Position numbers and translations under genes: made by a program
Assembly (NCBI GenBank): GCA_033178465.1
Contig: GCA_033178465.1_4726.5
Reading direction: 5' to 3' (one strand)
Origin: a phage
DNA length: 32,613 bases
Notes under the pieces: generated by a model
Databases searched by the model: none
What the model saw: only the letters and a program-made list of their open reading frames with translations
Told to the model about the DNA's origin: nothing
Shown: one piece after another, positions 1-32,613 of the stretch
How positions within the stretch are numbered: position 1 is the first letter of the stretch
Layout of the letters: every line of letters begins with the position of its first letter

Positions 1-255
1 GACAATGACTTCTACACGGAAAACGTGAAAGTCTTTGGTTACAGCATGATGGGTGGTGTATTTAGCGCCGCGACGAACACGCTTAACTTCGGTACCCAAC
101 AACTGATTCAGTTCAGTATCGAAAAGGGTAAACTGAAAACAGCGTGGAAAGGTAGCGCTGCATACACGCCAACCGATCTTCTGCTTACTTCCGCAGAACA
201 GCATTTAAAAGCAAGTAAATCGGGTCGTGCATTTCTGGAGCAATTAGATCAATGA
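1..255 (+). CDS. hypothetical protein, probably 5'-truncated by the window edge
   Basis: Track ORF 25..255; the frame stays open back to position 1 with no stop; stop codon overlaps the ATG of the next gene (ATGA). Confidence 0.45.
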   Translation, partial: DNDFYTENVKVFGYSMMGGVFSAATNTLNFGTQQLIQFSIEKGKLKTAWKGSAAYTPTDLLLTSAEQHLKASKSGRAFLEQLDQ

Positions 256-809
256 CCCCACCCATCTTCTTTATGTCGGATACCCATTTTGATAGCGAGC
301 GTACATGGACGTATTCACGCCGTCCGTTCGCAAGCGTCGCCGATATGAACCAGCATATGCTGAAAGCCATCAACAATCTTCCAAAGAACAGTGTGTTATG
401 GCATTTAGGTGATTGGGGTAAGTTTGAGTTCGTGGAAGCCATTCGTTCTGATATCCAGGTTCAATTGGTAATGGGGAATTGGGACGAAGACGCATACAAA
501 GCAACAGGATTAAGCTTTGAAGCATGGCGTGATAAATTGCTCGGTATGGGGTTTGCTGCGGTTTATGAACACCCGCTGGTGTTGCCGATTAGCAACGACG
601 AATCCTACTGGCTATGCCATAAGCCCAGCGAAAGAAACCCAGGCTACTTTAATCTATTCGGTCATATTCATCGCTGTATGTTAGCGAAAGCCAACGGACT
701 TAATGTTGGCGTTGATCAGCATTTTTATGCACCGATTAGTTTAGACACCGTGCGTTTTTGGCGTAATGCGATAGAAAATCATTACGACGAAGAAGTATGG
801 ATGGAGTGA
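252..809 (+). CDS. calcineurin-like metallophosphoesterase (Ser/Thr phosphatase-like)
   Basis: Metallophosphoesterase motifs in order: MSDTHF (D-x-H), LGDWG (GD), GNWD, GHIHR (GH-x-H); ATG overlaps upstream stop. Confidence 0.8.
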   Translation: MTPPIFFMSDTHFDSERTWTYSRRPFASVADMNQHMLKAINNLPKNSVLWHLGDWGKFEFVEAIRSDIQVQLVMGNWDEDAYKATGLSFEAWRDKLLGMGFAAVYEHPLVLPISNDESYWLCHKPSERNPGYFNLFGHIHRCMLAKANGLNVGVDQHFYAPISLDTVRFWRNAIENHYDEEVWME

Positions 810-818
810 TTGTTAACC

Positions 819-838
819 GCCCTCCCTTCGGGGAGGGC
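819..838 (+). terminator. GC-rich stem-loop (GCCCTCCC-TTCG-GGGAGGGC) followed by TTATGCTG box; terminator-like or regulatory
   Basis: Perfect 8-bp stem with UUCG-type tetraloop immediately after the stop of 252..809; no clear U-tract. Confidence 0.4.
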
Positions 839-875
839 TTATGCTGCGTTACCAGCACCTGTTAAGGAGATAAAG

Positions 876-1151
876 ATGTCTCGATCATCGACACAACCTG
901 ACCCCTGGAAGCGATTTCTTAAGGAGCTTCATTATCATGTTGCAGCTCGACCGGGTTTGAGCGCACACCAAATGGAAATCGTTCTACGGGCGTTACTCAC
1001 ACGACACCCTCAAGTTACACGTATTAAATCATTCATTGGATCTGGAGAGTTCTATGCTTGCAAAAACTGTTTTAGCCATCGTGACCATTACATCTACTTC
1101 TATTATCGCGCGGTTCCTTCGTCGATGACGGGTCGCGGCGTGGATTTTTAA
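876..1151 (+). CDS. hypothetical protein
   Basis: Track ORF 810..1151 trimmed to the ATG at 876, which is preceded by AAGGAGA (865-871); the upstream TTG start would lie in the hairpin. Confidence 0.55.
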   Translation: MSRSSTQPDPWKRFLKELHYHVAARPGLSAHQMEIVLRALLTRHPQVTRIKSFIGSGEFYACKNCFSHRDHYIYFYYRAVPSSMTGRGVDF

Positions 1152-1200
1152 CGCACGCGGCTATGGTAAAAATTAACGGTTTTTCATGTTCGTATAGGAC

Positions 1201-1662
1201 ATGAAAACAAACAATAAAGGCGTTAGAATGAAGAATTCCATTGTTCGTCACGATTCGGATCGCGGGTTTTTTATCGATACGGATATCCTTCACGATATTT
1301 ATTTCAACGATGATCGTGAATTAGCTGAGCTTGTAGACCAGCGCTCGGAGACAATCATCGCCGCCGGAGGAATATTTAAACCTCAGCGATGGGAGGGGCT
1401 TGATGTGAGTATCCGCCCCACCATCAGCCGAGAAACGCCTTTTGAATTACTCTTTATTTTCTCACCCCGATCGTTACCCGATGAGCAGCCGACAACGTTA
1501 TCCTTAACGGCTGAAGTTGGTTATTGGTCGTACCATATCGAACAAAACGGTGTGGTACGTGAGGGTACGCTCGAACCGTCAGAATTAAAGAAGTTTCTTG
1601 GTACAGTCAAAGACCAAGAACGTAAACGTAACCGTGCAATACGGAAACAAAACCGGAATTAA
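1201..1662 (+). CDS. hypothetical protein
   Basis: Track ORF; alternative in-frame ATG at 1228; no recognisable motif. Confidence 0.5.
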   Translation: MKTNNKGVRMKNSIVRHDSDRGFFIDTDILHDIYFNDDRELAELVDQRSETIIAAGGIFKPQRWEGLDVSIRPTISRETPFELLFIFSPRSLPDEQPTTLSLTAEVGYWSYHIEQNGVVREGTLEPSELKKFLGTVKDQERKRNRAIRKQNRN

Positions 1663-1717
1663 TTTATTAGCAATCTCGACCACAGAAATCGGTCACTTTT
1701 AATAGGAATCGAAAAGA

Positions 1718-2239
1718 ATGAAAAAGTTGTTTCTTGCGGCTTTATTTGTTACGGCATCAGCACATGCTTGGGATTACAGCGAGCTGGAAACCGGACACGC
1801 TAAACTAGGCACGATGTATACCTGGTCATCGGCGGAAGTCAGCGCACCAACCGCCTTGGAAGTTAACTGTTTGTCTACGGGAGGCGCGTGGGTAAAACTG
1901 GATACGGAAGATGAAGGTTATCAGGCACCTCTTCTTCGTGACTATCCGGGTATCGTTAAAATCACGATTGGAACCGCTGAAGGAATCAGTTATTTCAATG
2001 GAGAAACCGATCTTAACTTCTGGTCGAAGGGCGGACAACAACGTTTGGTGAACTTCGTTAATGAACTGAACCAGGCGTTGACCATTTCAGTGTTAACCGA
2101 CGACGGTAAAACTTATCGCGTTCGTCCGATCGAACCGGAGATGCGGATTGATGTCCGTAAATGCCCAGCGGGCGTGCCAGCAATGGTTGATCCCAACACG
2201 CGTACTGTACGTACACCTGAAGAATTGAACGCACTTTAA
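1718..2239 (+). CDS. secreted protein with N-terminal signal peptide
   Basis: N-terminus MKKLFLAALFVTASAHA-W has a basic n-region, hydrophobic core and AxA cleavage site. Confidence 0.6.
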   Translation: MKKLFLAALFVTASAHAWDYSELETGHAKLGTMYTWSSAEVSAPTALEVNCLSTGGAWVKLDTEDEGYQAPLLRDYPGIVKITIGTAEGISYFNGETDLNFWSKGGQQRLVNFVNELNQALTISVLTDDGKTYRVRPIEPEMRIDVRKCPAGVPAMVDPNTRTVRTPEELNAL

Positions 2240-2254
2240 CATGGAGGAAGGTGG

Positions 2255-2518
2255 ATGGATACGCCCATCCACCTTCACGAGGCTATTATGGCGAAGAAAC
2301 CAAAGAAACGTAATAAGAGATACAATCCGAATAAACGTTCGAAGTTTACGCTGGTTTACATGACGGACACTGAGTTCCAGGAAGCCAATCGACGTCATCG
2401 TTGTCTACGGGAAGCTTACCTCAATGAACATGGCTCTAAGGTTCTAACGGCTGCTGACGATGTTCCTGAAGAACAGTTTACCGATATTCAGTTATTCTTA
2501 TCAAAAGGAATTCAATAA
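2255..2518 (+). CDS. hypothetical basic protein
   Basis: Track ORF; GGAGGA 8 nt upstream of ATG; lysine/arginine-rich N-terminus KKPKKRNKRYNPNKR. Confidence 0.5.
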   Translation: MDTPIHLHEAIMAKKPKKRNKRYNPNKRSKFTLVYMTDTEFQEANRRHRCLREAYLNEHGSKVLTAADDVPEEQFTDIQLFLSKGIQ

Positions 2519-3474
2519 TGAAAACGCTTATTGATACGACATGCCCTCATTGCGGACATGACATTTCGTTAGCATCGATTCGTTACGATATGTTTTCGGA
2601 TATGCCGTTGCCGAACACGTGCTATGTTTGTACTAACTGCTTGAAAACCGTAAAGGTATTTGTTGTCGATAATAGCGCAGAACGCCATATTTCGTTTTTG
2701 CCATCGGATGAAAAACACGAAGCGATTTGGTCGATTATTTTCTCTAATACAACTCGCCCAACCAATCCGTTTGTTTCCAGCACATCGATGGCTGTTGATG
2801 TCGATTGTTTTATGTCTGAGTTAACCTTGGGCACCGTCGAATATATTAACGCGATCGCTGATCTTTATATTGGTCAGTCGTTGAATCAGGGGCATCTGTC
2901 ACCAAACGGGACTCTCTGCATCGAAGGAGACAACTACGAAGAGGCGATGTCGCATTACCGCACGCATCTGACGATACCCATGCGTTACATTAGCGATATT
3001 CAAGAAGCCGCACTTTTCGCAACCGATCTTGCGTGGTTATTTAATGCGGTTATTCATCAAGCAAATGATGGTACGTTGTTGCAGAAAGTTGATGGTAAGA
3101 TCGGCTGGTGTCATAGCGTGCGTAGTGCGGTTATGATCGATTACTTATTACGTAATCGGTGGATTGCTCAACTGTTTAATTATTGGTATCAATACGTCTT
3201 GGATTATGACGTTGAGCCGGTTCTTTACAGTGCTGATGGTAGCGTCTGGTTGTCGCACGGGTTTGTTAAAGGGCTGGATGTTGATGAACCCCTGTTCCTC
3301 TATCCAAGAGGATTTCGGGAACTAACGTTTGATGAGGCAATGGAACTGTTAAAACAGGATAACCCCGTCAACTACCATGAAGAGAACGCTCGTCGATTCA
3401 GTCCTGATCGTAAAGCGACGAATCTGTCCGACAGCAATGCTTCGATAATTCCAGCAGATCGTGTCTTGCATTAA
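2518..3474 (+). CDS. hypothetical protein with N-terminal zinc-ribbon
   Basis: CPHCGH ... CYVCTNC gives two C-x2-C pairs near the N-terminus; start overlaps upstream stop (TAATG). Confidence 0.6.
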   Translation: MKTLIDTTCPHCGHDISLASIRYDMFSDMPLPNTCYVCTNCLKTVKVFVVDNSAERHISFLPSDEKHEAIWSIIFSNTTRPTNPFVSSTSMAVDVDCFMSELTLGTVEYINAIADLYIGQSLNQGHLSPNGTLCIEGDNYEEAMSHYRTHLTIPMRYISDIQEAALFATDLAWLFNAVIHQANDGTLLQKVDGKIGWCHSVRSAVMIDYLLRNRWIAQLFNYWYQYVLDYDVEPVLYSADGSVWLSHGFVKGLDVDEPLFLYPRGFRELTFDEAMELLKQDNPVNYHEENARRFSPDRKATNLSDSNASIIPADRVLH

Positions 3475-3489
3475 CAAAGGGGTCTCGGT

Positions 3490-4332
3490 GTGAAAATTAG
3501 TTATCAGGAACAGGATCATCGCTGTAAACATTGTGATAAAGATCTTAGTAAACCGATGCTTGCAGCATACGGTCAACACGAACCAACGGTGGTATGTGAT
3601 GACTGCGCAAGCCGCTACTCACTTGTGCGTGAGGGTGACGATGAGGGTATCCAACTTAAGCTACGTGATACCCATGAACATCGACTTCGTGTTGTCGCGG
3701 TACTGGCTCCACCGTACCAGAAAGGGGAACCACGTAAAGCGGCATGGACGTTCGCGGAGTTCGATGTGGCGATTGATAAACCGATTACGAAAGGTCTTTC
3801 ACCGTTCAACGATATCGTTGAGTATAACAACATCAAGAACGCGGTTGCTGATTTGCTTCCATTATCACCACACAGTTGTGTCTATGGGGTTGGAACGTTA
3901 CCGCAGGTGTGTTGTGTCTTACCACGAGAAACATATATATCGTTAGGTGCCCGACAACTGATTAAGTTCTTTGGGGTATACGACGATATGCTGAGTAAGA
4001 TCGGTGAGCTTCTGGTTACCATGTCGAAAACCAAAGACGTTAGCCGGAAGAACAAAGATGTGCGTATTAGTCATGCGGTTTGTGCGCATCTGATGGCGGG
4101 GTCGATGTGGTTGGGTGATTACGCTAACACGGTTATTAGCCAGCTCCCCATTTCGTACGAGGTTGTGTTTAAAGACGGCGTGTTCTACGGCGTGCGTCGT
4201 AAAGATACGGCTTTCCAGCTGAAGAATATCATTCTCGACCTACCTATCGATCATCTTATCGCCAATGTTATTTCTGATCCCTCACGCGTTGTCGACATGA
4301 TACGTGGAAAACTAAAAGGTAACCCAGCATGA
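3490..4332 (+). CDS. hypothetical protein with N-terminal zinc-ribbon
   Basis: GTG start after AAAGGGG; CKHCD ... CDDC pairs of cysteines at the N-terminus. Confidence 0.55.
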   Translation: MKISYQEQDHRCKHCDKDLSKPMLAAYGQHEPTVVCDDCASRYSLVREGDDEGIQLKLRDTHEHRLRVVAVLAPPYQKGEPRKAAWTFAEFDVAIDKPITKGLSPFNDIVEYNNIKNAVADLLPLSPHSCVYGVGTLPQVCCVLPRETYISLGARQLIKFFGVYDDMLSKIGELLVTMSKTKDVSRKNKDVRISHAVCAHLMAGSMWLGDYANTVISQLPISYEVVFKDGVFYGVRRKDTAFQLKNIILDLPIDHLIANVISDPSRVVDMIRGKLKGNPA

Positions 4333-4640
4333 AACGACTATCTGCAAGACAGGTGTCGTTGTGTTACTACGGAATGGAGTACGATGCCTTAGCAAAATTG
4401 TTTCGTCAGTATCTTGAAGATCATCACCTTACCAACGACGATCTCTTTTCCTACTCTTATTTGAATTACCCAATTAACATGATACGTTATTCGGAAGCTG
4501 AAGGCGAGTACCTGGTGGTCGCTTCTGTTATGCGTTATCTGTTAATTGATCTATACAAACGTCTGTACCTGCCGGAGAGACTACGTATGCAAGAAACATT
4601 AAGGAGACTTCATAGTGAGCGTTCTACGGGAAGCGTTTAA
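4329..4640 (+). CDS. hypothetical protein
   Basis: Track ORF, ATGA overlap with upstream gene. Confidence 0.55.
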   Translation: MKRLSARQVSLCYYGMEYDALAKLFRQYLEDHHLTNDDLFSYSYLNYPINMIRYSEAEGEYLVVASVMRYLLIDLYKRLYLPERLRMQETLRRLHSERSTGSV

Positions 4641-5211
4641 GTTCGTCGCTGGAGAACAGACCGACGATGATATTCGGCGATTCATGGCGTATATCGCACC
4701 GCTGAGTCACGATGGGGTTCCAGGACATAATGTGTTCCTGCCGCTGAGGGGTGTTTCGACAACAGCCGCCTATGTCCGTCTGTTAACAGAGATGTTGCGG
4801 ATTAGCGAGCATCCTGGCGGCACCAACCGTGTTAGCTTGAAAGGGCTTGCTGAGCAGTTATCTTACATGCCTGTTATCCGTGAGAAACCATCATGGGCGG
4901 AAGAACGTCGCGCGTTAACCCTGATACGCAATCTGGATTCTGATGCTTGGCGTGAGAACCTCATCACGTATTTGTTGATCATCAAACGTCGTCAGAAACC
5001 GGCGAAGAGTCTGCTCATTATTGATGATAAAGACCCGAACGTCGATTTGGTTGAGATCACACGAGCAATAAGCGCGTTGACCGGTGAATCAATCAATCCT
5101 AAACTTGAACCGTTGGACGCAATCCGTCAGATGGTCAGTGTGTTATCTGGTAATACTGCGTTTGTCAATATTTGTAGTAATTACGATAAAGAAAAGGAGG
5201 GTATACGTTGA
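4615..5211 (+). CDS. hypothetical protein
   Basis: Track ORF; GTG start preceded by AAGGAGA; overlaps upstream gene end. Confidence 0.5.
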   Translation: MSVLREAFKFVAGEQTDDDIRRFMAYIAPLSHDGVPGHNVFLPLRGVSTTAAYVRLLTEMLRISEHPGGTNRVSLKGLAEQLSYMPVIREKPSWAEERRALTLIRNLDSDAWRENLITYLLIIKRRQKPAKSLLIIDDKDPNVDLVEITRAISALTGESINPKLEPLDAIRQMVSVLSGNTAFVNICSNYDKEKEGIR

Positions 5212-5549
5212 TAGACAGTATTGAACTTAATGAAGAGCAACCATTATCGGTTGTACAACAACTTTTAGCGCAGCATGAGCTTGTTTGGTCGGAAGAGCGT
5301 ACGCCATGTGAAGAATGTCGCTATAACCACGTTGTCGCTGAGACCGTTTTTGGTTCTTTAACTATCGAATGGAAAGGTTGGAAGGATTATACCAGCTACG
5401 ACTGCGATTTACCTTTCCCAGTCAACGAGGAGTTTCCGCACATCAACGCAGATAGTTTAGATGAAGCGAAAGCAAAAGTAAAAGCCTGGTACGACTACGT
5501 GATATTAGCTGGACTTGGTCTGGCTGCTAATAAACCAGAACTGAACTAA
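5208..5549 (+). CDS. hypothetical protein
   Basis: Track ORF; TTG start preceded by AAGGAGGG. Confidence 0.5.
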   Translation: MIDSIELNEEQPLSVVQQLLAQHELVWSEERTPCEECRYNHVVAETVFGSLTIEWKGWKDYTSYDCDLPFPVNEEFPHINADSLDEAKAKVKAWYDYVILAGLGLAANKPELN

Positions 5550-5574
5550 TTTGATTTCGATGAGGTATAATAAA

Positions 5575-6804
5575 ATGGCTTTAACCATCACAATCGACAA
5601 TAAAGAACTTAATCCCGCAGAAACATTAATGTACGCGGCAATTGCGACATTACCTAATCTTGACGCTGAAAAACTGTTTAAGGTACACGGCGATGATCTA
5701 CTCAACATTATCCATGATCAGATCGACCCGATAACACCAGAAGAAATAAAGGGGAACAAAGAACTCCACGAAGAAATTAAAAGAGGAGAGTATTATACGT
5801 ATCACGGTTTCATGACGTTATTTCAAGAAGATACGTCGCATCTTCACGAGATAACACTTCGACATTATCTGCGTTGCGCTATTTACCGACTGATGAATCA
5901 TCGTGAAGAAACACATAAAGCGCTGGCCCAATCGTTCCAGGAACATATTTTTGAGGCTCCATACAAACCGTTAGATATCTTTTATATCTTTTACTCAATT
6001 AGTTGTTGTGTCAACGACCAAGTAATGTTGCTAATTAAGCAGAACTACCGTGAACTTATACCTTTGCTAAGTAAATTGGGTATTGATTTAGTAGCAGAGA
6101 ATATAACATTCTCCCAGTTCATCCAAGAGACGTTCCTTGGTGCTAAGCTAGCACCACGATATGAGGGACGCTTTGATTTTTCAACGGTAGAGAAGCCCGC
6201 TTTTTGTCTGGATGTTGAGAATCTCAGTCTGGAAAAGAACGGGGTACTGCTGGAAATCGGTATGGTGTTCTTTGATCTAGCTAACCCAGAATCTGTTATT
6301 AACGGCCCACGTATAGATATCTTCCCTGACATTCATGGTCAAATCGCTGACGGTGGTCGTATCAGTGAATCAACAGTAGAATGGTGGCAAACCAAAGCAC
6401 CGAAGGAAGCGCGTGACTATTGTTTTCAACATTGTAAGGTGGTGGGTTATAAAGAAGCCATCACCGAAGTAAACGTGTTTGTTAACACAATTCGTGATGT
6501 GCTTACTGATTACTACGGTAAGGATACCTTCTATTATCTTGCTCGTGGTGAAACAGATTGGCCTCAATTAGAGCATTGGTTCCGTAAAGCAGGCTTTAAG
6601 CCAGTTTGTCGTTATAACCAGGTTCAGGATATTCGTTCGATGATTGCCGCGTATCAAGACAAACCGGTATCCATCTTAGGCACCAAAGAGTATCCAGATA
6701 TGGGTATTCCGTTGATCCGTCATACCGCTATCGGTGACGCGATCATGGATGCGTATGACGTTGCGATGGCGCGAAGCATGGCGGTGTCTAAGCTTTTGAA
6801 GTGA
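5575..6804 (+). CDS. DEDDh-type (DnaQ-like) 3'-5' exonuclease domain protein with N-terminal extension of unknown function
   Basis: Track ORF 5551..6804 trimmed to the ATG at 5575 after GAGGT; C-terminal half has Exo I-like FCLDVEN (D-x-E) and Exo III-like HTAIGDAIMDAYD (H-x4-D). Confidence 0.6.
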   Translation: MALTITIDNKELNPAETLMYAAIATLPNLDAEKLFKVHGDDLLNIIHDQIDPITPEEIKGNKELHEEIKRGEYYTYHGFMTLFQEDTSHLHEITLRHYLRCAIYRLMNHREETHKALAQSFQEHIFEAPYKPLDIFYIFYSISCCVNDQVMLLIKQNYRELIPLLSKLGIDLVAENITFSQFIQETFLGAKLAPRYEGRFDFSTVEKPAFCLDVENLSLEKNGVLLEIGMVFFDLANPESVINGPRIDIFPDIHGQIADGGRISESTVEWWQTKAPKEARDYCFQHCKVVGYKEAITEVNVFVNTIRDVLTDYYGKDTFYYLARGETDWPQLEHWFRKAGFKPVCRYNQVQDIRSMIAAYQDKPVSILGTKEYPDMGIPLIRHTAIGDAIMDAYDVAMARSMAVSKLLK

Positions 6805-6855
6805 TAGCATCCTGCGCAATGAATATGACGATGATCGTTTATTAAAGGAAAGAAG

Positions 6856-7170
6856 ATGTCTGAAAAGCATATTGAGATTCTTGATGCAGCCATCGCTTCG
6901 AAAGATAGCGGTACATTCATCAAAGCGGTATTTGTAGAGCAGCGTAATAACCCAGCAACGCTGAATAAAATTCGTGATGCAATCGCATTCCGTCTTACCA
7001 AGTCAGATATTTCTGATGCGGATAAAACAACGATGCGTAAATTACGCGACGATCTTAATGCATACATCGCCCGTGGTTGTACAGATAAAACCGTTCGCGA
7101 GGTTCTCGATTCTAACGTGAAATACGAATCCGACTTCAAGAAGAACGGTTCAACACCGAAAACAGAATAA
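6856..7170 (+). CDS. hypothetical protein
   Basis: Track ORF; AAAGGA 7 nt upstream of ATG. Confidence 0.55.
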   Translation: MSEKHIEILDAAIASKDSGTFIKAVFVEQRNNPATLNKIRDAIAFRLTKSDISDADKTTMRKLRDDLNAYIARGCTDKTVREVLDSNVKYESDFKKNGSTPKTE

Positions 7171-7179
7171 CAGCATATT

Positions 7180-7211
7180 CCCTCCTCCAACCCGTAAGGG
7201 AAGGAGGAGGG
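7180..7211 (+). terminator. GC-rich stem-loop (CCCTCCTCC..CCC-GTAA-GGG..GGAGGAGGG) followed by TTATGTTCG; terminator-like or regulatory
   Basis: 9-bp outer stem, AA/AA internal loop, 3-bp inner stem with GNRA-type tetraloop, directly after the stop at 7170. Confidence 0.4.
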
Positions 7212-7233
7212 TTATGTTCGTATTGAGGTTAAC

Positions 7234-7533
7234 ATGCTTGATCGTGAACGATTGAAGAAAACGACAAAGCTCCTCGATGAGTTCAGAACCGCAGGTGAAT
7301 TCGAGAGCTTCACTAAGAACCGGGCTATCGTTCGGTTCCTTCTTTATTTGTGTTGCGTTGATTCGTCGGAGCGGGTTAGCCATAGTTGCCCTCTGCTCGA
7401 CGAAAATCGTATTCCGCTGTACAAAGCCGAAGAGTTATGTGCGTTTTTGATGAAATTCGGTGTTTTCTGCAACAGATATCGTGGTGATAGATCCGATGGG
7501 TATCTCGTCGAATTTAATGTCTTGTTTCAGTAA
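7234..7533 (+). CDS. hypothetical protein
   Basis: Track ORF, cysteine-rich, no recognised motif. Confidence 0.5.
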   Translation: MLDRERLKKTTKLLDEFRTAGEFESFTKNRAIVRFLLYLCCVDSSERVSHSCPLLDENRIPLYKAEELCAFLMKFGVFCNRYRGDRSDGYLVEFNVLFQ

Positions 7534-7607
7534 AACATTACCAAAATAGACTATCTAATGAGGTGAAATTCCTCAATACTACTACTAGGACTACTAAGGA
7601 ATAAAAC

Positions 7608-8141
7608 ATGAGTGTTATCGTAAAAGTAATGGGCAACTGCGATACTAGCGACCGTAACAATGCAAAACCGTTTACGTTGCATGTGGTGCCTGACCGTTTG
7701 ACAACTATCGAATTCAATCGTGATTCACTGGGTAGACCGACACTGGAGTTCGTCGCTCATGGTGATAAGGATCAACGATTTATCGATTACCCGGGCGGTA
7801 ACGTTTACGTGATGGACAACGGTAATACCATCGCAACGTATGCCTATTCCTGTGGTTTTGGGAAGGATGATGTTGACCGTATGTATGCAGACGTCCGTGC
7901 TACGACGTATGGGGAAGTGCTGGATGCAAGTGGTAAACTTGACGATAACCTCATTCGTGCGTTGTTGGAAATACGCTTAATCGATCGTGATATAAAACAA
8001 ACGCGTCACATCGAGTTTGTAAAATCAGACAATCCTAACTTTGTTAGTCACGTAAATCGTCTTTTACAAGAGTTGTTTACTGGTAAATTAACAGCATATT
8101 ACGCCGGTGCGAGCGGCAAAATCATCGCGATCGTTAAGTAG
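7608..8141 (+). CDS. hypothetical protein, paralog of 8227..8775
   Basis: AAGGA upstream; N-terminus ...NNAKPFTLHVVPDRLTTIEFNRD...YAYSCGF aligns with the next gene. Confidence 0.6.
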   Translation: MSVIVKVMGNCDTSDRNNAKPFTLHVVPDRLTTIEFNRDSLGRPTLEFVAHGDKDQRFIDYPGGNVYVMDNGNTIATYAYSCGFGKDDVDRMYADVRATTYGEVLDASGKLDDNLIRALLEIRLIDRDIKQTRHIEFVKSDNPNFVSHVNRLLQELFTGKLTAYYAGASGKIIAIVK

Positions 8142-8226
8142 TAATCCCTACGAGGGGGTGGATAATACCTCCTCAATTTGTTGTACTATCTATCATTTCT
8201 ATTATCTATTATCATGAGGTTCTATT

Positions 8227-8775
8227 ATGTCTATGTTCTTGAAAATGATGAGCGGTTACGATCTCCCTGATGAGAACAACGCAAAGCCTTGTACGATTCT
8301 ACCGCTTTCGGATAAATGTAAAATTGATTTTGGTCGCGACGAGTACGGCGCACCTGTTGTGACCGTCGCTTATGAAGACGGAACAGTCGAGAGTTATCAT
8401 CCCGAAGGGAATACTTACCTCACCGAAGACCGTCGCACGATTGCAGCTTATTCTTATTCTGAGTATGTGTCGCCTGGTCGTCGTATGACGGTAGAGTCTG
8501 CGATGAAAGACCTTAAGCACTACGATGAATACGTACAGTTCACAACCAATAGCCGGATCGTACATTTTCTATCCGTGTTGGCTGGTGTTCCTCGCGGGCA
8601 AAACATAACCCGTAAATGTCGTCTATCAGCTGACGATCGTATCGGAGCATCAGTCATCGATAAACTTAGCGAGTTTATCGTGGATATGGGCTATTGCTTC
8701 GTTGGTTATACCACGACAAATCCGATGGGTGATGAAGTTATTTACGTTCTCGAATTCGCTGTCCTTGTGAAATAA
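8227..8775 (+). CDS. hypothetical protein, paralog of 7608..8141
   Basis: N-terminus ...NNAKPCTILPLSDKCKIDFGRD...YSYSEY aligns with the upstream gene. Confidence 0.6.
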   Translation: MSMFLKMMSGYDLPDENNAKPCTILPLSDKCKIDFGRDEYGAPVVTVAYEDGTVESYHPEGNTYLTEDRRTIAAYSYSEYVSPGRRMTVESAMKDLKHYDEYVQFTTNSRIVHFLSVLAGVPRGQNITRKCRLSADDRIGASVIDKLSEFIVDMGYCFVGYTTTNPMGDEVIYVLEFAVLVK

Positions 8776-8786
8776 GTTGATTGATG

Positions 8787-8809
8787 AAGCCTCCCGTAAT
8801 GGGAGGCTT
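8787..8809 (+). terminator. rho-independent-like terminator (AAGCCTCCC-GTAAT-GGGAGGCTT) followed by TTTATGCCG
   Basis: 9-bp stem followed by T-rich CTTTTAT, 12 nt after the stop at 8775. Confidence 0.5.
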
Positions 8810-8940
8810 TTATGCCGCCTTATCCCGTCCATCAAAACTAACGGATTTTAAGAATTCTCTGAAGCCGGGAGAACCGACGTTGTAAGTAATTAGGGCGTCT
8901 CGACAAAACTCTATTTACTTTTACGACGAGGTGAACAACG

Positions 8941-9144
8941 ATGTTAACGAAGGAATCCAAGAAGAACATTGAAGCGTGGATTTTTGATGATGTGTCGTTG
9001 AATCTATCATTGGATCCGAAGGTTCGTGGTTTACAAGCCGATTTCGCGTATAACGTGTTACATGGTTGCCGCTACACGTTAAGCGATCCTAAATATCGTT
9101 ATAAATTTCAGGAACTACTTGAAACACTTAGAGGATTAAAATGA
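8941..9144 (+). CDS. hypothetical protein
   Basis: Track ORF; GAGGTG upstream of ATG; stop overlaps the thyA start. Confidence 0.5.
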
Positions 9145-10160
9145 AACAGTATTTGGACCTTTTGCAAGACATCATGGATAATGGTCGTGATAAAGCTGAT
9201 CGTACAGGCACCGGGACCCGTTCCGTATTCGGACGTCAGATGCGTTTTGACTTGAAGAAAGGATTCCCGCTGGTAACCACTAAGAAGATTCACCTTAAGA
9301 GCGTTATCCACGAACTGCTCTGGTTTCTTAATGGTGATACAAACGTTGCTTATCTTCAAGATAACGGTGTTCGTATCTGGAATGAGTGGGCTGACGAAGA
9401 AGGGAATCTAGGACCTATTTACGGCAAACAATGGCGGGAATGGATCGACTACAAAATGGTTGTTCCGCACGATACAGAACGTACTCGTGAGTTGATGCAA
9501 CGCGGCTATGAGTATTGCGGTGTTGTTGACGCCGGTATGGTCAAACATCTCTTGTATGTTAAACACCACGACCAAATCGCAAACGTGATGCGTCAGCTTA
9601 AAGAAGATCCTGATTCTCGACGGATCATCGTTAGCGCGTGGAACGTAGGCGATTTAGACGATATGCATCTCGCTCCGTGCCATTCATTTTATCAGTTCTA
9701 TACTCACGAACTCACGATCGATGAACGCGTTGATTATGTCCAGCGCAATGACGTACTAAGAACCCAGTGGGTTACGGATGATGTACGACACAGTGAAACA
9801 GAACTCTGGTTGAATGCGCATAACGTACCAACACGTGCATTATCCTGTCAGCTTTACCAGAGATCGTGCGACACGGTGCTTGGGAAACCGTTCAACATCG
9901 CCTCATACTCGTTGTTAACACACATGCTTGCCCAGCAGCTGAATATGGACGTTGGTGAGTTCGTGTGGACCGGTGGAGATTGTCACATCTATCACAACCA
10001 TTTCGAACAGGTTAAAGAACAACTCAGCCGTGAACCGTATCCGTTACCGAAGCTAACAATCGTACGTAAACCGGAAAGTATTACGGATTACCGTTACGAA
10101 GACTTTGTGTTCGTCGGATATCAATCACATCCGGCTATCAAGGCTAAGGTGGCGGTGTAA
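9141..10160 (+). CDS. thyA: thymidylate synthase
   Basis: Signature blocks [39 protein letters not shown] (catalytic Cys), [15 protein letters not shown]; two insertions relative to compact ThyA. Confidence 0.92.
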
Positions 10161-10171
10161 ATTAACAACTG

Positions 10172-10191
10172 AGGGTGGGTACGCCCACCCT
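10172..10191 (+). terminator. stem-loop (AGGGTGGG-TACG-CCCACCCT), terminator-like
   Basis: 8-bp stem 12 nt after the thyA stop; overlaps the unlikely GTG start of track ORF 10175. Confidence 0.35.
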
Positions 10192-10207
10192 AATACGGAG
10201 GACTATC

Positions 10208-10501
10208 GTGGATGAAGTAAGTTCTGAACTGTTAGAAGCAATGGATGAACGAGTAACCACTATCGGTTTTTATCTCACTGGTGTTACTGAAGCATTACCC
10301 ACACCGAAAAATAGTTACGAGATGGAGGCTGATAGCATACTTACACAAACCCTTCCTATACAGCTTAAAGCAGAAATTAACGAACGTCTACGCGTCGATA
10401 TGCTTACAAAGGAGCAGCGTAAATCCTTGCTGGAAGCATTAGATACCATCGACAAGAGAATGACGCTTCTTAAATTAGGTTTTAAGAAGCAACTGCATTA
10501 A
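10208..10501 (+). CDS. hypothetical protein
   Basis: Track ORF 10175..10501 trimmed to the GTG at 10208, which is preceded by ACGGAGGA. Confidence 0.45.
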   Translation: MDEVSSELLEAMDERVTTIGFYLTGVTEALPTPKNSYEMEADSILTQTLPIQLKAEINERLRVDMLTKEQRKSLLEALDTIDKRMTLLKLGFKKQLH

Positions 10502-10531
10502 GAATATCGAGATTTATTTTAGGAGTTTAGA

Positions 10532-10678
10532 ATGACTTGGTCATATCCCTATCGTATTCTGATAGGTGTTAAAAATAAGAAAGGTCCTCGTAAAGGTAAA
10601 TGGAGATACACCTGGTTATGCGGACAGATAGAACTAAAACCGAGAATCTTCTCTGCCTGGAGTAAAAGTGATGATTAA
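10532..10678 (+). CDS. small basic protein (48 aa), KKGPxKGK family; not in ORF track
   Basis: ATG 7 nt after AGGAG; hand translation MTWSYPYRILIGVKNKKGPRKGKWRYTWLCGQIELKPRIFSAWSKSDD; shares the basic patch with three other small proteins. Confidence 0.4.
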   Translation: MTWSYPYRILIGVKNKKGPRKGKWRYTWLCGQIELKPRIFSAWSKSDD

Positions 10679-10874
10679 TTCTCTACAGCGCTACATACTA
10701 AATCATGTTATCAACGACATGATCGGTGTTCGTTTAGTCAAAGGAAAACACAAGAAAGGGTGCAATAAAGGGAAACGGTTCGTCGCGCACGTGGTACCAA
10801 TGACCGAACGAAGGATCGCAAATGCTGCGGTGGATTCTATCGCGAAAGCGATGCCGTGGCTTATGCTGGATTGA
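10668..10874 (+). CDS. small basic protein, KKGPxKGK family
   Basis: Track ORF (GTG 10668, ATG 10671); contains KGKHKKGCNKGKRF. Confidence 0.45.
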   Translation: MMINSLQRYILNHVINDMIGVRLVKGKHKKGCNKGKRFVAHVVPMTERRIANAAVDSIAKAMPWLMLD

Positions 10875-10900
10875 CTTCTTAGAAGAAAGAGGAGTTACGT

Positions 10901-11098
10901 ATGCAATGTCTCGAAGAAACAGAAGCGGGTACTCTGGATTATATCGATCCGATGTATTTATTCCGATCTATCGCCACTCGATATTTGGCTAGTGTTTATA
11001 ACAAACGCGTTAAACGAGGCCCGGGTAAAGGCAGACAGAAGAAAGTAGGTATTTATAAATGTCATAAATCACCTAATCCGATGTATTGTTGGAGATAG
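10901..11098 (+). CDS. small basic protein, KKGPxKGK family
   Basis: AGAGGAG upstream of ATG; contains KRVKRGPGKGRQKKVG. Confidence 0.5.
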   Translation: MQCLEETEAGTLDYIDPMYLFRSIATRYLASVYNKRVKRGPGKGRQKKVGIYKCHKSPNPMYCWR

Positions 11099-11118
11099 CG
11101 TTGAAGAGGATCTACCCT

Positions 11119-11436
11119 ATGCTTAGCATCACTTATTTTCGTCGATGCTGGTATATTCATCAGTACCGCAAAAACAGGAATCAGATTATCGATATAAAGT
11201 TTCATATTGACTCTTTACTCAAACTAGAGAAGGTGAAAGAACAACCGTTGGTTGTCGTTCGGTTGAGGTCTTTATTAGAACGTTTACGTATAGCGTCGCA
11301 GGTGAATGAACAGCTTCATCAGGCGAATAAAGCGCGAGCGCCAAGGGTTGTACGGAAATGTTATCGTTCCGGATTTAACCACCGATTGAAAAGTATACGT
11401 AACAGTTTAAAGCATATAACGGAGAATATGACATGA
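11119..11436 (+). CDS. hypothetical protein
   Basis: Track ORF 11086..11436 trimmed to the ATG at 11119 preceded by GAAGAGGA; start uncertain. Confidence 0.4.
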   Translation: MLSITYFRRCWYIHQYRKNRNQIIDIKFHIDSLLKLEKVKEQPLVVVRLRSLLERLRIASQVNEQLHQANKARAPRVVRKCYRSGFNHRLKSIRNSLKHITENMT

Positions 11437-12077
11437 AAGATATCGCGGAAACAAAAGAAGAGAAATACACCCAACTGAAGAAGAAACTGGAGAAACAGGG
11501 TTTTCTAGCGAAACGTTTAATCCGTGTTATGCGTTATAAATACAAATGCTATTTCGGTACGGAGCTATCGAACGGTGATGCGTTTGTTAACGAGTGTCGT
11601 CGGACGATTTCTCGCATTAATGACTTACAAGCGCGTAATGATTGGTGGTACAAAGAATCGGAAAACTTCACTGATACCGACCGCCGTACCGTATCCCACT
11701 TAGAAAGCCAGTTGAAAGAGTTAATGGAAGACAGAGCCAACTTACAACGTCGAATCCATCAACGATTTGATGAATGGGAGAAAGGCGCTTTCATTAACGG
11801 TGATGAGATACGTATCGATAACATCATTAGACGTCTTATCGCTAAAGATGACGAGGAAGACTTACCGTTACCTGATGATCACGATACCGCAAAACAGGTT
11901 CTTGAACAAGCGGTACGTTGCATGGGTGCTTTGCTCTCCCTGGGTCATATCGAACGCAAAAAGATCGTTCAATGTAAATTCGAAAAGCTTCTTGTTCAGT
12001 TCCACCGCAAGTTCTTTTATAGCACCGAAAAAGAAGTTGCTGTACAACTAATAGAAGGTATCAATGAAGTTGAATAG
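11433..12077 (+). CDS. hypothetical protein, charged and probably coiled-coil
   Basis: Track ORF; ATGA overlap with upstream gene; K/E/R-rich heptad-like sequence. Confidence 0.55.
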   Translation: MKDIAETKEEKYTQLKKKLEKQGFLAKRLIRVMRYKYKCYFGTELSNGDAFVNECRRTISRINDLQARNDWWYKESENFTDTDRRTVSHLESQLKELMEDRANLQRRIHQRFDEWEKGAFINGDEIRIDNIIRRLIAKDDEEDLPLPDDHDTAKQVLEQAVRCMGALLSLGHIERKKIVQCKFEKLLVQFHRKFFYSTEKEVAVQLIEGINEVE

Positions 12078-12432
12078 AACTGTTTGGGGTATACAGTCAT
12101 TTTGGTATCGATATTGGTTTAATCGTAATTTACGTGACTTCGTTCGGCTTATCCGTTATGTGAAGCTCATGATAAATTGTCGTGAGTTAAATAGAGAGTT
12201 GGGGATAGGTAGTGCGAGGAAATATACGTACGATACAGACCCGTTTATCGAGTACTGCAATTCGTATATAAGAGATATCGTGGTTCTGATGAAATCGAGT
12301 CACGAGTTGTTTATGGATTGCGATTCTTGCTACAAGTCCTTTCTCGGACGCCGTGTTCGTGCGAATCGAATAAGAAATGCGATCTCTATGTTGCATTGGC
12401 GATTTTACTATTTTCCAGACCCCGATAAATAA
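12064..12432 (+). CDS. hypothetical protein
   Basis: Track ORF overlapping upstream gene by 14 nt. Confidence 0.45.
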   Translation: MKLNRTVWGIQSFWYRYWFNRNLRDFVRLIRYVKLMINCRELNRELGIGSARKYTYDTDPFIEYCNSYIRDIVVLMKSSHELFMDCDSCYKSFLGRRVRANRIRNAISMLHWRFYYFPDPDK

Positions 12433-12437
12433 ATAAC

Positions 12438-12770
12438 GTGTATATGAATCAGACAGCTATAATTGATATTTATAACTATCGTAAATACACATCCATGCTC
12501 GATGCTGCGACTTCGCTGTTAGAGCACAAGTTACGCGAATGCAACGTACAGACCGCTACAGAAGAAGTTCTGGAAATCGCGCAGTTGTTACTTGATCGTT
12601 TAAAAGAACTTCGAATTTACGTCGCGAGCATGTATGGAAATGGTCCCGATGCTGTAAGTATTGCTTACAACAAACCAAGATTGATGGTGGAGAAGATTAT
12701 CGAGCAAACCGGTAACATCGACAATGAAATCAACGCCTTTATAAGCGGCGTCAATACGTTAAAACTTTAA
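12438..12770 (+). CDS. hypothetical protein
   Basis: Track ORF; start is GTG 12438 or ATG 12444. Confidence 0.45.
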   Translation: MYMNQTAIIDIYNYRKYTSMLDAATSLLEHKLRECNVQTATEEVLEIAQLLLDRLKELRIYVASMYGNGPDAVSIAYNKPRLMVEKIIEQTGNIDNEINAFISGVNTLKL

Positions 12771-12775
12771 GAGAG

Positions 12776-13084
12776 ATGATGAGAATGAACGAAAACAATT
12801 GTGAACTGGTTCCAGAAGAAAGGTTGGTTGCGATTCGTGACTACTTCTTGGCTGATGAAGAAAACAAACCATTCTTCGTCTTTTCGGATAATAAACATCA
12901 AGCAACCTGTGAACTCGCTGCAGCCGAGGGTATGCGTGATGCGTTAGTATATCGACTGGAAGCGAAACGATCCGTTGTATCAGACACGACAGAGATCGAT
13001 AATGCAATCAGGGTAGTCGATCGTCGGTATGACGAGTTACTTACCGAATACGAGAACGGATCGCAAACGGTAATTCTTCACTAA
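12776..13084 (+). CDS. hypothetical protein
   Basis: Track ORF on the common coding strand. Confidence 0.5.
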   Translation: MMRMNENNCELVPEERLVAIRDYFLADEENKPFFVFSDNKHQATCELAAAEGMRDALVYRLEAKRSVVSDTTEIDNAIRVVDRRYDELLTEYENGSQTVILH

Positions 13085-13114
13085 TCCGCCCCATCCATTT
13101 GCACGGAGACGCAG

Positions 13115-13396
13115 ATGTTCAACAGTTCGATGGTGTATTACGGTAGTATCGTTCAGGTATTGGTACCTTTCATCGATGAACGTACCTGTTTAGCAGCAGA
13201 CGCACGGTATATTCAACGTTGGGTAAAACTTGGGCGATTAACACGAAAACATTTACAGCATGCGATGACTTCAACCCATGCTGCGATTCATCTTATTGAC
13301 CCTAACTTTCGCGACGGTAAAAGGCACATTCACCTTTATCGTGAAAGTTATGTCCGCTGGTTAGAAAATGCATTAAAGGATAAAGAACATGAGTAA
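13115..13396 (+). CDS. hypothetical protein
   Basis: Track ORF; GGAGA upstream of ATG. Confidence 0.5.
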   Translation: MFNSSMVYYGSIVQVLVPFIDERTCLAADARYIQRWVKLGRLTRKHLQHAMTSTHAAIHLIDPNFRDGKRHIHLYRESYVRWLENALKDKEHE

Positions 13397-13874
13397 CACA
13401 GTTAAACTTAATGAAAACAATTTTTCAAAACTGGACGATTTTATCGAAGAATATATCGAGAAAAAGCAATGGGCTATTATCAGTGTCGCTCCTGATGAGG
13501 GAAGCGACGAGCCTGGCTTTATGTATACTGTTGGTCTAACCGAACACGGAATGCCGGAAATCTTCGTATCCGGTTACTGCCCTGCCCTTGGTTCAGCGAT
13601 CAACAAACTGGGTAACTTCATGGTGAAGGCAAAGACCATCCCGTTAGGCGCGTTCGATGGCAATCTGACTTTGAAGGGTACGGGTGAAACCTTGCGTCTT
13701 GACGTGCGCGAAATTGAGGATATTGAATCCTTCAACGAAGTGTATGCGATATCGGCTTTCGCTCGATATGGTAAAAAAGTTGCAGGTATTCAGCTTGTTT
13801 GGCCTGACACCAGCAATACGTTACCCCATGAAGGTGGTTACGAATCATGCTGCTGTCCGCAGATCCTGCTTTAA
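13389..13874 (+). CDS. hypothetical protein, possibly DUF4262-like
   Basis: Track ORF; AAGGA upstream; ...GFMYTVGLTEHGMPEIFV... and C-terminal CCCPQILL; family assignment is from memory only. Confidence 0.5.
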   Translation: MSNTVKLNENNFSKLDDFIEEYIEKKQWAIISVAPDEGSDEPGFMYTVGLTEHGMPEIFVSGYCPALGSAINKLGNFMVKAKTIPLGAFDGNLTLKGTGETLRLDVREIEDIESFNEVYAISAFARYGKKVAGIQLVWPDTSNTLPHEGGYESCCCPQILL

Positions 13875-13912
13875 TCTTAATACCAATAATTAAATTGTTT
13901 ATAGGAGTTTTT

Positions 13913-14101
13913 GTGAAATCGACCATCAACCGCACCGATTTTCATCCCGATCGTATTGCGGAGACCTTTGCTCGTATGGATAATAACACGTTCGCCATGT
14001 TGTTCAACAGCGGATTTGATTCTACCAGCGAGACCCATCGTTCTACCGGTGTGACTATCGATGCGGAATGTGTCCATGTTAAGGAAACAAACGCGGAATA
14101 A
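13913..14101 (+). CDS. hypothetical small protein
   Basis: Track ORF 13847..14101 trimmed to the GTG at 13913, 5 nt after AGGAG. Confidence 0.35.
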   Translation: MKSTINRTDFHPDRIAETFARMDNNTFAMLFNSGFDSTSETHRSTGVTIDAECVHVKETNAE

Positions 14102-14107
14102 GACGCA

Positions 14108-14482
14108 ATGTACGTTATTATCGATGATGTTGAAGGACGACAGCTAACACCAGTTCAATCGTTACGATTGCGTAATGCCGCATTGATGTACGCTGTGTTA
14201 TGGTGGGACTGTAAAACACGCTTACCTAGCGATGCAAAATCGATGCGACGCTATTCAGAAGCATTAGTGTCGTGTGAGCACGATGAGATCTTTCAACGAC
14301 TCTTTGACCGGCTATCAGATTATCAAGCAATCATTCGGAAGGGTTTGTTTATCTCGATTGAGTGGTTCGGTACTGAGTTGCGGTTAATCGTTGACCGCAA
14401 GGGTATGATATTACGCCCTAACACATTCGAGTCGACACGAGCGATTGCTTGGTGGGACGAGGAAGGTAATCGTCTCTGGTGA
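14108..14482 (+). CDS. hypothetical protein
   Basis: Track ORF on the common coding strand. Confidence 0.5.
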   Translation: MYVIIDDVEGRQLTPVQSLRLRNAALMYAVLWWDCKTRLPSDAKSMRRYSEALVSCEHDEIFQRLFDRLSDYQAIIRKGLFISIEWFGTELRLIVDRKGMILRPNTFESTRAIAWWDEEGNRLW

Positions 14483-14487
14483 TAAAC

Positions 14488-14507
14488 ACCCCGTCTTAAT
14501 GGCGGGG
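14488..14507 (+). terminator. short GC stem-loop (CCCCGTC-TTAAT-GGCGGGG)
   Basis: 7-bp stem including one G-U pair, 6 nt after the stop at 14482. Confidence 0.3.
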
Positions 14508-14558
14508 ATACACTTAAGTAAAGGTATGAGATCAGACAACAACCGAACGAGGTGAGAC

Positions 14559-14675
14559 ATGGTGAATAATGAAGAGTATACGGAAATAAAATCTTGGGTT
14601 GCTAAAGCGCTGCTTGCGTATAGCGCCGTCGGCGTACTGTTTGCCGTAATTGGCATGGTAGGTATGCTACGATGA
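14559..14675 (+). CDS. small hydrophobic protein (38 aa); not in ORF track
   Basis: ATG after GAGGTGA; hand translation MVNNEEYTEIKSWVAKALLAYSAVGVLFAVIGMVGMLR; stop overlaps the ATG of the next gene (ATGA). Confidence 0.35.
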   Translation: MVNNEEYTEIKSWVAKALLAYSAVGVLFAVIGMVGMLR

Positions 14676-14938
14676 GCATCGAGGATGACTTTTTACGGAA
14701 CGCACTTGACTTTTATTCTAAACCATTAACACCCGGTGGGTTGGAATTGGGTGTGGTCAATCCCGATAAATTGCATCCGATTGCTAAATGGTTGAATCAA
14801 CATCGAGAAGGGCTGTATTCCGTTGACCAACCGGAACTGGTGGCACGTTGGCATATTAAGAAAAGCGGTCTTGATATGTCGTTACAAGCGCGTGCGAACA
14901 AAGACCATATTGCCCTATCGATCATGGGTACTTTTTAA
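14672..14938 (+). CDS. hypothetical protein
   Basis: Track ORF; start coupled to the upstream small ORF. Confidence 0.5.
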   Translation: MSIEDDFLRNALDFYSKPLTPGGLELGVVNPDKLHPIAKWLNQHREGLYSVDQPELVARWHIKKSGLDMSLQARANKDHIALSIMGTF

Positions 14939-14952
14939 CGAGGATAATTTAC

Positions 14953-15930
14953 ATGGCTTCTGTTGGCCCAATCGATAAGACACGCGATGCGGTAAAGGCG
15001 TTGCTCGAAAGAATTTATTTTGAGCTTGCGAATGCCGAACATCCAAGCGTGAGTCTTTTCGATGATAAACTCACAGCGATTAATAACGTTCATCCAATGC
15101 TGTATCAGGATCTCCTTACGTCGTGGAAACCGATGGGTGTTTTCGCTAACGCTTTTTCAGATACCGTCGTAGCCAGCGGCTTTGAAAAACCGAAGCTACC
15201 TTTTGTTTATGAGCCGTCGGTCGATCCAAGACGCGAGCGTCTGGGTGTTTTAACGCATGCGTTGATTGATAGTATTGGTTATTATCTTTCCTCTGAATGG
15301 ACAGCCAAATACACCGAGCTGTTAGACGAATACGAACTGTGGCGTAATCAGATCTTAACGGATGCGGAGAAGAAAGCGTACGCAATCGCGTTGGCAGAGA
15401 AAACCCGTGGGGACGTTGGTCGCTTAATCCACGATTTTTACGCGGTTTTGAAACCAACCTACTACGAAACAAAACGTCAGCTGACCTGGGAAGAAGCACT
15501 GGCGTTGATGCAGAACGCAGAAACAGCGGATGATGTTGCGGGTATAATCCACGATTACTGTATGTCAAGAATCCTGCTGGATAAAGGCAATCAGAAATAC
15601 GTTCGTGAGGTTCAGCTTCCAAATAACGCGCTGGGTATCGCAAACGAGATTTTCGAGTTCCTGAACGAGTGGAATCCGCCGTTACTTGCGATTACGTATA
15701 TCTGCGATGATATTCTTACTGAGGATCTGTTCCTTCCATTGTTAGGTGAAGCGTCGCTGCGACGTTATTCCCAAACGTTCAAGAACAGCGCAACGATGGC
15801 ATCTACCGTACCGGTTAGTTTACCACGCCGTCGTAAAATGCTTACGGTATCCGCAGGCAAGATTAACCTCTTAGTGTTGTATTATGCTGTAAGAAACGGC
15901 TTACCGACATTAATTTTCAGGAAAAAGTAA
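14953..15930 (+). CDS. hypothetical protein
   Basis: Track ORF; GAGGA 9 nt upstream of ATG; 325 aa with no recognised motif. Confidence 0.6.
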   Translation: MASVGPIDKTRDAVKALLERIYFELANAEHPSVSLFDDKLTAINNVHPMLYQDLLTSWKPMGVFANAFSDTVVASGFEKPKLPFVYEPSVDPRRERLGVLTHALIDSIGYYLSSEWTAKYTELLDEYELWRNQILTDAEKKAYAIALAEKTRGDVGRLIHDFYAVLKPTYYETKRQLTWEEALALMQNAETADDVAGIIHDYCMSRILLDKGNQKYVREVQLPNNALGIANEIFEFLNEWNPPLLAITYICDDILTEDLFLPLLGEASLRRYSQTFKNSATMASTVPVSLPRRRKMLTVSAGKINLLVLYYAVRNGLPTLIFRKK

Positions 15931-16347
15931 ATGGCTGAAGCGACTGTACAAAACCCCCTTTCATTGATTCAGCAAATAAACATACAGATTTCTCCAAAGT
16001 GCTGTTCTCTTGAACTTGCATTATCCCACGTCGAAAACTGGGTAACCTTTCGCCGCACGGCGCATCCGCGTTTCCCGGTAAATATCAGTCCTGTCGTCGT
16101 GGTCGCATTAGAAAACGAAGACCTTACTCATGACCTGTGGCAGCGCATTCGTGGTCGTATACCGCAATACGTAAATGTGATGGGTGTTCTGTTAGTAAGC
16201 GACACCGAAGCATTCGAAAGTCATCCATTGTGTTACGCCGATGTGGTGGTTACGGATAACCCAATGATGCTTGAACGCATGCGTGCTGTGCTGACTAATC
16301 CGGTTCGAACGGAAATACTCATCGATATTAAACAGGATGCTTCTTAA
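15931..16347 (+). CDS. hypothetical protein
   Basis: Track ORF; ATG immediately after upstream stop (TAAATG). Confidence 0.55.
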   Translation: MAEATVQNPLSLIQQINIQISPKCCSLELALSHVENWVTFRRTAHPRFPVNISPVVVVALENEDLTHDLWQRIRGRIPQYVNVMGVLLVSDTEAFESHPLCYADVVVTDNPMMLERMRAVLTNPVRTEILIDIKQDAS

Positions 16348-16363
16348 CAGTTTGGGTGATAAC

Positions 16364-16657
16364 ATGCGCTATTGGAAACTTTCAGCTTATCAAATTGCGT
16401 TATTGGGTATTGACACCAAAGAGAAAGAATTGTTGCACGGTGAACTCGACACCGCTTATCTTTCAGAAAACAACATGGTTGTATGTAAATTTGTTGGATT
16501 AACGACTCGACGTAATGTGGTACATGAAACCTATGCGTTGAAGGGTAAAGGCATGCAGGAAGTTGCTGCTGTGATTCGTACCGGTATCGTGGTACCGCCA
16601 GGTGTAAGTGATAATCTTGATGAGGTGTTACATGGAACTCGTAAAGCAACCCGTTAA
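16364..16657 (+). CDS. hypothetical protein
   Basis: Track ORF 16337..16657 trimmed to the first ATG outside the upstream gene; start uncertain. Confidence 0.45.
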   Translation: MRYWKLSAYQIALLGIDTKEKELLHGELDTAYLSENNMVVCKFVGLTTRRNVVHETYALKGKGMQEVAAVIRTGIVVPPGVSDNLDEVLHGTRKATR

Positions 16658-17240
16658 TGCGTGGACGCTCATGCCGGATGAGGCGATTCGCTATGGCTTC
16701 CTGAAGAAGCACGCGCCGAAGCTCATCGATGGTACCATCGGACCGGAACAGGATTTGTTGTATGCTGTGTTGTTTGATGATTATCGTGCGATGGCGGTTT
16801 ATGGCGAGTCAGGAAAAGCACACGTCGTAAGCATCGAACGTTACGTGTTTAATGAGCCGGGTGTTAAGGAACAGCTTGATGCCATCATGATGAACACGAA
16901 ACCCGTACCTGAACAGATCAAGCTTCAGTTCCTCGAGATGCTGAATCCGGATGAACGGACGGTGCGGCTTATTCGTAACGATCCTGCTACCCAGGAACTC
17001 ACGGAAGTATTACTGGACCTGAAACTGCATGTCGCCCTCGAACGTGCAGAAGGCGGTAAGGTTAATACCTGTATTCGTCAATTCTGTAAATCCCGTGAAG
17101 CGAAGGTTAAACACCATCAAACACGGAATATCCTGAAAGCGATTCGTTCCGTTGCGCTACCTGAAATTAAAATGAAGGAAGTGCTGTCGTTATACGAAAC
17201 CTATATGAACGACGAAGTCGAATGTGTTGTGAAGTCTTGA
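16632..17240 (+). CDS. hypothetical protein
   Basis: Track ORF 16608..17240 trimmed to the ATG at 16632 preceded by GAGGTG. Confidence 0.5.
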   Translation: MELVKQPVNAWTLMPDEAIRYGFLKKHAPKLIDGTIGPEQDLLYAVLFDDYRAMAVYGESGKAHVVSIERYVFNEPGVKEQLDAIMMNTKPVPEQIKLQFLEMLNPDERTVRLIRNDPATQELTEVLLDLKLHVALERAEGGKVNTCIRQFCKSREAKVKHHQTRNILKAIRSVALPEIKMKEVLSLYETYMNDEVECVVKS

Positions 17241-17258
17241 AGAAATAAAAAGCGTATT

Positions 17259-17292
17259 GCCTGTGTCCCTCCCATCGCGGGTGGGCACGGGC
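17259..17292 (+). terminator. long imperfect GC-rich stem-loop followed by GTTATGCTG; terminator-like or regulatory
   Basis: GCCTGTGTCCCTCCC ... GGGTGGGCACGGGC pairs with G-U wobbles and one mismatch, 19 nt after the stop at 17240. Confidence 0.4.
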
Positions 17293-17348
17293 GTTATGCT
17301 GATGTACATTTTGACAATTTTTTGGTTTCGTATGGAGGAAACGACAAC

Positions 17349-20012
<2,664 letters not shown>

Positions 20013-20024
20013 TGGGGTGGCGCT

Positions 20025-20492
20025 ATGGTCAAGGACTGGACACCCGAAGAAGACGCGATATTGATTACTCTGTACCGAAACGGTATCCCGATGCAAGAGA
20101 TTGCGGCACGGCTTGACCGAACAGAAGGTTCGGTTCAAGGTCGAATTAACCGTAATCGCAAGCGCTGGAAACTCATGTCACGTCACCGCTATTGTTGTTT
20201 CGAAGAACGCGTGATGTTAGCCGATTATCTTAAGACACACAGCGTGAAAGAAGCCGCGGTAATGTTCAATCGTAGCGTGGATGCGATCGCTAAACTCTGC
20301 TACCGTTATGGCATTGTTGCATGCAAAGCGCAACGTCGAGAGATGATTTATCATCGAATACATACTCTTAGAAAAGAGAAGAAAACCTGGGAGAGAATAC
20401 AGAATATCATCAATAACGAATTTAACACCCATTACACGTTAAGCGGTGTTCATAGCCTCTACTACACTCAAGCATTAAAACGCGTAGAATAG
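20025..20492 (+). CDS. Myb/SANT-like HTH repeat protein, array member 2
   Basis: DWTPEEDAILITLY...EIAARLDRTEGSVQGRI plus two further repeats. Confidence 0.6.
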   Translation: MVKDWTPEEDAILITLYRNGIPMQEIAARLDRTEGSVQGRINRNRKRWKLMSRHRYCCFEERVMLADYLKTHSVKEAAVMFNRSVDAIAKLCYRYGIVACKAQRREMIYHRIHTLRKEKKTWERIQNIINNEFNTHYTLSGVHSLYYTQALKRVE

Positions 20493-20505
20493 GAGAAATC
20501 TCGTT

Positions 20506-21009
20506 GTGAAACCTCCAGTACGACGATGGAATCGTAAGGATGATGAACAGTTGCTGGAATTGTATTATCGTCACCCGAAATTAAAAATCCGTGAAATCGC
20601 AGAAATCATGGAAACAACGTACGGTGCAATTAAATCGAGGTTGATATACTTAAATGTCGAACGTCGTAAACCACATAAACGTTTCAGTGTCGATGAGTTG
20701 GAATATATCAGAGCACACTGCAAACACAAAAGTTACAAACAACTCGCACGCGATTTAAACAGGGATCCAAACAGTATTAGAACGATAGCACACCGTCATG
20801 GCTTCAAGCGGTTAAGCGAGGATGATACTAAGATCTTCATAGCCTTCGTTGATACATTGTTAGAAGAAACACAGGACTGGCACCACATTGCTGAACGGGT
20901 TAATGCGCATTTCGGTATAACACGTACGAAGCAGGCTGTCTATCAGCGTTGGTGGCATCATAGAAAGAAAAGAGGGATACAAGATGGGACGATCTCAACC
21001 GTGGCGTGA
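20506..21009 (+). CDS. Myb/SANT-like HTH repeat protein, array member 3
   Basis: GTG start 9 nt after AGGAGA; RWNRKDDEQLLELY...EIAEIMETTYGAIKSRL; C-terminal VYQRWWHHRKKRG. Confidence 0.6.
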   Translation: MKPPVRRWNRKDDEQLLELYYRHPKLKIREIAEIMETTYGAIKSRLIYLNVERRKPHKRFSVDELEYIRAHCKHKSYKQLARDLNRDPNSIRTIAHRHGFKRLSEDDTKIFIAFVDTLLEETQDWHHIAERVNAHFGITRTKQAVYQRWWHHRKKRGIQDGTISTVA

Positions 21010-21487
21010 CGACGAGCTGAAAGACGTCACGCATCTGTACTTAAACACATCGATGACGATTGATGAAATCGCACAACGGACAGGACGAACACGCGCCAGC
21101 ATCGACGCGCGTCTGGGACGTTTGGGAATACGTCAACGCCAAAAGCATCGACCTTATACGGAAGAAGAACGCGCGTACATCAAGTCCGTAATCAAACAAA
21201 AATCGCTGCGTGAGATCGCGTACGATTTAAACCGTTCGTATGACTCGGTTCGTCAGTTTATACGGCTTAACGGAATTCGTCGTGCATTAACCAAGCAAGA
21301 ACGGGAAGCGATCATCGCGTTTATCGCGGAACGACTTAACGTTACCCAAAATTGGAATGTTATTACGTACGACGTTGTTGTTAAATTTGGGATTACAACG
21401 AATAAACATGCGTTGTATCAACGTTGGTGTTACTACACGAAAAACAAAGGAGCTGCCTATGCGCAAATACCGTCGCTGGACAGATGA
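20984..21487 (+). CDS. Myb/SANT-like HTH repeat protein, array member 4
   Basis: Overlaps member 3 by 26 nt; PWRDDELKDVTHLY...; YTEEERAYIKSVIKQKSLREIAYDLNRSYDSVRQ; C-terminal LYQRWCYYTKNKG. Confidence 0.6.
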   Translation: MGRSQPWRDDELKDVTHLYLNTSMTIDEIAQRTGRTRASIDARLGRLGIRQRQKHRPYTEEERAYIKSVIKQKSLREIAYDLNRSYDSVRQFIRLNGIRRALTKQEREAIIAFIAERLNVTQNWNVITYDVVVKFGITTNKHALYQRWCYYTKNKGAAYAQIPSLDR

Positions 21488-21989
21488 GGAACTCTCACGC
21501 CTCGAGAATTACGCGGACCAGATACCCAGACCACCGGTTAGTGAGCTGGCTACTGTATTTCAACGCACAGAAAGCGCAATTAAGAATAAGTTGTATATGT
21601 TGTTCCCTTCGATGAGAACCAATGAGGCATATACGGACAACGAGATTTCCTATATTCGTGACAATATCCATAGATACTCGGTTAAACAACTGTCAAATCA
21701 TCTTGGTCGATCGAGAGCGAGTGTCGCCTCCGTAATACGACGACTCAAGCTACGACGATACGATCCAGATGAATGGTGCAAAATTTCAGACCGTATTACA
21801 GCACTTCGACGTGAAGGAGTTAACTGGAGAGAAGTTGCTCGCATTATCAGCGTCGAGTTCAAACGGGAGTACCGTCACACACATCTTTGTCAGCGTTACT
21901 ATTATAACACACGTGGTAAGAAATGGCTGCAGGTAAAGAATACACAACAACCGAAATCGCATTCATACGCCGAAACGCGGGCGTCATGA
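21459..21989 (+). CDS. Myb/SANT-like HTH repeat protein, array member 5
   Basis: Track ORF 21357 trimmed to the ATG at 21459, 6 nt after AAAGGAG; RWTDEELSRLENY...; YTDNEISYIRDNIHRYSVKQLSNHLGRSRASV. Confidence 0.6.
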   Translation: MRKYRRWTDEELSRLENYADQIPRPPVSELATVFQRTESAIKNKLYMLFPSMRTNEAYTDNEISYIRDNIHRYSVKQLSNHLGRSRASVASVIRRLKLRRYDPDEWCKISDRITALRREGVNWREVARIISVEFKREYRHTHLCQRYYYNTRGKKWLQVKNTQQPKSHSYAETRAS

Positions 21990-22429
21990 CATCGAAAGAA
22001 ATAGGTGAAGCGTTAGGACGGAGTCAGAGAGCAATTAGCGCGATTGCTTCAATGCTTAACATTAAACTGAGTCATCGTAATCGGAACGATATCTTATCGC
22101 GGGTTGTCCATTTACGTGATGGCGAGAACCGTCGGTGGCGGGAGATCATTACCATCATTCAGGATGAGTTTGACGTCACGTATTCCGAATCGGGACTACA
22201 GCGTGGATATCAACGTGTGAAGCTCACGACGATAAAGAACACCGATCCTACTCGTCTTCGTATGTTAAATGAAATCCATCGTTATCGGCAATACGATAAA
22301 CTTCCATGGAAAGAGGTGCAAAAACGTATCGAGGTACGTTACAACAAACATTATCAAATCACAACACTTTGTCAAATGTACCGACGTCATCGTAATCGAC
22401 TGTTAGGTAATGAGGGAATTTTAGCATGA
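21923..22429 (+). CDS. Myb/SANT-like HTH repeat protein, array member 6
   Basis: YTTTEIAFIRRNAGVMTSKEIGEALGRSQRAISAI repeat starts at the N-terminus, so the 21923 start (67-nt overlap) is preferred over the ATG at 21986. Confidence 0.5.
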   Translation: MAAGKEYTTTEIAFIRRNAGVMTSKEIGEALGRSQRAISAIASMLNIKLSHRNRNDILSRVVHLRDGENRRWREIITIIQDEFDVTYSESGLQRGYQRVKLTTIKNTDPTRLRMLNEIHRYRQYDKLPWKEVQKRIEVRYNKHYQITTLCQMYRRHRNRLLGNEGILA

Positions 22430-22959
22430 GCATCAAAACAGTAGTTATTAATGAACGGCCGTTCTATTGCGTTATCGCCTCAACGGCTGCCGATCCACAC
22501 CTTTACCCACATAAACGACAGATTCGTGAGTTGTACCGTATTCTCGACGATGTAGAATCAGAGGCATGGGCTACCACGTTTATGTTTGAGAATATCCCCG
22601 ATTTAAAACGCGAGTACGATGCTTTAGAATTAGAAAAGCGTTTACCGGATACTGCAATGTTGGTCGTTATGATCGATGCTATCGCTTCGATACCGGTAGG
22701 CCTCTTGGAAGTGAATACAGAGAGCCATATGGGCATTCATGACGTTACATCGATTATTGTAAAACCCGAATATCGCGGACGCGGGATCGGCCATGCCTTG
22801 ATGAACGAAGCACGTAACATCGCTTACCGATGCGGTGGTCATTCTATCGGTCTGGATGTTCGCGCCGACAATGATGAAGCCCAGGCGTTCTACGAGTCTG
22901 AGGGTTTCACGGTAAGATCGTCCTGGTTAACATCGTCCGTAAAACACAAAGGAGCTTAA
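22426..22959 (+). CDS. GNAT-family N-acetyltransferase
   Basis: Acetyl-CoA binding signature IIVKPEYRGRGIGHALM followed by AQAFYESEGF; ATGA overlap with upstream gene. Confidence 0.8.
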   Translation: MSIKTVVINERPFYCVIASTAADPHLYPHKRQIRELYRILDDVESEAWATTFMFENIPDLKREYDALELEKRLPDTAMLVVMIDAIASIPVGLLEVNTESHMGIHDVTSIIVKPEYRGRGIGHALMNEARNIAYRCGGHSIGLDVRADNDEAQAFYESEGFTVRSSWLTSSVKHKGA

Positions 22960-22960
22960 C

Positions 22961-23389
22961 ATGAGCTGGTTCGATCGTAAATTCTTCACGTTGGAAGAAG
23001 TCTTGGACCTACCTTGCGACGCGAATAAGGAAAAGATCGCCGACATGCAACGAATCGCACTAACTCACGCGATTAATGATGTCTCACAGTTCTCTATCGG
23101 TGATCGTGTTGAGCTTCCGTTCGGAACCGGAGAAGAAGGAGATAACACAGCGGTTAAATTCGTTCCCGCCGTTGTCGTGGGTGTCCATTTCACGACATCA
23201 CAAGTCAGTTATGATCTTGCGATACCTATCGATGGTTGTGACTTGTTTATGGTCTTCAACAATTTCCGTGGTGATATGCGTACGATAGACGGAAGCAATG
23301 CGACCGATTTCATCGAGAAACGTGTTGCCGAAGCGTTGGTGAAGAAAACGCTCGGTACACCGAATCTTAAAGTTATTGAAAATGAATAA
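22961..23389 (+). CDS. hypothetical protein
   Basis: Track ORF; AAGGAG 7 nt upstream of ATG. Confidence 0.55.
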   Translation: MSWFDRKFFTLEEVLDLPCDANKEKIADMQRIALTHAINDVSQFSIGDRVELPFGTGEEGDNTAVKFVPAVVVGVHFTTSQVSYDLAIPIDGCDLFMVFNNFRGDMRTIDGSNATDFIEKRVAEALVKKTLGTPNLKVIENE

Positions 23390-23394
23390 TCGTA

Positions 23395-23413
23395 CCCTCC
23401 CGACATGGGAGGG
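23395..23413 (+). terminator. GC stem-loop (CCCTCCC-GACAT-GGGAGGG) followed by CTTATGCCG; terminator-like or regulatory
   Basis: 7-bp stem 6 nt after the stop at 23389; same architecture as the hairpins at 819 and 30254. Confidence 0.4.
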
Positions 23414-23437
23414 CTTATGCCGATAAAAGGAAACAAA

Positions 23438-24088
23438 ATGAACGATGTTATCGCATTACTCACGCAAGGCGAAACCAAAATGCCGTTGCCGTACCAGCAG
23501 CTTGCTGCTATCTTAGAACCGATGACGCACCATCAACAATGGATTGTCCGTGAAGAATATACCCAACACGTCGGATGGTCGTTGTTAACCATGGATACCG
23601 CGCTCCAGTTAGCAAACATCTGTTACGGGCGACGTGTTGCTGACCTGGGTTGTGGGACAGGTTACCTGACCTATGTGTTGCGTAAACTTGGTGTTGAGGA
23701 CATTACCGCTTACGATACGGAATTACATCCCCACCCGTTTATCGAGGACATTCAGCAAGCCGACTACACAAACATCGATCTTTCACAGTACGACGTTATT
23801 CTACTGTCATGGCCACCTTACGACGAACCACAAGCTGCATTGGTTGCCGCACGTATCCAACCTCACCAGCTTTTGGTCTATCAGGGTGAAGGATACGGAG
23901 GCTGCACTGGAGATGACACCTTCCATTCGATGCTTCGTTCGGATTTTGCCTCTGTGGAAGAATTTACTGTGAACTTAAATGCACGCCATTTGAACTTTTA
24001 CGGTATATACGACTCATGGGAGGTTTATCGCAAGCAATCAGAATTTACAAAACAAAAGGATGATTTGGAAGATATGCGTCATGAATGA
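23438..24088 (+). CDS. class I SAM-dependent methyltransferase, small amino-methyltransferase-like with PPY motif
   Basis: Track ORF 23405 trimmed to the ATG at 23438 after AAAGGA; motif I VADLGCGTGYL, acidic motif II ITAYDTE, motif IV LLSWPPY. Confidence 0.75.
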   Translation: MNDVIALLTQGETKMPLPYQQLAAILEPMTHHQQWIVREEYTQHVGWSLLTMDTALQLANICYGRRVADLGCGTGYLTYVLRKLGVEDITAYDTELHPHPFIEDIQQADYTNIDLSQYDVILLSWPPYDEPQAALVAARIQPHQLLVYQGEGYGGCTGDDTFHSMLRSDFASVEEFTVNLNARHLNFYGIYDSWEVYRKQSEFTKQKDDLEDMRHE

Positions 24089-24113
24089 AGGAAAAGAAAT
24101 GGAGGACCGTTTT

Positions 24114-24785
24114 ATGTTAATCGTAACTAGCAGACAGGAAGTATCTGACTGGCTTAACACTCATCTTAACGCTAACGCCTCCCCAGGGGGCGTTGTGATC
24201 AATCCCGTTTATAATGGGCTGCCGTTCAAAGCTCGATATGAACGAGGTGCGTTGGTATCTGCGAAAGTGAATGACGTCTCATTAAATCCAGAACATGCTT
24301 TACGCGTATTTCGTATTCCGTTAACGATCAATTATCGCGGTTTAGCAAAAGTGATGGTCGTTTCTGGTACGGTATGTAAATACGCTGAAGCGTCTATCGA
24401 TGATTTTCATAATGGGGTAAGACACTTTAGTGCGGTCGCTGTAGGTTATCCTGAAGCTGATCGGGTTGAGGTTATCGAACAGGGATCTACAGCTATTCCG
24501 TCCGACGTGTTTAAACTGCGTTGTTTGTTCGAGACTTGGCGATTAGCCAGCTTCAAACAGTCGCGAATCGTTCCTCATCGAACCGTATCGGATGCGCTAC
24601 GGCAGCTTGATGTGATCGTCGCAACGTTAAATCGGACAAAAGGTATTTCTGCGTTGTTGTTCTCGTTGAACAGTCCAGACGACCGTTCACGAACGCAGAA
24701 TCCAGACTGTGTGTTCTTAACCCCGGAAGGAGTTATCCATGGTTTACCGAAGAAGTCTCTGGAAGATAAGATGGCAACGTCTTAA
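24114..24785 (+). CDS. hypothetical protein
   Basis: Track ORF 24060 trimmed to the ATG at 24114, 7 nt after GGAGGA; in-frame ATGs at 24081 and 24099 are alternatives. Confidence 0.5.
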   Translation: MLIVTSRQEVSDWLNTHLNANASPGGVVINPVYNGLPFKARYERGALVSAKVNDVSLNPEHALRVFRIPLTINYRGLAKVMVVSGTVCKYAEASIDDFHNGVRHFSAVAVGYPEADRVEVIEQGSTAIPSDVFKLRCLFETWRLASFKQSRIVPHRTVSDALRQLDVIVATLNRTKGISALLFSLNSPDDRSRTQNPDCVFLTPEGVIHGLPKKSLEDKMATS

Positions 24786-24829
24786 GTGGTTATGTAAAGA
24801 GAAATGGAAAAAGATAAAGAGGGCTTTAA

Positions 24830-25429
24830 ATGACAGTGGTGAGTATTACTGAGCCGCGGTTTATCCGCGAAGTTATCGACCGTCGTCGATCGGTGATCGT
24901 TGCTTACGGACGAATGGAAAGTACCGCACCTCAAGAACTTTGCGTGCTATTCCAGGGGTGTTTCATACACCGACAGGAAGGCCATAAGGGTAAAATCGTC
25001 CCTAGTGATTTGATTAAAGCAATGCGTAAGATAGATGTTGAACAACGCAAGCTGAATCTATCGCATCGTCTGCCTCCCCTCGATGAGGCCGAAGCCAAAG
25101 ACTTCGCAGATCGGGTTATGAAATCAGCTATCGTTCAGTACTTCGGAAACATGCCAAGCAAACGTAATAAAGCTTTACGTGTTGAATCCGATCAGCTGTT
25201 GCATTGGAATTCGAAAGCGTTCCGATTCGAAGAGGTGTTCTTACCCACTTTCGGTAAACGGCTGGCGTGGGACTTCTCAACAGAGTATGTTTACAACGGC
25301 GACATCCCGCCAGAAATACAACATAAGAAAGGGAAAGCACTAGAAGAGCAAACAGAAGCTGCAGTCATCGAACAGGTTTACCAGCGTCTGACATTCTGGT
25401 TGTTCGGACCAATACTGGAACCTAAGTAA
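24830..25429 (+). CDS. hypothetical protein
   Basis: Track ORF; AGAGGG 7 nt upstream of ATG. Confidence 0.55.
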   Translation: MTVVSITEPRFIREVIDRRRSVIVAYGRMESTAPQELCVLFQGCFIHRQEGHKGKIVPSDLIKAMRKIDVEQRKLNLSHRLPPLDEAEAKDFADRVMKSAIVQYFGNMPSKRNKALRVESDQLLHWNSKAFRFEEVFLPTFGKRLAWDFSTEYVYNGDIPPEIQHKKGKALEEQTEAAVIEQVYQRLTFWLFGPILEPK

Positions 25430-25510
25430 AAAAAAACATTACACACCAAATAACTTTTTAATACCCGGTAAATCCTCCTTATCTAAACATATTTCAAAAG
25501 GACAGTAATC

Positions 25511-25957
25511 ATGCAAATTACAAAAGCAGAACGTATCGAAATTTTCAAAACCACAAAAACCAACGAACAGAATCGAATCGCTAACAATACTCGACTGGTT
25601 GCTCGAATGTTGCGTGCAGGCTACGAGCAAGCCTCTCGATTTACCAGCCACTTAAAGCAGACCGGCATTGCTTATTACGACGAAGATAAAGATATTCTGA
25701 TTTACACCGGATGGATCGAAAACCATTGCTGGTGCGATCATGGACATGCGATAATGCACCTGCTCCCAAGCGGTAACGTTAGCGTAACGTTTACACTAAC
25801 GCCGTTGATGGTACGTCGTGCATTCCGCATGAATAACTTCATGGAGCTGCAGGCGTATGTTCCGGTAGCCGCCAAAATGGTATTACCGACGATCCATGAT
25901 TGCACGGATATCGTATTCGATGGAAAAGACCTATCCGTCACGTACTATTTAGATTGA
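25511..25957 (+). CDS. hypothetical protein
   Basis: Track ORF; AAGGA upstream; preceded by an 80-nt AT-rich intergenic region. Confidence 0.55.
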   Translation: MQITKAERIEIFKTTKTNEQNRIANNTRLVARMLRAGYEQASRFTSHLKQTGIAYYDEDKDILIYTGWIENHCWCDHGHAIMHLLPSGNVSVTFTLTPLMVRRAFRMNNFMELQAYVPVAAKMVLPTIHDCTDIVFDGKDLSVTYYLD

Positions 25958-25964
25958 GGGAAAG

Positions 25965-26921
25965 ATGATGGCTGCGCTAACGCCCAGATACTTCACCTTC
26001 GTTTGCGGTAATAAACCGAAATTCAGTTACAGTGATGATATCCATCGCATGCTACGTAACCGCGTAGCAAAAGTGCTGATTGCACTCATTTCGGAGCGTT
26101 ACGGGTTTGGTCTCGATTACCCCAAAGAAGGAGGTCGACTGGCTGCCCCGTTACCACCGAATGATCATCCGTTACGCCCGTTAGTAGATACGGTGATTCT
26201 TCCACTGTTCACTGAACAGACACCCCTAACAAAAAGTTTATGTCGTCATTTGCTCTATGATTACAGTGTGCTGTGGGAGCCATTACGTACGATGCAACCA
26301 CCGCGTAATTTAGGCGTATTTGACAAGTATGAAATATCAGCCATTGTTAATCTGCTTGGTGGTGAACAGGCTTTAGGTTGGCACGTTGTCGACGAACTTA
26401 CGATAAGTTGGGAGGTGAGTAACGTCACAGATTACGATATAGACCGTAAACAAATCTGTCTTTGGGAGCATACCGGCCCGACAGTGCAAGAACTGCTCGA
26501 TATGCCCAATCTCTTCTACACGGGAGTGTTACGGGGTTATCGGCCCGGGGATAAGGACTTCTACCTCGAAAATCATCGATGGTTAACACGATACGGGCAC
26601 ACTTTAACCTACCCAAAACTTGAAGAAATGGGTAATAATGTTTGGTGTATCCGTAATTTAGCCATTCTTCCGGATAACGAGCATTTTGCGAAAATACTTG
26701 CAGATAAAGGAGGTACGGAAGATATTTACAGCGTGTGTTTTGATTTAGGCGTCGCCTGTATCTTTCGTATCGCTGACGTCGGAGGGAGTCCACGCATCGA
26801 GATGGTTGAACGTTATCGTTGGACAGAAGGTGCGATACCACCTGATGAAATACTCAAACTTTTCCCTGAGGTTGTGGTTAAACGGATTAATGAGATCCAA
26901 CCCTACTTAGCAAAAGCGTGA
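25965..26921 (+). CDS. hypothetical protein
   Basis: Track ORF; GAGGGA upstream of ATG; 318 aa. Confidence 0.55.
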   Translation: MMAALTPRYFTFVCGNKPKFSYSDDIHRMLRNRVAKVLIALISERYGFGLDYPKEGGRLAAPLPPNDHPLRPLVDTVILPLFTEQTPLTKSLCRHLLYDYSVLWEPLRTMQPPRNLGVFDKYEISAIVNLLGGEQALGWHVVDELTISWEVSNVTDYDIDRKQICLWEHTGPTVQELLDMPNLFYTGVLRGYRPGDKDFYLENHRWLTRYGHTLTYPKLEEMGNNVWCIRNLAILPDNEHFAKILADKGGTEDIYSVCFDLGVACIFRIADVGGSPRIEMVERYRWTEGAIPPDEILKLFPEVVVKRINEIQPYLAKA

Positions 26922-26958
26922 ATAGGTTAATACATTAATTTTCACGGCTATATTACTT

Positions 26959-26989
26959 AGGTGAAGCAATGCAGTAATCAGCTTCACCT
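26959..26989 (+). terminator. stem-loop (AGGTGAAGC / GCTTCACCT) with 13-nt loop
   Basis: 9-bp perfect stem in the 108-nt gap after 25965..26921; no U-tract. Confidence 0.35.
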
Positions 26990-27029
26990 TGAACTATTAG
27001 CAACCAATCCGATATAAGAGGATGTCAAG

Positions 27030-27347
27030 ATGAGTATGTTTAAAATGGCTGTATTTGCTATTCGTAATAATCGCGATATCTTAGGTCATTTGGAAGCTGA
27101 CGCTGAAGGAACACTGATTCGTTTCATGCGTCGTGTTAAAGAAGCCTTTGATAATCGCGAGTATCTCGTGGAAGTTGTTGAGGACCTTCCACCGAACTCG
27201 ATGCGTTTTGTCGCTATCGATGGATCTGCAACCGACATCCGTTTCATCACCGTTAACGGAACAATGATGATGTTTTCGGGCGATGATACTGTTACAGGGC
27301 TGTTTCCAATCGTAACGGTTCTGGGTCATTTCTTACGTGCAAACTAA
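27030..27347 (+). CDS. hypothetical protein
   Basis: Track ORF; AAGAGGA upstream of ATG. Confidence 0.55.
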   Translation: MSMFKMAVFAIRNNRDILGHLEADAEGTLIRFMRRVKEAFDNREYLVEVVEDLPPNSMRFVAIDGSATDIRFITVNGTMMMFSGDDTVTGLFPIVTVLGHFLRAN

Positions 27348-27351
27348 TCAG

Positions 27352-27370
27352 GTCCCCCTAAATGGGGGGC
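27352..27370 (+). terminator. GC stem-loop (CCCCC-TAAAT-GGGGG core) followed by TTTATACCG and T-rich sequence
   Basis: 5-7 bp G/C stem 5 nt after the stop at 27347, followed by CTTTATACCGATTTTATTT. Confidence 0.45.
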
Positions 27371-27405
27371 TTTATACCGATTTTATTTCAATAAGGATCT
27401 TTATC

Positions 27406-27828
27406 ATGAAACTGTTCAAAAATATCGTATTCGCTATCGTCACCACTCTGGCTTTTGTTAGCACGCAAGCACAGGCTAACTGGATGGCTCGTGGGAATAA
27501 CTGCTACGCCTACAGCGAAGACGGTCGTTATCAGATTGGTATCTCCGATCGCTCGCTTGTTGTCATGGGTCAATTTCAATGCAGTGCGCACTATCCGATG
27601 TCTGATACCGTAGGAATCAATGGACGTGTATACCAAGCATTGAATATCTGCAGTCCTGACATGCGTTTGATTCCGGTTATTAGCCTTGCGAATACAGATC
27701 AAGCTGCTAATGCAATCGCCAGCCTTAAAGAAGCACGTCGTGCGCGTATTCGTGCGTTTAACGAAACCATCATCGTAAATACCGATGATATTCAGGCATG
27801 CGCTAACAGTGTAGCGGCCGTACGTTAA
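27406..27828 (+). CDS. secreted protein with signal peptide
   Basis: Track ORF 27337 trimmed to the ATG at 27406 after AAGGAT; N-terminus MKLFKNIVFAIVTTLAFVSTQAQA-N is a typical Sec signal. Confidence 0.6.
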   Translation: MKLFKNIVFAIVTTLAFVSTQAQANWMARGNNCYAYSEDGRYQIGISDRSLVVMGQFQCSAHYPMSDTVGINGRVYQALNICSPDMRLIPVISLANTDQAANAIASLKEARRARIRAFNETIIVNTDDIQACANSVAAVR

Positions 27829-27866
27829 TACTAAATTGGTTTATTTAAGTTATTAAGGAAACGATC

Positions 27867-28217
27867 ATGAAAACGTTAACTAAATTGTTTGTTGCTGTTG
27901 CTATTCTGTTCAGTAGTGTTGTCGGTTCAGCGCAGGCTGGGTTGCTGGATAGCCCAGAAGTTTACGATAAAGCAAAAGCAATCTACATGGCCATGGAGAG
28001 CATGACGCCAGCAGACCTTGAAGAATGCGGTGTTGATTTCGGTATCCCGAAAGAACTCCCTGGAGTTAAGAACCCTACCAACCCCAGCGTGAAATTGAAA
28101 GTGGCAGACTTCGAAGTTTTCAACCCCTCTTTCAAGACCTACGCGCGGGTTCGTATACTTGTTGATCCAGCAACCGGTGTTGTTCAGGGCGGTGAATATC
28201 TCTATCTGGGTAAATAA
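27867..28217 (+). CDS. secreted protein with signal peptide
   Basis: AAGGA 8 nt upstream; N-terminus MKTLTKLFVAVAILFSSVVGSAQA-G. Confidence 0.6.
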   Translation: MKTLTKLFVAVAILFSSVVGSAQAGLLDSPEVYDKAKAIYMAMESMTPADLEECGVDFGIPKELPGVKNPTNPSVKLKVADFEVFNPSFKTYARVRILVDPATGVVQGGEYLYLGK

Positions 28218-28235
28218 TTGAGTAAGGACAATACG

Positions 28236-28445
28236 ATGATTCCAGCTAACCCTCTTTTAAGTCTCAATCCTTTCCATAGCAATCCTGGTGTCGATCCGAT
28301 ACAGCCTGCTTTTTTATCACAGTTCCAGGCTGATTATGATGGCGATGTGGTAACTCGAACCCGTATCCGTCTGTTGAATCACCGCAAGAAAGGCCCAGGT
28401 AAAGGCAAAGTAAAAATCATTCAACGTTTAATCTCTTATGTATAA
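28236..28445 (+). CDS. small basic protein, KKGPxKGK family
   Basis: Track ORF 28218 (TTG) trimmed to the ATG at 28236 after TAAGGA; contains HRKKGPGKGKVKII, same patch as the 10532-11098 trio. Confidence 0.45.
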   Translation: MIPANPLLSLNPFHSNPGVDPIQPAFLSQFQADYDGDVVTRTRIRLLNHRKKGPGKGKVKIIQRLISYV

Positions 28446-28464
28446 ACCAACATTGTTCGATAAG

Positions 28465-28486
28465 TGCCGCCTACATATGGGCGGCA
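28465..28486 (+). terminator. stem-loop (TGCCGCC / GGCGGCA, 8-nt loop)
   Basis: 7-bp GC-rich stem 20 nt after the stop at 28445. Confidence 0.35.
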
Positions 28487-28618
28487 TTGCTCTGGTCTTT
28501 ATGTTGTACAACAGTTGTCAAGGAGGTATGTGGGTACGTGCGTTATTAATCGCACTCGCGTTAGCGGTGTTTCTAAAATTTGAATCATCGCTTTATCAGA
28601 AAAAGTAAGAAGGAGTTC

Positions 28619-28813
28619 ATGATGGGACATATGCTACTACGGGGATTAACGGGGATGGTTTTAGCATGGATGGTGATTGGGTTTTGTGGGATGATGTTCT
28701 TCATGGTAGATGAACCGGCTGCCCGAATTAACGTAGGGTTATGGTTCGTCTTCCTGATGATAGCGGTATTCGTTATCGTTACCTTGTTGAGGAATGTAGG
28801 AAAACACAAATAA
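28619..28813 (+). CDS. small membrane protein, two predicted TM helices (holin-like size class)
   Basis: Track ORF 28580 trimmed to the ATG after AAGGAG; hydrophobic stretches GLTGMVLAWMVIGFCGMMFFMV and LWFVFLMIAVFVIVTLL. Confidence 0.5.
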   Translation: MMGHMLLRGLTGMVLAWMVIGFCGMMFFMVDEPAARINVGLWFVFLMIAVFVIVTLLRNVGKHK

Positions 28814-28829
28814 ACGATCGGGAAAAGCC

Positions 28830-29201
28830 ATGAGTTTAAAGACATACGCAAAAATCTATTTCATTTTCACTTTTATAATGATTGGGATTTCTGCAACGAA
28901 TATCGATTTTGAAACAACGACGGAACGCGTTTATTACGTTATCCGAACCATCGTTTGTGTTATAGGGCAGCTTCCCCTTTTGTATATTTGTACGTGGTCG
29001 ACGCGTAACATCAGACGGTTTGTCGTGTATGGGTTCGCGTACGTTCTTTTCATGCTTGTTATGTGGCAGGTCGATGCTCGACTGAGTGATATCGCAAATA
29101 TCATCGCAACGGCGATCCTCAGTGCAACAAGCTGGTGTTTATTTTTACCGATGTGTCGTCGTGTCGAGGATGAAGGTTATGGGTATCACGGAGAATCTTA
29201 A
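28830..29201 (+). CDS. membrane protein, 3-4 predicted TM helices
   Basis: Track ORF; hydrophobic segments IYFIFTFIMIGI, IRTIVCVIGQLPLLYI, FVVYGFAYVLFMLVMW, IIATAILSATSWCLFL. Confidence 0.55.
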   Translation: MSLKTYAKIYFIFTFIMIGISATNIDFETTTERVYYVIRTIVCVIGQLPLLYICTWSTRNIRRFVVYGFAYVLFMLVMWQVDARLSDIANIIATAILSATSWCLFLPMCRRVEDEGYGYHGES

Positions 29202-29490
29202 GTTAACTAATCGCATCCTTGTCGATAGAGAAGTTGTTTTACGCGAGATACGAAGCGTGATGGCGATCTTTAATCTGGATCATCGATCCGCCATTATGTC
29301 TATTCTCTTGAATAAAACAACCTTTAATATCCGGGAGATACGTCGTATTCACAACGGTGTGGAGCGACGGCATAAATTAAGCGACGAACTCGTACATTGC
29401 GAGTTTATACCACATCAAGTCTATCGACGTATTTATCGCGATCCGTATGTTCGGGATAAATACAACCTATGGCTTGACGGTAGAGGTTAA
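29170..29490 (+). CDS. hypothetical protein
   Basis: Track ORF 29086..29490 trimmed to the first ATG near the end of the upstream gene; start uncertain (also ATG at 29179). Confidence 0.35.
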   Translation: MKVMGITENLKLTNRILVDREVVLREIRSVMAIFNLDHRSAIMSILLNKTTFNIREIRRIHNGVERRHKLSDELVHCEFIPHQVYRRIYRDPYVRDKYNLWLDGRG

Positions 29491-29507
29491 CATCTTTGAG
29501 AAACTAT

Positions 29508-29675
29508 ATGAATTCAAACGATGTACACCTTTACCGCGTTGGATACGGGAAATGGGTTCTGTTATCCAACGTTATGTTTATTGCCAAACCAGAGGAGACC
29601 GTATTTTCAGTACCGTTTATTTCTGTCGTGGATGTCGGGCAAACATCTGACGCTAACCTGCTGCCCGCTGAATAG
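29508..29675 (+). CDS. hypothetical small protein (55 aa); not in ORF track
   Basis: Hand translation MNSNDVHLYRVGYGKWVLLSNVMFIAKPEETVFSVPFISVVDVGQTSDANLLPAE; alternative to overlapping track ORF 29447..29650 in another frame. Confidence 0.3.
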   Translation: MNSNDVHLYRVGYGKWVLLSNVMFIAKPEETVFSVPFISVVDVGQTSDANLLPAE

Positions 29676-29742
29676 AACAACCCGATGACGGGATGCGTTA
29701 TCAAGACGCCAGTGGACAGCACCTTATCGTGAGGTTATTAAG

Positions 29743-30240
29743 ATGCAAGGTATTTTACACACGTTGATTTTAGGACTTGCTATGTTGCTTATCGCACCGT
29801 TCAGTCAAGCATCAGTGAACGCGGGGCCTAGAATCGATTGCCGGAAAGAGATCGTCGCATGTGCGGTGTATATGGAAGCCAGAGGCGAATCTGTAAAAGG
29901 GCAATACTCCGTGGCGTTTTTAATACATAATCGATCTATGGACTACCGATTCCCTACGAACGTCAGAGACGTCGTACTGCAAAGAGGTCAATTCCCCTGG
30001 ACAAAACAAAGGCGTATTGTCATACGCGATCACGCTGCTTTTGAGCGAGCAAGAGCAATAGCACGAGAGGTCGCAACATTACGTTATACTGACATTGCGG
30101 CTTACCATAAAGCCGACCCAACACGAGGAGCTGTATTCTTTAACGCGAAACATCTTCGCCCTAAACATTTCAGAAAACATGCTACCAATATCACCGTGGT
30201 AGATAGCCACATTTTCTTTGGTAAACGACGACACACGTAA
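29743..30240 (+). CDS. secreted SleB-like cell-wall hydrolase (Hydrolase_2 family), candidate endolysin
   Basis: GAGG upstream; signal peptide MQGILHTLILGLAMLLIAPFSQASVNA; signature CAVYMEARGES...GQYSVAFLIHNR...FPTNV...VVLQRGQFPW. Confidence 0.7.
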   Translation: MQGILHTLILGLAMLLIAPFSQASVNAGPRIDCRKEIVACAVYMEARGESVKGQYSVAFLIHNRSMDYRFPTNVRDVVLQRGQFPWTKQRRIVIRDHAAFERARAIAREVATLRYTDIAAYHKADPTRGAVFFNAKHLRPKHFRKHATNITVVDSHIFFGKRRHT

Positions 30241-30253
30241 AACAAATCCGTAT

Positions 30254-30280
30254 GCCCTTCCTGCGTAAGGCAGGAAGGGC
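30254..30280 (+). terminator. GC stem-loop (GCCCTTCCTGC-GTAAG-GCAGGAAGGGC) followed by TTATGCTG; terminator-like or regulatory
   Basis: 11-bp perfect stem 14 nt after the stop at 30240; same downstream box as at 819. Confidence 0.45.
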
Positions 30281-30333
30281 TTATGCTGTTAAACTGACTA
30301 AATGTAATCATCCTAATAAAGAAGGAAATCATC

Positions 30334-30591
30334 ATGAAAACGATCAAAGCAACTAAATCCGTTAAAACAAATAAAACTAACGTTCAGCCACTGCATCATA
30401 TCACGGTTTATCGTAACAAAGATAACGCAATCACCAAGTTCCGCGTCCGCGTAAAAGCGGCTGAATCCGTATTAGAGAAATTGGTTGATATGACGGTTTC
30501 TGTTGATGCTTACGATTCGTACCAGAAAGCAATGCTGGCGGCGATTCAAATCCGCGATAAAGCGCTGAACAACCCAATCAACGCATTTTAA
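30334..30591 (+). CDS. hypothetical protein
   Basis: Track ORF; AAGGA 9 nt upstream of ATG. Confidence 0.55.
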   Translation: MKTIKATKSVKTNKTNVQPLHHITVYRNKDNAITKFRVRVKAAESVLEKLVDMTVSVDAYDSYQKAMLAAIQIRDKALNNPINAF

Positions 30592-30612
30592 TTACTTAGC
30601 AACTTAGCAAAC

Positions 30613-30649
30613 GGTTCTTCTCTTCCTGAGGCTGTGGAGGGGAAGAACC
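30613..30649 (+). promoter_or_regulatory. long imperfect stem-loop immediately upstream of the RBS of 30664..31164, preceded by tandem CTTAGCAA repeat
   Basis: GGTTCTTCTCTTCC ... GGAGGGGAAGAACC gives about 14 bp with three G-U pairs; AAAGGAG RBS starts 2 nt after the 3' arm. Confidence 0.35.
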
Positions 30650-30663
30650 AGAAAGGAGTAATT

Positions 30664-31164
30664 ATGTTTTCTTTTGTTGTCACTGAAGAACAACTGGTGC
30701 GTTTTAAAGAGCGCGCACGGGCTGCTATCGAAGAAGGTGAAATCGAACCACGTATCTTACCAGCCTGCCGGGCGTTACTGGACGCGCCTGGTATCGCACC
30801 GATGTGGTCATGCGAAGGACACGATAACGTAACCCGTAAAGTGGTTGTTGATGGGAAAACAACCACAAAAGTTGTTCGTAAGCACCCGCACGTGATCGTT
30901 GCGGTAACAACCGAAGGGCTGTCTTACATAAACGCTATTGGTGAATGTTTATTACAACAGTCGGCTGATTACGTCTGGACCATCAATGCGAGTCGATTAT
31001 ACGATCCTACCCAGGAAGAAGAGTCGATGGACACACGTTATTGGGCGTGGGGTATCCATTCCGTTAATTACATAGATAGTGGCGATGAGACAATGGAGGA
31101 ACGTGGAGAACGGCTAAACGACGCTATTCTTGAAGCGGTAGAAAAGGTGAGAAGTCAGAATTAA
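30664..31164 (+). CDS. hypothetical protein
   Basis: Track ORF 30634 trimmed to the ATG after AAAGGAG. Confidence 0.55.
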   Translation: MFSFVVTEEQLVRFKERARAAIEEGEIEPRILPACRALLDAPGIAPMWSCEGHDNVTRKVVVDGKTTTKVVRKHPHVIVAVTTEGLSYINAIGECLLQQSADYVWTINASRLYDPTQEEESMDTRYWAWGIHSVNYIDSGDETMEERGERLNDAILEAVEKVRSQN

Positions 31165-31247
31165 TTCTTACCGAAAATCGGTAACCTGTGAACTGATAAA
31201 ACTGTAATCGTGTCACGTAAAAGACAATCTTTATTTGAGGAATAGAA

Positions 31248-31988
31248 ATGCAAGAAGCACGTTATCAAGGAAGCATCATGCTCTCCTGTGGTTTTGTTAT
31301 TGAACATCCAATTCACGGTAAATTACTCATCAAAGAAGACATCCGTAAAGCATCGCAATCGAAAAACTTCTCCCCGCTTCTAGCGGCTAAAGCTTTATTA
31401 GCATCGTTTGATGACATCGATATTGTCAGTTACCAAACAACGTTATATAACGTTGATGGTTACGGATGGATTTATGGGTGGGTTTGTGTTCAACATGATC
31501 GAATCGATGTCGTTGTAGGGAACGAAAAAGCGTTTTGGTTCAGCGAATCAAAAACTGATTTTGCGAATCACACGCATGTGGTTAAACTACAAAGCGACGA
31601 TCTATTACAAGACGTACGTCGTTTCTGGTCGGGCTATCAGGATAACATTTTGATTCCGGTGCCTGACGAGCTTTCGAAGGTGTATGACGAACTGGTAAGC
31701 GAGAGCGGTGACGTTTGGCAAACCTGCGAAGATCCGTATCGATTCTTCACACGTAAGCAGAAAGACCGTCTGATGGTACGTGGTTGGATTGAGAATCCTG
31801 AAGGTGGCATTTATCACTATGTCGATGCGGAAGCGGTGGTTAGCGACGAACGGTATAAGTTTGATATTCGGGATGAACAGTTAATATGGACAGCACAGCG
31901 TTCAGCAGAGCGAGATGGTGTGATCACCATGTTCTATGATCCCGAAATCAAATTGACCCTGTTTGCAGAAGGAGATATTGACGAATGA
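31248..31988 (+). CDS. hypothetical protein
   Basis: Track ORF; GAGGA upstream of ATG. Confidence 0.55.
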   Translation: MQEARYQGSIMLSCGFVIEHPIHGKLLIKEDIRKASQSKNFSPLLAAKALLASFDDIDIVSYQTTLYNVDGYGWIYGWVCVQHDRIDVVVGNEKAFWFSESKTDFANHTHVVKLQSDDLLQDVRRFWSGYQDNILIPVPDELSKVYDELVSESGDVWQTCEDPYRFFTRKQKDRLMVRGWIENPEGGIYHYVDAEAVVSDERYKFDIRDEQLIWTAQRSAERDGVITMFYDPEIKLTLFAEGDIDE

Positions 31989-32560
31989 ATTGGATTAAGG
32001 TAGTGTTGTTTATTATACTTGTTGCCGTATCTGTCGGACTATTCTTTTACACACGTCGGAAAGAACAGAAACGTAAACCGAGCAGACCGTTGGTTACCGG
32101 TGTTGTAACACCCGCAAAACAGTCTGAATTACCTAAATCTCTTTATATGACGGAAGTGACTTTAGACGCATCAAAAGGCAATGAGCTCGTGCTCGAAATG
32201 TTAATGCAGAAACACTATAAAGATGCTGTATTGACTGCCGAGTATTGGGTTGATCCTAGCAACCCAGGCAAACGCTGGCGTGCCTGGTATCCTTTACATG
32301 TACCGTGTACGAATACCTGGATTGAGTGGCCTGCATTGGTTAGCTATCGTTCAACCGATAAAGCGAACAAAGCAGCGTTCTTCTTGGATACCAATCGTTT
32401 CAAATGGTATCCCGATAAGGTAACAAATGAGCCGGTATGGATGCCTAAGAAGGGCGGTACGTGCTTTACTGTCGGACAAGTCATGTTAACAGATTTAGAC
32501 GACCAGAACAACTTCTTTGTCATTGAAGAAGAAAAGCTTAACGATCTGATTCCTTACTAA
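31985..32560 (+). CDS. membrane-anchored protein with N-terminal TM helix
   Basis: ATGA overlap with upstream gene; N-terminus MNWIKVVLFIILVAVSVGLFFY followed by RRKEQKRK. Confidence 0.55.
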   Translation: MNWIKVVLFIILVAVSVGLFFYTRRKEQKRKPSRPLVTGVVTPAKQSELPKSLYMTEVTLDASKGNELVLEMLMQKHYKDAVLTAEYWVDPSNPGKRWRAWYPLHVPCTNTWIEWPALVSYRSTDKANKAAFFLDTNRFKWYPDKVTNEPVWMPKKGGTCFTVGQVMLTDLDDQNNFFVIEEEKLNDLIPY

Positions 32561-32580
32561 TCGTTCGATATAACGGTACG

Positions 32581-32611
32581 CGGTGTTCATCCCTAAAAAG
32601 GATGAACACCG
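32581..32611 (+). terminator. stem-loop (CGGTGTTCATCC-CTAAAAA-GGATGAACACCG), probable terminator
   Basis: 12-bp perfect stem 21 nt after the stop at 32560; the window ends before any U-tract can be seen. Confidence 0.45.
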
Positions 32612-32613
32612 TT

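Follow-up and report, generated by a model that had tools for sequence, protein, structure and literature searches.

Hairpins followed by a TATG box behind the genes of a Goslar-like jumbo phage as probable phiKZ-type transcription terminators

Intergenic elements composed of a G+C-rich hairpin and a short TATG box recur behind the genes of a phage related to Escherichia phage Goslar. With a probability of about 0.85, these elements are hairpin-dependent terminators of the phiKZ-like (Chimalliviridae) type, in which a TATGYYG box replaces the U-tract. The element class itself is mostly known already; what is new are the copies in this close relative of Goslar. They were analyzed in a stretch of 32,613 nt (the window), whose phage shares 96% identity with Goslar over 25 kb. 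Goslar is a phiKZ-like, nucleus-forming jumbo phage of the host E. coli, and its record contains several RNA polymerase beta-subunit genes, the nuclear shell protein and PhuZ. By this identity and by gene annotation, the window phage belongs to the phiKZ-like phages with virion and non-virion multisubunit RNA polymerases. For its roughly 60 unannotated same-strand genes in the window, the elements provide a first map of putative transcription-unit boundaries. In addition, they flag start codons that were mis-called at the ATG inside the box. As compact, strong terminator parts, they could also serve E. coli engineering.

Hairpin and box at gene ends of the window

All seven hairpin and box sites listed in a preliminary description of the window are present on the plus strand, with the box directly after the hairpin. 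Their coordinates were correct, except that the box of site 4 ends at 17301 and not at 17300, but the list was incomplete: an eighth element at 29536–29579 had been overlooked, and site 2 carries a further TATGCTG on the minus strand (7177–7171). The seven sites each lie 2–17 nt past the stop codon of a plus-strand gene. Their folding energies range from −14.7 to −25.5 kcal/mol, and against dinucleotide shuffles their z-scores are −2.3 to −5.9. The 5' arm is of the CCCTCC type at sites 1, 2, 3, 5, 6 and 7. At all seven sites, the box stands 0–2 nt behind the stem, but its conserved core, TATG(C/T)(C/T)G with T preferred before it, is looser than the TTATGCYG proposed before. TATG is found at six of the seven sites; site 2 reads TATGTTCG, and site 6 has TATA (TATACCG).

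The box is enriched beyond base composition. TTATGCYG occurs eight times in the window versus 1.8 expected, and none of 100 shuffles contained at least eight copies. Seven of the eight copies are on the plus strand, five of these directly behind a hairpin. In an unbiased count of the 4-mers behind strong hairpins, TTAT, TATG and ATGC were the commonest, and TATG followed 17% of the hairpins compared with a background of 2.5%. Moreover, the box was identical in nine of nine orthologous pairs from the window and Goslar, while loops and flanks vary.

A scan for hairpins with a T-run (5 or more T among the 8 nt past the stem) called none of the seven sites as intrinsic terminators because they lack such a run, their tails being TTATGCTG and similar. 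At gathering score, no curated Rfam family matched anywhere in the window.

Match to mapped terminators of phiKZ and 201phi2-1

The earlier proposal of a dedicated phage-specific signal, for which a terminator was named first, agrees with published data: the same motif is found at mapped 3' ends in phiKZ and 201phi2-1. In phiKZ, 61 transcript 3' ends were mapped at the motif 5'-BCCYCCCCHWWDGGGRRGGBYTTATKYYGT-3' (Putzeys et al. 2024, Microlife; PMC10914365). As in the window, it comprises a C-rich 5' arm, a short loop and a G-rich 3' arm with TTAT(G/T)YYGT 1–2 nt behind the stem, and it lies after genes of a phage that encodes multisubunit polymerases of its own. The window elements differ in that the host is E. 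coli, that the G+C content is 45% compared with 37–38% in phiKZ, that the box is more often TATGC(C/T)G whereas phiKZ favours TATGT(C/T)GT, and that a two-tier sub-family with long stems is present. At five of the seven sites, no more than 5 edits separate the sequence from the 30-nt phiKZ consensus; thirty simulated windows yielded two such matches in total. A covariance model trained on only nine phiKZ and 201phi2-1 copies recovered six of the seven sites, namely sites 7, 3, 2, 1 and 5 at E = 0.0006–0.007 and site 6 at E = 0.16. In 50 kb of T4 as control, it found only one partial hairpin match.

In 201phi2-1, motif A (n = 59 terminators) "strongly resembles" the phiKZ motif, and eight terminators were active in a reporter, including three of the hairpin and TATG design (Microb Biotechnol 2024; PMC11512511). 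The elongated-stem variants of that phage (A/B), which share this design, parallel sites 2 and 4 of the window; its copies were reporter-tested in Pseudomonas. The terminators at TTS 183,876, 179,552 and 189,851 showed a termination efficiency (TE) of >99% in infection and were reporter-active in uninfected cells (PMC11512511). They end in ..GGAGGCTTTATGA[C], ..CTGGGCTTTATGC[C] and ..GGAGGTTATATG[C], with the TTS in brackets. Thus, the mapped RNA 3' end is 1–2 nt past the G of TATG, at the resolution of about 2 nt of ONT-cappable-seq 3' ends, which can include processed ends. By analogy with these phages, we infer that the window copies terminate transcription by the virion, non-virion or host polymerase.

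Like a canonical intrinsic (Rho-independent) terminator, the elements have a G+C-rich hairpin and a predicted release point about 7–9 nt past the stem. Unlike it, they have no run of at least 5 U, a sequence-specific box conserved to 7–8 nt past the stem and a strong bias towards pyrimidines in the 5' arm. Their description as other than canonical intrinsic terminators thus holds as far as a long U-tract is concerned; in uninfected Pseudomonas, however, the copies from 201phi2-1 stop the host polymerase and therefore behave as factor-independent terminators.

A polymerase on a plus-strand gene would copy the pyrimidine-rich and then the purine-rich arm, and the nascent RNA would form a strong hairpin a few nucleotides past the stop codon. 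Release would follow about 7–9 nt past the stem, at 1–2 nt beyond the G of UAUG in (U)UAUGYYG. This box would stand in for the usual U-run, with UUAU as a weak upstream hybrid, and the Y-G step after UUAU may resemble the pyrimidine-then-G pause site of multisubunit polymerases. In this way, the elements would split the long same-strand gene array into transcription units, and at convergent gene ends they would act both ways.

Individual elements

All elements described here are on the plus strand. Element 1 (819–846) starts 9 nt past the stop codon at 809 and consists of the hairpin GCCCTCCC-TTCG-GGGAGGGC (819–838) and T-TATGCTG (839–846); the next start codon is at 876. It folds at −18.8 kcal/mol (z = −2.87; covariance-model E = 0.0018), and its hairpin agrees letter for letter with that of the terminator behind gp120, the major capsid gene of phiKZ. 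Element 2 (7171–7220) is two-tier and bidirectional. Its hairpin CCCTCCTCC-AA-CCC-GTAA-GGG-AA-GGAGGAGGG (7180–7211) is followed by T-TATGTTCG (7212–7220) and, read on the minus strand, precedes AA-TATGCTG. With −24.9 kcal/mol (z = −4.4), it matched the model at E = 0.0011 on the minus and 0.024 on the plus strand, and a dozen or so near-identical copies of this sub-family are found in Goslar. Element 3 (8786–8817) begins 10 nt past the stop codon at 8775, with the hairpin GAAGCCTCCC-GTAAT-GGGAGGCTTT (8786–8810) and TATGCCG (8811–8817; −17.9 kcal/mol, z = −4.35, E = 0.00066). It deviates by three mismatches from the published 30-nt phiKZ consensus, and its Goslar orthologue is annotated as "putative transcriptional terminator".

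The compound element 4 (17258–17301) has the stem TGCCTGTG-T-CCC-T-CCC-ATCGC-GGG-T-GGG-CACGGGCG (17258–17293) before T-TATGCTG (17294–17301). It folds at −24.8 kcal/mol (z = −3.09), and the long compound stem accounts for its weak match to the model (E = 6). Since this stem is missing from the list of minus-strand hairpins, the element is strand-specific. Element 5 (23395–23422) starts 5 nt past the stop codon at 23389; CCCTCCC-GACAT-GGGAGGG (23395–23413) precedes CT-TATGCCG (23414–23422), and the site (−14.7 kcal/mol, E = 0.0071) is four edits off the phiKZ consensus. Element 6 (27350–27379), the TATA variant, comprises AGGTCCCCC-TAAAT-GGGGGGCTT (27350–27372) and TATACCG (27373–27379), folds at −16.4 kcal/mol and is five edits off the consensus (E = 0.16). 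It closes a one-gene unit that starts at an early-promoter-like motif at 26947. Element 7 (30254–30288), 13 nt past the stop codon at 30240, combines GCCCTTCCTGC-GTAAG-GCAGGAAGGGC (30254–30280) with T-TATGCTG (30281–30288) and gave the best match to the model (E = 0.00064; −25.5 kcal/mol, z = −5.93).

The additional element 8 (29536–29579) is intergenic and starts 45 nt past the stop codon at 29490. Its hairpin GCGTTGGATACGGG..CTGTTATCCAACGT (29536–29572; −17.9 kcal/mol, z = −3.58) is followed by TATGTTT (29573–29579), and the Goslar orthologue is likewise intergenic, between gp099 and gp098. Two hairpins had been described as lacking the box. Behind the one at 28463–28488 (AGTGCCGCCTA-CATA-TGGGCGGCATT), TATGTTG is nevertheless found 11 nt downstream, at 28500–28506. 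This stretch (28463–28506) is conserved in Goslar and is probably a variant with a longer spacer, its membership being uncertain (E = 1.5). At the other (14489–14507, CCCCGTC-TTAAT-GGCGGGG), the box is indeed degenerate (ATACACTT), but the Goslar orthologue (127287–127305) has A-TATGCTT.

Elements in Goslar and other phages

Goslar contains 139 hairpin and TATR matches, 95 of them within intergenic DNA, which makes up 7.2% of the genome, and 61 hairpin loci. Sense-oriented elements (n = 67) lie at a median of 15 nt past a same-strand stop codon. They occur in 38 tandem and 29 convergent contexts; only two elements were found in divergent ones. Among the strand-specific intergenic copies, 67 of 85 are behind a same-strand gene. 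Pyrimidines make up 76% of the 5' arm, and purines 75% of the 3' arm. At tandem sites, the sense hairpin was stabler than the antisense one in 28 cases versus 8 (p = 0.001), with some bias from picking the hairpins on the box strand, and 37 G-U pairs were counted on the sense strand compared with 8 on the antisense strand.

The 4-mers TTAT, TATG and ATGC also lead behind hairpins in phiKZ, 201phi2-1 and Erwinia phage Ea35-70; T4 and the first 50 kb of SPN3US do not show this. Across at least four genera (Goslarvirus, Phikzvirus, Serwervirus and Agricanvirus), TATG is kept behind the terminator hairpins, even where the hairpins differ. Post-hairpin TATGYYG is thus common to jumbo phages of Escherichia, Pseudomonas and Erwinia and not shared by T4 or the examined part of SPN3US, a distribution that points to a constraint from the phage transcription machinery. 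Exact-pattern matches in IMG/VR were mostly on contigs of 220–325 kb, often several per contig.

A possible second role of TATG in initiation

The box shares TATG with a known start-site motif. In phiKZ, 5'-TATG-3' with the start at G is needed for the non-virion polymerase, and every single substitution was strongly deleterious (PMC4666361); the beta-like subunit specifically binds the four non-template TATG bases (PMC12809450). The hairpin might therefore end the upstream unit while TATG also serves as a start of the non-virion polymerase, with G as the new 5' end 18–50 nt before the start codon, although we consider this rather unlikely. Such a stop and restart would supplement termination, not replace it. 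The gene layout of the window speaks for it. Against about 60 same-strand genes and 8–10 hairpin and box elements, there is only one early-promoter-like motif, and start codons of tightly packed downstream genes are 18–50 nt past the box (18 and 19 nt at sites 2 and 5, respectively), which often leaves no room for another promoter. Between box and next start codon in the window, no promoter was evident save TATG itself. If termination were >99% as in 201phi2-1, the downstream genes would need promoters; the elements may therefore be leaky or do more than terminate.

The Goslar elements point both ways. The fourth box position is G in 56 of 67, and a G three bases after TATG is commoner at tandem (25 of 38) than at convergent sites (9 of 29; Fisher p = 0.007); in a divergent region, a hairpin-free TATGCCG precedes the start of a structural gene by 25 nt (Goslar 197103). 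However, convergent ends retain TATG equally well (25 of 29), and initiation there would yield antisense RNA only. The box is kept there without a downstream gene, which argues against a pure promoter. Hairpin-free TTATGCYG in Goslar is near chance (about 22 observed versus about 13 expected), and before start codons the excess was not significant (3 versus about 1). The phiKZ model promoter P119L has no upstream hairpin, in contrast to the box described here, which stands behind gene ends, including convergent ones (PMC4666361, PMC12809450). Short and weak motifs (24 sites, E = 5e-8) were reported for late promoters of phiKZ and 201phi2-1, not what many start sites behind GC-rich hairpins would produce, and neither study reported start sites at terminators (PMC10914365, PMC11512511). 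Since the mapped 3' ends of 201phi2-1 are past the G, the same bases would have to carry both roles.

How the two roles could be joined is a matter of speculation: the start-site pocket of the polymerase might catch TATG during elongation, causing a pause for hairpin-driven release, re-initiation at G, or both, a scheme that we regard as rather improbable. If it were true, the box would be more than a degenerate U-tract, and each element would be a stop-restart punctuation mark. A functional coincidence of box and start site would help to explain the specific use of a four-base promoter and termination by sigma-less polymerases inside the phage nucleus. A link between terminator box and start-site motif was not found stated in the papers examined on the phiKZ polymerase and jumbo-phage terminators.

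RNA processing or a DNA repeat

RNase E-type sites have a similar geometry, i.e., a stable stem and an A/U-rich single strand. The processing site also suggested in the preliminary description would require read-through, an endonuclease cut in the single-stranded UUAUG by the stem, and a hairpin that shields the mRNA 3' end; this is improbable, and beyond geometry nothing in its favour was found. By 3'-end mapping alone, termination and processing are indistinguishable. However, the eight 201phi2-1 terminators, three of exactly this design, lowered downstream expression when placed between two reporters, and termination therefore fits better than cleavage. In addition, published analyses classed most motif copies as factor-independent terminators, and the conserved G-Y-Y-G is not known to play a part in RNase E recognition, which counts against processing.

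A DNA-level repeat, i.e., a palindromic extragenic repeat such as a REP or miniature mobile element, or a site for a dimeric DNA-binding protein, with a role in DNA organisation, replication or recombination rather than in RNA, is already disfavoured and very improbable. In its favour, many copies are near-identical (e.g., the two-tier CCCTCCTCC..GGAGGAGGG sub-family), the box is on both strands at 24 of 61 Goslar loci, some between co-directional genes, sequence complementary to the box, (G)CATA(A/T) or CGTAT, often stands in the upstream flank, and two hairpins have their inner part flipped in the window phage relative to Goslar. Against it, tandem sites carry the box on the coding strand without exception, G-U pairs and stability point to the sense RNA, and the elements keep close to stop codons and are nearly missing from divergent regions. 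Ea35-70 retains the box behind a hairpin of different, purine-first sequence, which fits a signal read in the direction of transcription rather than a palindrome in the DNA.

Hairpin-box elements of the window match mapped phage terminators

All seven plus-strand sites at which the preliminary description had placed a hairpin followed by a TTATGCYG box were present as described (sites 1 to 7: 819-846, 7171-7220, 8786-8817, 17258-17301, 23395-23422, 27350-27379 and 30254-30288). A plus-strand stop codon preceded each hairpin by 2-17 nt, and the folding energies ranged from -14.7 to -25.5 kcal/mol, with z-scores of -2.3 to -5.9 relative to dinucleotide shuffles. The conserved core of the box was (T)TATG(C/T)(C/T)G, and at site 2 it was present on both strands. 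An eighth element, overlooked previously, was located at 29536-29579 (+). Two of the hairpins that had been called boxless were revisited: the one at 28463 is followed by TATGTTG 11 nt downstream, while the one at 14489 indeed lacks a box in the window. Its Goslar orthologue has kept the box, which has been lost in this phage.

This element type is already known from two related jumbo phages, phiKZ and 201phi2-1, where it has been described and, in part, tested. In phiKZ, 61 termination sites mapped by ONT-cappable-seq share the motif 5'-BCCYCCCCHWWDGGGRRGGBYTTATKYYGT-3', which the authors describe as a stem-loop with TTAT downstream (PMC10914365). Motif A of 201phi2-1 (n = 59), obtained by the same method, "strongly resembles" the phiKZ motif, with elongated-stem combinations, and a two-reporter trap confirmed eight 201phi2-1 terminators in P. 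chlororaphis cells that were not infected (PMC11512511). In the window, five of the seven sites matched the phiKZ 30-mer with at most five edits, as compared to a total of two such matches in 30 simulated windows. The hairpin at 819-838 recurs without change in phiKZ, following the major capsid gene. No Rfam family was matched at gathering thresholds.

Alignment of 25 phiKZ and 201phi2-1 copies with MAFFT yielded no consensus structure, stem and loop lengths being variable, and therefore a covariance model was seeded with only nine copies from these two phages in a fixed geometry. It recovered sites 7, 3, 2, 1 and 5 at E = 0.0006-0.007 and site 6 at E = 0.16; the weak score at site 4 was due to its long compound stem. 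On T4, used as a control, the model gave one partial hairpin match. Of the 36 IMG/VR contigs listed as carrying the exact pattern CCCTCCC-N3-5-GGGAGGG-N0-2-TTATG, the majority (21) were 220-325 kb long, and the pattern often recurred many times on one contig. The reading that the preliminary description had named first was right as judged by the match to the phiKZ and 201phi2-1 motifs, and the window elements are terminators with a probability of about 0.85.

Three 201phi2-1 terminators of exactly this design, namely those with coordinates printed in the paper that fall in the genome part examined, read ..GGAGGCTTTATGA[C], ..CTGGGCTTTATGC[C] and ..GGAGGTTATATG[C], with the published termination site in brackets. 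Hence, the RNA ends 1-2 nt past the G of TATG and 7-9 nt past the stem, at an ONT-cappable-seq 3'-end resolution of about 2 nt. This spacing is typical of hairpin-dependent termination. The three terminators showed more than 99% termination efficiency in infection and were functional with the host polymerase (PMC11512511).

Bases just upstream of the stem can pair with TTATG(C) of the box, partly via G-U pairs. Such flanks (GCATATT, AGCGTATT, CGTA and GTAT) were found at window 7173-7217, 17251-17300, 23391-23419 and 30250-30286, and in RNA this pairing would lengthen the stem across the box. Many Goslar loci have the form CAGCATAA-hairpin-TTATGCTG.

Distribution in Goslar and conservation across the family

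Window positions 1-25000 aligned end to end, with 96% identity, to the minus strand of Escherichia phage vB_EcoM_Goslar (237,307 bp). The Goslar record contains a nuclear shell protein, the tubulin PhuZ and several RNA polymerase beta-subunit genes; Goslar is a member of the phiKZ-like, nucleus-forming jumbo phages. The genome-wide intergenic check proposed in the preliminary description was run on this relative. Each TAT(G/A) was tested for a compact hairpin ending 0-6 nt upstream, using 246 annotated CDS coordinates and omitting gp145 as an apparently spurious CDS that runs across the site-2 hairpin. The intergenic 7.2% of the genome held 95 of the 139 matches. After removal of duplicates, 61 hairpin loci remained, 24 of them with the box on both strands. 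Sixty-seven elements lay downstream of a gene on the same strand (median distance from its stop codon, 15 nt), with 38 between tandem genes and 29 at convergent ends; divergent, promoter-only regions held just two copies. The aligned box read G-G-T-T-T-A-T-G-C-Y-G-T, with T before TAT in 44 of the 67 elements and, after TAT, G in 56, C in 39, Y in 53 and G in 34.

The box following the hairpin is TATGTYGT in phiKZ, TATG(C/T)YG in 201phi2-1 and TATGCCG in Erwinia phage Ea35-70. The Ea35-70 hairpins are purine-first, so conservation of the box does not depend on the stem sequence. In the first 50 kb of the related jumbo Salmonella phage SPN3US, as in that of T4, hairpins were followed by T-runs instead of TATG, and the SPN3US lineage may have lost or replaced the box.

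In six Goslar CDS, including gp111, the annotated start is the ATG within a TATG box and lacks a ribosome-binding site. In such cases, the motif has probably misled start calling systematically. For the window ORF 23405-24088, the likelier start is the ATG at 23438, with AAAAGGAAA in front. TTATGCCGTCAAGCAAAAAA recurred at the two termini of the Goslar record (26-33 and 237278-237285), adjoining a terminal hairpin element, pointing to either a terminal repeat or a record opened at an arbitrary position within an element.

Terminator or promoter

The non-virion polymerase of phiKZ requires TATG as a start-site motif, with initiation at the G, and its beta-like subunit binds TATG on the non-template strand (PMC4666361, PMC12809450). 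The box might therefore serve as a promoter or restart site in addition to terminating transcription. In favour of such a role, the window's roughly 60 same-strand genes come with 8-10 elements and a single early-type promoter motif, and often there is no space for another promoter between the box and the next start codon. Moreover, in Goslar the G three bases past TATG was more frequent at tandem sites (25/38) than at convergent sites (9/29; p = 0.007). However, TATG itself was kept equally at convergent ends (25/29), and the phiKZ model promoter P119L has no hairpin. Late promoters of phiKZ and 201phi2-1 were published with short, weak motifs, and start sites at terminators are reported in neither of the papers. 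Hairpin-free TTATGCYG occurred near chance frequency without clear enrichment before genes, so that its use as a promoter mark lacks statistical support. Weighing both sides, termination is retained as the highly probable function, and an added promoter or restart role is considered unlikely.

The terminator reading does not by itself account for the identity of the box core to the polymerase start-site motif. The step from a pyrimidine at box position 5 to G at position 6, with a G-rich stem about 10 nt upstream, would resemble the consensus pause of multisubunit polymerases, which has the form G-10/Y-1/G+1. A consensus pause acts across polymerases, with pausing at C before GMP addition (PMC6336406).

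Evidence for hairpin action in RNA

At the tandem Goslar sites, the sense fold was more stable in 28 cases and the antisense fold in 8 (p = 0.001), and G-U pairs numbered 37 in sense and 8 in antisense, a comparison somewhat biased because hairpins were chosen on the box-bearing strand. Both differences favour a function of the fold in the sense RNA; a palindrome acting only in DNA was rejected because of the strand asymmetry. A chance origin of hairpin and box was rejected in view of the occurrence of TTATGCYG in eight copies in the window (1.8 expected; no shuffle reached eight) and of an unbiased count in which TTAT, TATG and ATGC were the top 4-mers after strong hairpins, with TATG following 17% of these as compared to a background of 2.5%. 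A sliding fold with a loose threshold was swamped by weak long-range folds of coding regions, and an energy-density filter was applied. ChmC eCLIP data contain no motif and have no bearing on the element (PMC11077065).

Between the window and Goslar, the box was unchanged in all nine orthologous pairs, and the differences lay in loops, in flanks or in closing pairs changed from G-C to G-U. At two hairpins, the inner part was exactly reverse-complemented relative to Goslar: at 7189-7202 (AACCCGTAAGGGAA versus TTCCCTTACGGGTT), with stems and flanks unmoved, and likewise at 30265-30269 (GTAAG versus CTTAC). In both cases, the hairpin arms appear to have mediated a flip inversion.

Further features of the window

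All credible window genes lie on the plus strand. Most encode small hypothetical proteins, besides DNA ligase, thymidylate synthase, exonuclease and endolysin. The minus-strand ORF at 7150-7383 is the equivalent of gp145, the sole opposite-strand ORF annotated in that Goslar block. It is likely spurious due to its overlap with the site-2 hairpin and the competing plus-strand ORF 7234-7533.

Window 26947-26964 (+) carries GCTATATTACTTAGGTGA within the longer motif ttttcacggcTATATTACttaNgtga; next come a 5' hairpin (about 26960-26990), a single gene (27030-27347) and element 6. Goslar has eight intergenic copies of the longer motif, 39-131 nt before start codons, including that of the nuclear shell (chimallin) gene. 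The motif is probably an early (virion polymerase) promoter, and we take it to match the phiKZ early consensus. Sigma-70-like promoter matches numbered 21 in window 1-20000 (36.8 in shuffles, sd 5.9) and 13 in window 16000-32613 (31.0, sd 6.6), a deficit that suggests avoidance of host-type promoters.

The tightly packed gene array is interrupted by four unusually long non-coding gaps of 165-252 nt (29491-29742, 14483-14671, 10502-10667 and 8776-8940). All except 10502-10667 open with a hairpin element, two of them boxed and one (14489) degenerate here. Small RNAs or small genes that escaped annotation may be located in the gaps; inside one of them, Goslar annotates the 38-aa gp128.

Follow-up and report, generated by a model that had tools for sequence, protein, structure and literature searches.

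An otherwise conserved phage nuclease was found to contain a single domain that is sharply bounded, exchangeable and fast-evolving, and it is this behavior that is new here. The gene lies within the window, i.e., the whole stretch of 32,613 nucleotides of phage DNA that we analyzed, and belongs to a Goslar-like nucleus-forming Escherichia coli jumbo phage. It encodes a two-domain protein (Table 1) whose exact sequence of 409 residues is deposited at NCBI under ELT4197493.1 and whose homologue in Goslar is gp147 (YP_009820832/QBO63940; 92.7% amino acid identity). The mechanical open reading frame (ORF) spans positions 5551 to 6804 of the plus strand and opens at a TTG, and the ATG at position 5575 is the start that agrees with the annotated start of gp147. 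Both RefSeq (Goslar gp147) and PGAP already carry the label "3'-5' exoribonuclease," a name that was transferred from a Pfam label and has no test behind it. A literature search on gp147 gave nothing relevant. The nuclease half is ordinary and had been annotated before, and the enzyme alone adds little.

Table 1. Features of the exonuclease gene and their positions in the window
Feature	Positions	Strand	Basis or remark
CDS, two-domain protein, 409 aa plus stop	5575..6804	+	ORF list, homology to Goslar gp147
Shine-Dalgarno-like GAGG	5562..5565	+	9 nt upstream of ATG 5575; read from the sequence
N-terminal domain, residues 1 to ~204, class-A allele	5575..6184	+	restricted to Goslar-like phages, acidic, mostly helical (predicted), hypervariable
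Exonuclease domain (DexA/Rv2179c-family DEDDh, 3'-5'), residues ~204 to 409	6185..6801	+	PF16473, PHROG 255, profile versus 8KEL
Exo I motif FCLDVEN, residues 210 to 216 (D213, E215)	6202..6222	+	invariant; aligns with DexA D7/E9
Exo II motif ARGETDWPQL (D328)	6541..6570	+	invariant; aligns with DexA D119
Exo III motif HTAIGDAIMDAYD, residues 383 to 395 (H383, D388)	6721..6759	+	invariant; aligns with DexA H186/D191
73-bp stretch, RBS and first 16 codons of the class-A allele	5549..5621	+	some Goslar-like phages have an inverted copy within a different gene
305-bp segment deleted in one natural lineage (P0010/L016)	6513..6817	+	blastn of the window versus L016

The C-terminal exonuclease domain

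An earlier note, made from the sequence alone, had described the C-terminal half as a DnaQ-like DEDDh exonuclease. The DEDDh assignment held, and the family could be defined more closely as DexA/Rv2179c (PF16473), with the DNA exonuclease DexA of phage T4 as the nearest solved relative. The PF16473 match scored 57.1 bits against a gathering threshold of 27 bits (E = 2.5e-15) and was confined to the C-terminal half of the protein, aligning residues 211 to 393 with model positions 4 to 170 of 177 (167 positions). PHROG 255, "exonuclease," was matched at E = 4.6e-28. When the domain profile was compared with the PDB, T4 DexA (8KEL) was recovered at E = 4.8e-20 over chain residues 4 to 209 of 227, collinear end to end, while no other solved chain fell below E = 0.07 and no ribonuclease chain appeared even at E = 10. 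Compared as single sequences, the two proteins matched weakly (phmmer, E = 0.22).

Both motifs singled out by the earlier note, FCLDVEN and HTAIGDAIMDAYD, are present and align with DexA catalytic residues, and in an alignment over essentially the whole DexA chain, each of the five catalytic residues (Asp, Glu, Asp, His, and Asp) has its counterpart. The DexA residues named as catalytic are D7, D119, H186, and D191 (PMC12153337). In the protein studied here, D213, E215, D328, H383, and D388 are unchanged across distant phage homologues, down to 22% identity, and the HTAIGD of Exo III has the H-x4-D form of the "h" subtype of DEDDh. Judged by these comparisons, the five-residue, two-metal DEDDh catalytic set is intact. 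Homology to 8KEL suggests that this half adopts an RNase H-like alpha/beta fold; when the full protein was modeled with AF2, the pLDDT across this half was only 25 to 49.

The existing annotation of gp147 stems from PF16473 (Rv2179c-like 3'-5' exoribonuclease domain, formerly DUF5051), whose founding member is a mycobacterial RNase, whereas the nearest solved relative here is a DNase. The sequence is nearer to DexA, and thus to a DNA enzyme, than to an RNA enzyme, but it does not settle the choice between DNA and RNA as the substrate.

Homologues elsewhere belong to the same Pfam family but are stand-alone proteins of 211 to 250 residues: SA002 MGA_54, X1, Special G gp67, RAY gp064 (PF16473, E = 1.2e-13), and P0024, which shares 47% identity with the exonuclease domain. 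Those of Erwinia phages RAY and Special G, Salmonella phage SA002, and the metagenomic P0024, with lengths of 220 to 250 residues, come from other jumbo phages, several of which are chimalliviruses. As in the window, a thymidylate synthase gene follows them a few genes downstream, and the order of exonuclease, then ThyA, is conserved in SA002, Special G/RAY, and L008. In the window, thymidylate synthase is found 2.3 kb downstream of the exonuclease gene and is unbroken, being covered by one Pfam match of 339 aa, and the upstream neighbors are an HD hydrolase and a metallophosphoesterase. T4 DexA, which switches between dimer and tetramer with temperature and recognizes 5hmC, is likewise phage-encoded, nonessential, and surrounded by nucleotide metabolism genes, but it is a stand-alone protein of 227 residues that lacks a counterpart of the ~200-residue N-terminal domain. 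On a dgt/optA-type background, T4 does require dexA. The 409-residue protein therefore departs from the single-domain architecture of ~180 to 250 residues typical of DexA/PF16473 members, and this comparison marks the N-domain fusion as lineage-specific.

An exchangeable N-terminal segment

The first ~200 residues, in which the earlier note had recognized no motif, gave no match in Pfam, NCBIfam, PHROGs, PADLOC, or the PDB, permissive thresholds included. When 1.84 billion protein representatives were searched with a profile, no credible homologue emerged outside Goslar-like phages. One hit, an RHS-type repeat protein of 2537 residues (E = 3.8e-8), was rejected since its score was the sum of weak matches over 11 identical repeats. 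The N-domain of the class-A protein has a lowered GC content (39.0% versus 45%) and a pI of 5.4; among N-domains, the pI ranges from 4.6 to 5.4 and the net charge from -6 to -16. We take the first ~200 residues to be a domain of its own, acidic and predicted to be mostly helical, that occurs in Goslar-like phages only. Its charge suggests that it probably does not bind nucleic acid, and the charge together with the evolutionary pattern described below would fit a protein interaction module. AF2 models were too poor to interpret, both for the full protein (18-sequence alignment; pLDDT, 44.6) and for the N-domain, which came out mostly helical (10-sequence alignment; pLDDT, 51.7), as the family offers very little sequence diversity. 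When the N-domain model was used in fold searches, which are meaningless at such model quality, BFVD returned only Goslar's own protein and the PDB nothing below E = 1.9.

Comparison of Goslar-like phages revealed where the variation lies. Phages that share 97% identity in the 3.5 kb upstream and 90% in the exonuclease half cannot be aligned over positions ~5550 to 6185; against L013, for example, nucleotide identity falls from 97% upstream to 44% over the N-segment and recovers to 90% over the C-segment. DNA similarity to phages with the other allele class, class B, vanishes precisely over positions 5519/5541 to 6184, and the variation covers the entire ~600 bp of the N-segment. The class-A and class-B N-domains are nevertheless collinear homologues with ~23% protein identity (hhalign, E = 1.8e-5; blastp, E = 2e-4) that share ~16 invariant positions, while the exonuclease domain is ~90% identical at the amino acid level between the two classes. 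Both classes are common, with 386 and 206 member sequences, and their distribution is independent of the phage backbone. Sequence comparison thus reveals at least two very old N-domain allele classes that have moved from one backbone to another through recombination at the edge of the domain. A search for a third class was fruitless: the protein search yielded only A, B, and one stand-alone relative. In a scan of IMG/VR, only two Goslar-like loci were seen.

The two halves of the gene also evolve at different rates. The dN/dS ratio was 0.27 to 0.51 in the N-domain versus 0.03 to 0.26 in the exonuclease domain and stayed below 1 in every pair, and the nonsynonymous evolution of the N-domain is 3 to 6 times faster than that of the nuclease domain. 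In several pairs, dS was also higher in the N-segment than in the C-segment (e.g., 0.87 versus 0.15 and 0.28 versus 0.07). A dN/dS ratio that is raised yet below 1 is also compatible with plain relaxed constraint. Despite saturation-level divergence, the full-length variants sampled from the two classes retain an unbroken, collinear reading frame.

A diversity-generating retroelement was considered as the cause of the hypervariability and rejected, as the 32.6-kb window contained neither a template repeat (blastn-short gave 13-nt chance matches only) nor a paralogue (tblastn). No neighboring gene covaried with the allele class; downstream gene content differs among phages without tracking A or B. 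Mosaic "cassette" polymorphisms are known from accessory and host interaction genes of phages, such as tail fiber tips and anti-defense loci. The segment described here resembles them in being short, in having very old, unalignable alleles between near-identical flanks, and in its backbone-independent distribution, but it differs in that what varies is a nuclease domain rather than part of a receptor-binding or known anti-defense protein.

Two rearrangements affect the locus. The 73-bp stretch at the start of the class-A allele is 89% identical to positions 20504 to 20576 of L002, on the minus strand, and the 125-residue protein form that carries it was found on at least 8 contigs. The 305-bp deletion takes out Exo II, Exo III, and the stop codon; in the protein alignment, the C terminus of the deleted form, P0010, is altered. 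This form is present on 3 contigs of more than 200 kb and retains the N-domain ORF after the loss of the nuclease half. Judging from this natural deletion, the gene is accessory and dispensable.

Proposed role and rival explanations

The best joint explanation, to which we give a little less than an even chance, is that of an accessory, cytoplasmic, DexA-like nuclease for salvage of host DNA, in which the N-domain would provide partner binding or specificity. The enzyme would act in the host cytoplasm, where it would degrade host DNA fragments (and possibly RNA) from the 3' end, and the mononucleotides released may feed the neighboring HD hydrolase, metallophosphoesterase, and thymidylate synthase. 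Since phage DNA would be sheltered within the phage nucleus, such a nuclease would not need to discriminate self from nonself; T4, in contrast, relies on DNA modification. The N-domain would tether or regulate the nuclease by binding a protein partner, and its polymorphism is proposed to arise because this partner varies between hosts or phages. That the extension might determine partner or substrate specificity had been put forward in the earlier note, and the cassette-like hypervariability strengthens the idea, which we regard as plausible. Host DNA scavenging is the established role of T4 DexA (PMC12153337), and in Goslar-infected cells most of the host chromosome is degraded by 60 min (PMC9891218). 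RAY possesses a family member yet does not degrade the host chromosome (PMC12908238), and the family is therefore not sufficient for host DNA degradation. The RAY protein, gp064, was reported to be cytoplasmic (PMC10299810); the cytoplasmic location proposed here would be an extrapolation from this ~25% identical stand-alone homologue, and the N-domain could alter localization.

One rival holds that the substrate is RNA. An exoribonuclease might trim or degrade host mRNA, tRNA, small RNA, or exported phage transcripts in the cytoplasm, directed by its N-domain to an RNA-protein complex. The cytoplasm of a cell infected by a nucleus-forming phage indeed contains RNA and not phage DNA, the RAY family member resides there, PF16473 is named after the Mycobacterium tuberculosis exoribonuclease Rv2179c, and the database entries repeat that name. 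However, this database name derives from the Pfam label, the homologues identified in phages carry the name DexA or exonuclease A, the neighborhood is one of deoxynucleoside triphosphate and DNA metabolism, and the sole solved structure matched by the domain profile is a DNA exonuclease, and we consider this rival unlikely. The behavior of the N-domain could instead be the mark of an arms race in which it recognizes a variable host defense component or a molecule of a rival phage and brings in the exonuclease to destroy the nucleic acid involved (multicopy single-stranded DNA [msDNA], guide or signaling oligonucleotides, competitor DNA), or in which it is itself sensed by host immunity and diversifies to escape. 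Old alleles shuffled across backbones within sharp boundaries, a nonsynonymous rate raised in this domain only, and the losable, accessory nature of the gene all agree with such a role, as does an acidic domain without homologues elsewhere, a character common among phage anti-defense proteins. On the other hand, dN/dS was below 1 for every pair, PADLOC (searched with the full protein and the N-domain, E up to 1) and other sources gave no defense or anti-defense family, the window is devoid of defense-related neighbors, and a literature search on phage DEDDh anti-defense nucleases gave nothing relevant; we judge the arms race to be unlikely as well. The degradation of nucleotide second messengers, which the earlier note had raised and itself called speculative, found no support, given the lack of a PADLOC or anti-defense match and a context of nucleotide and DNA metabolism. 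DEDDh exonucleases require a free 3' end, and cyclic second messengers are consequently poor candidate substrates.

An exonuclease that acts on phage DNA within the phage nucleus, in recombination or homing, would place the enzyme in the other compartment; the N-domain would then be an import determinant or a dock for the replication or recombination machinery, coevolving with it. T4 DexA participates in intron homing on phage DNA (PMC12153337), a contig from a related phage has a thymidylate synthase split by a GIY-YIG homing endonuclease near the exonuclease gene, stand-alone members are cytoplasmic, so that an added domain could change the address, and import selectivity varies among related chimalliviruses (PMC12908238). 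Yet no import signal is known or detectable, the thymidylate synthase of the window is itself unbroken, and a nonspecific exonuclease in the nucleus would endanger phage DNA, which makes this scenario very unlikely in our estimation. Least probable of all, and by our reckoning scarcely credible, is that the N-terminal region has no function and represents either the decaying remnant of an accidentally fused upstream gene or a weakly constrained spacer. The lack of homologues and motifs, the low AF2 confidence, the lower GC content, and the raised dN/dS could all be so interpreted. Nevertheless, the dN/dS values still denote purifying selection, the frame is preserved and invariant positions persist across both classes, and the deletion lineage lost the nuclease half and kept the N-domain ORF. 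Nor does the N-domain resemble what is encoded upstream in phages whose exonuclease stands alone: Special G gp66 and a partial upstream ORF of L008 were rejected as its unfused counterparts (hhalign probability, ~1% or less).

Significance for chimallivirus biology

Bounded variable cassettes of this kind usually mark a contact surface with a varying host factor, immune sensor, or competing phage. On a stronger reading, which we consider unlikely, the polymorphic N-domain would serve targeting or evasion in a conflict, either by docking the nuclease on a variable immune component of the host or the nucleic acid of a rival phage or as an address tag that governs entry into the phage nucleus and coevolves with the import machinery. 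Were this the case, the two ancient allele classes would be held by balancing selection across hosts or competitors, and no chimallivirus nuclease before this one would have been described with a specificity domain that can be exchanged. In the model E. coli chimallivirus, the N-domain offers a concrete and easily tested handle on such an interaction. Knockdown with dCas13d has already been used on Goslar. Should the partner be neither the import system nor a defense protein, the gene would encode an ordinary salvage exonuclease that bears an extra domain peculiar to its lineage; should it be the nuclear import system or a defense protein, the finding would bear on how nucleases are sorted between the cytoplasm and the phage nucleus.

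An exonuclease gene of a Goslar-like phage

The window DNA is 94-96% identical to that of Escherichia phage vB_EcoM_Goslar (NC_048170 / MK327938), a nucleus-forming jumbo phage of 237 kb, and its gene order is collinear with Goslar gp157 to about gp120. Translation from the ATG start rather than from the longer mechanical ORF yields a product of 409 aa that shares 92.7% identity with Goslar gp147, and the coordinates and the two motifs that the earlier note had assigned to this gene proved correct in the ORF translation. The protein is identical to NCBI ELT4197493.1, named "3'-5' exoribonuclease [Escherichia coli]"; the gene is already annotated in public records, and our literature search found no papers discussing Goslar gp147. 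The window is the entire 32,613-bp contig of this record, which sits in an E. coli genome assembly, and is therefore a phage contig within a bacterial assembly. Assemblies of both E. coli and Salmonella also contain sibling proteins, which suggests that Goslar-like phages are carried along in the sequencing of bacterial isolates.

Features of the exonuclease gene and its neighbourhood (positions in the window unless residues are given)
Feature	Position	Strand	Remarks
Metallophosphoesterase	252-809	+	HD-domain gene directly upstream in Goslar
Mechanical ORF	5551-6804	+	TTG start
ATG start of exonuclease gene	5575	+	Preceded by GAGG at 5562-5565; equals annotated Goslar gp147 start
FCLDVEN motif	residues 210-216	+	Read in ORF translation
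HTAIGDAIMDAYD motif	residues 383-395	+	Read in ORF translation
104-aa gene	6856-7170	+	Directly 3' of exonuclease; positional counterpart of Goslar gp146
Thymidylate synthase	9141-10160	+	Downstream of exonuclease
NAD-dependent DNA ligase, full length	17630-19699	+	Adenylation, OB, Zn, HhH and BRCT domains
Methyltransferase-like ORF, weak	23405-24088	+	

Residues 211-393 matched the Pfam family PF16473 (Rv2179c-like 3'-5' exoribonuclease domain) with 57.1 bits (E 2.5e-15; cut-off, 27 bits), and PHROG 255 "exonuclease" was matched with an E value of 4.6e-28. A single-sequence search of the PDB with the window protein gave only a weak match, 8KEL (E 0.22), which is T4 DexA (PMC12153337). We then used a profile, A3, combining the exonuclease domain with distant phage homologues, namely the stand-alone P0024 and the proteins of Salmonella phage SA002, Xanthomonas phage X1, and Erwinia phage Special G. 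It matched 8KEL with an E value of 4.8e-20, spanning residues 4-209 of 227, and no other solved structure came below E 0.07, so that by profile comparison the DNA exonuclease DexA is the sole match of the domain among solved structures.

The key catalytic residues of DexA include D7, D119, H186, and D191 (PMC12153337), which the HMM alignment pairs with D213, D328, H383, and D388 of the window protein; likewise, DexA E9 aligns with E215. Each of these five positions is unchanged throughout A3, in which identity between members falls to as little as 22%. The earlier note had read the C-terminal half as a DEDDh exonuclease, a view that misplaced motifs would have overturned; instead, all five residues align with DexA. 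By this alignment and invariance the domain is a bona fide DEDDh exonuclease and belongs to the DexA/Rv2179c family; this half displays the testable defining features of PF16473/DexA. In contrast, the protein as a whole departs from the single-domain architecture of that family.

The N-terminal domain as a variable cassette

Searches of Pfam, NCBIfam, PHROGs, PADLOC, and PDB sequences, with thresholds as loose as E 1-10, gave no match for residues 1 to about 204, in line with the earlier note, which recognised no motif in this region. A search with an N-domain HMM (one representative per 50%-identity cluster, about 15 billion proteins) recovered only three Goslar-like proteins and one RHS-type protein; the latter has 11 identical repeats, and we regard it as an artefact. 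AlphaFold2 reached a pLDDT of 44.6 with the full-length protein and 51.7 with the N-domain by itself, predicting about ten helices after a short beta-hairpin at the N-terminus; fold searches with this poor N-domain model returned nothing beyond Goslar's own entry. The N-domain is acidic (pI 5.4 in the window and 4.6-5.4 in class B, net charge -6 to -16), which argues weakly against nucleic-acid binding, and the segment encoding it has a lower GC content (39.0% vs 45.3%). In other phages, members of the family stand alone and are 211-250 aa long, whereas the window protein has the added N-domain. Since the ORFs upstream of these stand-alone exonucleases are also unrelated to the N-domain, the fusion is restricted to Goslar-like phages.

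A protein search for homologues gave 24 clusters, among them proteins of class A (409 aa, as in the window; 386 member sequences) and class B (433-441 aa; 206 member sequences). Between the classes, identity is about 90% in the exonuclease half. The N-halves share only about 23% identity but are collinear along their full length (hhalign E 1.8e-5, blastp E 2e-4); the classes are therefore very old alleles of a single domain and not insertions of unrelated origin. Alignment of the window DNA with the class-B contigs L002 (93%) and L004 (82%) extends up to 5518/5540 and resumes from 6185, with no alignment to either in between. An identity profile of eight phages showed a single trough, at about 5550-6185, across the 5 kb compared. 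Between the window and L013, another class-B contig, identity was 97% over the 3.5 kb upstream, fell to 44% across the N-segment, and was 90% across the exonuclease segment. L013 is as near to the window as the class-A phages are, and the class-B contigs L004 and L014 are the farthest; the allele class of the N-domain is independent of the phage backbone.

Within either class, too, divergence is greatest in the N-segment (83-88% vs 91-98% identity in class A, 64-77% vs 80-93% in class B), and Nei-Gojobori estimates of dN/dS were 0.27-0.51 in the N-domain, compared with 0.03-0.26 in the exonuclease domain. In several pairs, synonymous divergence of the N-segment was much above that of the exonuclease segment (dS 0.87 vs 0.15 for L004-L014, 0.28 vs 0.07 for window-L015). 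Such unequal dS within one gene points to different histories and thus, beyond faster protein evolution, to recombination at the boundary between the two domains. A DGR-type mechanism is not indicated, since the window contains no template repeat or paralogue of the N-segment.

The 73 bp at 5549-5621 comprise the RBS and first 16 codons of the class-A allele. In some Goslar-like phages an inverted copy (89% identity; L002 20504-20576, minus strand) lies inside another gene, the homologue of window ORF 12776-13084 (corresponding site, 12973-12991). The copy adds an in-frame hydrophobic insert of 24 aa, giving 125 aa vs 102 aa in the window; as the 125-aa form occurs on at least eight independent contigs, it is no assembly error.

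Gene neighbourhood and a natural deletion

All genes of the neighbourhood are on the + strand, and many small ORFs are without family matches. The exonuclease is also followed, a few genes on, by thymidylate synthase in SA002, Special G/RAY, and the metagenomic contig L008. A 2026 preprint describes Goslar gp146 as the 'latch' of the capsid, a protein stabilising the MCP penton (bioRxiv 10.64898/2026.04.21.720040). Equating the 104-aa gene with it assumes that the preprint follows GenBank gene numbers, and would place a structural gene amid nucleotide-metabolism and unknown genes. Gene content downstream of the exonuclease varies between the window (~7583-9132) and L002, L004, L013, L015, and L016, with genes of about 200 aa, 181 aa, and 293 aa (DUF7448) present or absent, which makes this a plastic accessory region; their presence did not track N-domain class among the phages compared. 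Palindromes of ~30 bp at 2247-2276 and 7180-7210, each matching the same Goslar position on the opposite strand, are probably terminator hairpins, as they lie in intergenic gaps that follow ORFs with ends at 2239 and 7170. L008 (341-6171) carries P0024, which is 47% identical and the closest relative outside the Goslar-like phages, together with an AcrVA2-like gene; its thymidylate synthase gene is interrupted by a homing endonuclease of GIY-YIG/I-TevI-like type. This interruption is reminiscent of the td intron of T4, for whose homing DexA is used.

In the lineage of the homologue P0010, seen on three contigs of >200 kb, a 305-bp deletion corresponds to window 6513-6817 (L016 4001-5083). Residues from about 314 to the end, the catalytic C-terminal third, are lost, including Exo II and Exo III, and the N-domain ORF is kept; as the stop codon is lost too, the ORF continues into the first part of the next gene, that of the putative latch protein. 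Given this loss, the predicted nuclease activity is not essential in nature.

Proposed role

T4 DexA yields mononucleotides from host DNA and also aids intron homing (PMC12153337), and most of the host chromosome is degraded by 60 min of Goslar infection (PMC9891218). RAY gp064, a PF16473 member (E 1.2e-13), was observed in the cytoplasm (PMC10299810). Combined with the domain match and gene order, these data best support a cytoplasmic, DexA-like exonuclease that would trim host nucleic-acid fragments for nucleotide salvage while the phage nucleus shields phage DNA. The N-domain would then serve as a module for protein interaction or regulation, with a partner that differs between cases. A point of caution is that RAY has a family member yet does not degrade the host chromosome (PMC12908238).

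As a rival reading, the enzyme possibly acts on RNA, as the exoribonuclease of its database name implies, but that name is carried over from the Pfam label. Degradation of second messengers, raised as speculative in the earlier note, found no support; DEDDh exonucleases require a free 3' end, and cyclic nucleotides are thus mechanistically unattractive substrates. A role in nuclear recombination or homing is possible, in which case the N-domain would be a tag for import or docking. A counter-defence or competition nuclease would best account for the N-domain polymorphism, though neither PADLOC nor a literature search for phage DEDDh anti-defence nucleases gave it direct support. The N-region is unlikely to be non-functional, since its frame is intact in the full-length variants sampled, its dN/dS stays under 1, and classes A and B have about 16 invariant positions in common.

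The salvage exonuclease with an interaction or regulatory module remains our preferred reading. Taken alone, the exonuclease half is an ordinary enzyme; the new aspect is a DexA-type nuclease bearing a lineage-restricted, exchangeable N-terminal domain, for which the cassette pattern is clear.

Follow-up and report, generated by a model that had tools for sequence, protein, structure and literature searches.

Four small, strongly basic genes of a phage code for proteins that have a short patch of lysine and glycine in common. This raises the question of whether their products form a family, and what such a patch could be good for. The window, i.e. the whole stretch of 32,613 nucleotides that was analysed, is 95% identical to Escherichia phage vB_EcoM_Goslar, with its orientation reversed relative to the Goslar record. 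By this similarity it comes from a Goslar-like nucleus-forming jumbo phage (Chimalliviridae). Tiny early genes annotated without a function are found by the score in such phages; their presumed roles are in reprogramming the host or in helping to build the early-infection vesicle and the phage nucleus.

All four genes lie on the plus strand of the window, and three of them are adjacent. The first (10532..10678) encodes a 48-aa protein with a pI of 10.2 and a net charge of +7.5, the orthologue of Goslar gp139; its patch KKGPRKGK (10577..10600) stands in the peptide ...GVKNKKGPRKGKWRY..., and the Shine-Dalgarno-like AGGAG that the initial annotation had seen ahead of this ORF is located at 10521..10525, with a 6-nt spacer to the ATG. 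The second gene (10671..10874, ATG start) encodes the 67-aa orthologue of gp138 (pI 10.5), with the patch KKGCNKGK at 10752..10775 in the peptide ...KGKHKKGCNKGKRF...; GGAG is found ahead of it at 10659-10662, and an alternative GTG start at 10668 gives 68 aa. The ATG of this gene (10671) lies within the end of the 48-aa gene, so that start and stop overlap by 8 nt, and therefore translational coupling of the gp138 orthologue to the 48-aa gene is suggested. The third gene (10901..11098) encodes the 65-aa orthologue of gp137 (pI 9.7), preceded by GAGGAG (10889-10894) and carrying KRGPGKGR (11012..11035) in the peptide ...KRVKRGPGKGRQKKVG....

The fourth gene stands apart from these at 28236..28445 (ATG start) and encodes the 69-aa orthologue of gp102 (pI 10.4). 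AAGGA precedes it at 28224-28228, an upstream TTG start would give 75 aa, and its patch KKGPGKGK (28386..28409) is part of the peptide ...HRKKGPGKGKVKII.... The C-terminal module of gp102 is conserved (ADYDGD-x6-IRLLNxRKKGPGKGKVKIIQRLISYV) and its N-terminus is variable. The invariant ADYDGD resembles NADFDGD of the RNA polymerase beta' subunit, a resemblance noticed post hoc and with no similarity after DGD. The ribosome-binding sequences were read from the sequence, and the patches were placed by pattern match and orthologue alignment; the peptides that had been quoted for the four ORFs are all present exactly in the window sequence. Taken over all four proteins, the pI ranges from 9.7 to 10.5 and the net charge from +5.7 to +7.8, and the sequence context is a hydrophobic or amphipathic segment, then the patch, then a short hydrophobic segment.

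In Goslar, gp139, gp138, gp137 and gp102 are all annotated "hypothetical protein", and every source name that was found is identical. The 48-aa ORF had been described as missing from the ORF track. It is absent from that track by the size cut-off, yet the public Goslar record (RefSeq) already has its orthologue as the CDS gp139. Orthologues of the four genes were recovered from many Goslar-like genomes of ~235-243 kb, from metagenomes and also from phages carried in assemblies of E. coli, Salmonella and Enterobacter. A search of the accessible literature returned no paper on Goslar gp102, gp137 or gp139, and only papers on a PhiPA3 protein for the name of gp138 together with "Goslar".

Is the patch more than an accident of composition? 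The pattern [KR][KR]G..[KR]G[KR], with the consensus form [K/R][K/R]-G-[P/C]-x-K-G-[K/R], matched four sites only in the six-frame translation of the window, and looser patterns led to the same four. The six frames of the complete Goslar genome (237,307 bp) likewise contained these four sites only, which bears out the earlier statement that the patch is common to four small basic proteins. From composition, 0.04 matches are expected in the window and 0.35 in the Goslar genome against four observed, and 0 of 200 residue shuffles reached four matches, figures that are somewhat optimistic as the pattern was defined after inspection of the data. Because all matches lie in frame within small genes of the same strand, three of them adjacent, a coincidental origin of the four patches is very unlikely. 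The exact octapeptide KKGPGKGK occurs 12 times in 2.9 million IMG/VR contigs, two of these occurrences being in Goslar-type phages.

No DNA repeat covering the patches was found in the window, and the codons for Gly, Pro, Cys, Arg and Lys of the patch differ between the copies and between orthologues while the residues are the same. Thus the patch is repeated at the level of the protein and not of the DNA. Rfam and tRNA searches of the window gave no matches, and matches to sigma-70-like promoters and terminators in the window were not above those in shuffles.

The patch is among the lowest-entropy columns in each orthologue alignment, the flanks drift, and the basic residues are conserved as strongly as Gly and Pro. 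In the 48-aa family, all orthologues seen agree in positions 1-7 (KKGPRKG), and the Pro, Arg and Lys codons vary synonymously; position 8 is K, with R in a 93-aa form (KKGPRKGR). The gp138 family has a looser variant of the patch, in which position 4 is C, Y or V. An orthologue of gp139 was present in every Goslar-like locus fetched, including the 93-aa form, which is extended at the N-terminus, and a diverged form of 51 aa; gp138 and gp137 are represented by ten and 53 orthologue clusters, respectively. The patch is thus under purifying selection in each orthologue group. Compared with diverged relatives, dN/dS was 0.23-0.55 for the 48-aa gene (gp139; dS up to 1.76), 0.06-0.37 for gp138, 0.60 for the fast-evolving gp137 and 0.056 for the neighbouring thyA, all within orthologue sets that are shallow and cover one phage genus. 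The patch genes are thus accessory genes that evolve fast and yet are constrained. The idea that the small ORFs make up a frameshifted pseudogene of a larger gene was rejected in view of a separate ribosome-binding site for each ORF, conserved length and dN/dS below 1.

Published RNA-seq of Goslar (Armbruster et al., 10.1101/2023.09.20.558163, Supplementary Table 2) contains reads for all four genes, and the reads per nucleotide are comparable to those of neighbouring genes. Upon knock-down of the nuclear-shell protein ChmA, the four transcripts are unchanged or slightly raised (gp102 with a log2FC of +1.1 to +1.3), while the transcript of the capsid gene drops by ~4 log2 units, i.e. ~16-fold (10.1101/2023.09.20.558163, Supplementary Table 2). 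Since the four transcripts hold or rise without ChmA and the capsid transcript falls, the four genes behave like those of the early class, whose transcription precedes the formation of the nucleus. On the protein side, no proteomic evidence for the four products was found, and the names of the four genes do not occur in the accessible part of the text of the Goslar virion mass-spectrometry paper. In view of its ribosome-binding site, dN/dS below 1, conservation and transcripts, the 48-aa ORF is a genuine, conserved and transcribed gene.

The initial annotation had called the four proteins a family. Profile-profile alignment with hhalign, patch included, gave a probability of 86.6% (E 4.5e-6, 35 columns) for gp137 against gp102, and 29%, 9.7%, 6.9%, 2.7% and 0.4% for the five other pairs. 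As a control served the profile of phrog_32989, an unrelated family for whose choice the shared octapeptide was the sole reason. It reached 25-76% against the Goslar families, with the alignment confined to the patch. Because a control that shares only the octapeptide scores about as well, the probabilities are driven by the patch, and the matches among the four proteins are carried almost entirely by it. After excision of the patch, gp137 and gp102 barely exceeded 30 of 30 column shuffles in their N-terminal flanks (12.9 vs a maximum of 12.2), and all other pairs, including those with the flanks of phrog_32989, were no better than shuffles. Outside the lysine/glycine stretch, then, an alignment exists at best for gp137 and gp102, and marginally so.

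The genes themselves tell more about their descent. A diverged relative (locus L160) has an extra, uncalled tandem ORF of 50 aa between its gp138-like and gp137-like genes, which is identical to the gp138 core at 15 of 26 positions (58%, E 2e-8) and resembles it beyond the patch (IG.R....KYKKGCNKGK..T.R). This fifth ORF is plainly a copy of part of the gp138 core. The content of the array varies also in other relatives: locus L024 is without gp137, and gp139 of locus L025 is the 93-aa form mentioned above. Duplication within the array is shown by the three tandem genes, the fifth ORF and this variation in copy number and length. Because three genes stand in tandem and one partial duplicate exists, common descent of the four proteins is plausible and, in our judgement, likelier than not, although a length of only 50-70 residues limits what the profile tools can show; a single ancestor for all four is something that we infer. 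What stands of the family claim is the tandem array with its duplicate; the similarity of the sequences as such is largely due to the patch. The family claim is thus only partly supported, since most of what unites the four proteins is the motif and not a homology that could be demonstrated.

The orthologues have a narrow distribution. A tblastn search of 50,697 phage genomes matched Goslar only, and a HMMER profile scan of 1.84 billion protein representatives returned the same orthologue groups and nothing else except two repeat-protein artefacts. No homologues were found in the GTDB genome collection, a metagenome search gave only relatives at 89-96% identity, and loci from other phages that were anchored on thyA contained no patch ORFs. 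In these searches, the group of patch proteins is thus confined to Goslar-like phages. Searches of the four proteins against Pfam (E<=10), PHROGs, NCBIfam and PADLOC gave no meaningful match, HU/IHF-type proteins included, and PDB sequence searches with the family profiles gave sub-threshold matches only. One lead, a weak resemblance of the gp138 profile to GluRS in its N-terminal Rossmann segment (E 0.17), was set aside as a chance match, as the Pfam GluRS model gives no match; hhalign of gp138 with an approximate sequence of E. coli GltX gave 65%.

The octapeptide itself travels further than the proteins. IMG/VR was scanned at the DNA level with a degenerate query for KKGPxKGK, which gave at least 120 matches. 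Among the matches listed, the carriers are phrog_32989, a His-Me/HNH endonuclease, portals, an HK97 gp10-like protein and a PAPS-reductase-like protein; in these, phrog_32989 aside, the octapeptide stands between two strand-like hydrophobic segments. An HNH_3/zf-His_Me_endon protein among them carries GYGKMSMRFKKGPRKGKVKSALAHR, and portal proteins among the same matches carry ELVYTIPKKGPLKGKIALSKI. The patch-bearing portals align to solved portals of the G20c type, which have a short turn at the position of the patch. The octapeptide therefore recurs in unrelated phage proteins, so sharing it is no proof of homology; it is a recurrent loop or hairpin-tip element of phage proteins, many of which handle DNA.

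Several known elements resemble the patch in one respect or another. AT-hooks bind the minor groove of DNA, and extended AT-hooks bind RNA. The AT-hook (PF02178) is likewise a short Gly/Pro patch flanked by Lys/Arg in an unstructured part of a small basic protein. However, KKGPRKGK, KKGCNKGK, KRGPGKGR and KKGPGKGK have no GRP or RGRP core, and the proteins have no Pfam match at E<=10. The initial annotation was thus right that the patch is neither an AT-hook nor another motif with a name. The KOW motif (PF00467) also has a Gly/Lys-rich loop between hydrophobic strand-like segments in small nucleic-acid-associated proteins, as in the Gly-Lys hairpin of ribosomal protein L24 (...GKDKGKxGKV...). 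In comparison with the KOW of L24 and NusG, the register and spacing of the patch differ and the 27-residue KOW profile gives no match (E<=10); moreover the AF2 models, which are of low confidence, place a helix and not a strand before the patch and contain no beta-barrel. No ribosomal proteins were found among the PDB sequence matches of the patch proteins.

The family phrog_32989, from uncultured and mostly marine phages, has the same octapeptide, a similar size (56-89 aa) and a basic C-terminus. Yet its members end with ...GATGTQ[KR]YRIKKGPNKGK[IV]L, with the patch at the extreme C-terminus; there is no similarity outside the patch, and the Goslar proteins do not match its profile (E<=10). 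His-Me/HNH_3 endonucleases (loci L054, L100 and L102) have an N-terminal hairpin with KKGPRKGK between strand-like segments. Unlike these, the Goslar proteins are without the entire catalytic His-Me finger, match neither of the profiles (PF13392, PF05551) and have no catalytic His/Asn and no zinc ligands, whereas a genuine HNH protein with the same patch does match the HNH/His-Me profiles. In ParB/Spo0J, an N-terminal peptide of the form K/R-G-L-G-K/R-G-L stimulates the ATPase of ParA. The likeness, a lead only, is a [KR][KR]-G-x-G-[KR]-G sequence within a flexible peptide used for docking to a partner protein; the differences are that the ParB peptide is N-terminal and followed by LxALL, and that the Goslar genes have no ParB domain and no neighbouring ParA.

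Structure prediction with AF2 gave for the gp138 family a mean pLDDT of 60.6, with a helix at residues 5-28, a loop at 25-40 that contains the patch, and a helix at 45-61; the pLDDT is <50 across the patch. For gp137, run on a merged alignment of gp137, gp102 and gp139, the mean pLDDT is 52.3, with a helix at 17-37 and an unstructured chain thereafter; the patch at residues 38-45 of this chain forms a coil, with a pLDDT of 50-70 over most of its length and <50 from residue 45. Both models are of low confidence and too poor for a fold search, and the exposed loop in them is weak evidence. What they suggest is that these small proteins are largely unstructured or adopt a fold only when bound, and that the patch belongs to a flexible stretch.

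The best-supported interpretation, which we nevertheless put forward tentatively and with considerable doubt, is that the patch is an exposed loop that binds a polyanion, most likely a nucleic acid, on fast-evolving early accessory proteins; we infer both the exposure and the ligand. The patch would form a flexible lysine loop hinged by Gly and Pro, and this loop would clamp a polyanion, for which the sugar-phosphate backbone of DNA or RNA is the most probable candidate. Each protein would owe its individual folding on binding, oligomerisation or partner specificity to its divergent flanks. Such a set could have arisen by repeated local duplication and rapid divergence, in the course of which only the functional loop stayed recognisable. 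In favour of the polyanion-binding loop are the patch statistics, the selection, the basic pI, the signs of real genes (ribosome-binding sites, dN/dS, transcripts), the coil in the AF2 models and the duplication, as well as the same octapeptide in phage proteins that handle DNA (HNH endonuclease, portal, gp10-like). Against it stands that no nucleic-acid-binding family is matched in Pfam, NCBIfam, PHROGs or PDB sequences, and that a Lys/Gly loop would suit an acidic protein surface, membranes or polyphosphate equally well. The DNA contexts of the octapeptide, in turn, may only mirror the fact that most phage proteins handle DNA, and homology of the four proteins cannot be demonstrated beyond the patch.

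If the acidic surface is that of a protein, the patch would be a short linear motif by which four early effectors dock at one site of a single host or phage partner. Candidates for this partner are the ribosome, RNA polymerase, the nuclear shell, the import machinery and a tubulin tail. We regard this as unlikely, though not far behind the polyanion-binding loop. The patch is short, it is coil after a helix in the two AF2 models of low confidence, and it sits in small proteins that are otherwise dissimilar; it is invariant within the orthologue groups while the flanks drift, and the four genes are expressed early. However, such a motif has no known partner, it is absent from every other Goslar protein and hence no general import tag, and no linear import signal has been reported for these phages; nor are the four names in the accessible text of the virion mass-spectrometry paper. 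A general tag for import into the phage nucleus was excluded separately: no other Goslar protein has the patch, including the known imported nuclear proteins such as RNA polymerase subunits, DNA polymerase and the RecA-like protein, and published work on these phages, which found no linear import signal, favours recognition of surfaces by PicA.

Slightly less likely still is that the patch is just a favourable turn or hairpin tip, inherited or convergent, with no common ligand, in proteins that are functionally unrelated. Its recurrence in many unrelated phage proteins, typically between strand-like segments among the matches listed, is what such a turn would produce. Yet a structural turn rarely needs four or five conserved Lys/Arg, and here the basic residues are conserved like the Gly/Pro. 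Moreover, because four copies are present in the Goslar genome and none elsewhere in it, a common selected function may be argued.

Very improbable, and largely refuted, is that the small ORFs are decayed remnants of homing endonucleases (His-Me/HNH) in which the patch survives as a DNA-binding hairpin. The region is a hotspot of mobile elements, with thyA split by a GIY-YIG endonuclease in the relative L025, and GYGKMSMRFKKGPRKGKVKSALAHR of the HNH_3 protein is reminiscent of ...KKGCNKGKRFVAHV of gp138. However, the 'AH' spacing is off by two residues, HNH/His-Me profile matches, catalytic His/Asn and zinc ligands are missing, and separate ribosome-binding sites, dN/dS below 1 and conserved length are marks of working genes and not of pseudogene fragments. 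Finally, that the patch is a coincidence of low complexity, or that the ORFs and especially the 48-aa one are untranslated, can hardly be upheld: these are tiny proteins made of residues among which K and G are common anyway, and no proteomic evidence for them turned up, but homologues with the same patch exist, four matches were observed against 0.04-0.4 expected with none of 200 shuffles reaching that number, the residues are conserved through synonymous change, and the 48-aa gene has a dN/dS of 0.23-0.55 (dS up to 1.76), with ribosome-binding sites and transcripts detected.

Beyond the window, the octapeptide occurs in unrelated phage proteins among the matches listed, and the orthologues in Goslar-like phages only. 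The patch of the four proteins is a lineage-specific motif of modest interest. It is conceivable, though improbable, that the octapeptide is a private address tag which sends a few early Goslar proteins to one destination; the injected phage DNA or early-infection vesicle, the nascent nucleus, or a host machine such as the ribosome are candidates for it. If this were true, nucleus-forming phages would have their first described linear signal for targeting or docking. If instead the patch is a nucleic-acid clamp, it would be a new minimal basic motif beside the AT-hook. Even if neither reading holds, the 48-aa ORF is established as a real gene, and a patch common to four early genes, and to five in one relative, offers a mutational handle on a target that these genes would share.

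A 50-aa uncalled ORF (MREGKGERRLIRYLKESWLPYIIGGRFKIAKYKKGCNKGKVYTIRVFKPR) lies between gp138-like and gp137-like genes in locus L160 (L160:5959-6111), a Logan contig (SRR11059096) from a diverged Goslar-like phage. It is preceded by GAGGAA at a distance of 7 nt, and 15 of 26 residues are identical to the gp138 core (E 2e-8). The ORF is thereby a fifth copy bearing the patch, and it duplicates part of the gp138 core. At the corresponding place in the window there is a gap of only 26 nt.

The C-terminal half of the gp138 orthologue (window 10761-10874) shows a weak profile likeness to glutamyl-tRNA synthetase, in the Rossmann segment at the N-terminus of that enzyme (…GGEFVLRIEDTD..RST..AI.AI...M.WLGLD). 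The PDB matches of the gp138 profile (E 0.17 and 1.3) were not significant, nor was the hhalign comparison of the family with E. coli GltX (65% over 38 columns), and the Pfam GluRS model did not match the family. The gp137 gene contains two copies of a 12-nt perfect direct repeat, ATCCGATGTATT (window 10947-10958 and 11076-11087); the copy close to the N-terminus encodes DPMY, the one close to the C-terminus NPMY.

Directly 5' of the cluster in one relative (locus L025, Logan contig SRR32206242), a homing endonuclease gene of the GIY-YIG/NUMOD3 (I-TevI-like) type interrupts the thymidylate synthase gene (L025:75-2202), an arrangement that recalls T4 td. In the window thyA is unbroken (9141-10160). 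Elsewhere, directly 3' of the NAD-dependent DNA ligase (window about 19665-21500), successive small proteins corresponding to Goslar gp119-gp116 gave faint Myb/SANT, HTH and sigma-70 region 4 matches; they appear to form an array of paralogues, putatively DNA-binding regulators.

In some relatives, Salmonella-associated Goslar-like phages (L146/L147:10001-10291), gp102 has 96 aa and a different N-terminus. This suggests an internal duplication, because an echo of the module that lacks the patch (…RIRLLVDRKNSDNYL…) precedes ADYDGD…IRLLNRRKKGPGKGK. ADYDGD and IRLL are separated by six residues, for which there are alternative alleles (VVTRTR, TVIGNS and SVIGNR).

The invariant ADYDGD (FQADYDGD at window 28323-28343) is similar to NADFDGD, the active-site motif of RNA polymerase beta', a likeness noticed post hoc, and similarity between the gp102 family and beta' does not extend beyond DGD. 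The Goslar beta' gene gp247 terminates in ...GYNADF, precisely at the start of a group I intron (NC_048170, about 169.2-169.7 kb; Rfam RF00028, 46.9 bits), accompanied by an HNH endonuclease gene.

On one side of the gp102 orthologue are two proteins with signal-peptide-like N-termini (window 27337-27828 and 27867-28217), on the other three small ORFs of hydrophobic, membrane-like character (28438-28608, 28580-28813 and 28830-29201), after which comes a SleB/Hydrolase_2 endolysin (29743-30240). The surroundings of the gp102 orthologue (27337-30240) may be a lysis or envelope-related gene neighbourhood.

Follow-up and report, generated by a model that had tools for sequence, protein, structure and literature searches.

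Gene organization of the locus

The stretch of DNA analyzed here (the window, 32,613 nucleotides) belongs to a Goslar-like chimallivirus (96.8% nucleotide identity). It contains a Myb-like array, a genuine set of six Myb/HTH paralogs (19665-22429), followed by three genes that share a strand and either overlap or are barely separated: a GNAT acetyltransferase, a small open reading frame (ORF) and a class I methyltransferase (MTase), which are the orthologs of Goslar gp113, gp112 and gp111, respectively (Table 1). The array, the ORFs, the overlap between the last array gene and the GNAT gene, the hairpin and several protein motifs had been reported in a first-pass annotation of this DNA, and all of them were recovered by direct reading; its domain calls, GNAT and Rossmann-fold SAM methyltransferase, are likewise correct. 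Sigma-70 promoter-like sites are rarer than expected by chance (6 observed versus 14.5 expected), which fits a phage with its own RNA polymerases.

Table 1. Coordinates of the genes, motifs and RNA element discussed in the text
Feature	Position	Strand	Basis or remark
Last Myb-like array gene	21923-22429		Stop overlaps GNAT start as ATGA
GNAT acetyltransferase, 177 aa, ortholog of Goslar gp113/QBO63906	22426..22959	+	Pfam Acetyltransf_1, identity to gp113
GNAT motif A, acetyl-CoA pyrophosphate-binding loop IIVKPEYRGRGIGHALM	22753..22803	+	R-x-x-G-x-G core, direct reading
Small ORF, 142 aa, ortholog of Goslar gp112	22961..23389	+	
GC-rich hairpin CCCTCCC-GACAT-GGGAGGG, 7-bp stem, 5-nt loop	23395..23413	+	Between gp112 and MTase
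Class I SAM-dependent methyltransferase, ortholog of Goslar gp111	23417..24088	+	223 aa from ATG 23417
MTase motif I VADLGCGTGYL, SAM-binding GxGxG loop after β1	23636..23668	+	
MTase motif II ITAYDTE, end of β2	23702..23722	+	β2 = residues 100-104 in model
MTase variant motif IV LLSWPPY, directly after β4	23801..23821	+	Trp in place of Asn/Asp
Family signature GEGYGGCTGDD, loop after β5	23885..23917	+	Near-invariant E162, C167, D170

The arrangement of the three genes is kept in Goslar and in one metagenomic relative. Since they are so tightly packed on one strand in Goslar-type phages, they may be co-expressed, and hence some functional coupling may exist in that lineage. The divergence from Goslar is nevertheless mosaic, with dS values of 0.21-0.24 in the GNAT and MTase genes versus 0.03 in gp112 and the last array gene, which indicates gene-by-gene exchange.

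The acetyltransferase

The GNAT protein matches Pfam PF00583 (Acetyltransf_1) with 55.3 bits (cut-off 20.7, E 1e-14) and also exceeds the Pfam cut-offs of Acetyltransf_7, Acetyltransf_10 and FR47. Its motif A segment IIVKPEYRGRGIGHALM falls inside the Pfam and PDB GNAT alignments and carries the sequence R-G-R-G-I-G, in agreement with the consensus Q/R-x-x-G-x-G/A. The protein differs from Goslar gp113 (QBO63906, Goslar_00113, 177 aa) at 2 of 177 residues (98.9% identity), and dN/dS values of 0.02-0.08 against Goslar relatives point to purifying selection. SpeG, PaiA and diamine acetyltransferases rank among its best matches in the PDB and NCBIfam. The protein falls short of the NCBIfam equivalog cut-offs for SpeG, PaiA and RimI: the PaiA-type model reached 36.3 bits versus 250 and the rimI model 54.3 versus 86.4, and no SpeG model rose above its cut-off.

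Assignment of a substrate comes from the Goslar protein, since N-acetylspermidine was detected by LC-MS in E. coli BL21ΔspeG expressing QBO63906 (Li et al., PNAS 2023; PMC9992855), an assay that was in vivo and qualitative. Confirmed phage spermidine acetyltransferases (SATs) include those of the Erwinia phages phiEaH2 and Caitlin, with which the Goslar SAT is reported to share only 30% identity (Li et al., PNAS 2023; PMC9992855). Judged by its identity to the assayed gp113, the GNAT of the window is very probably a spermidine N-acetyltransferase, a near-identical copy of a published enzyme, and for this half of the locus there is nothing new. The first-pass annotation had counted it as a covalent-modification enzyme; given the published activity of its ortholog, it is no longer an open candidate for the modification of macromolecules. 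GNATs are promiscuous enzymes and, therefore, spermidine may not be the physiological substrate. An anti-restriction role, which the annotation had suggested for the locus, is speculation. Li et al. (PMC9992855) raise, as a speculation of their own, the idea that CRISPR and restriction enzymes might be weakened once spermidine is depleted; this would act through a metabolite and not through DNA modification.

The gp112 ORF and the hairpin

The small ORF has no match in Pfam, PHROG, NCBIfam or PADLOC, its homologs were found only in Goslar-like phages (57-97% identity) and its AlphaFold model is unusable (pLDDT 44). The hairpin that follows lies in a 61-nt segment with a minimum free energy of -16.2 kcal/mol (z = -2.7), and its stem is identical in Goslar, with one change in the loop. 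Both elements are lineage-specific. An intrinsic terminator was considered for the hairpin and rejected, as it has no T-run downstream and was not called by the terminator scan. Its loop contains an ATG (23405) and its 3' arm a Shine-Dalgarno-like GGGAGGG, which the folded stem may occlude, modulating translation of the MTase.

Three in-frame ATG codons are available for the ORF ending at 24088: 23405 (227 aa), 23417 (223 aa), which is the RefSeq choice for Goslar, and 23438 (216 aa), the start used in the first-pass annotation and accompanied by a Shine-Dalgarno-like AAGGA. Because the ATG at 23405 sits in the hairpin loop, a start at 23417 or 23438 is more likely.

Fold and conserved motifs of the methyltransferase

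The AF2 model of the MTase (pLDDT 89) consists of four N-terminal helices (residues 11-73) and a class I core, a seven-stranded α/β fold in which β1-β5 are followed by a β6/β7 hairpin. The GxGxG motif I and the acidic residue at the end of β2 that characterize class I enzymes are both present. Conservation was analyzed in an alignment of 152 sequences, comprising the window protein and representatives of its family. The glycines of motif I (G82, G84 and G86) are conserved in 93-98% of these sequences, and the region aligns with motif I of many MTases. D104, the last residue of β2 and the predicted SAM ribose ligand, is conserved in 97% of this wider set and invariant in a narrower alignment. 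Conservation and fold together suggest that motifs I and II would bind SAM. The dN/dS values of the gene against Goslar relatives (0.10-0.15) indicate purifying selection.

The hallmarks of the family are WPPY(D) after β4 and GEGxGGCTGDD after β5. In the former, W136 is conserved in 96% of the sequences (147 of 152), P137 in 97%, P138 in 81% and Y139 in 93%. In the latter, the values are 99% for G161 and E162, 95% for G166 and C167, 90% for T168 and 81% for D170, and the loop is probably an active-site or substrate loop; it has no counterpart in any PDB sequence and the motif is absent from the literature searched. The family-invariant Trp before PPY and the even more conserved signature after β5 had both been missed by the first-pass annotation. 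The protein is acidic (pI 4.7, net charge -18), as is much of the family (median pI 5.4, with 73% of members below pI 6), net charge being a weak proxy for substrate class.

Profile and structure searches, proposed in the first-pass annotation, placed the MTase in the class I fold, but no Pfam or NCBIfam cut-off was reached and no close structure has been solved. The best Pfam match, Methyltransf_23, scored 21.8 bits versus a cut-off of 27, MTS scored 20.0 versus 23 through motif I only, and the NCBIfam matches all remained below 23 bits versus cut-offs above 100. None of 38 family members scanned exceeded a Pfam or NCBIfam MTase cut-off, and what Pfam, NCBIfam, PHROG and PADLOC returned for the window protein were sub-threshold matches to motifs I-II or entries of 'unknown function'. 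PDB sequence searches, whether started from the single protein, from a family profile or from one built on the C-terminal half, gave no informative relative, and from motif IV onward the protein matches no solved structure. Kinship with spermidine synthase, an aminopropyltransferase, found no support in hhalign (probability 0.2% for SpeE). Unannotated methyltransferases of giant viruses match the MTase structurally at lower similarity (TM 0.54-0.63).

Distribution and genomic context of the family

The family comprises at least 2,400 clusters defined at 50% identity (2,412 at E<=1e-30 and 8,427 at E<=1e-3), with members as short as 173-180 aa. Homologs were located at 58 viral-contig loci, versus 8 MAG loci among 185,579 species genomes, and the MTase is absent from complete E. 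coli genomes. Homologs are found in jumbo phages and haloarchaeal viruses, with 32 phage records matching. Fusions of homologs (NADAR, TPR, tandem copies) are too rare for interpretation, and the NADAR contigs are too short for context. RNA-repair genes, RlaP or Pnk, adjoin a homolog in 2-3 of about 43 loci and, with the single NADAR fusion, hint at nucleic-acid or ADP-ribose biology; one homolog was named 'tRNA methyltransferase' by its depositor. The literature searched on WPPY, GGCTGDD, Goslar gp111/112/113 and phage MTases in anti-defence contains nothing on this MTase. None of gp111-113 comes up in the main text of the paper on the Goslar virion by cryoEM and mass spectrometry, and the transposon-mutagenesis papers do not cover Goslar.

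The first-pass annotation had treated the GNAT and the MTase as a pair linked to the Myb-like array. This adjacency was found only in Goslar-type genomes (loci L010 and L011), and in four other jumbo phages (KpLz_1_41, LPKP23, MJ359 and KpYy_2_45) a distance of 105-198 kb separates the two homologs. In loci outside the Goslar type there is no GNAT, gp112 or Myb homolog less than 4 kb from the MTase. No Pfam family is recurrent or enriched among 149 flanking ORFs from 42 non-redundant loci, and clustering of the neighbours revealed no conserved partner of the MTase. The locus is one published enzyme beside one orphan enzyme family, and not a modification module.

Substrate and mechanism

The reading that we favour, with a probability of about 0.6, is that of two independent accessory enzymes in one Goslar-type gene string, a spermidine N-acetyltransferase and a virus-dominated class I methyltransferase that would N-methylate a non-DNA substrate. 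The GNAT would transfer the acetyl group from acetyl-CoA to host spermidine, giving inactive N-acetylspermidine; this step is shown for the Goslar protein by heterologous expression, and when the gene is expressed and what the phage gains from it are inferred. In the MTase, the reactive pocket would be formed by the aromatic WPPY loop after β4 and the acidic, glycine-rich E-G-x-G-G-C-T-G-D-D loop after β5. Our best guess is that the methylated nitrogen belongs to an amino or amide group of some universally conserved molecule other than DNA in the host cytoplasm. The candidates are a basic side chain or an N-terminus of a protein of the translation apparatus, a polyamine or other small cationic amine, and a base in RNA. 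A DNA substrate is disfavoured because there is no extra domain, members start at 173 aa and the protein has its low pI and strongly negative charge. That viruses of all three domains conserve the family so strictly implies one universal substrate. The enzyme lacks the Asn/Asp on which amino-group methylation normally depends, which counts against N-methylation, and the hydrogen-bonding role of that residue might be taken over by E162 or D170. N-methylation also fails to account for the 95%-conserved Cys next to the 99%-conserved Glu after β5.

The leading alternative, with a real though minor chance, is a possibility raised in the first-pass annotation: the MTase would be a genuine amino-methyltransferase of nucleic acids (m6A, m4C or m2G in DNA, rRNA or tRNA) that shields the nucleic acid of the phage or reprogrammes the RNA of the host, with the Trp stacked on the flipped base and the hydrogen bond accepted by an acidic residue of the β5 loop. 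PPY, which that annotation had called typical of amino-group methyltransferases, stands directly after β4, and hhalign places it in register with the motif IV of PrmC/HemK (N183PPY), RsmD (D127PPF) and Dam (D181PPY), with W136 at the position of N183, D127 and D181. PrmC is also the sole reference of 12 whose alignment runs through motif IV, weak PADLOC matches to Type II MTase and mad2 were obtained, and the RlaP/Pnk neighbours, the NADAR fusion and the 'tRNA methyltransferase' entry point in the same direction. In amino-MTases, the Asp, Asn or Ser before PP hydrogen-bonds the target amino group. It is precisely this position that is an invariant Trp in the family, so that the PP-aromatic part of the motif is present and its polar residue is not, and the label 'amino-MTase' lacks firm support; no amino-MTase profile reached its cut-off, either. 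The hhalign probabilities of RsmD and Dam are below 1% (0.3% for Dam), and generic O- and C-MTases equal PrmC in score. Moreover, the four helices and the core leave no target-recognition or RNA-binding domain, in line with the earlier remark that its size leaves no room for the target-recognition domain of a DNA MTase, and the protein is very acidic, as are most members of the family.

An improbable reading would turn the conserved Cys to account: the MTase would be a C5-pyrimidine (m5U- or m5C-like) or other covalent-catalysis enzyme, with Cys167 as the nucleophile and Glu162 as general acid/base. RNA m5C/m5U enzymes (TrmA, RumA, NSUN) place their catalytic Cys after β5, where C167 and E162 are found, and m5U enzymes also have a DPPR motif IV (residue 299 in E. 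coli TrmA), so that under this reading the PPY likeness to amino-MTases would be misleading. TrmA and RlmD reach hhalign probabilities of only 7-12%, through motif I only, the C-terminal-half profile finds no m5U/m5C enzyme at E<=10, and the Cys is 6 residues past β5 versus about 2 in RumA-type enzymes; again, neither a TRAM nor an RNA-binding domain is present and the protein is acidic. Most improbable is that the GNAT, gp112 and the MTase form one module in Goslar-type phages, for sequential acetylation and methylation of polyamines or for the modification-based, Myb-linked host takeover suggested in the first-pass annotation. Their packing on one strand and its retention in two relatives would agree with this, an acidic, aromatic pocket would suit a cationic amine such as spermidine, and universal polyamines fit the spread of the family across viruses of all three domains. 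Nicotianamine synthase, the top Foldseek match of the MTase in the PDB (TM-score only 0.38), is an aminoalkyl-transferring SAM enzyme. The adjacency is limited to one genus, though, and dissolves in the four other jumbo phages; the flanking ORFs elsewhere offer no recurrent partner, the Erwinia phages with confirmed SATs (phiEaH2 and Caitlin) are not among the 32 MTase-matching phage records, and both the SpeE score and the mosaic dS speak against it.

Rather unlikely, but of wider reach, is that the WPPY/GEGxGGCTGDD proteins constitute an unrecognised class of enzymes of bacterial, archaeal and eukaryotic viruses, whose shared target would be a single molecule present in all cells and whose mechanism would depart from that of canonical amino-MTases. 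An aromatic Trp/Tyr clamp and the Glu/Cys/Asp loop would replace the Asn/Asp hydrogen-bond acceptor, and the target could be a polyamine, a metabolite or immune signal derived from nucleotides, or a conserved residue in the translation apparatus. If true, it would represent a widespread and overlooked activity in host manipulation or counter-defence.

Under the favoured reading, too, the orphan MTase family merits biochemistry: it is very large, near-absent from cellular genomes, carries a near-invariant signature and is without a solved relative. The identity of its substrate could reveal a general viral strategy, metabolic takeover or counter-defence, and would broaden what is known of the chemistry of PPY-type methyltransferases. 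Since Goslar is a phage of E. coli that lends itself to genetics, the substrate is directly testable.

Comparison with known systems

The window GNAT shares the GNAT fold and the R-x-x-G-x-G acetyl-CoA loop with the phage SATs of Goslar (QBO63906), phiEaH2 and Caitlin, and the bacterial SpeG and PaiA enzymes, its reference in terms of function, are distant in sequence, as the PaiA-type score of 36 bits (NCBIfam cut-off 250) illustrates. Among methyltransferases, the generic small-molecule and protein class I enzymes (Methyltransf_23/25/11, BioC, UbiG, TehB, the METTL21 lysine MTases and halide MTase) resemble the MTase in motifs I-II only, over 35-43 aligned columns; they lack the PPY motif IV and the β5-loop signature, and no gathering threshold was reached. 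PrmC, RsmD, Dam, Mtq2, METTL5 and Trm11/Trm14 have the class I fold, and their motifs I, II and IV match those of the MTase in order and spacing; RsmD, Mtq2 and METTL5 are also similar in size. These (D/N)PP(Y/F) amino-MTases possess the catalytic Asn/Asp where the MTase has its Trp. After motif IV the MTase cannot be aligned with them and has its unique GEGxGGCTGDD loop with an invariant Cys; it is acidic, belongs to an almost exclusively viral family, and shows no evidence of a Trm112-type partner or nucleic-acid-binding module. The true relatives are found in viruses. PHROG 19090, phage proteins of unknown function, matches the MTase over residues 48-209 (E 7e-18), and the genes deposited as 'class I SAM-dependent methyltransferase' in jumbo phages of Aeromonas, Klebsiella, Serratia, Salmonella and Xanthomonas, as well as those of the same name in the haloviruses PhiCh1, phiH and HGTV-1, are true members of the family. 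With tblastn identities of 24-37%, all of them have both signatures in common with the MTase of the window.

Gene layout

Nucleotides 21900-24800 of the window are 96.8% identical to Escherichia phage vB_EcoM_Goslar, a 237-kb jumbo phage that the literature places among the nucleus-forming chimalliviruses; the two phages are close relatives. The acetyltransferase (GNAT) is the ortholog of Goslar gp113 (acetyltransferase), the middle ORF that of gp112 (hypothetical) and the methyltransferase (MTase) that of gp111 (class I SAM-dependent methyltransferase). All the ORFs of the first-pass annotation were recovered, as were its four quoted peptide motifs, its hairpin, the ATGA overlap between the GNAT start and the stop of the last upstream array gene, and the Myb-like array itself, composed of six Myb/HTH paralogs. 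The dN/dS values (0.02-0.08 in GNAT, 0.10-0.15 in the MTase) indicate purifying selection on both. For gp112 no family match was found, homologs are restricted to Goslar-like phages, and structure prediction gave no usable model.

Features of the GNAT-MTase region
Feature	Position	Strand	Basis or location
GNAT ORF	22426-22959	+	ORF call
gp112 ortholog	22961-23389	+	ORF call
GC-rich hairpin, 7-bp stem	23395-23413	+	between gp112 and MTase
MTase ORF	23405/23417/23438-24088 (three candidate ATGs)	+	ORF call

The tandem array paralogs (19665-22429) are 22-36% identical to the first one and each consist of two or three HTH units that resemble Myb/SANT or sigma-70 region 4. There are overlaps between several of the adjoining genes, ranging from a few nucleotides to about 70 nt; the last paralog is missing the N-terminal repeat and is extended at its C-terminus, and a single array gene (gp119) bears the SANT/Myb name in RefSeq Goslar. 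On the 3' side of the MTase, positions 24060-26921 hold orthologs of Goslar gp110 to gp106, with zero Pfam/PHROG matches. Between 19000 and 27000, sigma-70-type promoter-like sites are depleted (6 against 14.5 ± 4.3 expected from shuffles) and the terminator-like sites number 8, about as many as chance predicts (6.9), counts that fit transcription by phage-encoded RNA polymerases.

The hairpin, whose stem is also kept in Goslar, holds ATG 23405 in its loop, while its 3' arm sequesters GGGAGGG, a Shine-Dalgarno-like sequence that lies 4 nt upstream of ATG 23417. Since both lie inside the hairpin, translation of the MTase would start at 23417 (223 aa, the RefSeq choice) or at 23438 (216 aa, as first annotated). 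A terminator role was rejected, the hairpin having no T-run and receiving no call in the terminator scan; it could be a translational or RNA-stability element of the MTase.

A probable viral spermidine acetyltransferase

The GNAT scores above the Pfam GNAT thresholds. SpeG, PaiA and diamine acetyltransferases are among its closest relatives, both solved and curated, although it falls under the equivalog cut-offs. In work by Li et al. (PNAS 2023, PMC9992855), nine viral proteins considered as possible spermidine N-acetyltransferases were produced in E. coli BL21 ΔspeG, and with the Goslar protein QBO63906 (177 aa) N-acetylspermidine was detected by LC-MS. The GenBank record identifies QBO63906.1 as Goslar_00113, that is gp113, from which the window GNAT differs by two substitutions (98.9% identity). 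Because of this near-identity, the GNAT would best be read as a spermidine N-acetyltransferase working on a host metabolite. The same authors speculate that early spermidine depletion might hamper CRISPR adaptation or restriction fidelity (PMC9992855). The GNAT is of a kind already characterised, and there is little surprising in the gene pair itself.

Co-location of the two enzymes

The proposal that GNAT and MTase form a functional module did not hold. Homologs of the MTase were found in 32 phage records and of the GNAT in 31; outside Goslar only four phages (KpLz_1_41, LPKP23, MJ359 and KpYy_2_45) have both, at a distance of 194-198 kb, or 105-107 kb when measured around a circular genome. 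None of the 32 records that match the MTase belongs to the Erwinia phages whose SATs are confirmed. Among 66 fetched loci, only those of the two Goslar-type genomes have homologs of GNAT, gp112, gp110 and the Myb family at less than 4 kb from the MTase, and the biggest cluster of shared neighbours comprises 5-6 related loci. A Pfam scan of 149 ORFs flanking the MTase at 42 non-redundant loci showed no enrichment (HNH appeared three times), and GNAT is not among the 25 families listed. In the comparison with Goslar over 21923-24088, dS is about 0.21-0.24 in GNAT (0.21) and MTase (0.235) but just 0.033 in the intervening gp112 and 0.036 in the last array gene. This mosaic, which changes from one gene to the next, points to recent recombination of individual genes between Goslar-like phages rather than to a co-inherited cassette. 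The co-location of the MTase with the GNAT and the array is confined to this lineage and most likely incidental. The first observation is confirmed, its interpretation partly supported.

A virus-borne methyltransferase family

The AlphaFold model of the MTase, built from a 38-sequence alignment, is confident (pLDDT 89, pTM 0.86) and has the canonical class I strand order, with motif I (G82/G84/G86) after β1, D104 at the end of β2 and WPPY (residues 136-139) directly after β4. All Pfam and NCBIfam matches are below cut-off and span motifs I-III only; the sole significant family match is PHROG 19090, of unknown function. An exhaustive profile search gathered 8,427 clusters at 50% identity with E<=1e-3 (2,412 with E<=1e-30). 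Of the loci confirmed by pattern scans, 58 are in IMG/VR viral contigs, many of these from genomes of 100-480 kb, and only 8, all in MAGs, are in one-genome-per-species collections (185,579 species). Named phages with homologs infect Aeromonas, Klebsiella, Serratia, Salmonella, Xanthomonas, Pseudomonas and Stenotrophomonas; others are the haloarchaeal viruses PhiCh1, phiH and HGTV-1, and in BFVD a similar fold (TM 0.54-0.63) occurs in unannotated methyltransferases of Klosneuvirinae-type giant viruses. The family is a large variant of the class I fold, carried by viruses and so far unstudied, and the MTase belongs to it.

A few rare family proteins are composite. P0125 (loci L069-L071; 337 aa) has an N-terminal NADAR domain, P0064 and P0069 (cf. 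loci L003, L004) are TPR-MTase proteins of 850-930 aa, and P0050 and P0138 contain 2-4 tandem MTase copies, up to 1,932 aa. Similar long ORFs occur in Obscuribacterales and proteobacterial MAGs, with TPR fusions in the former.

Candidate substrates

The spread of the family over viruses of bacteria, archaea and eukaryotes would imply a universal target. The MTase lacks additional domains, and some proteins of its family measure only 173-180 aa, which argues against a sequence-specific DNA methyltransferase. It is also very acidic (pI 4.7, net charge -18), as is much of the family (median pI 5.4; 73% below pI 6); this speaks weakly against a protein that binds nucleic acid on its own, and weakly for a substrate that is either a basic protein or a small cationic molecule. 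Our tentative preference (probability about 0.45) is that the MTase N-methylates a universal target other than DNA, either a protein or a small amine.

N-methylation of an RNA or DNA base seems rather less likely. In two viral contigs (L061:4672-5655 and L046:3416-4342) the homolog directly adjoins RNA-repair genes; one contig has an RlaP nucleotidyltransferase at this place, the other a T4-type polynucleotide kinase-phosphatase. Such neighbours occur at 2-3 of about 43 loci. Together with the NADAR and TPR fusions and the tandem copies they hint at nucleic-acid or ADP-ribose biology, too sparsely to be weighed. A 95%-conserved Cys stands beside a 99%-conserved Glu, a pair for which simple N-methylation does not account and which keeps a C5 or covalent mechanism alive as an improbable, minor rival; the m5U enzymes TrmA (which has DPPR) and RlmD reached 7-12% with hhalign, in motif I only. 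SpeE reached 0.2%, which does not support kinship. The orphan family deserves biochemical study, for which Goslar, growing on E. coli, is a tractable system.

An altered motif IV

In an alignment of 152 sequences (the window MTase and domains from 146 top-scoring divergent representatives), R49, W58, Y87, D104, W136, P137, P138, Y139, G161, E162, G166, C167, T168, D170, F173 and D203 are 80-99% conserved. These residues make up two signatures: WPPY(D), which follows β4, and GEGxGGCTGDD, in the post-β5 loop. Neither was found in a relevant context in the literature searched; a profile running from motif IV to the C-terminus retrieved no methyltransferase of any kind from the PDB at E<=10.

The family profile was aligned by hhalign with 12 E. 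coli K-12 reference enzymes. PrmC/HemK reached 92% probability over 77 columns, the family W-P-P-Y falling on N183-P-P-Y186, and weaker alignments set W136 on D127 of RsmD (DPPF) and D181 of Dam (DPPY). The controls BioC (95%), UbiG (93%), TehB (92%) and CmoB (89%) scored at the level of PrmC on motifs I-II only, so that the overall score cannot separate the families, and PrmC stands out solely because its alignment runs on through motif IV. Profile searches and hhalign placed the MTase unambiguously neither with O- or C-methyltransferases nor with amino-methyltransferases.

The residue preceding the PP of motif IV in amino-methyltransferases normally hydrogen-bonds the target amino group. The original reading of PPY as this motif stands as to position, since the PrmC, RsmD and Dam alignments are in register, but the hydrogen-bonding residue has given way to an invariant Trp. 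The family is marked by this altered motif IV together with the unique β5-loop signature: where PrmC (N183), RsmD (D127) and Dam (D181) present Asn or Asp before the PP, the window MTase and its relatives present Trp.

Follow-up and report, generated by a model that had tools for sequence, protein, structure and literature searches.

A predicted exported SleB-type peptidoglycan hydrolase and its constrained leader in a Goslar-like jumbo coliphage

Genes and features of the locus

The window, i.e. the whole stretch of 32,613 nt that was analysed, stems from a Goslar-like, nucleus-forming jumbo coliphage and shares 93% DNA identity with Escherichia phage Goslar. A sequence-only reading had pointed to four open reading frames (64, 123, 103 and 165 aa) as parts of a candidate lysis cassette, and all four were recovered as orthologues of Goslar gp101, gp100, gp099 and gp098, in the same order (Table 1); we refer to them as gp101h, gp100h, gp099h and the hydrolase. 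In gp101h, gp099h and the hydrolase gene the differences from Goslar concentrate at third codon positions, and in gp100h they are spread evenly across all three; the four genes are retained in up to 12 additional Goslar-like contigs; all four are real genes, not chance reading frames. The Goslar locus has the same gene order and leader and differs by a few substitutions, whereas the homologues of gp096 and gp095 next door are far more diverged from Goslar (70–80% DNA identity).

Table 1. Coordinates of the features at the locus (numbering of the window)
Feature	Coordinates	Strand	Size	Description and basis
GC-rich hairpin	27350..27372	+	9-bp stem	3' of the gp105-homologue stop; RNAfold of intergenic spacer 27348-27405
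gp104 homologue	27406..27828	+	140 aa	predicted periplasmic; predicted cleavable signal peptide (cut between MKLFKNIVFAIVTTLAFVSTQAQA and N)
gp103 homologue	27867..28217	+	116 aa	predicted periplasmic; predicted cleavable signal peptide (cut between ...SVVGSAQA and G)
gp102 homologue	28236..28445	+	69 aa	soluble; basic C-terminus
56-aa membrane-protein gene	28438..28608	+	56 aa	unannotated in Goslar; hydrophobic segments at residues about 35-48 (clear) and about 15-24 (short)
gp101 homologue (gp101h)	28619..28813	+	64 aa	two TM segments; hydropathy and charge distribution
gp100 homologue (gp100h)	28830..29201	+	123 aa	four hydrophobic segments
gp099 homologue (gp099h)	29179..29490	+	103 aa	soluble, basic, all-helical
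Leader of hydrolase gene	29491..29742	+	252 nt	non-coding; nucleotide diversity, no codon periodicity
gp098 homologue (hydrolase)	29743..30240	+	165 aa	predicted exported SleB-type (Hydrolase_2) peptidoglycan hydrolase
GC-rich hairpin	30254..30280	+	11 bp	14 nt past the hydrolase stop codon; RNAfold

Two GC-rich hairpins flank the genes of interest. The stem arms of the upstream one are conserved in Goslar and in an IMG/VR relative, the latter with a 3-base insertion in the loop, and the stem of the downstream one is kept in the IMG/VR relative via compensatory changes (CCCTTCC/GGAAGGG to CCCTCCC/GGGGAGGG). We infer that they mark the upstream boundary and the end of a transcription unit; as the hairpins lack clear U-tracts, these operon boundaries, and a terminator function of the upstream hairpin in particular, are putative. 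Scans for sigma-70 promoters and intrinsic terminators were uninformative. So delimited, the locus would form the 3' part of an envelope-directed operon of about 27406-30240, with the hydrolase gene last. Indeed, six of the eight products of this stretch are predicted membrane or exported proteins, and the orthologous interval is the densest cluster of membrane/exported genes in the Goslar genome.

In Pfam, PHROG and NCBIfam scans of the small proteins of the cluster, the hydrolase alone found a match. Among the proteins without a match in these collections are the homologues of gp104, which is 81–99% identical across Goslar-like contigs, and of gp103; the two genes lie upstream, apparently within the hairpin-bounded unit, and were absent from the earlier reading. 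For gp099h, a profile search found homologues only in Goslar-like phages, and AlphaFold gave a best model with a pLDDT of 85.6 (58–68 for the other four models). A weak match of this protein to CaiF (E = 0.04, far below the cut-off) had hinted at a CaiF/wHTH assignment, which we dropped because of this narrow distribution and because there was neither a PDB sequence match nor a meaningful PDB fold match for the model (best E = 3.7).

The SleB-like hydrolase and its export signal

The hydrolase matches Pfam Hydrolase_2 (PF07486) with 60 bits (E = 3.7e-16; gathering cut-off 27 bits) over profile positions 1-100 of 100, belongs to PHROG 938 ('endolysin') and is 97.6% identical at the protein level to Goslar gp098, which is labelled 'endolysin' in RefSeq (YP_009820783) and 'putative cell wall hydrolase' in QBO63891. 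Its PDB sequence matches are the SleB entries 4F55 and 4FET, and for the AlphaFold model (pLDDT 88) the catalytic domains of these two were the only significant Foldseek matches (probability 1.00; target-normalised TM-score 0.72–0.74). The catalytic motif Y43-x-E45-A-R-G-E49 aligns to E-S-R-G-E of SleB, and E45, which we take to be the published catalytic Glu of SleB, is invariant among 52 diverse homologues, as are R47, G48 and E49. Thus Pfam score, fold and catalytic motif all agree with the SleB-like assignment made from the sequence alone. Bacillus SleB (4F55, 4FET), a spore cortex-lytic transglycosylase, has the catalytic fold and the Glu motif in common with the hydrolase at 23–24% identity, but carries an N-terminal peptidoglycan-binding domain that the phage protein lacks. 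Against the spore SleB equivalog TIGR02869 the hydrolase scores 41.5 bits, with a cut-off of 236.5, and only the C-terminal catalytic part aligns; we therefore rejected it as a bona fide spore SleB. By analogy with spore SleB it is most likely a lytic transglycosylase. Spore SleB requires the muramic-delta-lactam of cortex peptidoglycan, which E. coli does not have, so the substrate rules of the phage enzyme must differ.

Such an enzyme had been thought uncommon for a phage of a Gram-negative host, a view that does not hold. By tblastn we found SleB-like homologues in 1018 phage records, mainly of Escherichia, Salmonella and Klebsiella, and a profile search returned at least 2973 homologous proteins; Hydrolase_2 is also among the dominant lysin domains in phages of Gram-negative hosts (Vazquez et al., PMC8223927). 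None of the 1016 non-Goslar tblastn matches reaches 60% identity, and the 60 matches listed all lie in smaller phages (95–181 kb); the closest relatives among the matches listed are Arash, Vequintavirinae and T5-like phages. The hydrolase itself is an ordinary enzyme, already annotated in Goslar and a member of a large described family of SleB-like phage enzymes in which a signal peptide is the norm.

Residues 1-23 (29743-29811) form the predicted signal peptide, with cleavage after S-Q-A. Its hydrophobic core ILHTLILGLAMLLIAPF is Leu/Ile-rich, and the c-region, with P19 at position -5 and S21-Q-A23 followed by S, fits the -3,-1 rule; the n-region is atypical for a signal peptide in that it contains neither Lys nor Arg. 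The signal-peptide and SAR assignments made here are rule-based (composition and -3,-1 motif). A strongly hydrophobic N-terminus is present in 115 of 120 family members, and AxA signal peptides of textbook form are seen in the homologues of CR9, POP15, A73, Arash and DevonBitter; four of these five (all except DevonBitter) also carry a Cys pair just ahead of the motif, matching Cys33/Cys40 of the hydrolase. An N-terminal export signal, as originally noted, is thus present, and of the two types then considered, Sec-exported or SAR, it is the former that fits: the N-terminus resembles a cleavable Sec signal peptide and not a SAR anchor. In a SAR endolysin, an uncleaved, weakly hydrophobic anchor would keep the enzyme inactive until a pinholin depolarises the membrane. 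While the missing Lys/Arg, the rather long core of 17 residues, the two-TM pinholin-like gene nearby and the Gly/Ala/Ser-rich, SAR-like N-termini of some distant family members (e.g. P0085, 42% G/A/S/T) could be read this way, the core contains only 24% G/A/S/T and 65% L/I/V/F/M/W, it is followed by Pro and S-Q-A, and the close homologues have classical cleavable signals. On this composition we rejected a SAR endolysin as highly improbable.

A constrained leader ahead of the hydrolase gene

The sequence-only reading had allowed for a second small reading frame between gp099h and the hydrolase (TTG, 29496-29675). We found no coding signature there, but a constrained non-coding element. Nucleotide diversity in the leader is 0.015, compared with 0.16–0.45 at four-fold sites of the flanking genes, i.e. 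the constraint is about ten-fold stronger than at synonymous sites, and the leader is kept even in a relative with no more than 56% identity in gp101. Three candidate frames (ORF59, ORF55 and ORF67) were rejected as a protein gene: diversity is highest at codon position 2, and the substitutions in the ORF59 frame comprise 3 synonymous and 7 non-synonymous changes, with other frames no better. A repeated or mobile element was likewise discarded, as the leader is single-copy in Goslar and absent from other phages, and it matched no Rfam family at E ≤ 1. Three parts can be distinguished: positions 29491-29677 make up an invariant core, positions from about 29671 to 29709 form a hypervariable loop, and the stretch adjacent to the ribosome-binding site is again conserved.

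Using RNAalifold and pair counts, we obtained a fold with a predicted helix at 29536-29572 and a predicted long-range helix (29645-29670 / 29710-29735) that pairs three of the four bases of the Shine-Dalgarno sequence GAGG (29731-29734); the leader is thus predicted to bury the ribosome-binding site of the hydrolase gene. Both-sided changes occur in 3 cells of the pair counts, a number reached by 6 of 500 shuffles, and with such scant variation to draw on, this covariation is statistically weak. As export would be independent of a holin, control over when the hydrolase acts would have to come from its expression, and the leader would be a candidate timing device. We tentatively consider, as a rather doubtful proposal, that it acts as an RNA switch in which the Shine-Dalgarno helix is opened by a physical cue or by a phage factor that appears late, such as gp099h, the small basic protein encoded next to the leader, or a different RNA-binding protein, thereby timing the hydrolase without a holin. 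If true, this would constitute a translation-gated, holin-independent clock for lysis or wall remodelling in a nucleus-forming phage, and the constrained, RBS-occluding leader is the one feature of the locus that could lead somewhere new.

Holin candidates, possible roles and known systems

The membrane proteins had been described as carrying 2 (28619-28813) and 3–4 (28830-29201) TM segments, and our topology check found two and four hydrophobic segments, respectively. Their proposed role as holins or pinholins is retained in part, since gp101h has a class II-like shape, but there is no holin family match and gp100h is dispensable. The TM segments of gp101h (about 9-30 and 39-57) are joined by a loop of net charge -1 and followed by the tail RNVGKHK (+3), and the positive-inside rule predicts an N-in/C-in topology. 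Being small, with two TM segments, this topology and a charged C-terminal tail, gp101h has the shape of a class II holin or pinholin and is a candidate for such a protein. A check for a dual-start motif gave MMGHM at its start in most genomes, MIWLK in one lineage and MGHL in contig L023. Its conservation extends to all Goslar-like contigs. Searched exhaustively with HMMER, a set of 1.84 billion representatives yielded only 3 relatives, all clade-restricted, and when gp100h and gp101h were compared by tblastn with 50,697 phage records, Goslar alone matched. The 56-aa membrane-protein gene had been omitted from the earlier reading, which we correct here. It differs from Goslar by 5 synonymous and 0 non-synonymous changes, and its product is present in every Goslar-like contig covering the site (84–100% identical), with the N-terminal 26 residues invariant in 8 genomes. 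For gp100h we found no relatives outside Goslar-like phages; it is absent from contigs L012, L016, L022 and L027, and in L021 and L023 its identity drops to 46%. Because it is missing in one Goslar-like lineage and so divergent in two contigs, it is not an obligatory partner, and judged by this distribution it is a variable, dispensable membrane protein. By contrast, gp101h, the 56-aa protein and the hydrolase are always found together in Goslar-like contigs, a linkage that is uninformative since all relatives are close.

Whether these genes make up a lysis cassette, as first proposed, depends on the holin question and on the remainder of the genome. In a true lysis cassette the SleB-like enzyme would be the principal endolysin and gp101h, alone or together with the 56-aa protein and gp100h, the holin or pinholin; the membrane proteins would collapse the membrane potential and so activate an enzyme already in the periplasm. 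The SleB-type enzyme and its predicted export signal are in place, gp101h has the size, topology and basic C-terminus of a class II holin and is conserved wherever the hydrolase is found, no other obvious holin was seen in Goslar, and in Vequintavirinae a class II holin role has been suggested (PMC7344957) for the two-TM protein whose gene overlaps the SleB-like gene. However, the 56-aa, 64-aa and 123-aa proteins matched no recognised holin family in Pfam, PHROG or NCBIfam, relatives of gp101 are confined to the clade, gp100h is dispensable, and a cleaved, soluble periplasmic enzyme is not obviously restrained by the membrane potential. Nor did a whole-genome scan of Goslar find a lipobox ORF or spanin in the interval that corresponds to the cluster; gp088, encoded elsewhere in the genome, is the one clear lipoprotein of Goslar, and the predicted N-out/C-in topology of gp094h is the wrong orientation for an i-spanin. 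In the literature we found no experimental work on Goslar lysis genes, and no holin or spanin described for this phage.

Goslar also encodes a different candidate endolysin, which tells in part against the cassette. Goslar gp024 combines GH108 and PG_binding_3 without a hydrophobic segment, the canonical architecture of a soluble endolysin; its best homologues (43–53% identity) are in the jumbo phages PaBG, phiEaH2, SPN3US and pVa-21, and it is this gene, not the SleB-like one, that is common to related jumbo phages. The gp024 gene is placed among virion genes, and its product might be a virion-associated or entry enzyme rather than an endolysin; the main endolysin would then be the SleB-like enzyme. 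On balance we consider a true lysis cassette possible but rather unlikely.

Taken together, we favour, with a probability of about one half, the reading that the hydrolase is an accessory, holin-independent exported muralytic enzyme encoded by the last gene of an envelope-directed operon, and not part of the main lysis cassette. The enzyme would be made in the cytoplasm, exported by the host Sec machinery via its cleavable signal peptide and released to the periplasm, where a Cys33-Cys40 disulfide would probably stabilise it and where it could cut peptidoglycan with no holin needed for access. Laterally acquired, it would work beside the lineage-conserved cytoplasmic GH108+PG_binding_3 endolysin and contribute to, or accelerate, sacculus breakdown at the end of infection. 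In this process gp101h, and perhaps the 56-aa protein, may serve as a pinholin-like membrane depolarizer, and the four-TM protein would not be required.

A non-lytic role would place the enzyme earlier. An exported transglycosylase made before the end of infection could loosen the sacculus while the cell enlarges or bulges round the phage nucleus and virion bouquets; alternatively, it may act together with the co-encoded secreted proteins in some other periplasmic task. This would suit the 'characteristic cell envelope bulging' of Goslar-infected cells (bioRxiv 10.1101/2023.09.20.558163). It would also suit the genomic position, since the gene closes a co-directional array of 33 kb that consists of small accessory genes and genes for nucleotide metabolism and lies apart from the late genes, and in other large phages (Arash, Vequintavirinae and T5-like phages) its homologues have replication genes and small early genes as neighbours. 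In addition, the gene shares its predicted operon with two predicted secreted proteins. Yet the same enzyme occurs in T5-like and Vequintavirinae phages, for which bulging is not known, and expression of a Certrevirus homologue that has a signal peptide was toxic to E. coli (PMC7344957, data not shown there), an observation that also speaks for export. We thus regard wall remodelling as improbable.

In favour of the preferred reading of an accessory muralytic enzyme, Vequintavirinae and T5-like phages are reported to have a separate endolysin (PMC7344957 among the sources), and the SleB-like gene sits there among replication and early genes. As a correction to the cassette view, the SleB-like gene of Goslar-like, T5-like and Vequintavirinae phages is probably a second muralytic gene beside a canonical endolysin, so the automatic label 'endolysin' is not to be read as 'the lysis gene'. 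Lysis by nucleus-forming jumbo phages is still largely uncharacterised, and gp101h, the 56-aa protein, gp024 and gp098 form a list of candidates for Goslar lysis that should be useful to groups with Goslar knock-down tools.

Among known systems other than Goslar, the enzymes of Vequintavirinae are a close parallel, namely Pectobacterium CB7_83 (with the two-TM partner CB7_82), Cronobacter CR9 gp095 and PVP-SE1 SleB. Like the hydrolase, they are small single-domain Hydrolase_2 proteins with a cleavable signal peptide, a Cys pair and the motif YxEARGE, and their genes lie away from a classical lysis cassette, with a small two-TM protein nearby and another peptidoglycan hydrolase in the genome. 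They are, however, only 31–36% identical to the Goslar-like hydrolase. In Vequintavirinae a two-TM gene of 62–70 aa overlaps the 3' end of the hydrolase gene, whereas in the Goslar-like phage the two-TM gene lies 930 nt upstream and shows no detected sequence similarity to its counterpart; moreover, the spacers ahead of these other hydrolase genes are 23–65 nt long and without a long constrained leader. Further parallels are the secreted endolysin Lys44 of Oenococcus phage fOg44 and the SAR endolysins P1 Lyz and phage 21 R, the latter with the pinholin S21. The catalytic fold of the Goslar-like enzyme differs from theirs and its signal looks cleavable, not SAR, but it would share with them Sec-dependent, holin-independent access to the wall and a small two-TM protein as a possible trigger.

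Gene content and limits of the locus

The interval 27000-31200 matches Escherichia phage vB_EcoM_Goslar over its full length at 93% DNA identity, the Goslar reverse strand corresponding to the + strand of the window. Goslar is a nucleus-forming jumbo phage of 237 kb. All ORFs of the sequence-only reading were found again, and hydropathy agrees with its TM counts, giving the 64-aa protein two segments and the 123-aa protein four. The locus lies at the end of a co-directional array of ~33 kb (gp094 to gp159) of small accessory and nucleotide-metabolism genes, and its genes recur in up to 12 further Goslar-like contigs (IMG/VR, Logan, metagenomes). Compared with Goslar these genes appear to be under purifying selection; in the hydrolase gene, 6 of the codon changes are synonymous and 4 non-synonymous. 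For the 56-aa gene, present in every Goslar-like contig spanning its position, we counted 5 synonymous and 0 non-synonymous changes with an invariant N-terminus (26 residues), a pattern that clearly points to purifying selection.

Features of the locus and peptidoglycan-hydrolase genes of Goslar
Feature	Position	Strand	Basis and remarks
Two signal-peptide protein genes, upstream	27406-27828 and 27867-28217	+	textbook predicted signal peptides
Small membrane-protein gene, 56 aa	28438-28608	+	unannotated in both Goslar records; selection signature
gp101 orthologue (gp101h)	28619-28813	+	Goslar orthology; 64 aa, two hydrophobic segments
gp100 orthologue (gp100h)	28830-29201	+	Goslar orthology; 123 aa, four hydrophobic segments
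gp099 orthologue (gp099h)	29179-29490	+	Goslar orthology
Leader (spacer upstream of hydrolase gene)	29491-29742	+	252 nt, non-coding, nearly invariant
15-bp hairpin	29536-29572	+	RNAalifold; predicted
21-bp long-range helix	29645-29670 with 29710-29735	+	RNAalifold; predicted
gp098 orthologue	29743-30240	+	Goslar orthology; hydrolase
gp024	Goslar		211 aa; GH108+PG_binding_3, E about 1e-19; no hydrophobic segment
gp098	Goslar		SleB-like hydrolase, orthologue of window gene
Tail protein with lysozyme domain	Goslar		2252 aa

Strong hairpins occur at 27350-27372 and 30254-30280, the latter with a stem preserved through compensatory changes, and none between the genes inside; we infer that 27406-30240 is one operon. 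Six of its eight products are predicted to be membrane-bound or exported, and it is the densest such cluster of the Goslar genome. Further downstream, the gp096 and gp095 homologues share only ~70-80% DNA identity with Goslar (flanks 95-99%) and therefore mark a mosaic hot spot; the gp096 homologue (30664-31164 region) has no copy in the relatives' loci L012, L016, L022 and L024. Long GC-rich hairpins at 30613-30649 (between the gp097 and gp096 homologues; 14-bp stem) and 32580-32612 (after the gp094 homologue; 13-bp stem) lack classical U-tracts and might serve the phage polymerase as terminators or RNA 3'-end structures.

The hydrolase and its export signal

The SleB-like assignment of the hydrolase holds: Pfam Hydrolase_2 scores 60 bits (cut-off 27), the best PHROG is 938 ("endolysin"), and PDB sequence matches are confined to 4F55 and 4FET, catalytic domains of SleB, with YMEARGE opposite YGESRGE. 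An AlphaFold model from 52 homologues (pLDDT 88) likewise matches only 4F55/4FET (probability 1.00, target-normalised TM 0.72-0.74), and E45, R47, G48, E49, N63, R64, F84, W86, P140 and H156, motif residues included, are invariant in these homologues. As an SleB orthologue it was rejected (score 41.5, where the SleB equivalog model requires 236.5), and unlike SleB it has no N-terminal binding domain. Judged by these comparisons it is a catalytic-domain homologue of SleB, not an orthologue.

Its N-terminus, MQGILHTLILGLAMLLIAPFSQA followed after the predicted cleavage point by SVNAG, had been read as either a signal or a signal-arrest-release (SAR) anchor. The 17-residue core is 65% strongly hydrophobic with 24% Gly/Ala/Ser/Thr, and the putative cleavage region has Pro at -5, Ser at -3 and Ala at -1, features that point to a cleavable Sec signal rather than a SAR anchor. 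The n-region carries no basic residue, which is atypical for a signal peptide. Canonical AxA signals occur in the homologues of CR9, POP15, A73, Arash and DevonBitter, and all but that of DevonBitter (4/5) have a Cys pair just N-terminal of the motif, consistent with a periplasmic disulfide. A strongly hydrophobic N-terminus is found in 115 of 120 SleB-like family members. Some (P0078, P0085, P0093 and similar) have Gly/Ala/Ser-rich N-terminal segments, e.g. MKMSTIIGGVASSAVIVAMAVVYMTADEA, which look like SAR anchors, not cleavable signals; both export modes may occur within the family. In L012 (5950-6498, IMG/VR UViG_3300011560), a one-base insertion relative to window 29692-29743 places in frame an upstream ATG that is out of frame in the window and Goslar, giving a possible basic N-terminal extension of 17 residues, MRYQDASGQHLIVRLIK.

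Accessory enzyme or principal endolysin

Such an enzyme had been called uncommon for a phage of a Gram-negative host. This is wrong, because homologues occur in 1018 phage records (tblastn), mostly of Escherichia, Salmonella and Klebsiella phages, a profile search returns at least 2973 proteins (E <= 1e-8), Hydrolase_2 is among the dominating lysin domains in phages of Gram-negative hosts (Vazquez et al., PMC8223927), and the Certrevirus homologue CB7_83 has been described as a signal-peptide SleB-like protein toxic in E. coli (Buttimer et al., PMC7344957). Phage enzymes of this type are known and common, and in the sister genome the gene already carries an annotation (gp098: "putative cell wall hydrolase" in GenBank, "endolysin" in RefSeq). 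CB7_82, a 65-aa 2-TM protein whose gene overlaps that of CB7_83, was proposed as class II holin (Buttimer et al., PMC7344957), and POP15 and A73 likewise have 2-TM genes overlapping the SleB-like gene; the general idea of an exported SleB-like enzyme with a 2-TM class II holin candidate is thus already published for another phage group.

Goslar has three peptidoglycan-hydrolase genes (see table). The architecture of gp024 is canonical for endolysins of phages of Gram-negative hosts, and its best homologues (43-53% identity) lie in other jumbo phages (PaBG, phiEaH2, Stratton, SPN3US, pVa-21). For the SleB-like gene, all 1016 non-Goslar tblastn matches fall below 60% identity; Salmonella phage Arash (46%) ranks first, with Vequintavirinae and T5-like phages next. 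In these phages its neighbours are small early genes and genes for helicase, exonuclease and phosphatase, and for the Vequintavirinae and T5-like phages a separate endolysin is reported. This homologue pattern fits a laterally acquired accessory enzyme, and we favour an accessory exported muralytic enzyme (probability about 0.5). It seems rather unlikely that the hydrolase is instead the principal endolysin of a true lysis cassette with the upstream membrane proteins as holin or pinholin: gp101h has a predicted class II holin-like shape (N-in/C-in, tail charge +3) and is kept in all relatives, but it has no family match in Pfam, PHROG or NCBIfam, and a search of 1.84 billion representatives yields just three relatives, all within the clade; gp100h, missing from L012, L016, L022 and L027 and only 46% identical in L021 and L023, is a dispensable presence/absence polymorphism. 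No spanin candidates were found within the cluster, and gp024, whose endolysin architecture answers in part to the separate endolysin/holin pair that the sequence-only reading had itself set against its proposal, lies elsewhere in Goslar. Taken together, the ORF observation is confirmed and the lysis-cassette interpretation partly supported, through the exported-type hydrolase and gp101h.

The single clear lipoprotein of the Goslar genome, gp088 (Goslar 97923-98426, outside the window; L004 47923-48426; signal MKKLCAIILGMLMVLSLGGC), adjoins the tail-fibre assembly gene and may be an o-spanin or serve in superinfection exclusion. In the gp094 homologue (31985-32560), a highly basic stretch, RRKEQKRKPSRP, comes after an N-terminal TM segment; the product is predicted to be a membrane-anchored cytoplasmic protein (N-out/C-in), the wrong orientation for an i-spanin.

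The leader of the hydrolase gene

The best-conserved stretch of the locus is the spacer before the hydrolase gene. Across eight genomes, nucleotide diversity in 29491-29677 is 0.015 (9 segregating sites in 187), while four-fold degenerate sites nearby reach 0.16 (hydrolase), 0.29 (gp097 homologue) and 0.45 (gp099h). The block is kept even in a relative with a 56%-identical gp101 and a strongly diverged gp099. It shows no codon periodicity, and ORFs within it were rejected as genes; from the "one or two" small unknown ORFs, only gp099h stands. From 11 aligned sequences, RNAalifold proposes two main helices. In the hairpin six pairs vary and all remain paired, one by a U-A to C-G change; the long-range helix, which closes off a hypervariable loop, would pair three bases of the four-base Shine-Dalgarno GAGG (29731-29734). 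In the predicted structure the share of paired cells is 98%, and with the partners slid it is 33-44%; given so little variation, the covariation statistics are weak. The leader has no Rfam match, is single-copy and is restricted to the Goslar-like clade. We consider it a candidate translational control element for the hydrolase, whose export no holin would gate. It is the sole unexpected feature of the locus. The spacers before SleB-like genes in other phages measure only 23-65 nt, compared with 252 nt here.

Follow-up and report, generated by a model that had tools for sequence, protein, structure and literature searches.

A highly conserved, probably structured RNA segment precedes the endolysin gene of Goslar-like jumbo phages

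Introduction

A gap of 252 nt separates a highly variable gene from the endolysin gene in a phage related to Escherichia phage vB_EcoM_Goslar, and the question raised by this locus is whether the gap holds a small protein-coding gene, and in which frame, or an element of another kind. The window (the whole stretch of DNA that was analysed, 32,613 nt) is approximately 96% identical to Goslar, a nucleus-forming jumbo phage. The gap lies between the homologues of Goslar gp099 and gp098, and no annotation is present for it in the GenBank or RefSeq records of Goslar. The first-pass annotation of the window had described two small overlapping open reading frames (ORFs) here, termed ORF A and ORF B below, and proposed that one of them probably fills the gap before the SleB-like hydrolase. 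Both ORFs were confirmed. ORF A has an ATG start, is rich in Cys and Arg, and shares 44 nt with the upstream gene, the end of which is at 29490, while ORF B runs from ATG 29508 to TAG 29673-29675 and is given by the ORF-listing tool as 59 aa from TTG 29496. A third-frame ORF (ORF C), a minus-strand ORF, a Shine-Dalgarno (SD) sequence for frame B, and the reading of the gap as structured RNA had been missed. The genes and ORFs considered are as follows.

29179 to 29490, plus strand: gp099 homologue, the upstream gene, 103 aa, highly variable as far as 29478
29447 to 29650, plus strand: ORF A, 67 aa, judged spurious
29508 to 29675 (or from TTG 29496), plus strand: ORF B, 55 aa (59 aa from the TTG), perhaps a leader ORF
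29521 to 29688, plus strand: ORF C, in the third frame, 55 aa, judged spurious
29531 to 29722, minus strand: ORF of 63 aa
29743 to 30240, plus strand: endolysin, homologue of Goslar gp098, Hydrolase_2 (SleB-like), with an N-terminal signal-like segment

The endolysin assignment is based upon a Pfam match to PF07486 Hydrolase_2 (E = 3.7e-16). With ORFs A, B, and C present, all three plus-strand frames are open across 29521-29647; a stop-free stretch of such length in all frames is not unusual, since by our estimate about three are expected by chance per 32 kb.

Conservation of the segment upstream of the endolysin gene

Related contigs were retrieved from IMG/VR, JGI, ENA, and Logan with an endolysin anchor and the ORF B peptide, and approximately 25 Goslar-like haplotypes with overall identities of 84-98% were obtained. 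Comparison of these sequences delimited a single conserved segment that includes the whole gap.

29479 to 29745, plus strand: ultraconserved block, proposed structured RNA leader, covering the final three codons of the gp099 homologue and extending to the ATG of the endolysin

The block comprises 267 nt. Its identity was 97.0-99.2% in all but one of 18 related sequences, the exception being one relative (L030) with 91.7% identity, in which the tip of domain IV of the predicted fold (described below) is replaced. In the same genomes, the lowest identities were 61% for the gp100 homologue, 64% for the gp099 homologue, 84% for the endolysin, and 70% for the next intergenic region. A single relative (L025) illustrates the pattern, with values along the locus of 61% (gp100 homologue), 64% (gp099 homologue), 98.9% (block), 84.5% (endolysin), 69.9% (next intergenic region), and 87.2% (gp097 homologue). 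Segregating sites per 50 nt numbered 5, 4, 4, 3, and 1 across 29500-29749, compared with 10-30 elsewhere in approximately 6 kb, and the block is the least variable stretch within about that distance. Its left boundary is sharp, almost all third codon positions of the gp099 homologue being variable as far as 29478, and at the right boundary coding-type variation restarts at 29746. Inside the block, variation is confined to the substitution sites treated below, and two segments, 29479-29511 and 29624-29664, are invariant.

Variation within the block was then compared with that of real genes. Third codon positions were segregating at 52-79% in nine neighbouring genes, all of which display the classic excess at position 3 (e.g. 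18/18/85 changes on positions 1/2/3 in the endolysin), compared with 13% in ORF A, 7% in ORF B, and 4% in ORF C. Counts on positions 1/2/3 were 4/2/7 for ORF A (outside the overlap), 2/7/4 for ORF B, 6/4/2 for ORF C, and 6/4/4 for the minus-strand ORF. Synonymous changes in ORFs A, B, and C numbered 5, 3, and 1, respectively, against approximately 3.6 expected from random substitutions of the same type (P = 0.26, 0.77, and 0.99). According to both the position counts and the synonymous counts, no frame carries a protein-coding signature, and would-be synonymous sites show 4-10 times the constraint found in real genes nearby. The first-pass annotation had named conservation of either frame in related phages as its check, and a lack of it in both as what would speak against the two ORFs. 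This lack was found in part: the frames are kept, solely because the underlying nucleotides are conserved, and protein-type conservation is present in none of them.

The block could not be linked to a described element. No match to Rfam 15 was found for the block at E <= 10, or for the whole window at gathering thresholds, and tRNA and tmRNA scans were negative. Comparison of the block with E. coli genomes and with 185,579 species genomes gave no similarity, IMG/VR returned two known relatives only, and a low-stringency DNA search of GenBank phages gave no match except Goslar. Outside the clade, endolysin homologues reach no more than 46% identity and occur in unrelated phages; synteny is therefore not traceable further.

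Predicted RNA fold of the block

The plus strand of 29479-29745 has a minimum free energy (MFE) of -89.9 kcal/mol, compared with -66.4 +/- 4.6 kcal/mol for dinucleotide shuffles (z = -5.11), and none of 200 shuffles was as stable. The minus strand was 14 kcal/mol weaker (-75.5 kcal/mol, z = -3.12). Among 180 sliding windows of 267 nt (mean z -0.83, sd 1.46) the block ranked in the top three; other stretches of the window, e.g. positions 1-267 (z = -5.5), fold as strongly. The single-sequence MFE structure was identical to the RNAalifold consensus of 11 haplotypes and contains 90 pairs, including 17 G-U pairs, arranged in four predicted domains. These are listed together with the endolysin SD.

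29479 to 29535, plus strand: domain I, a 20-bp hairpin, -19.6 kcal/mol when folded alone, z = -5.15
29536 to 29572, plus strand: domain II, a 15-bp hairpin with a 9-bp perfect core, CGTTGGAT(G/A)/TATCCAACG, -17.3 kcal/mol when folded alone, z = -5.10
29575 to 29641, plus strand: domain III, conserved in sequence, with an unsupported predicted fold, z = -0.70
29645 to 29735, plus strand: domain IV, a 21-bp interrupted stem with two small hairpins, -34.5 kcal/mol when folded alone, z = -4.91
29731 to 29734, plus strand: endolysin SD sequence GAGG, paired in the model with 29645-29648, with G29731 unpaired

Several translation signals of the locus lie within the predicted domains. The stems of domain I contain the frame-B SD (29483-29486) and TTG 29496, and ATG 29508 lies in its 12-nt apical loop, while the stop codon of the gp099 homologue (TAA, 29488-29490) spans an internal loop and the first pair of the upper stem. 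In domain IV the 5' strand (29645-29670) pairs with 29710-29735, including the endolysin SD; the two small hairpins are CCCG/CGGG (29681-29692) and GCGTT/GACGC (29695-29709), and the ORF B stop (29673-29675) is placed in the multiloop. Three of the four bases of the endolysin SD (29732-29734) pair with 29645-29648 in both the MFE and centroid structures, at a weak helix end. Strong sequestration of this SD was tested and proved unremarkable, its ensemble unpaired probability of 0.40 ranking 19 of 46 genes, i.e. an ordinary accessibility.

Substitutions and indels relative to the fold

Twenty-two substitutions in the block were read from DNA, and six further ones were inferred unambiguously from protein variants. 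In a structure that was itself predicted from one of the tested sequences, the 22 verified substitutions cost +5.4 kcal/mol over the whole block, compared with 22.5 +/- 7.2 kcal/mol for random substitutions of the same type (P = 0.009). Within domains I, II, and IV, a pair was broken by one of 14 verified substitutions where 5.7 were expected (P = 0.003), or by one of 17 with the inferred substitutions included (6.8 expected, P = 0.0008); domain III was set apart from these counts after the data were seen, a separation that its z-score justifies independently. Changes in domains I, II, and IV fell in unpaired or loop positions (29512, 29526, 29552, 29553, 29672, 29688, and 29694) or kept the pair, either as AU to GU (29527, 29550), as GU to AU or the reverse (29536, 29545, 29549), as UG to CG (29560, 29563), or as CG to UG (29665, 29689). 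The sole pair-breaking change was G29708A. All three substitutions in domain I were unpaired or pair-keeping, and all eight in domain II (six read from DNA and two inferred from protein) were exchanges between GU and AU, exchanges between UG and CG, or loop changes.

Indels spared the helices as well. All four indel events within 29676-29742 fell in the hairpin loop after 29686, in the tip of domain IV, or in the spacer between SD and ATG. In L030 the replaced tip of domain IV is 7 nt shorter, and the basal stem and a GCGUU/AACGC hairpin persist. In another relative (L007), the CCCG hairpin gains an A-U pair through an inserted A combined with A29688U.

Domain III differed from the other domains, its predicted pairs being broken by five of eight substitutions. 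It also holds the one compensatory change of the data set, a CG to UA exchange formed by C29599U with G29615A in two relatives (L018 and L026). Diversity in the clade is low, this is the sole truly compensatory pair, and the covariation controls are weak, the observed score being reached by seven of 500 shuffles. Since domain III is conserved while its fold is unsupported, structure alone fails to explain the conservation. Loops and junctions of the block are also nearly invariant. This near-invariance, shared by domain III, points to further constraints on the sequence itself, which might come from tertiary contacts, processing sites, or a binding partner.

On balance, we consider it somewhat probable that the gap is occupied by a plus-strand structured RNA of approximately 267 nt (29479-29745), specific to Goslar-like phages and under strong selection at the nucleotide level, with ORF B at most a leader ORF. 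Among the explanations weighed, the most likely identity of the block is a structured leader in the endolysin mRNA that is specific to this clade.

Evaluation of ORF B as a gene

The block could instead contain a genuine gene, with ORF B encoding a small beta-rich protein of the lysis cassette that was missed in the Goslar annotation; the nucleotide conservation would in that case come from constraint on the protein acting together with mRNA structure, or from the gene having spread recently. Both the gene and this account of its conservation are considered unlikely, and the evidence is mixed. The frame of ORF B, the peptide of which begins MNSNDVHLYRVGCGKW..., is open in all of the approximately 25 haplotypes. 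This holds even for L030, in which the sequence switches precisely at the ORF B stop and a stop codon is still found at the same codon. No indels occurred within ORF B, compared with the four events in the 67 nt after it. Because the block is so rarely substituted, 76% of random sets of same-type substitutions also keep the frame open, and the intact ORF B is therefore weak evidence for a gene. Furthermore, those 67 nt beyond the stop are as conserved as ORF B itself.

Initiation signals speak for translation of frame B more than had been recognised. The earlier statement that neither ORF has a strong ribosome-binding site is valid for the two ATGs only (duplex energies of +0.3 kcal/mol for ORF A and -2.7 kcal/mol for ATG 29508 of ORF B), because a GAGG (29483-29486) precedes TTG 29496 by 9 nt, with a duplex energy of -6.5 kcal/mol compared with -6.4 kcal/mol for the endolysin. 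ORF B is also predicted by gene callers in most related assemblies (metagenomic and NCBI). PGAP lists it as a hypothetical protein in Salmonella enterica assemblies with contigs of 240-250 kb, and IMG calls a 33-aa version starting at Met23. A frameshift from the gp099 homologue into frame B was considered and dropped, as TAG 29481 closes frame B and no slippery site lies between this TAG and the stop of the gp099 homologue.

Coding potential was scored with a 3-periodic Markov model trained on 46 long ORFs of the window, the kind of genome-trained check that the first-pass annotation had suggested for deciding between its two ORFs. Real in-frame pieces of 168 nt scored +0.113 +/- 0.062 per codon and off-frames -0.22 to -0.27. 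By comparison, ORFs A, B, and C scored -0.016, -0.032, and -0.120, respectively, so neither of the two ORFs scored as real genes do. The score of ORF B corresponds to the 2nd percentile of real genes and is exceeded by each of the 18 small annotated Goslar genes, which have a mean of +0.088 per codon, a minimum of -0.001, and strongly negative off-frames. Relative to these small genes, the low scores of all three ORFs indicate that the gap lacks the strong periodicity of genes. Frame B was nonetheless the best of the three on their shared segment, with a gene-like composition (G 0.38 at position 1 and 0.09 at position 2).

Predicted structure is likewise in favour of ORF B, its AlphaFold2 model (single sequence, uncalibrated against shuffled peptides) having a pLDDT of 76.1, a pTM of 0.48, and three beta strands, compared with a pLDDT of 40.7 and a pTM of 0.24 for ORF A. 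The substitutions point the other way. Of the changes in ORF B, 10 are non-synonymous and 3 are synonymous, where 3.7 synonymous ones would be expected in the absence of selection (P = 0.77), and they are not concentrated on third codon positions. At least 20 amino-acid variants occur over the 55 residues of near-identical genomes, including L18P (in at least 19 contigs), W16R, L19S, F24S, Y13C, H7C, P28S, S39Y, and P53L, and six of these (L18P, W16R, L19S, F24S, Y13C, and P53L) fall in or near the predicted strands. Several such radical changes kept RNA pairing, namely L18P (GU to GC), L19S (GU to GC), and P53L (CG to UG), all read from DNA, and W16R, inferred from protein, falls in an RNA loop.

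No homologues of ORF B outside the clade were found with tblastn, a word-indexed search, or an exhaustive HMMER search, and neither ORF A nor ORF B matched a family in Pfam or PHROGs. A weak tblastn match of ORF B in Salmonella phage pSal-SNUABM-04 lies inside a 1674-aa gene without synteny and is therefore attributed to chance; two HMMER matches (P0008 and P0009) were translation artefacts of tandem repeats with no BLASTP alignment to ORF B.

ORF B is the only plausible translated frame. It is best viewed as an ORF that may be translated, with its sequence dictated by the RNA and no signal of selection on the peptide. The proposal of a gap filled by one of these two ORFs thus has to be given up for ORF A, which was discarded, and is retained for ORF B as the only viable ORF, the main content of the gap being the conserved and probably structured RNA.

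Other explanations for the conservation

Recombination and a constraint on the DNA itself are both possible sources of the conservation, and both account less well than a structured RNA for the sharp boundaries that relatives share and for the strand-specific G-U pattern. Under the first, the block would be functionless, a short segment recently spread by recombination beside a hypervariable cassette, and its folding would be incidental. The neighbourhood is indeed mosaic, the gp100 and gp099 homologues having been replaced in three relatives (L007, L024, and L029) and flanks of different lineages being combined in a fourth (L028), and the ratio of synonymous to non-synonymous changes in every frame is that of neutral change. 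This origin is nevertheless improbable, given that independent lineages have the same sharp boundaries, which fall on functional landmarks (left, the frame-B SD; right, the endolysin ATG), that substitutions are biased toward structure-neutral ones (P = 0.003-0.01), and that the thermodynamic stability is extreme. Furthermore, block haplotypes carry substitutions common to groups of relatives, suggesting that the block has been diverging within the clade, slowly.

A constraint on DNA, e.g. a cluster of protein-binding sites, a signal for replication or packaging, or a promoter region used by the phage RNA polymerases, would account for the conserved loops and the unsupported domain III, which pure RNA pairing leaves unexplained. 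Promoters of Goslar-like phages are poorly defined (PMC11077065), and no sigma-70-like sites were found in 28300-30700. Such an element is very improbable, as the 17 G-U pairs among the 90 can pair as plus-strand RNA only, many observed changes convert GU to AU or GC and vice versa, the plus strand folds better than the minus strand by the 14 kcal/mol given above, and the element occurs only once in the Goslar genome.

The reading of ORF A as a real gene overlapping the upstream gene is already close to refuted: seven of its 13 substitutions fall on its third positions and five are synonymous, an excess that is not significant (P = 0.26), while its ATG is present in a minority of haplotypes and replaced in Goslar and most relatives (by ACC, GCA, GCC, ACA, and others), it has no SD, its composition by codon position is not gene-like, its AlphaFold2 model is poor, a search of 5.8 billion predicted proteins gave no match to it, it was never predicted by any gene caller, and tblastn found it in Goslar only, beyond chance matches. 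ORF A is a chance ORF and should not be called. ORF C also has a composition unlike that of genes, with one synonymous change among 12 and no SD.

Proposed mode of action

As a structured leader, the block would be transcribed within the mRNA that carries the endolysin gene, fold into the hairpin domains I, II, and IV, and act in cis on endolysin expression. An RNA-seq time course of Goslar infection has been published (bioRxiv 10.1101/2023.09.20.558163), and no transcript map of the region from the gp099 homologue to the endolysin was found in the literature. The positions of the stop codons within the fold outline one possible route. A ribosome terminating at the stop of the gp099 homologue, inside domain I, would unfold this domain and expose the frame-B start, and translation of ORF B as far as its stop at 29673 would lead the ribosome to displace the 5' strand of domain IV from its partner and free the endolysin SD. 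The role of ORF B would then lie in its open frame and not in its peptide. Such a relay of termination-reinitiation and helix opening, from the gp099 homologue through ORF B to the endolysin, is suggested by the geometry of the locus and is put forward tentatively, as a doubtful part of the structured RNA reading. The case for coupling or sequestration is weakened because the endolysin SD is not unusually occluded.

A broader version of the structured RNA reading can be entertained, with rather less confidence than the presence of the RNA itself. The block may represent an undescribed RNA family of Goslar-like nucleus-forming jumbo phages, a multi-domain riboregulator of approximately 265 nt that gates endolysin synthesis and thereby lysis timing. 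Regulation could proceed through the ribosome relay or through binding of a small molecule or of a factor from phage or host, and the near-invariance of the loops and domain III would then mark tertiary contacts or an interface with a ligand or protein.

Comparison with known systems and implications

Phage-carried riboswitches and large RNAs include a c-di-GMP riboswitch in the lysis module of a Clostridioides phage, as well as GOLLD and ROOL. Similar to these, the block is a sizeable conserved phage RNA with multiple predicted hairpins beside lysis genes; unlike them, it has no match in Rfam 15 and no identifiable ligand pocket or expression platform, and is confined to one narrow clade. Control by coupling is known from MS2-type RNA phages, in which coat, replicase, and lysis genes are coupled through long-range RNA pairing, and from the leader-peptide control of ermC. 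The block resembles these systems in that an upstream ORF ends inside a predicted helix whose other strand carries the SD of the next gene. Both the stop of the gp099 homologue and that of ORF B lie inside domains, and the coupling proposed here is read from this geometry.

Another close parallel concerns a lysis enzyme. The lysozyme gene e of phage T4 has an inhibitory leader structure, with similar structures at soc, gene 49, and I-TevI, and the leader of gene e blocks lysozyme translation from long early transcripts (PMC3014915). In both cases a phage RNA structure, predicted in the present one, lies directly upstream of the gene for a lysis enzyme, with the SD placed in a helix, and a leader of this type is a way to stop read-through transcripts from making lysin too early. 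In T4 the element consists of one short hairpin, which opens when an internal late promoter starts the transcript. The block differs in its length of about 265 nt, its three or four domains, its embedded ORF, and the lack of a known internal promoter; moreover, the endolysin SD lies at a weak helix end with an ordinary predicted accessibility.

An unannotated small phage ORFan would be the ordinary explanation of such a gap, and ORF B has the size, position, and start signals of many small hypothetical genes of this genome and is predicted by gene callers. It does not behave as the 18 small annotated genes do (an average of +0.09 per codon with negative off-frames), or as the nine neighbouring genes, in which third-position variation is dominant. 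In annotation, ORF B should accordingly be given at most as a hypothetical small or leader ORF, and the gap should carry a conserved-RNA feature. The locus also illustrates that an ORF can look perfectly "conserved" among relatives merely through an overlapping RNA, leading to a misjudged coding potential.

Read as a structured leader, the block is a new, clade-restricted example of such an element before a phage lysis gene. With a narrow clade and a mechanism deduced from geometry, its wider significance is moderate. Within the clade, it represents the strongest constraint in about 6 kb of a mosaic, fast-evolving lysis neighbourhood, directly before an endolysin that bears a signal-like segment. 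Nucleus-forming jumbo phages produce their mRNAs within the phage nucleus, and translation takes place outside this compartment. If the block controls translation of the lysin, it would provide a handle on lysis timing in these phages.

Variable genes upstream and downstream of the conserved block

The region at 28801-29302 comprises the homologue of gp100 (Goslar gene numbering), a multi-pass membrane protein, together with the 5' portion of the gp099 homologue. Comparison with related Goslar-like sequences revealed that L007, L024, and L029 have a much shorter segment in its place, and no alignment of the region was possible in these three. This replacement identifies a hypervariable cassette immediately upstream of the ultraconserved block, the proposed structured RNA leader located between the gp099 homologue and the endolysin gene. 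Another presence/absence polymorphism among the relatives is the gp096 homologue (30655-31158, 166 aa, phrog_7413), which is missing in several of them, including the L008 group and L007.

Lysis genes and transcription

Two small open reading frames encoding hydrophobic, membrane-like sequences were located as follows.

28438-28608: small ORF, 56 aa
28622-28813: small ORF, 63 aa, gp101 homologue

Neither yielded a family match in Pfam or PHROGs. These two ORFs and the gp100 homologue may jointly make up the holin component of a lysis cassette. The endolysin itself (29743-30240) begins with an N-terminal signal-peptide or SAR-like segment (MQGILHTLILGLAMLLIAPFSQA). Its closest homologues outside the clade share at most 46% identity and are carried by unrelated, smaller phages (106-181 kb); on the basis of these sequence comparisons, the endolysin gene therefore looks horizontally acquired.

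A hairpin lies directly 3' of the endolysin gene and likely represents a transcript end.

30257-30281: GC-rich hairpin, CCCTTCCTGC-GTAAG-GCAGGAAGGG

Sliding 267-nt windows around this hairpin gave folding-energy z values, relative to shuffled sequences, of approximately -4.6 to -4.9. A minus-strand Rfam match to queA at the same position was weak (16.8 bits vs a cut-off of 52.6) and was attributed to chance. Besides the ultraconserved block, a second very strongly structured stretch was observed at the start of the sequence. Its minimum free energy is -88 kcal/mol, and none of 200 shuffles folded as stably (z = -5.47).

1-267, + strand: structured stretch in the 3'-terminal part of an ORF running off the window, directly upstream of a metallophosphoesterase-like gene

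No sigma-70-like promoters were matched within 28300-30700, compared with 5.6 +/- 2.5 expected from shuffles, a result that fits transcription by RNA polymerases of the phage itself.

Possible hosts of related phages

Goslar-like contigs of 240-250 kb are contained in many Salmonella enterica isolate assemblies at NCBI. Relatives of ORF B, the 55-aa frame inside the ultraconserved block, occur in those assemblies (P0020-P0023) and are labelled by PGAP as hypothetical proteins. The presence of these contigs suggests that phages of this group infect Salmonella or persist there in a carrier state.
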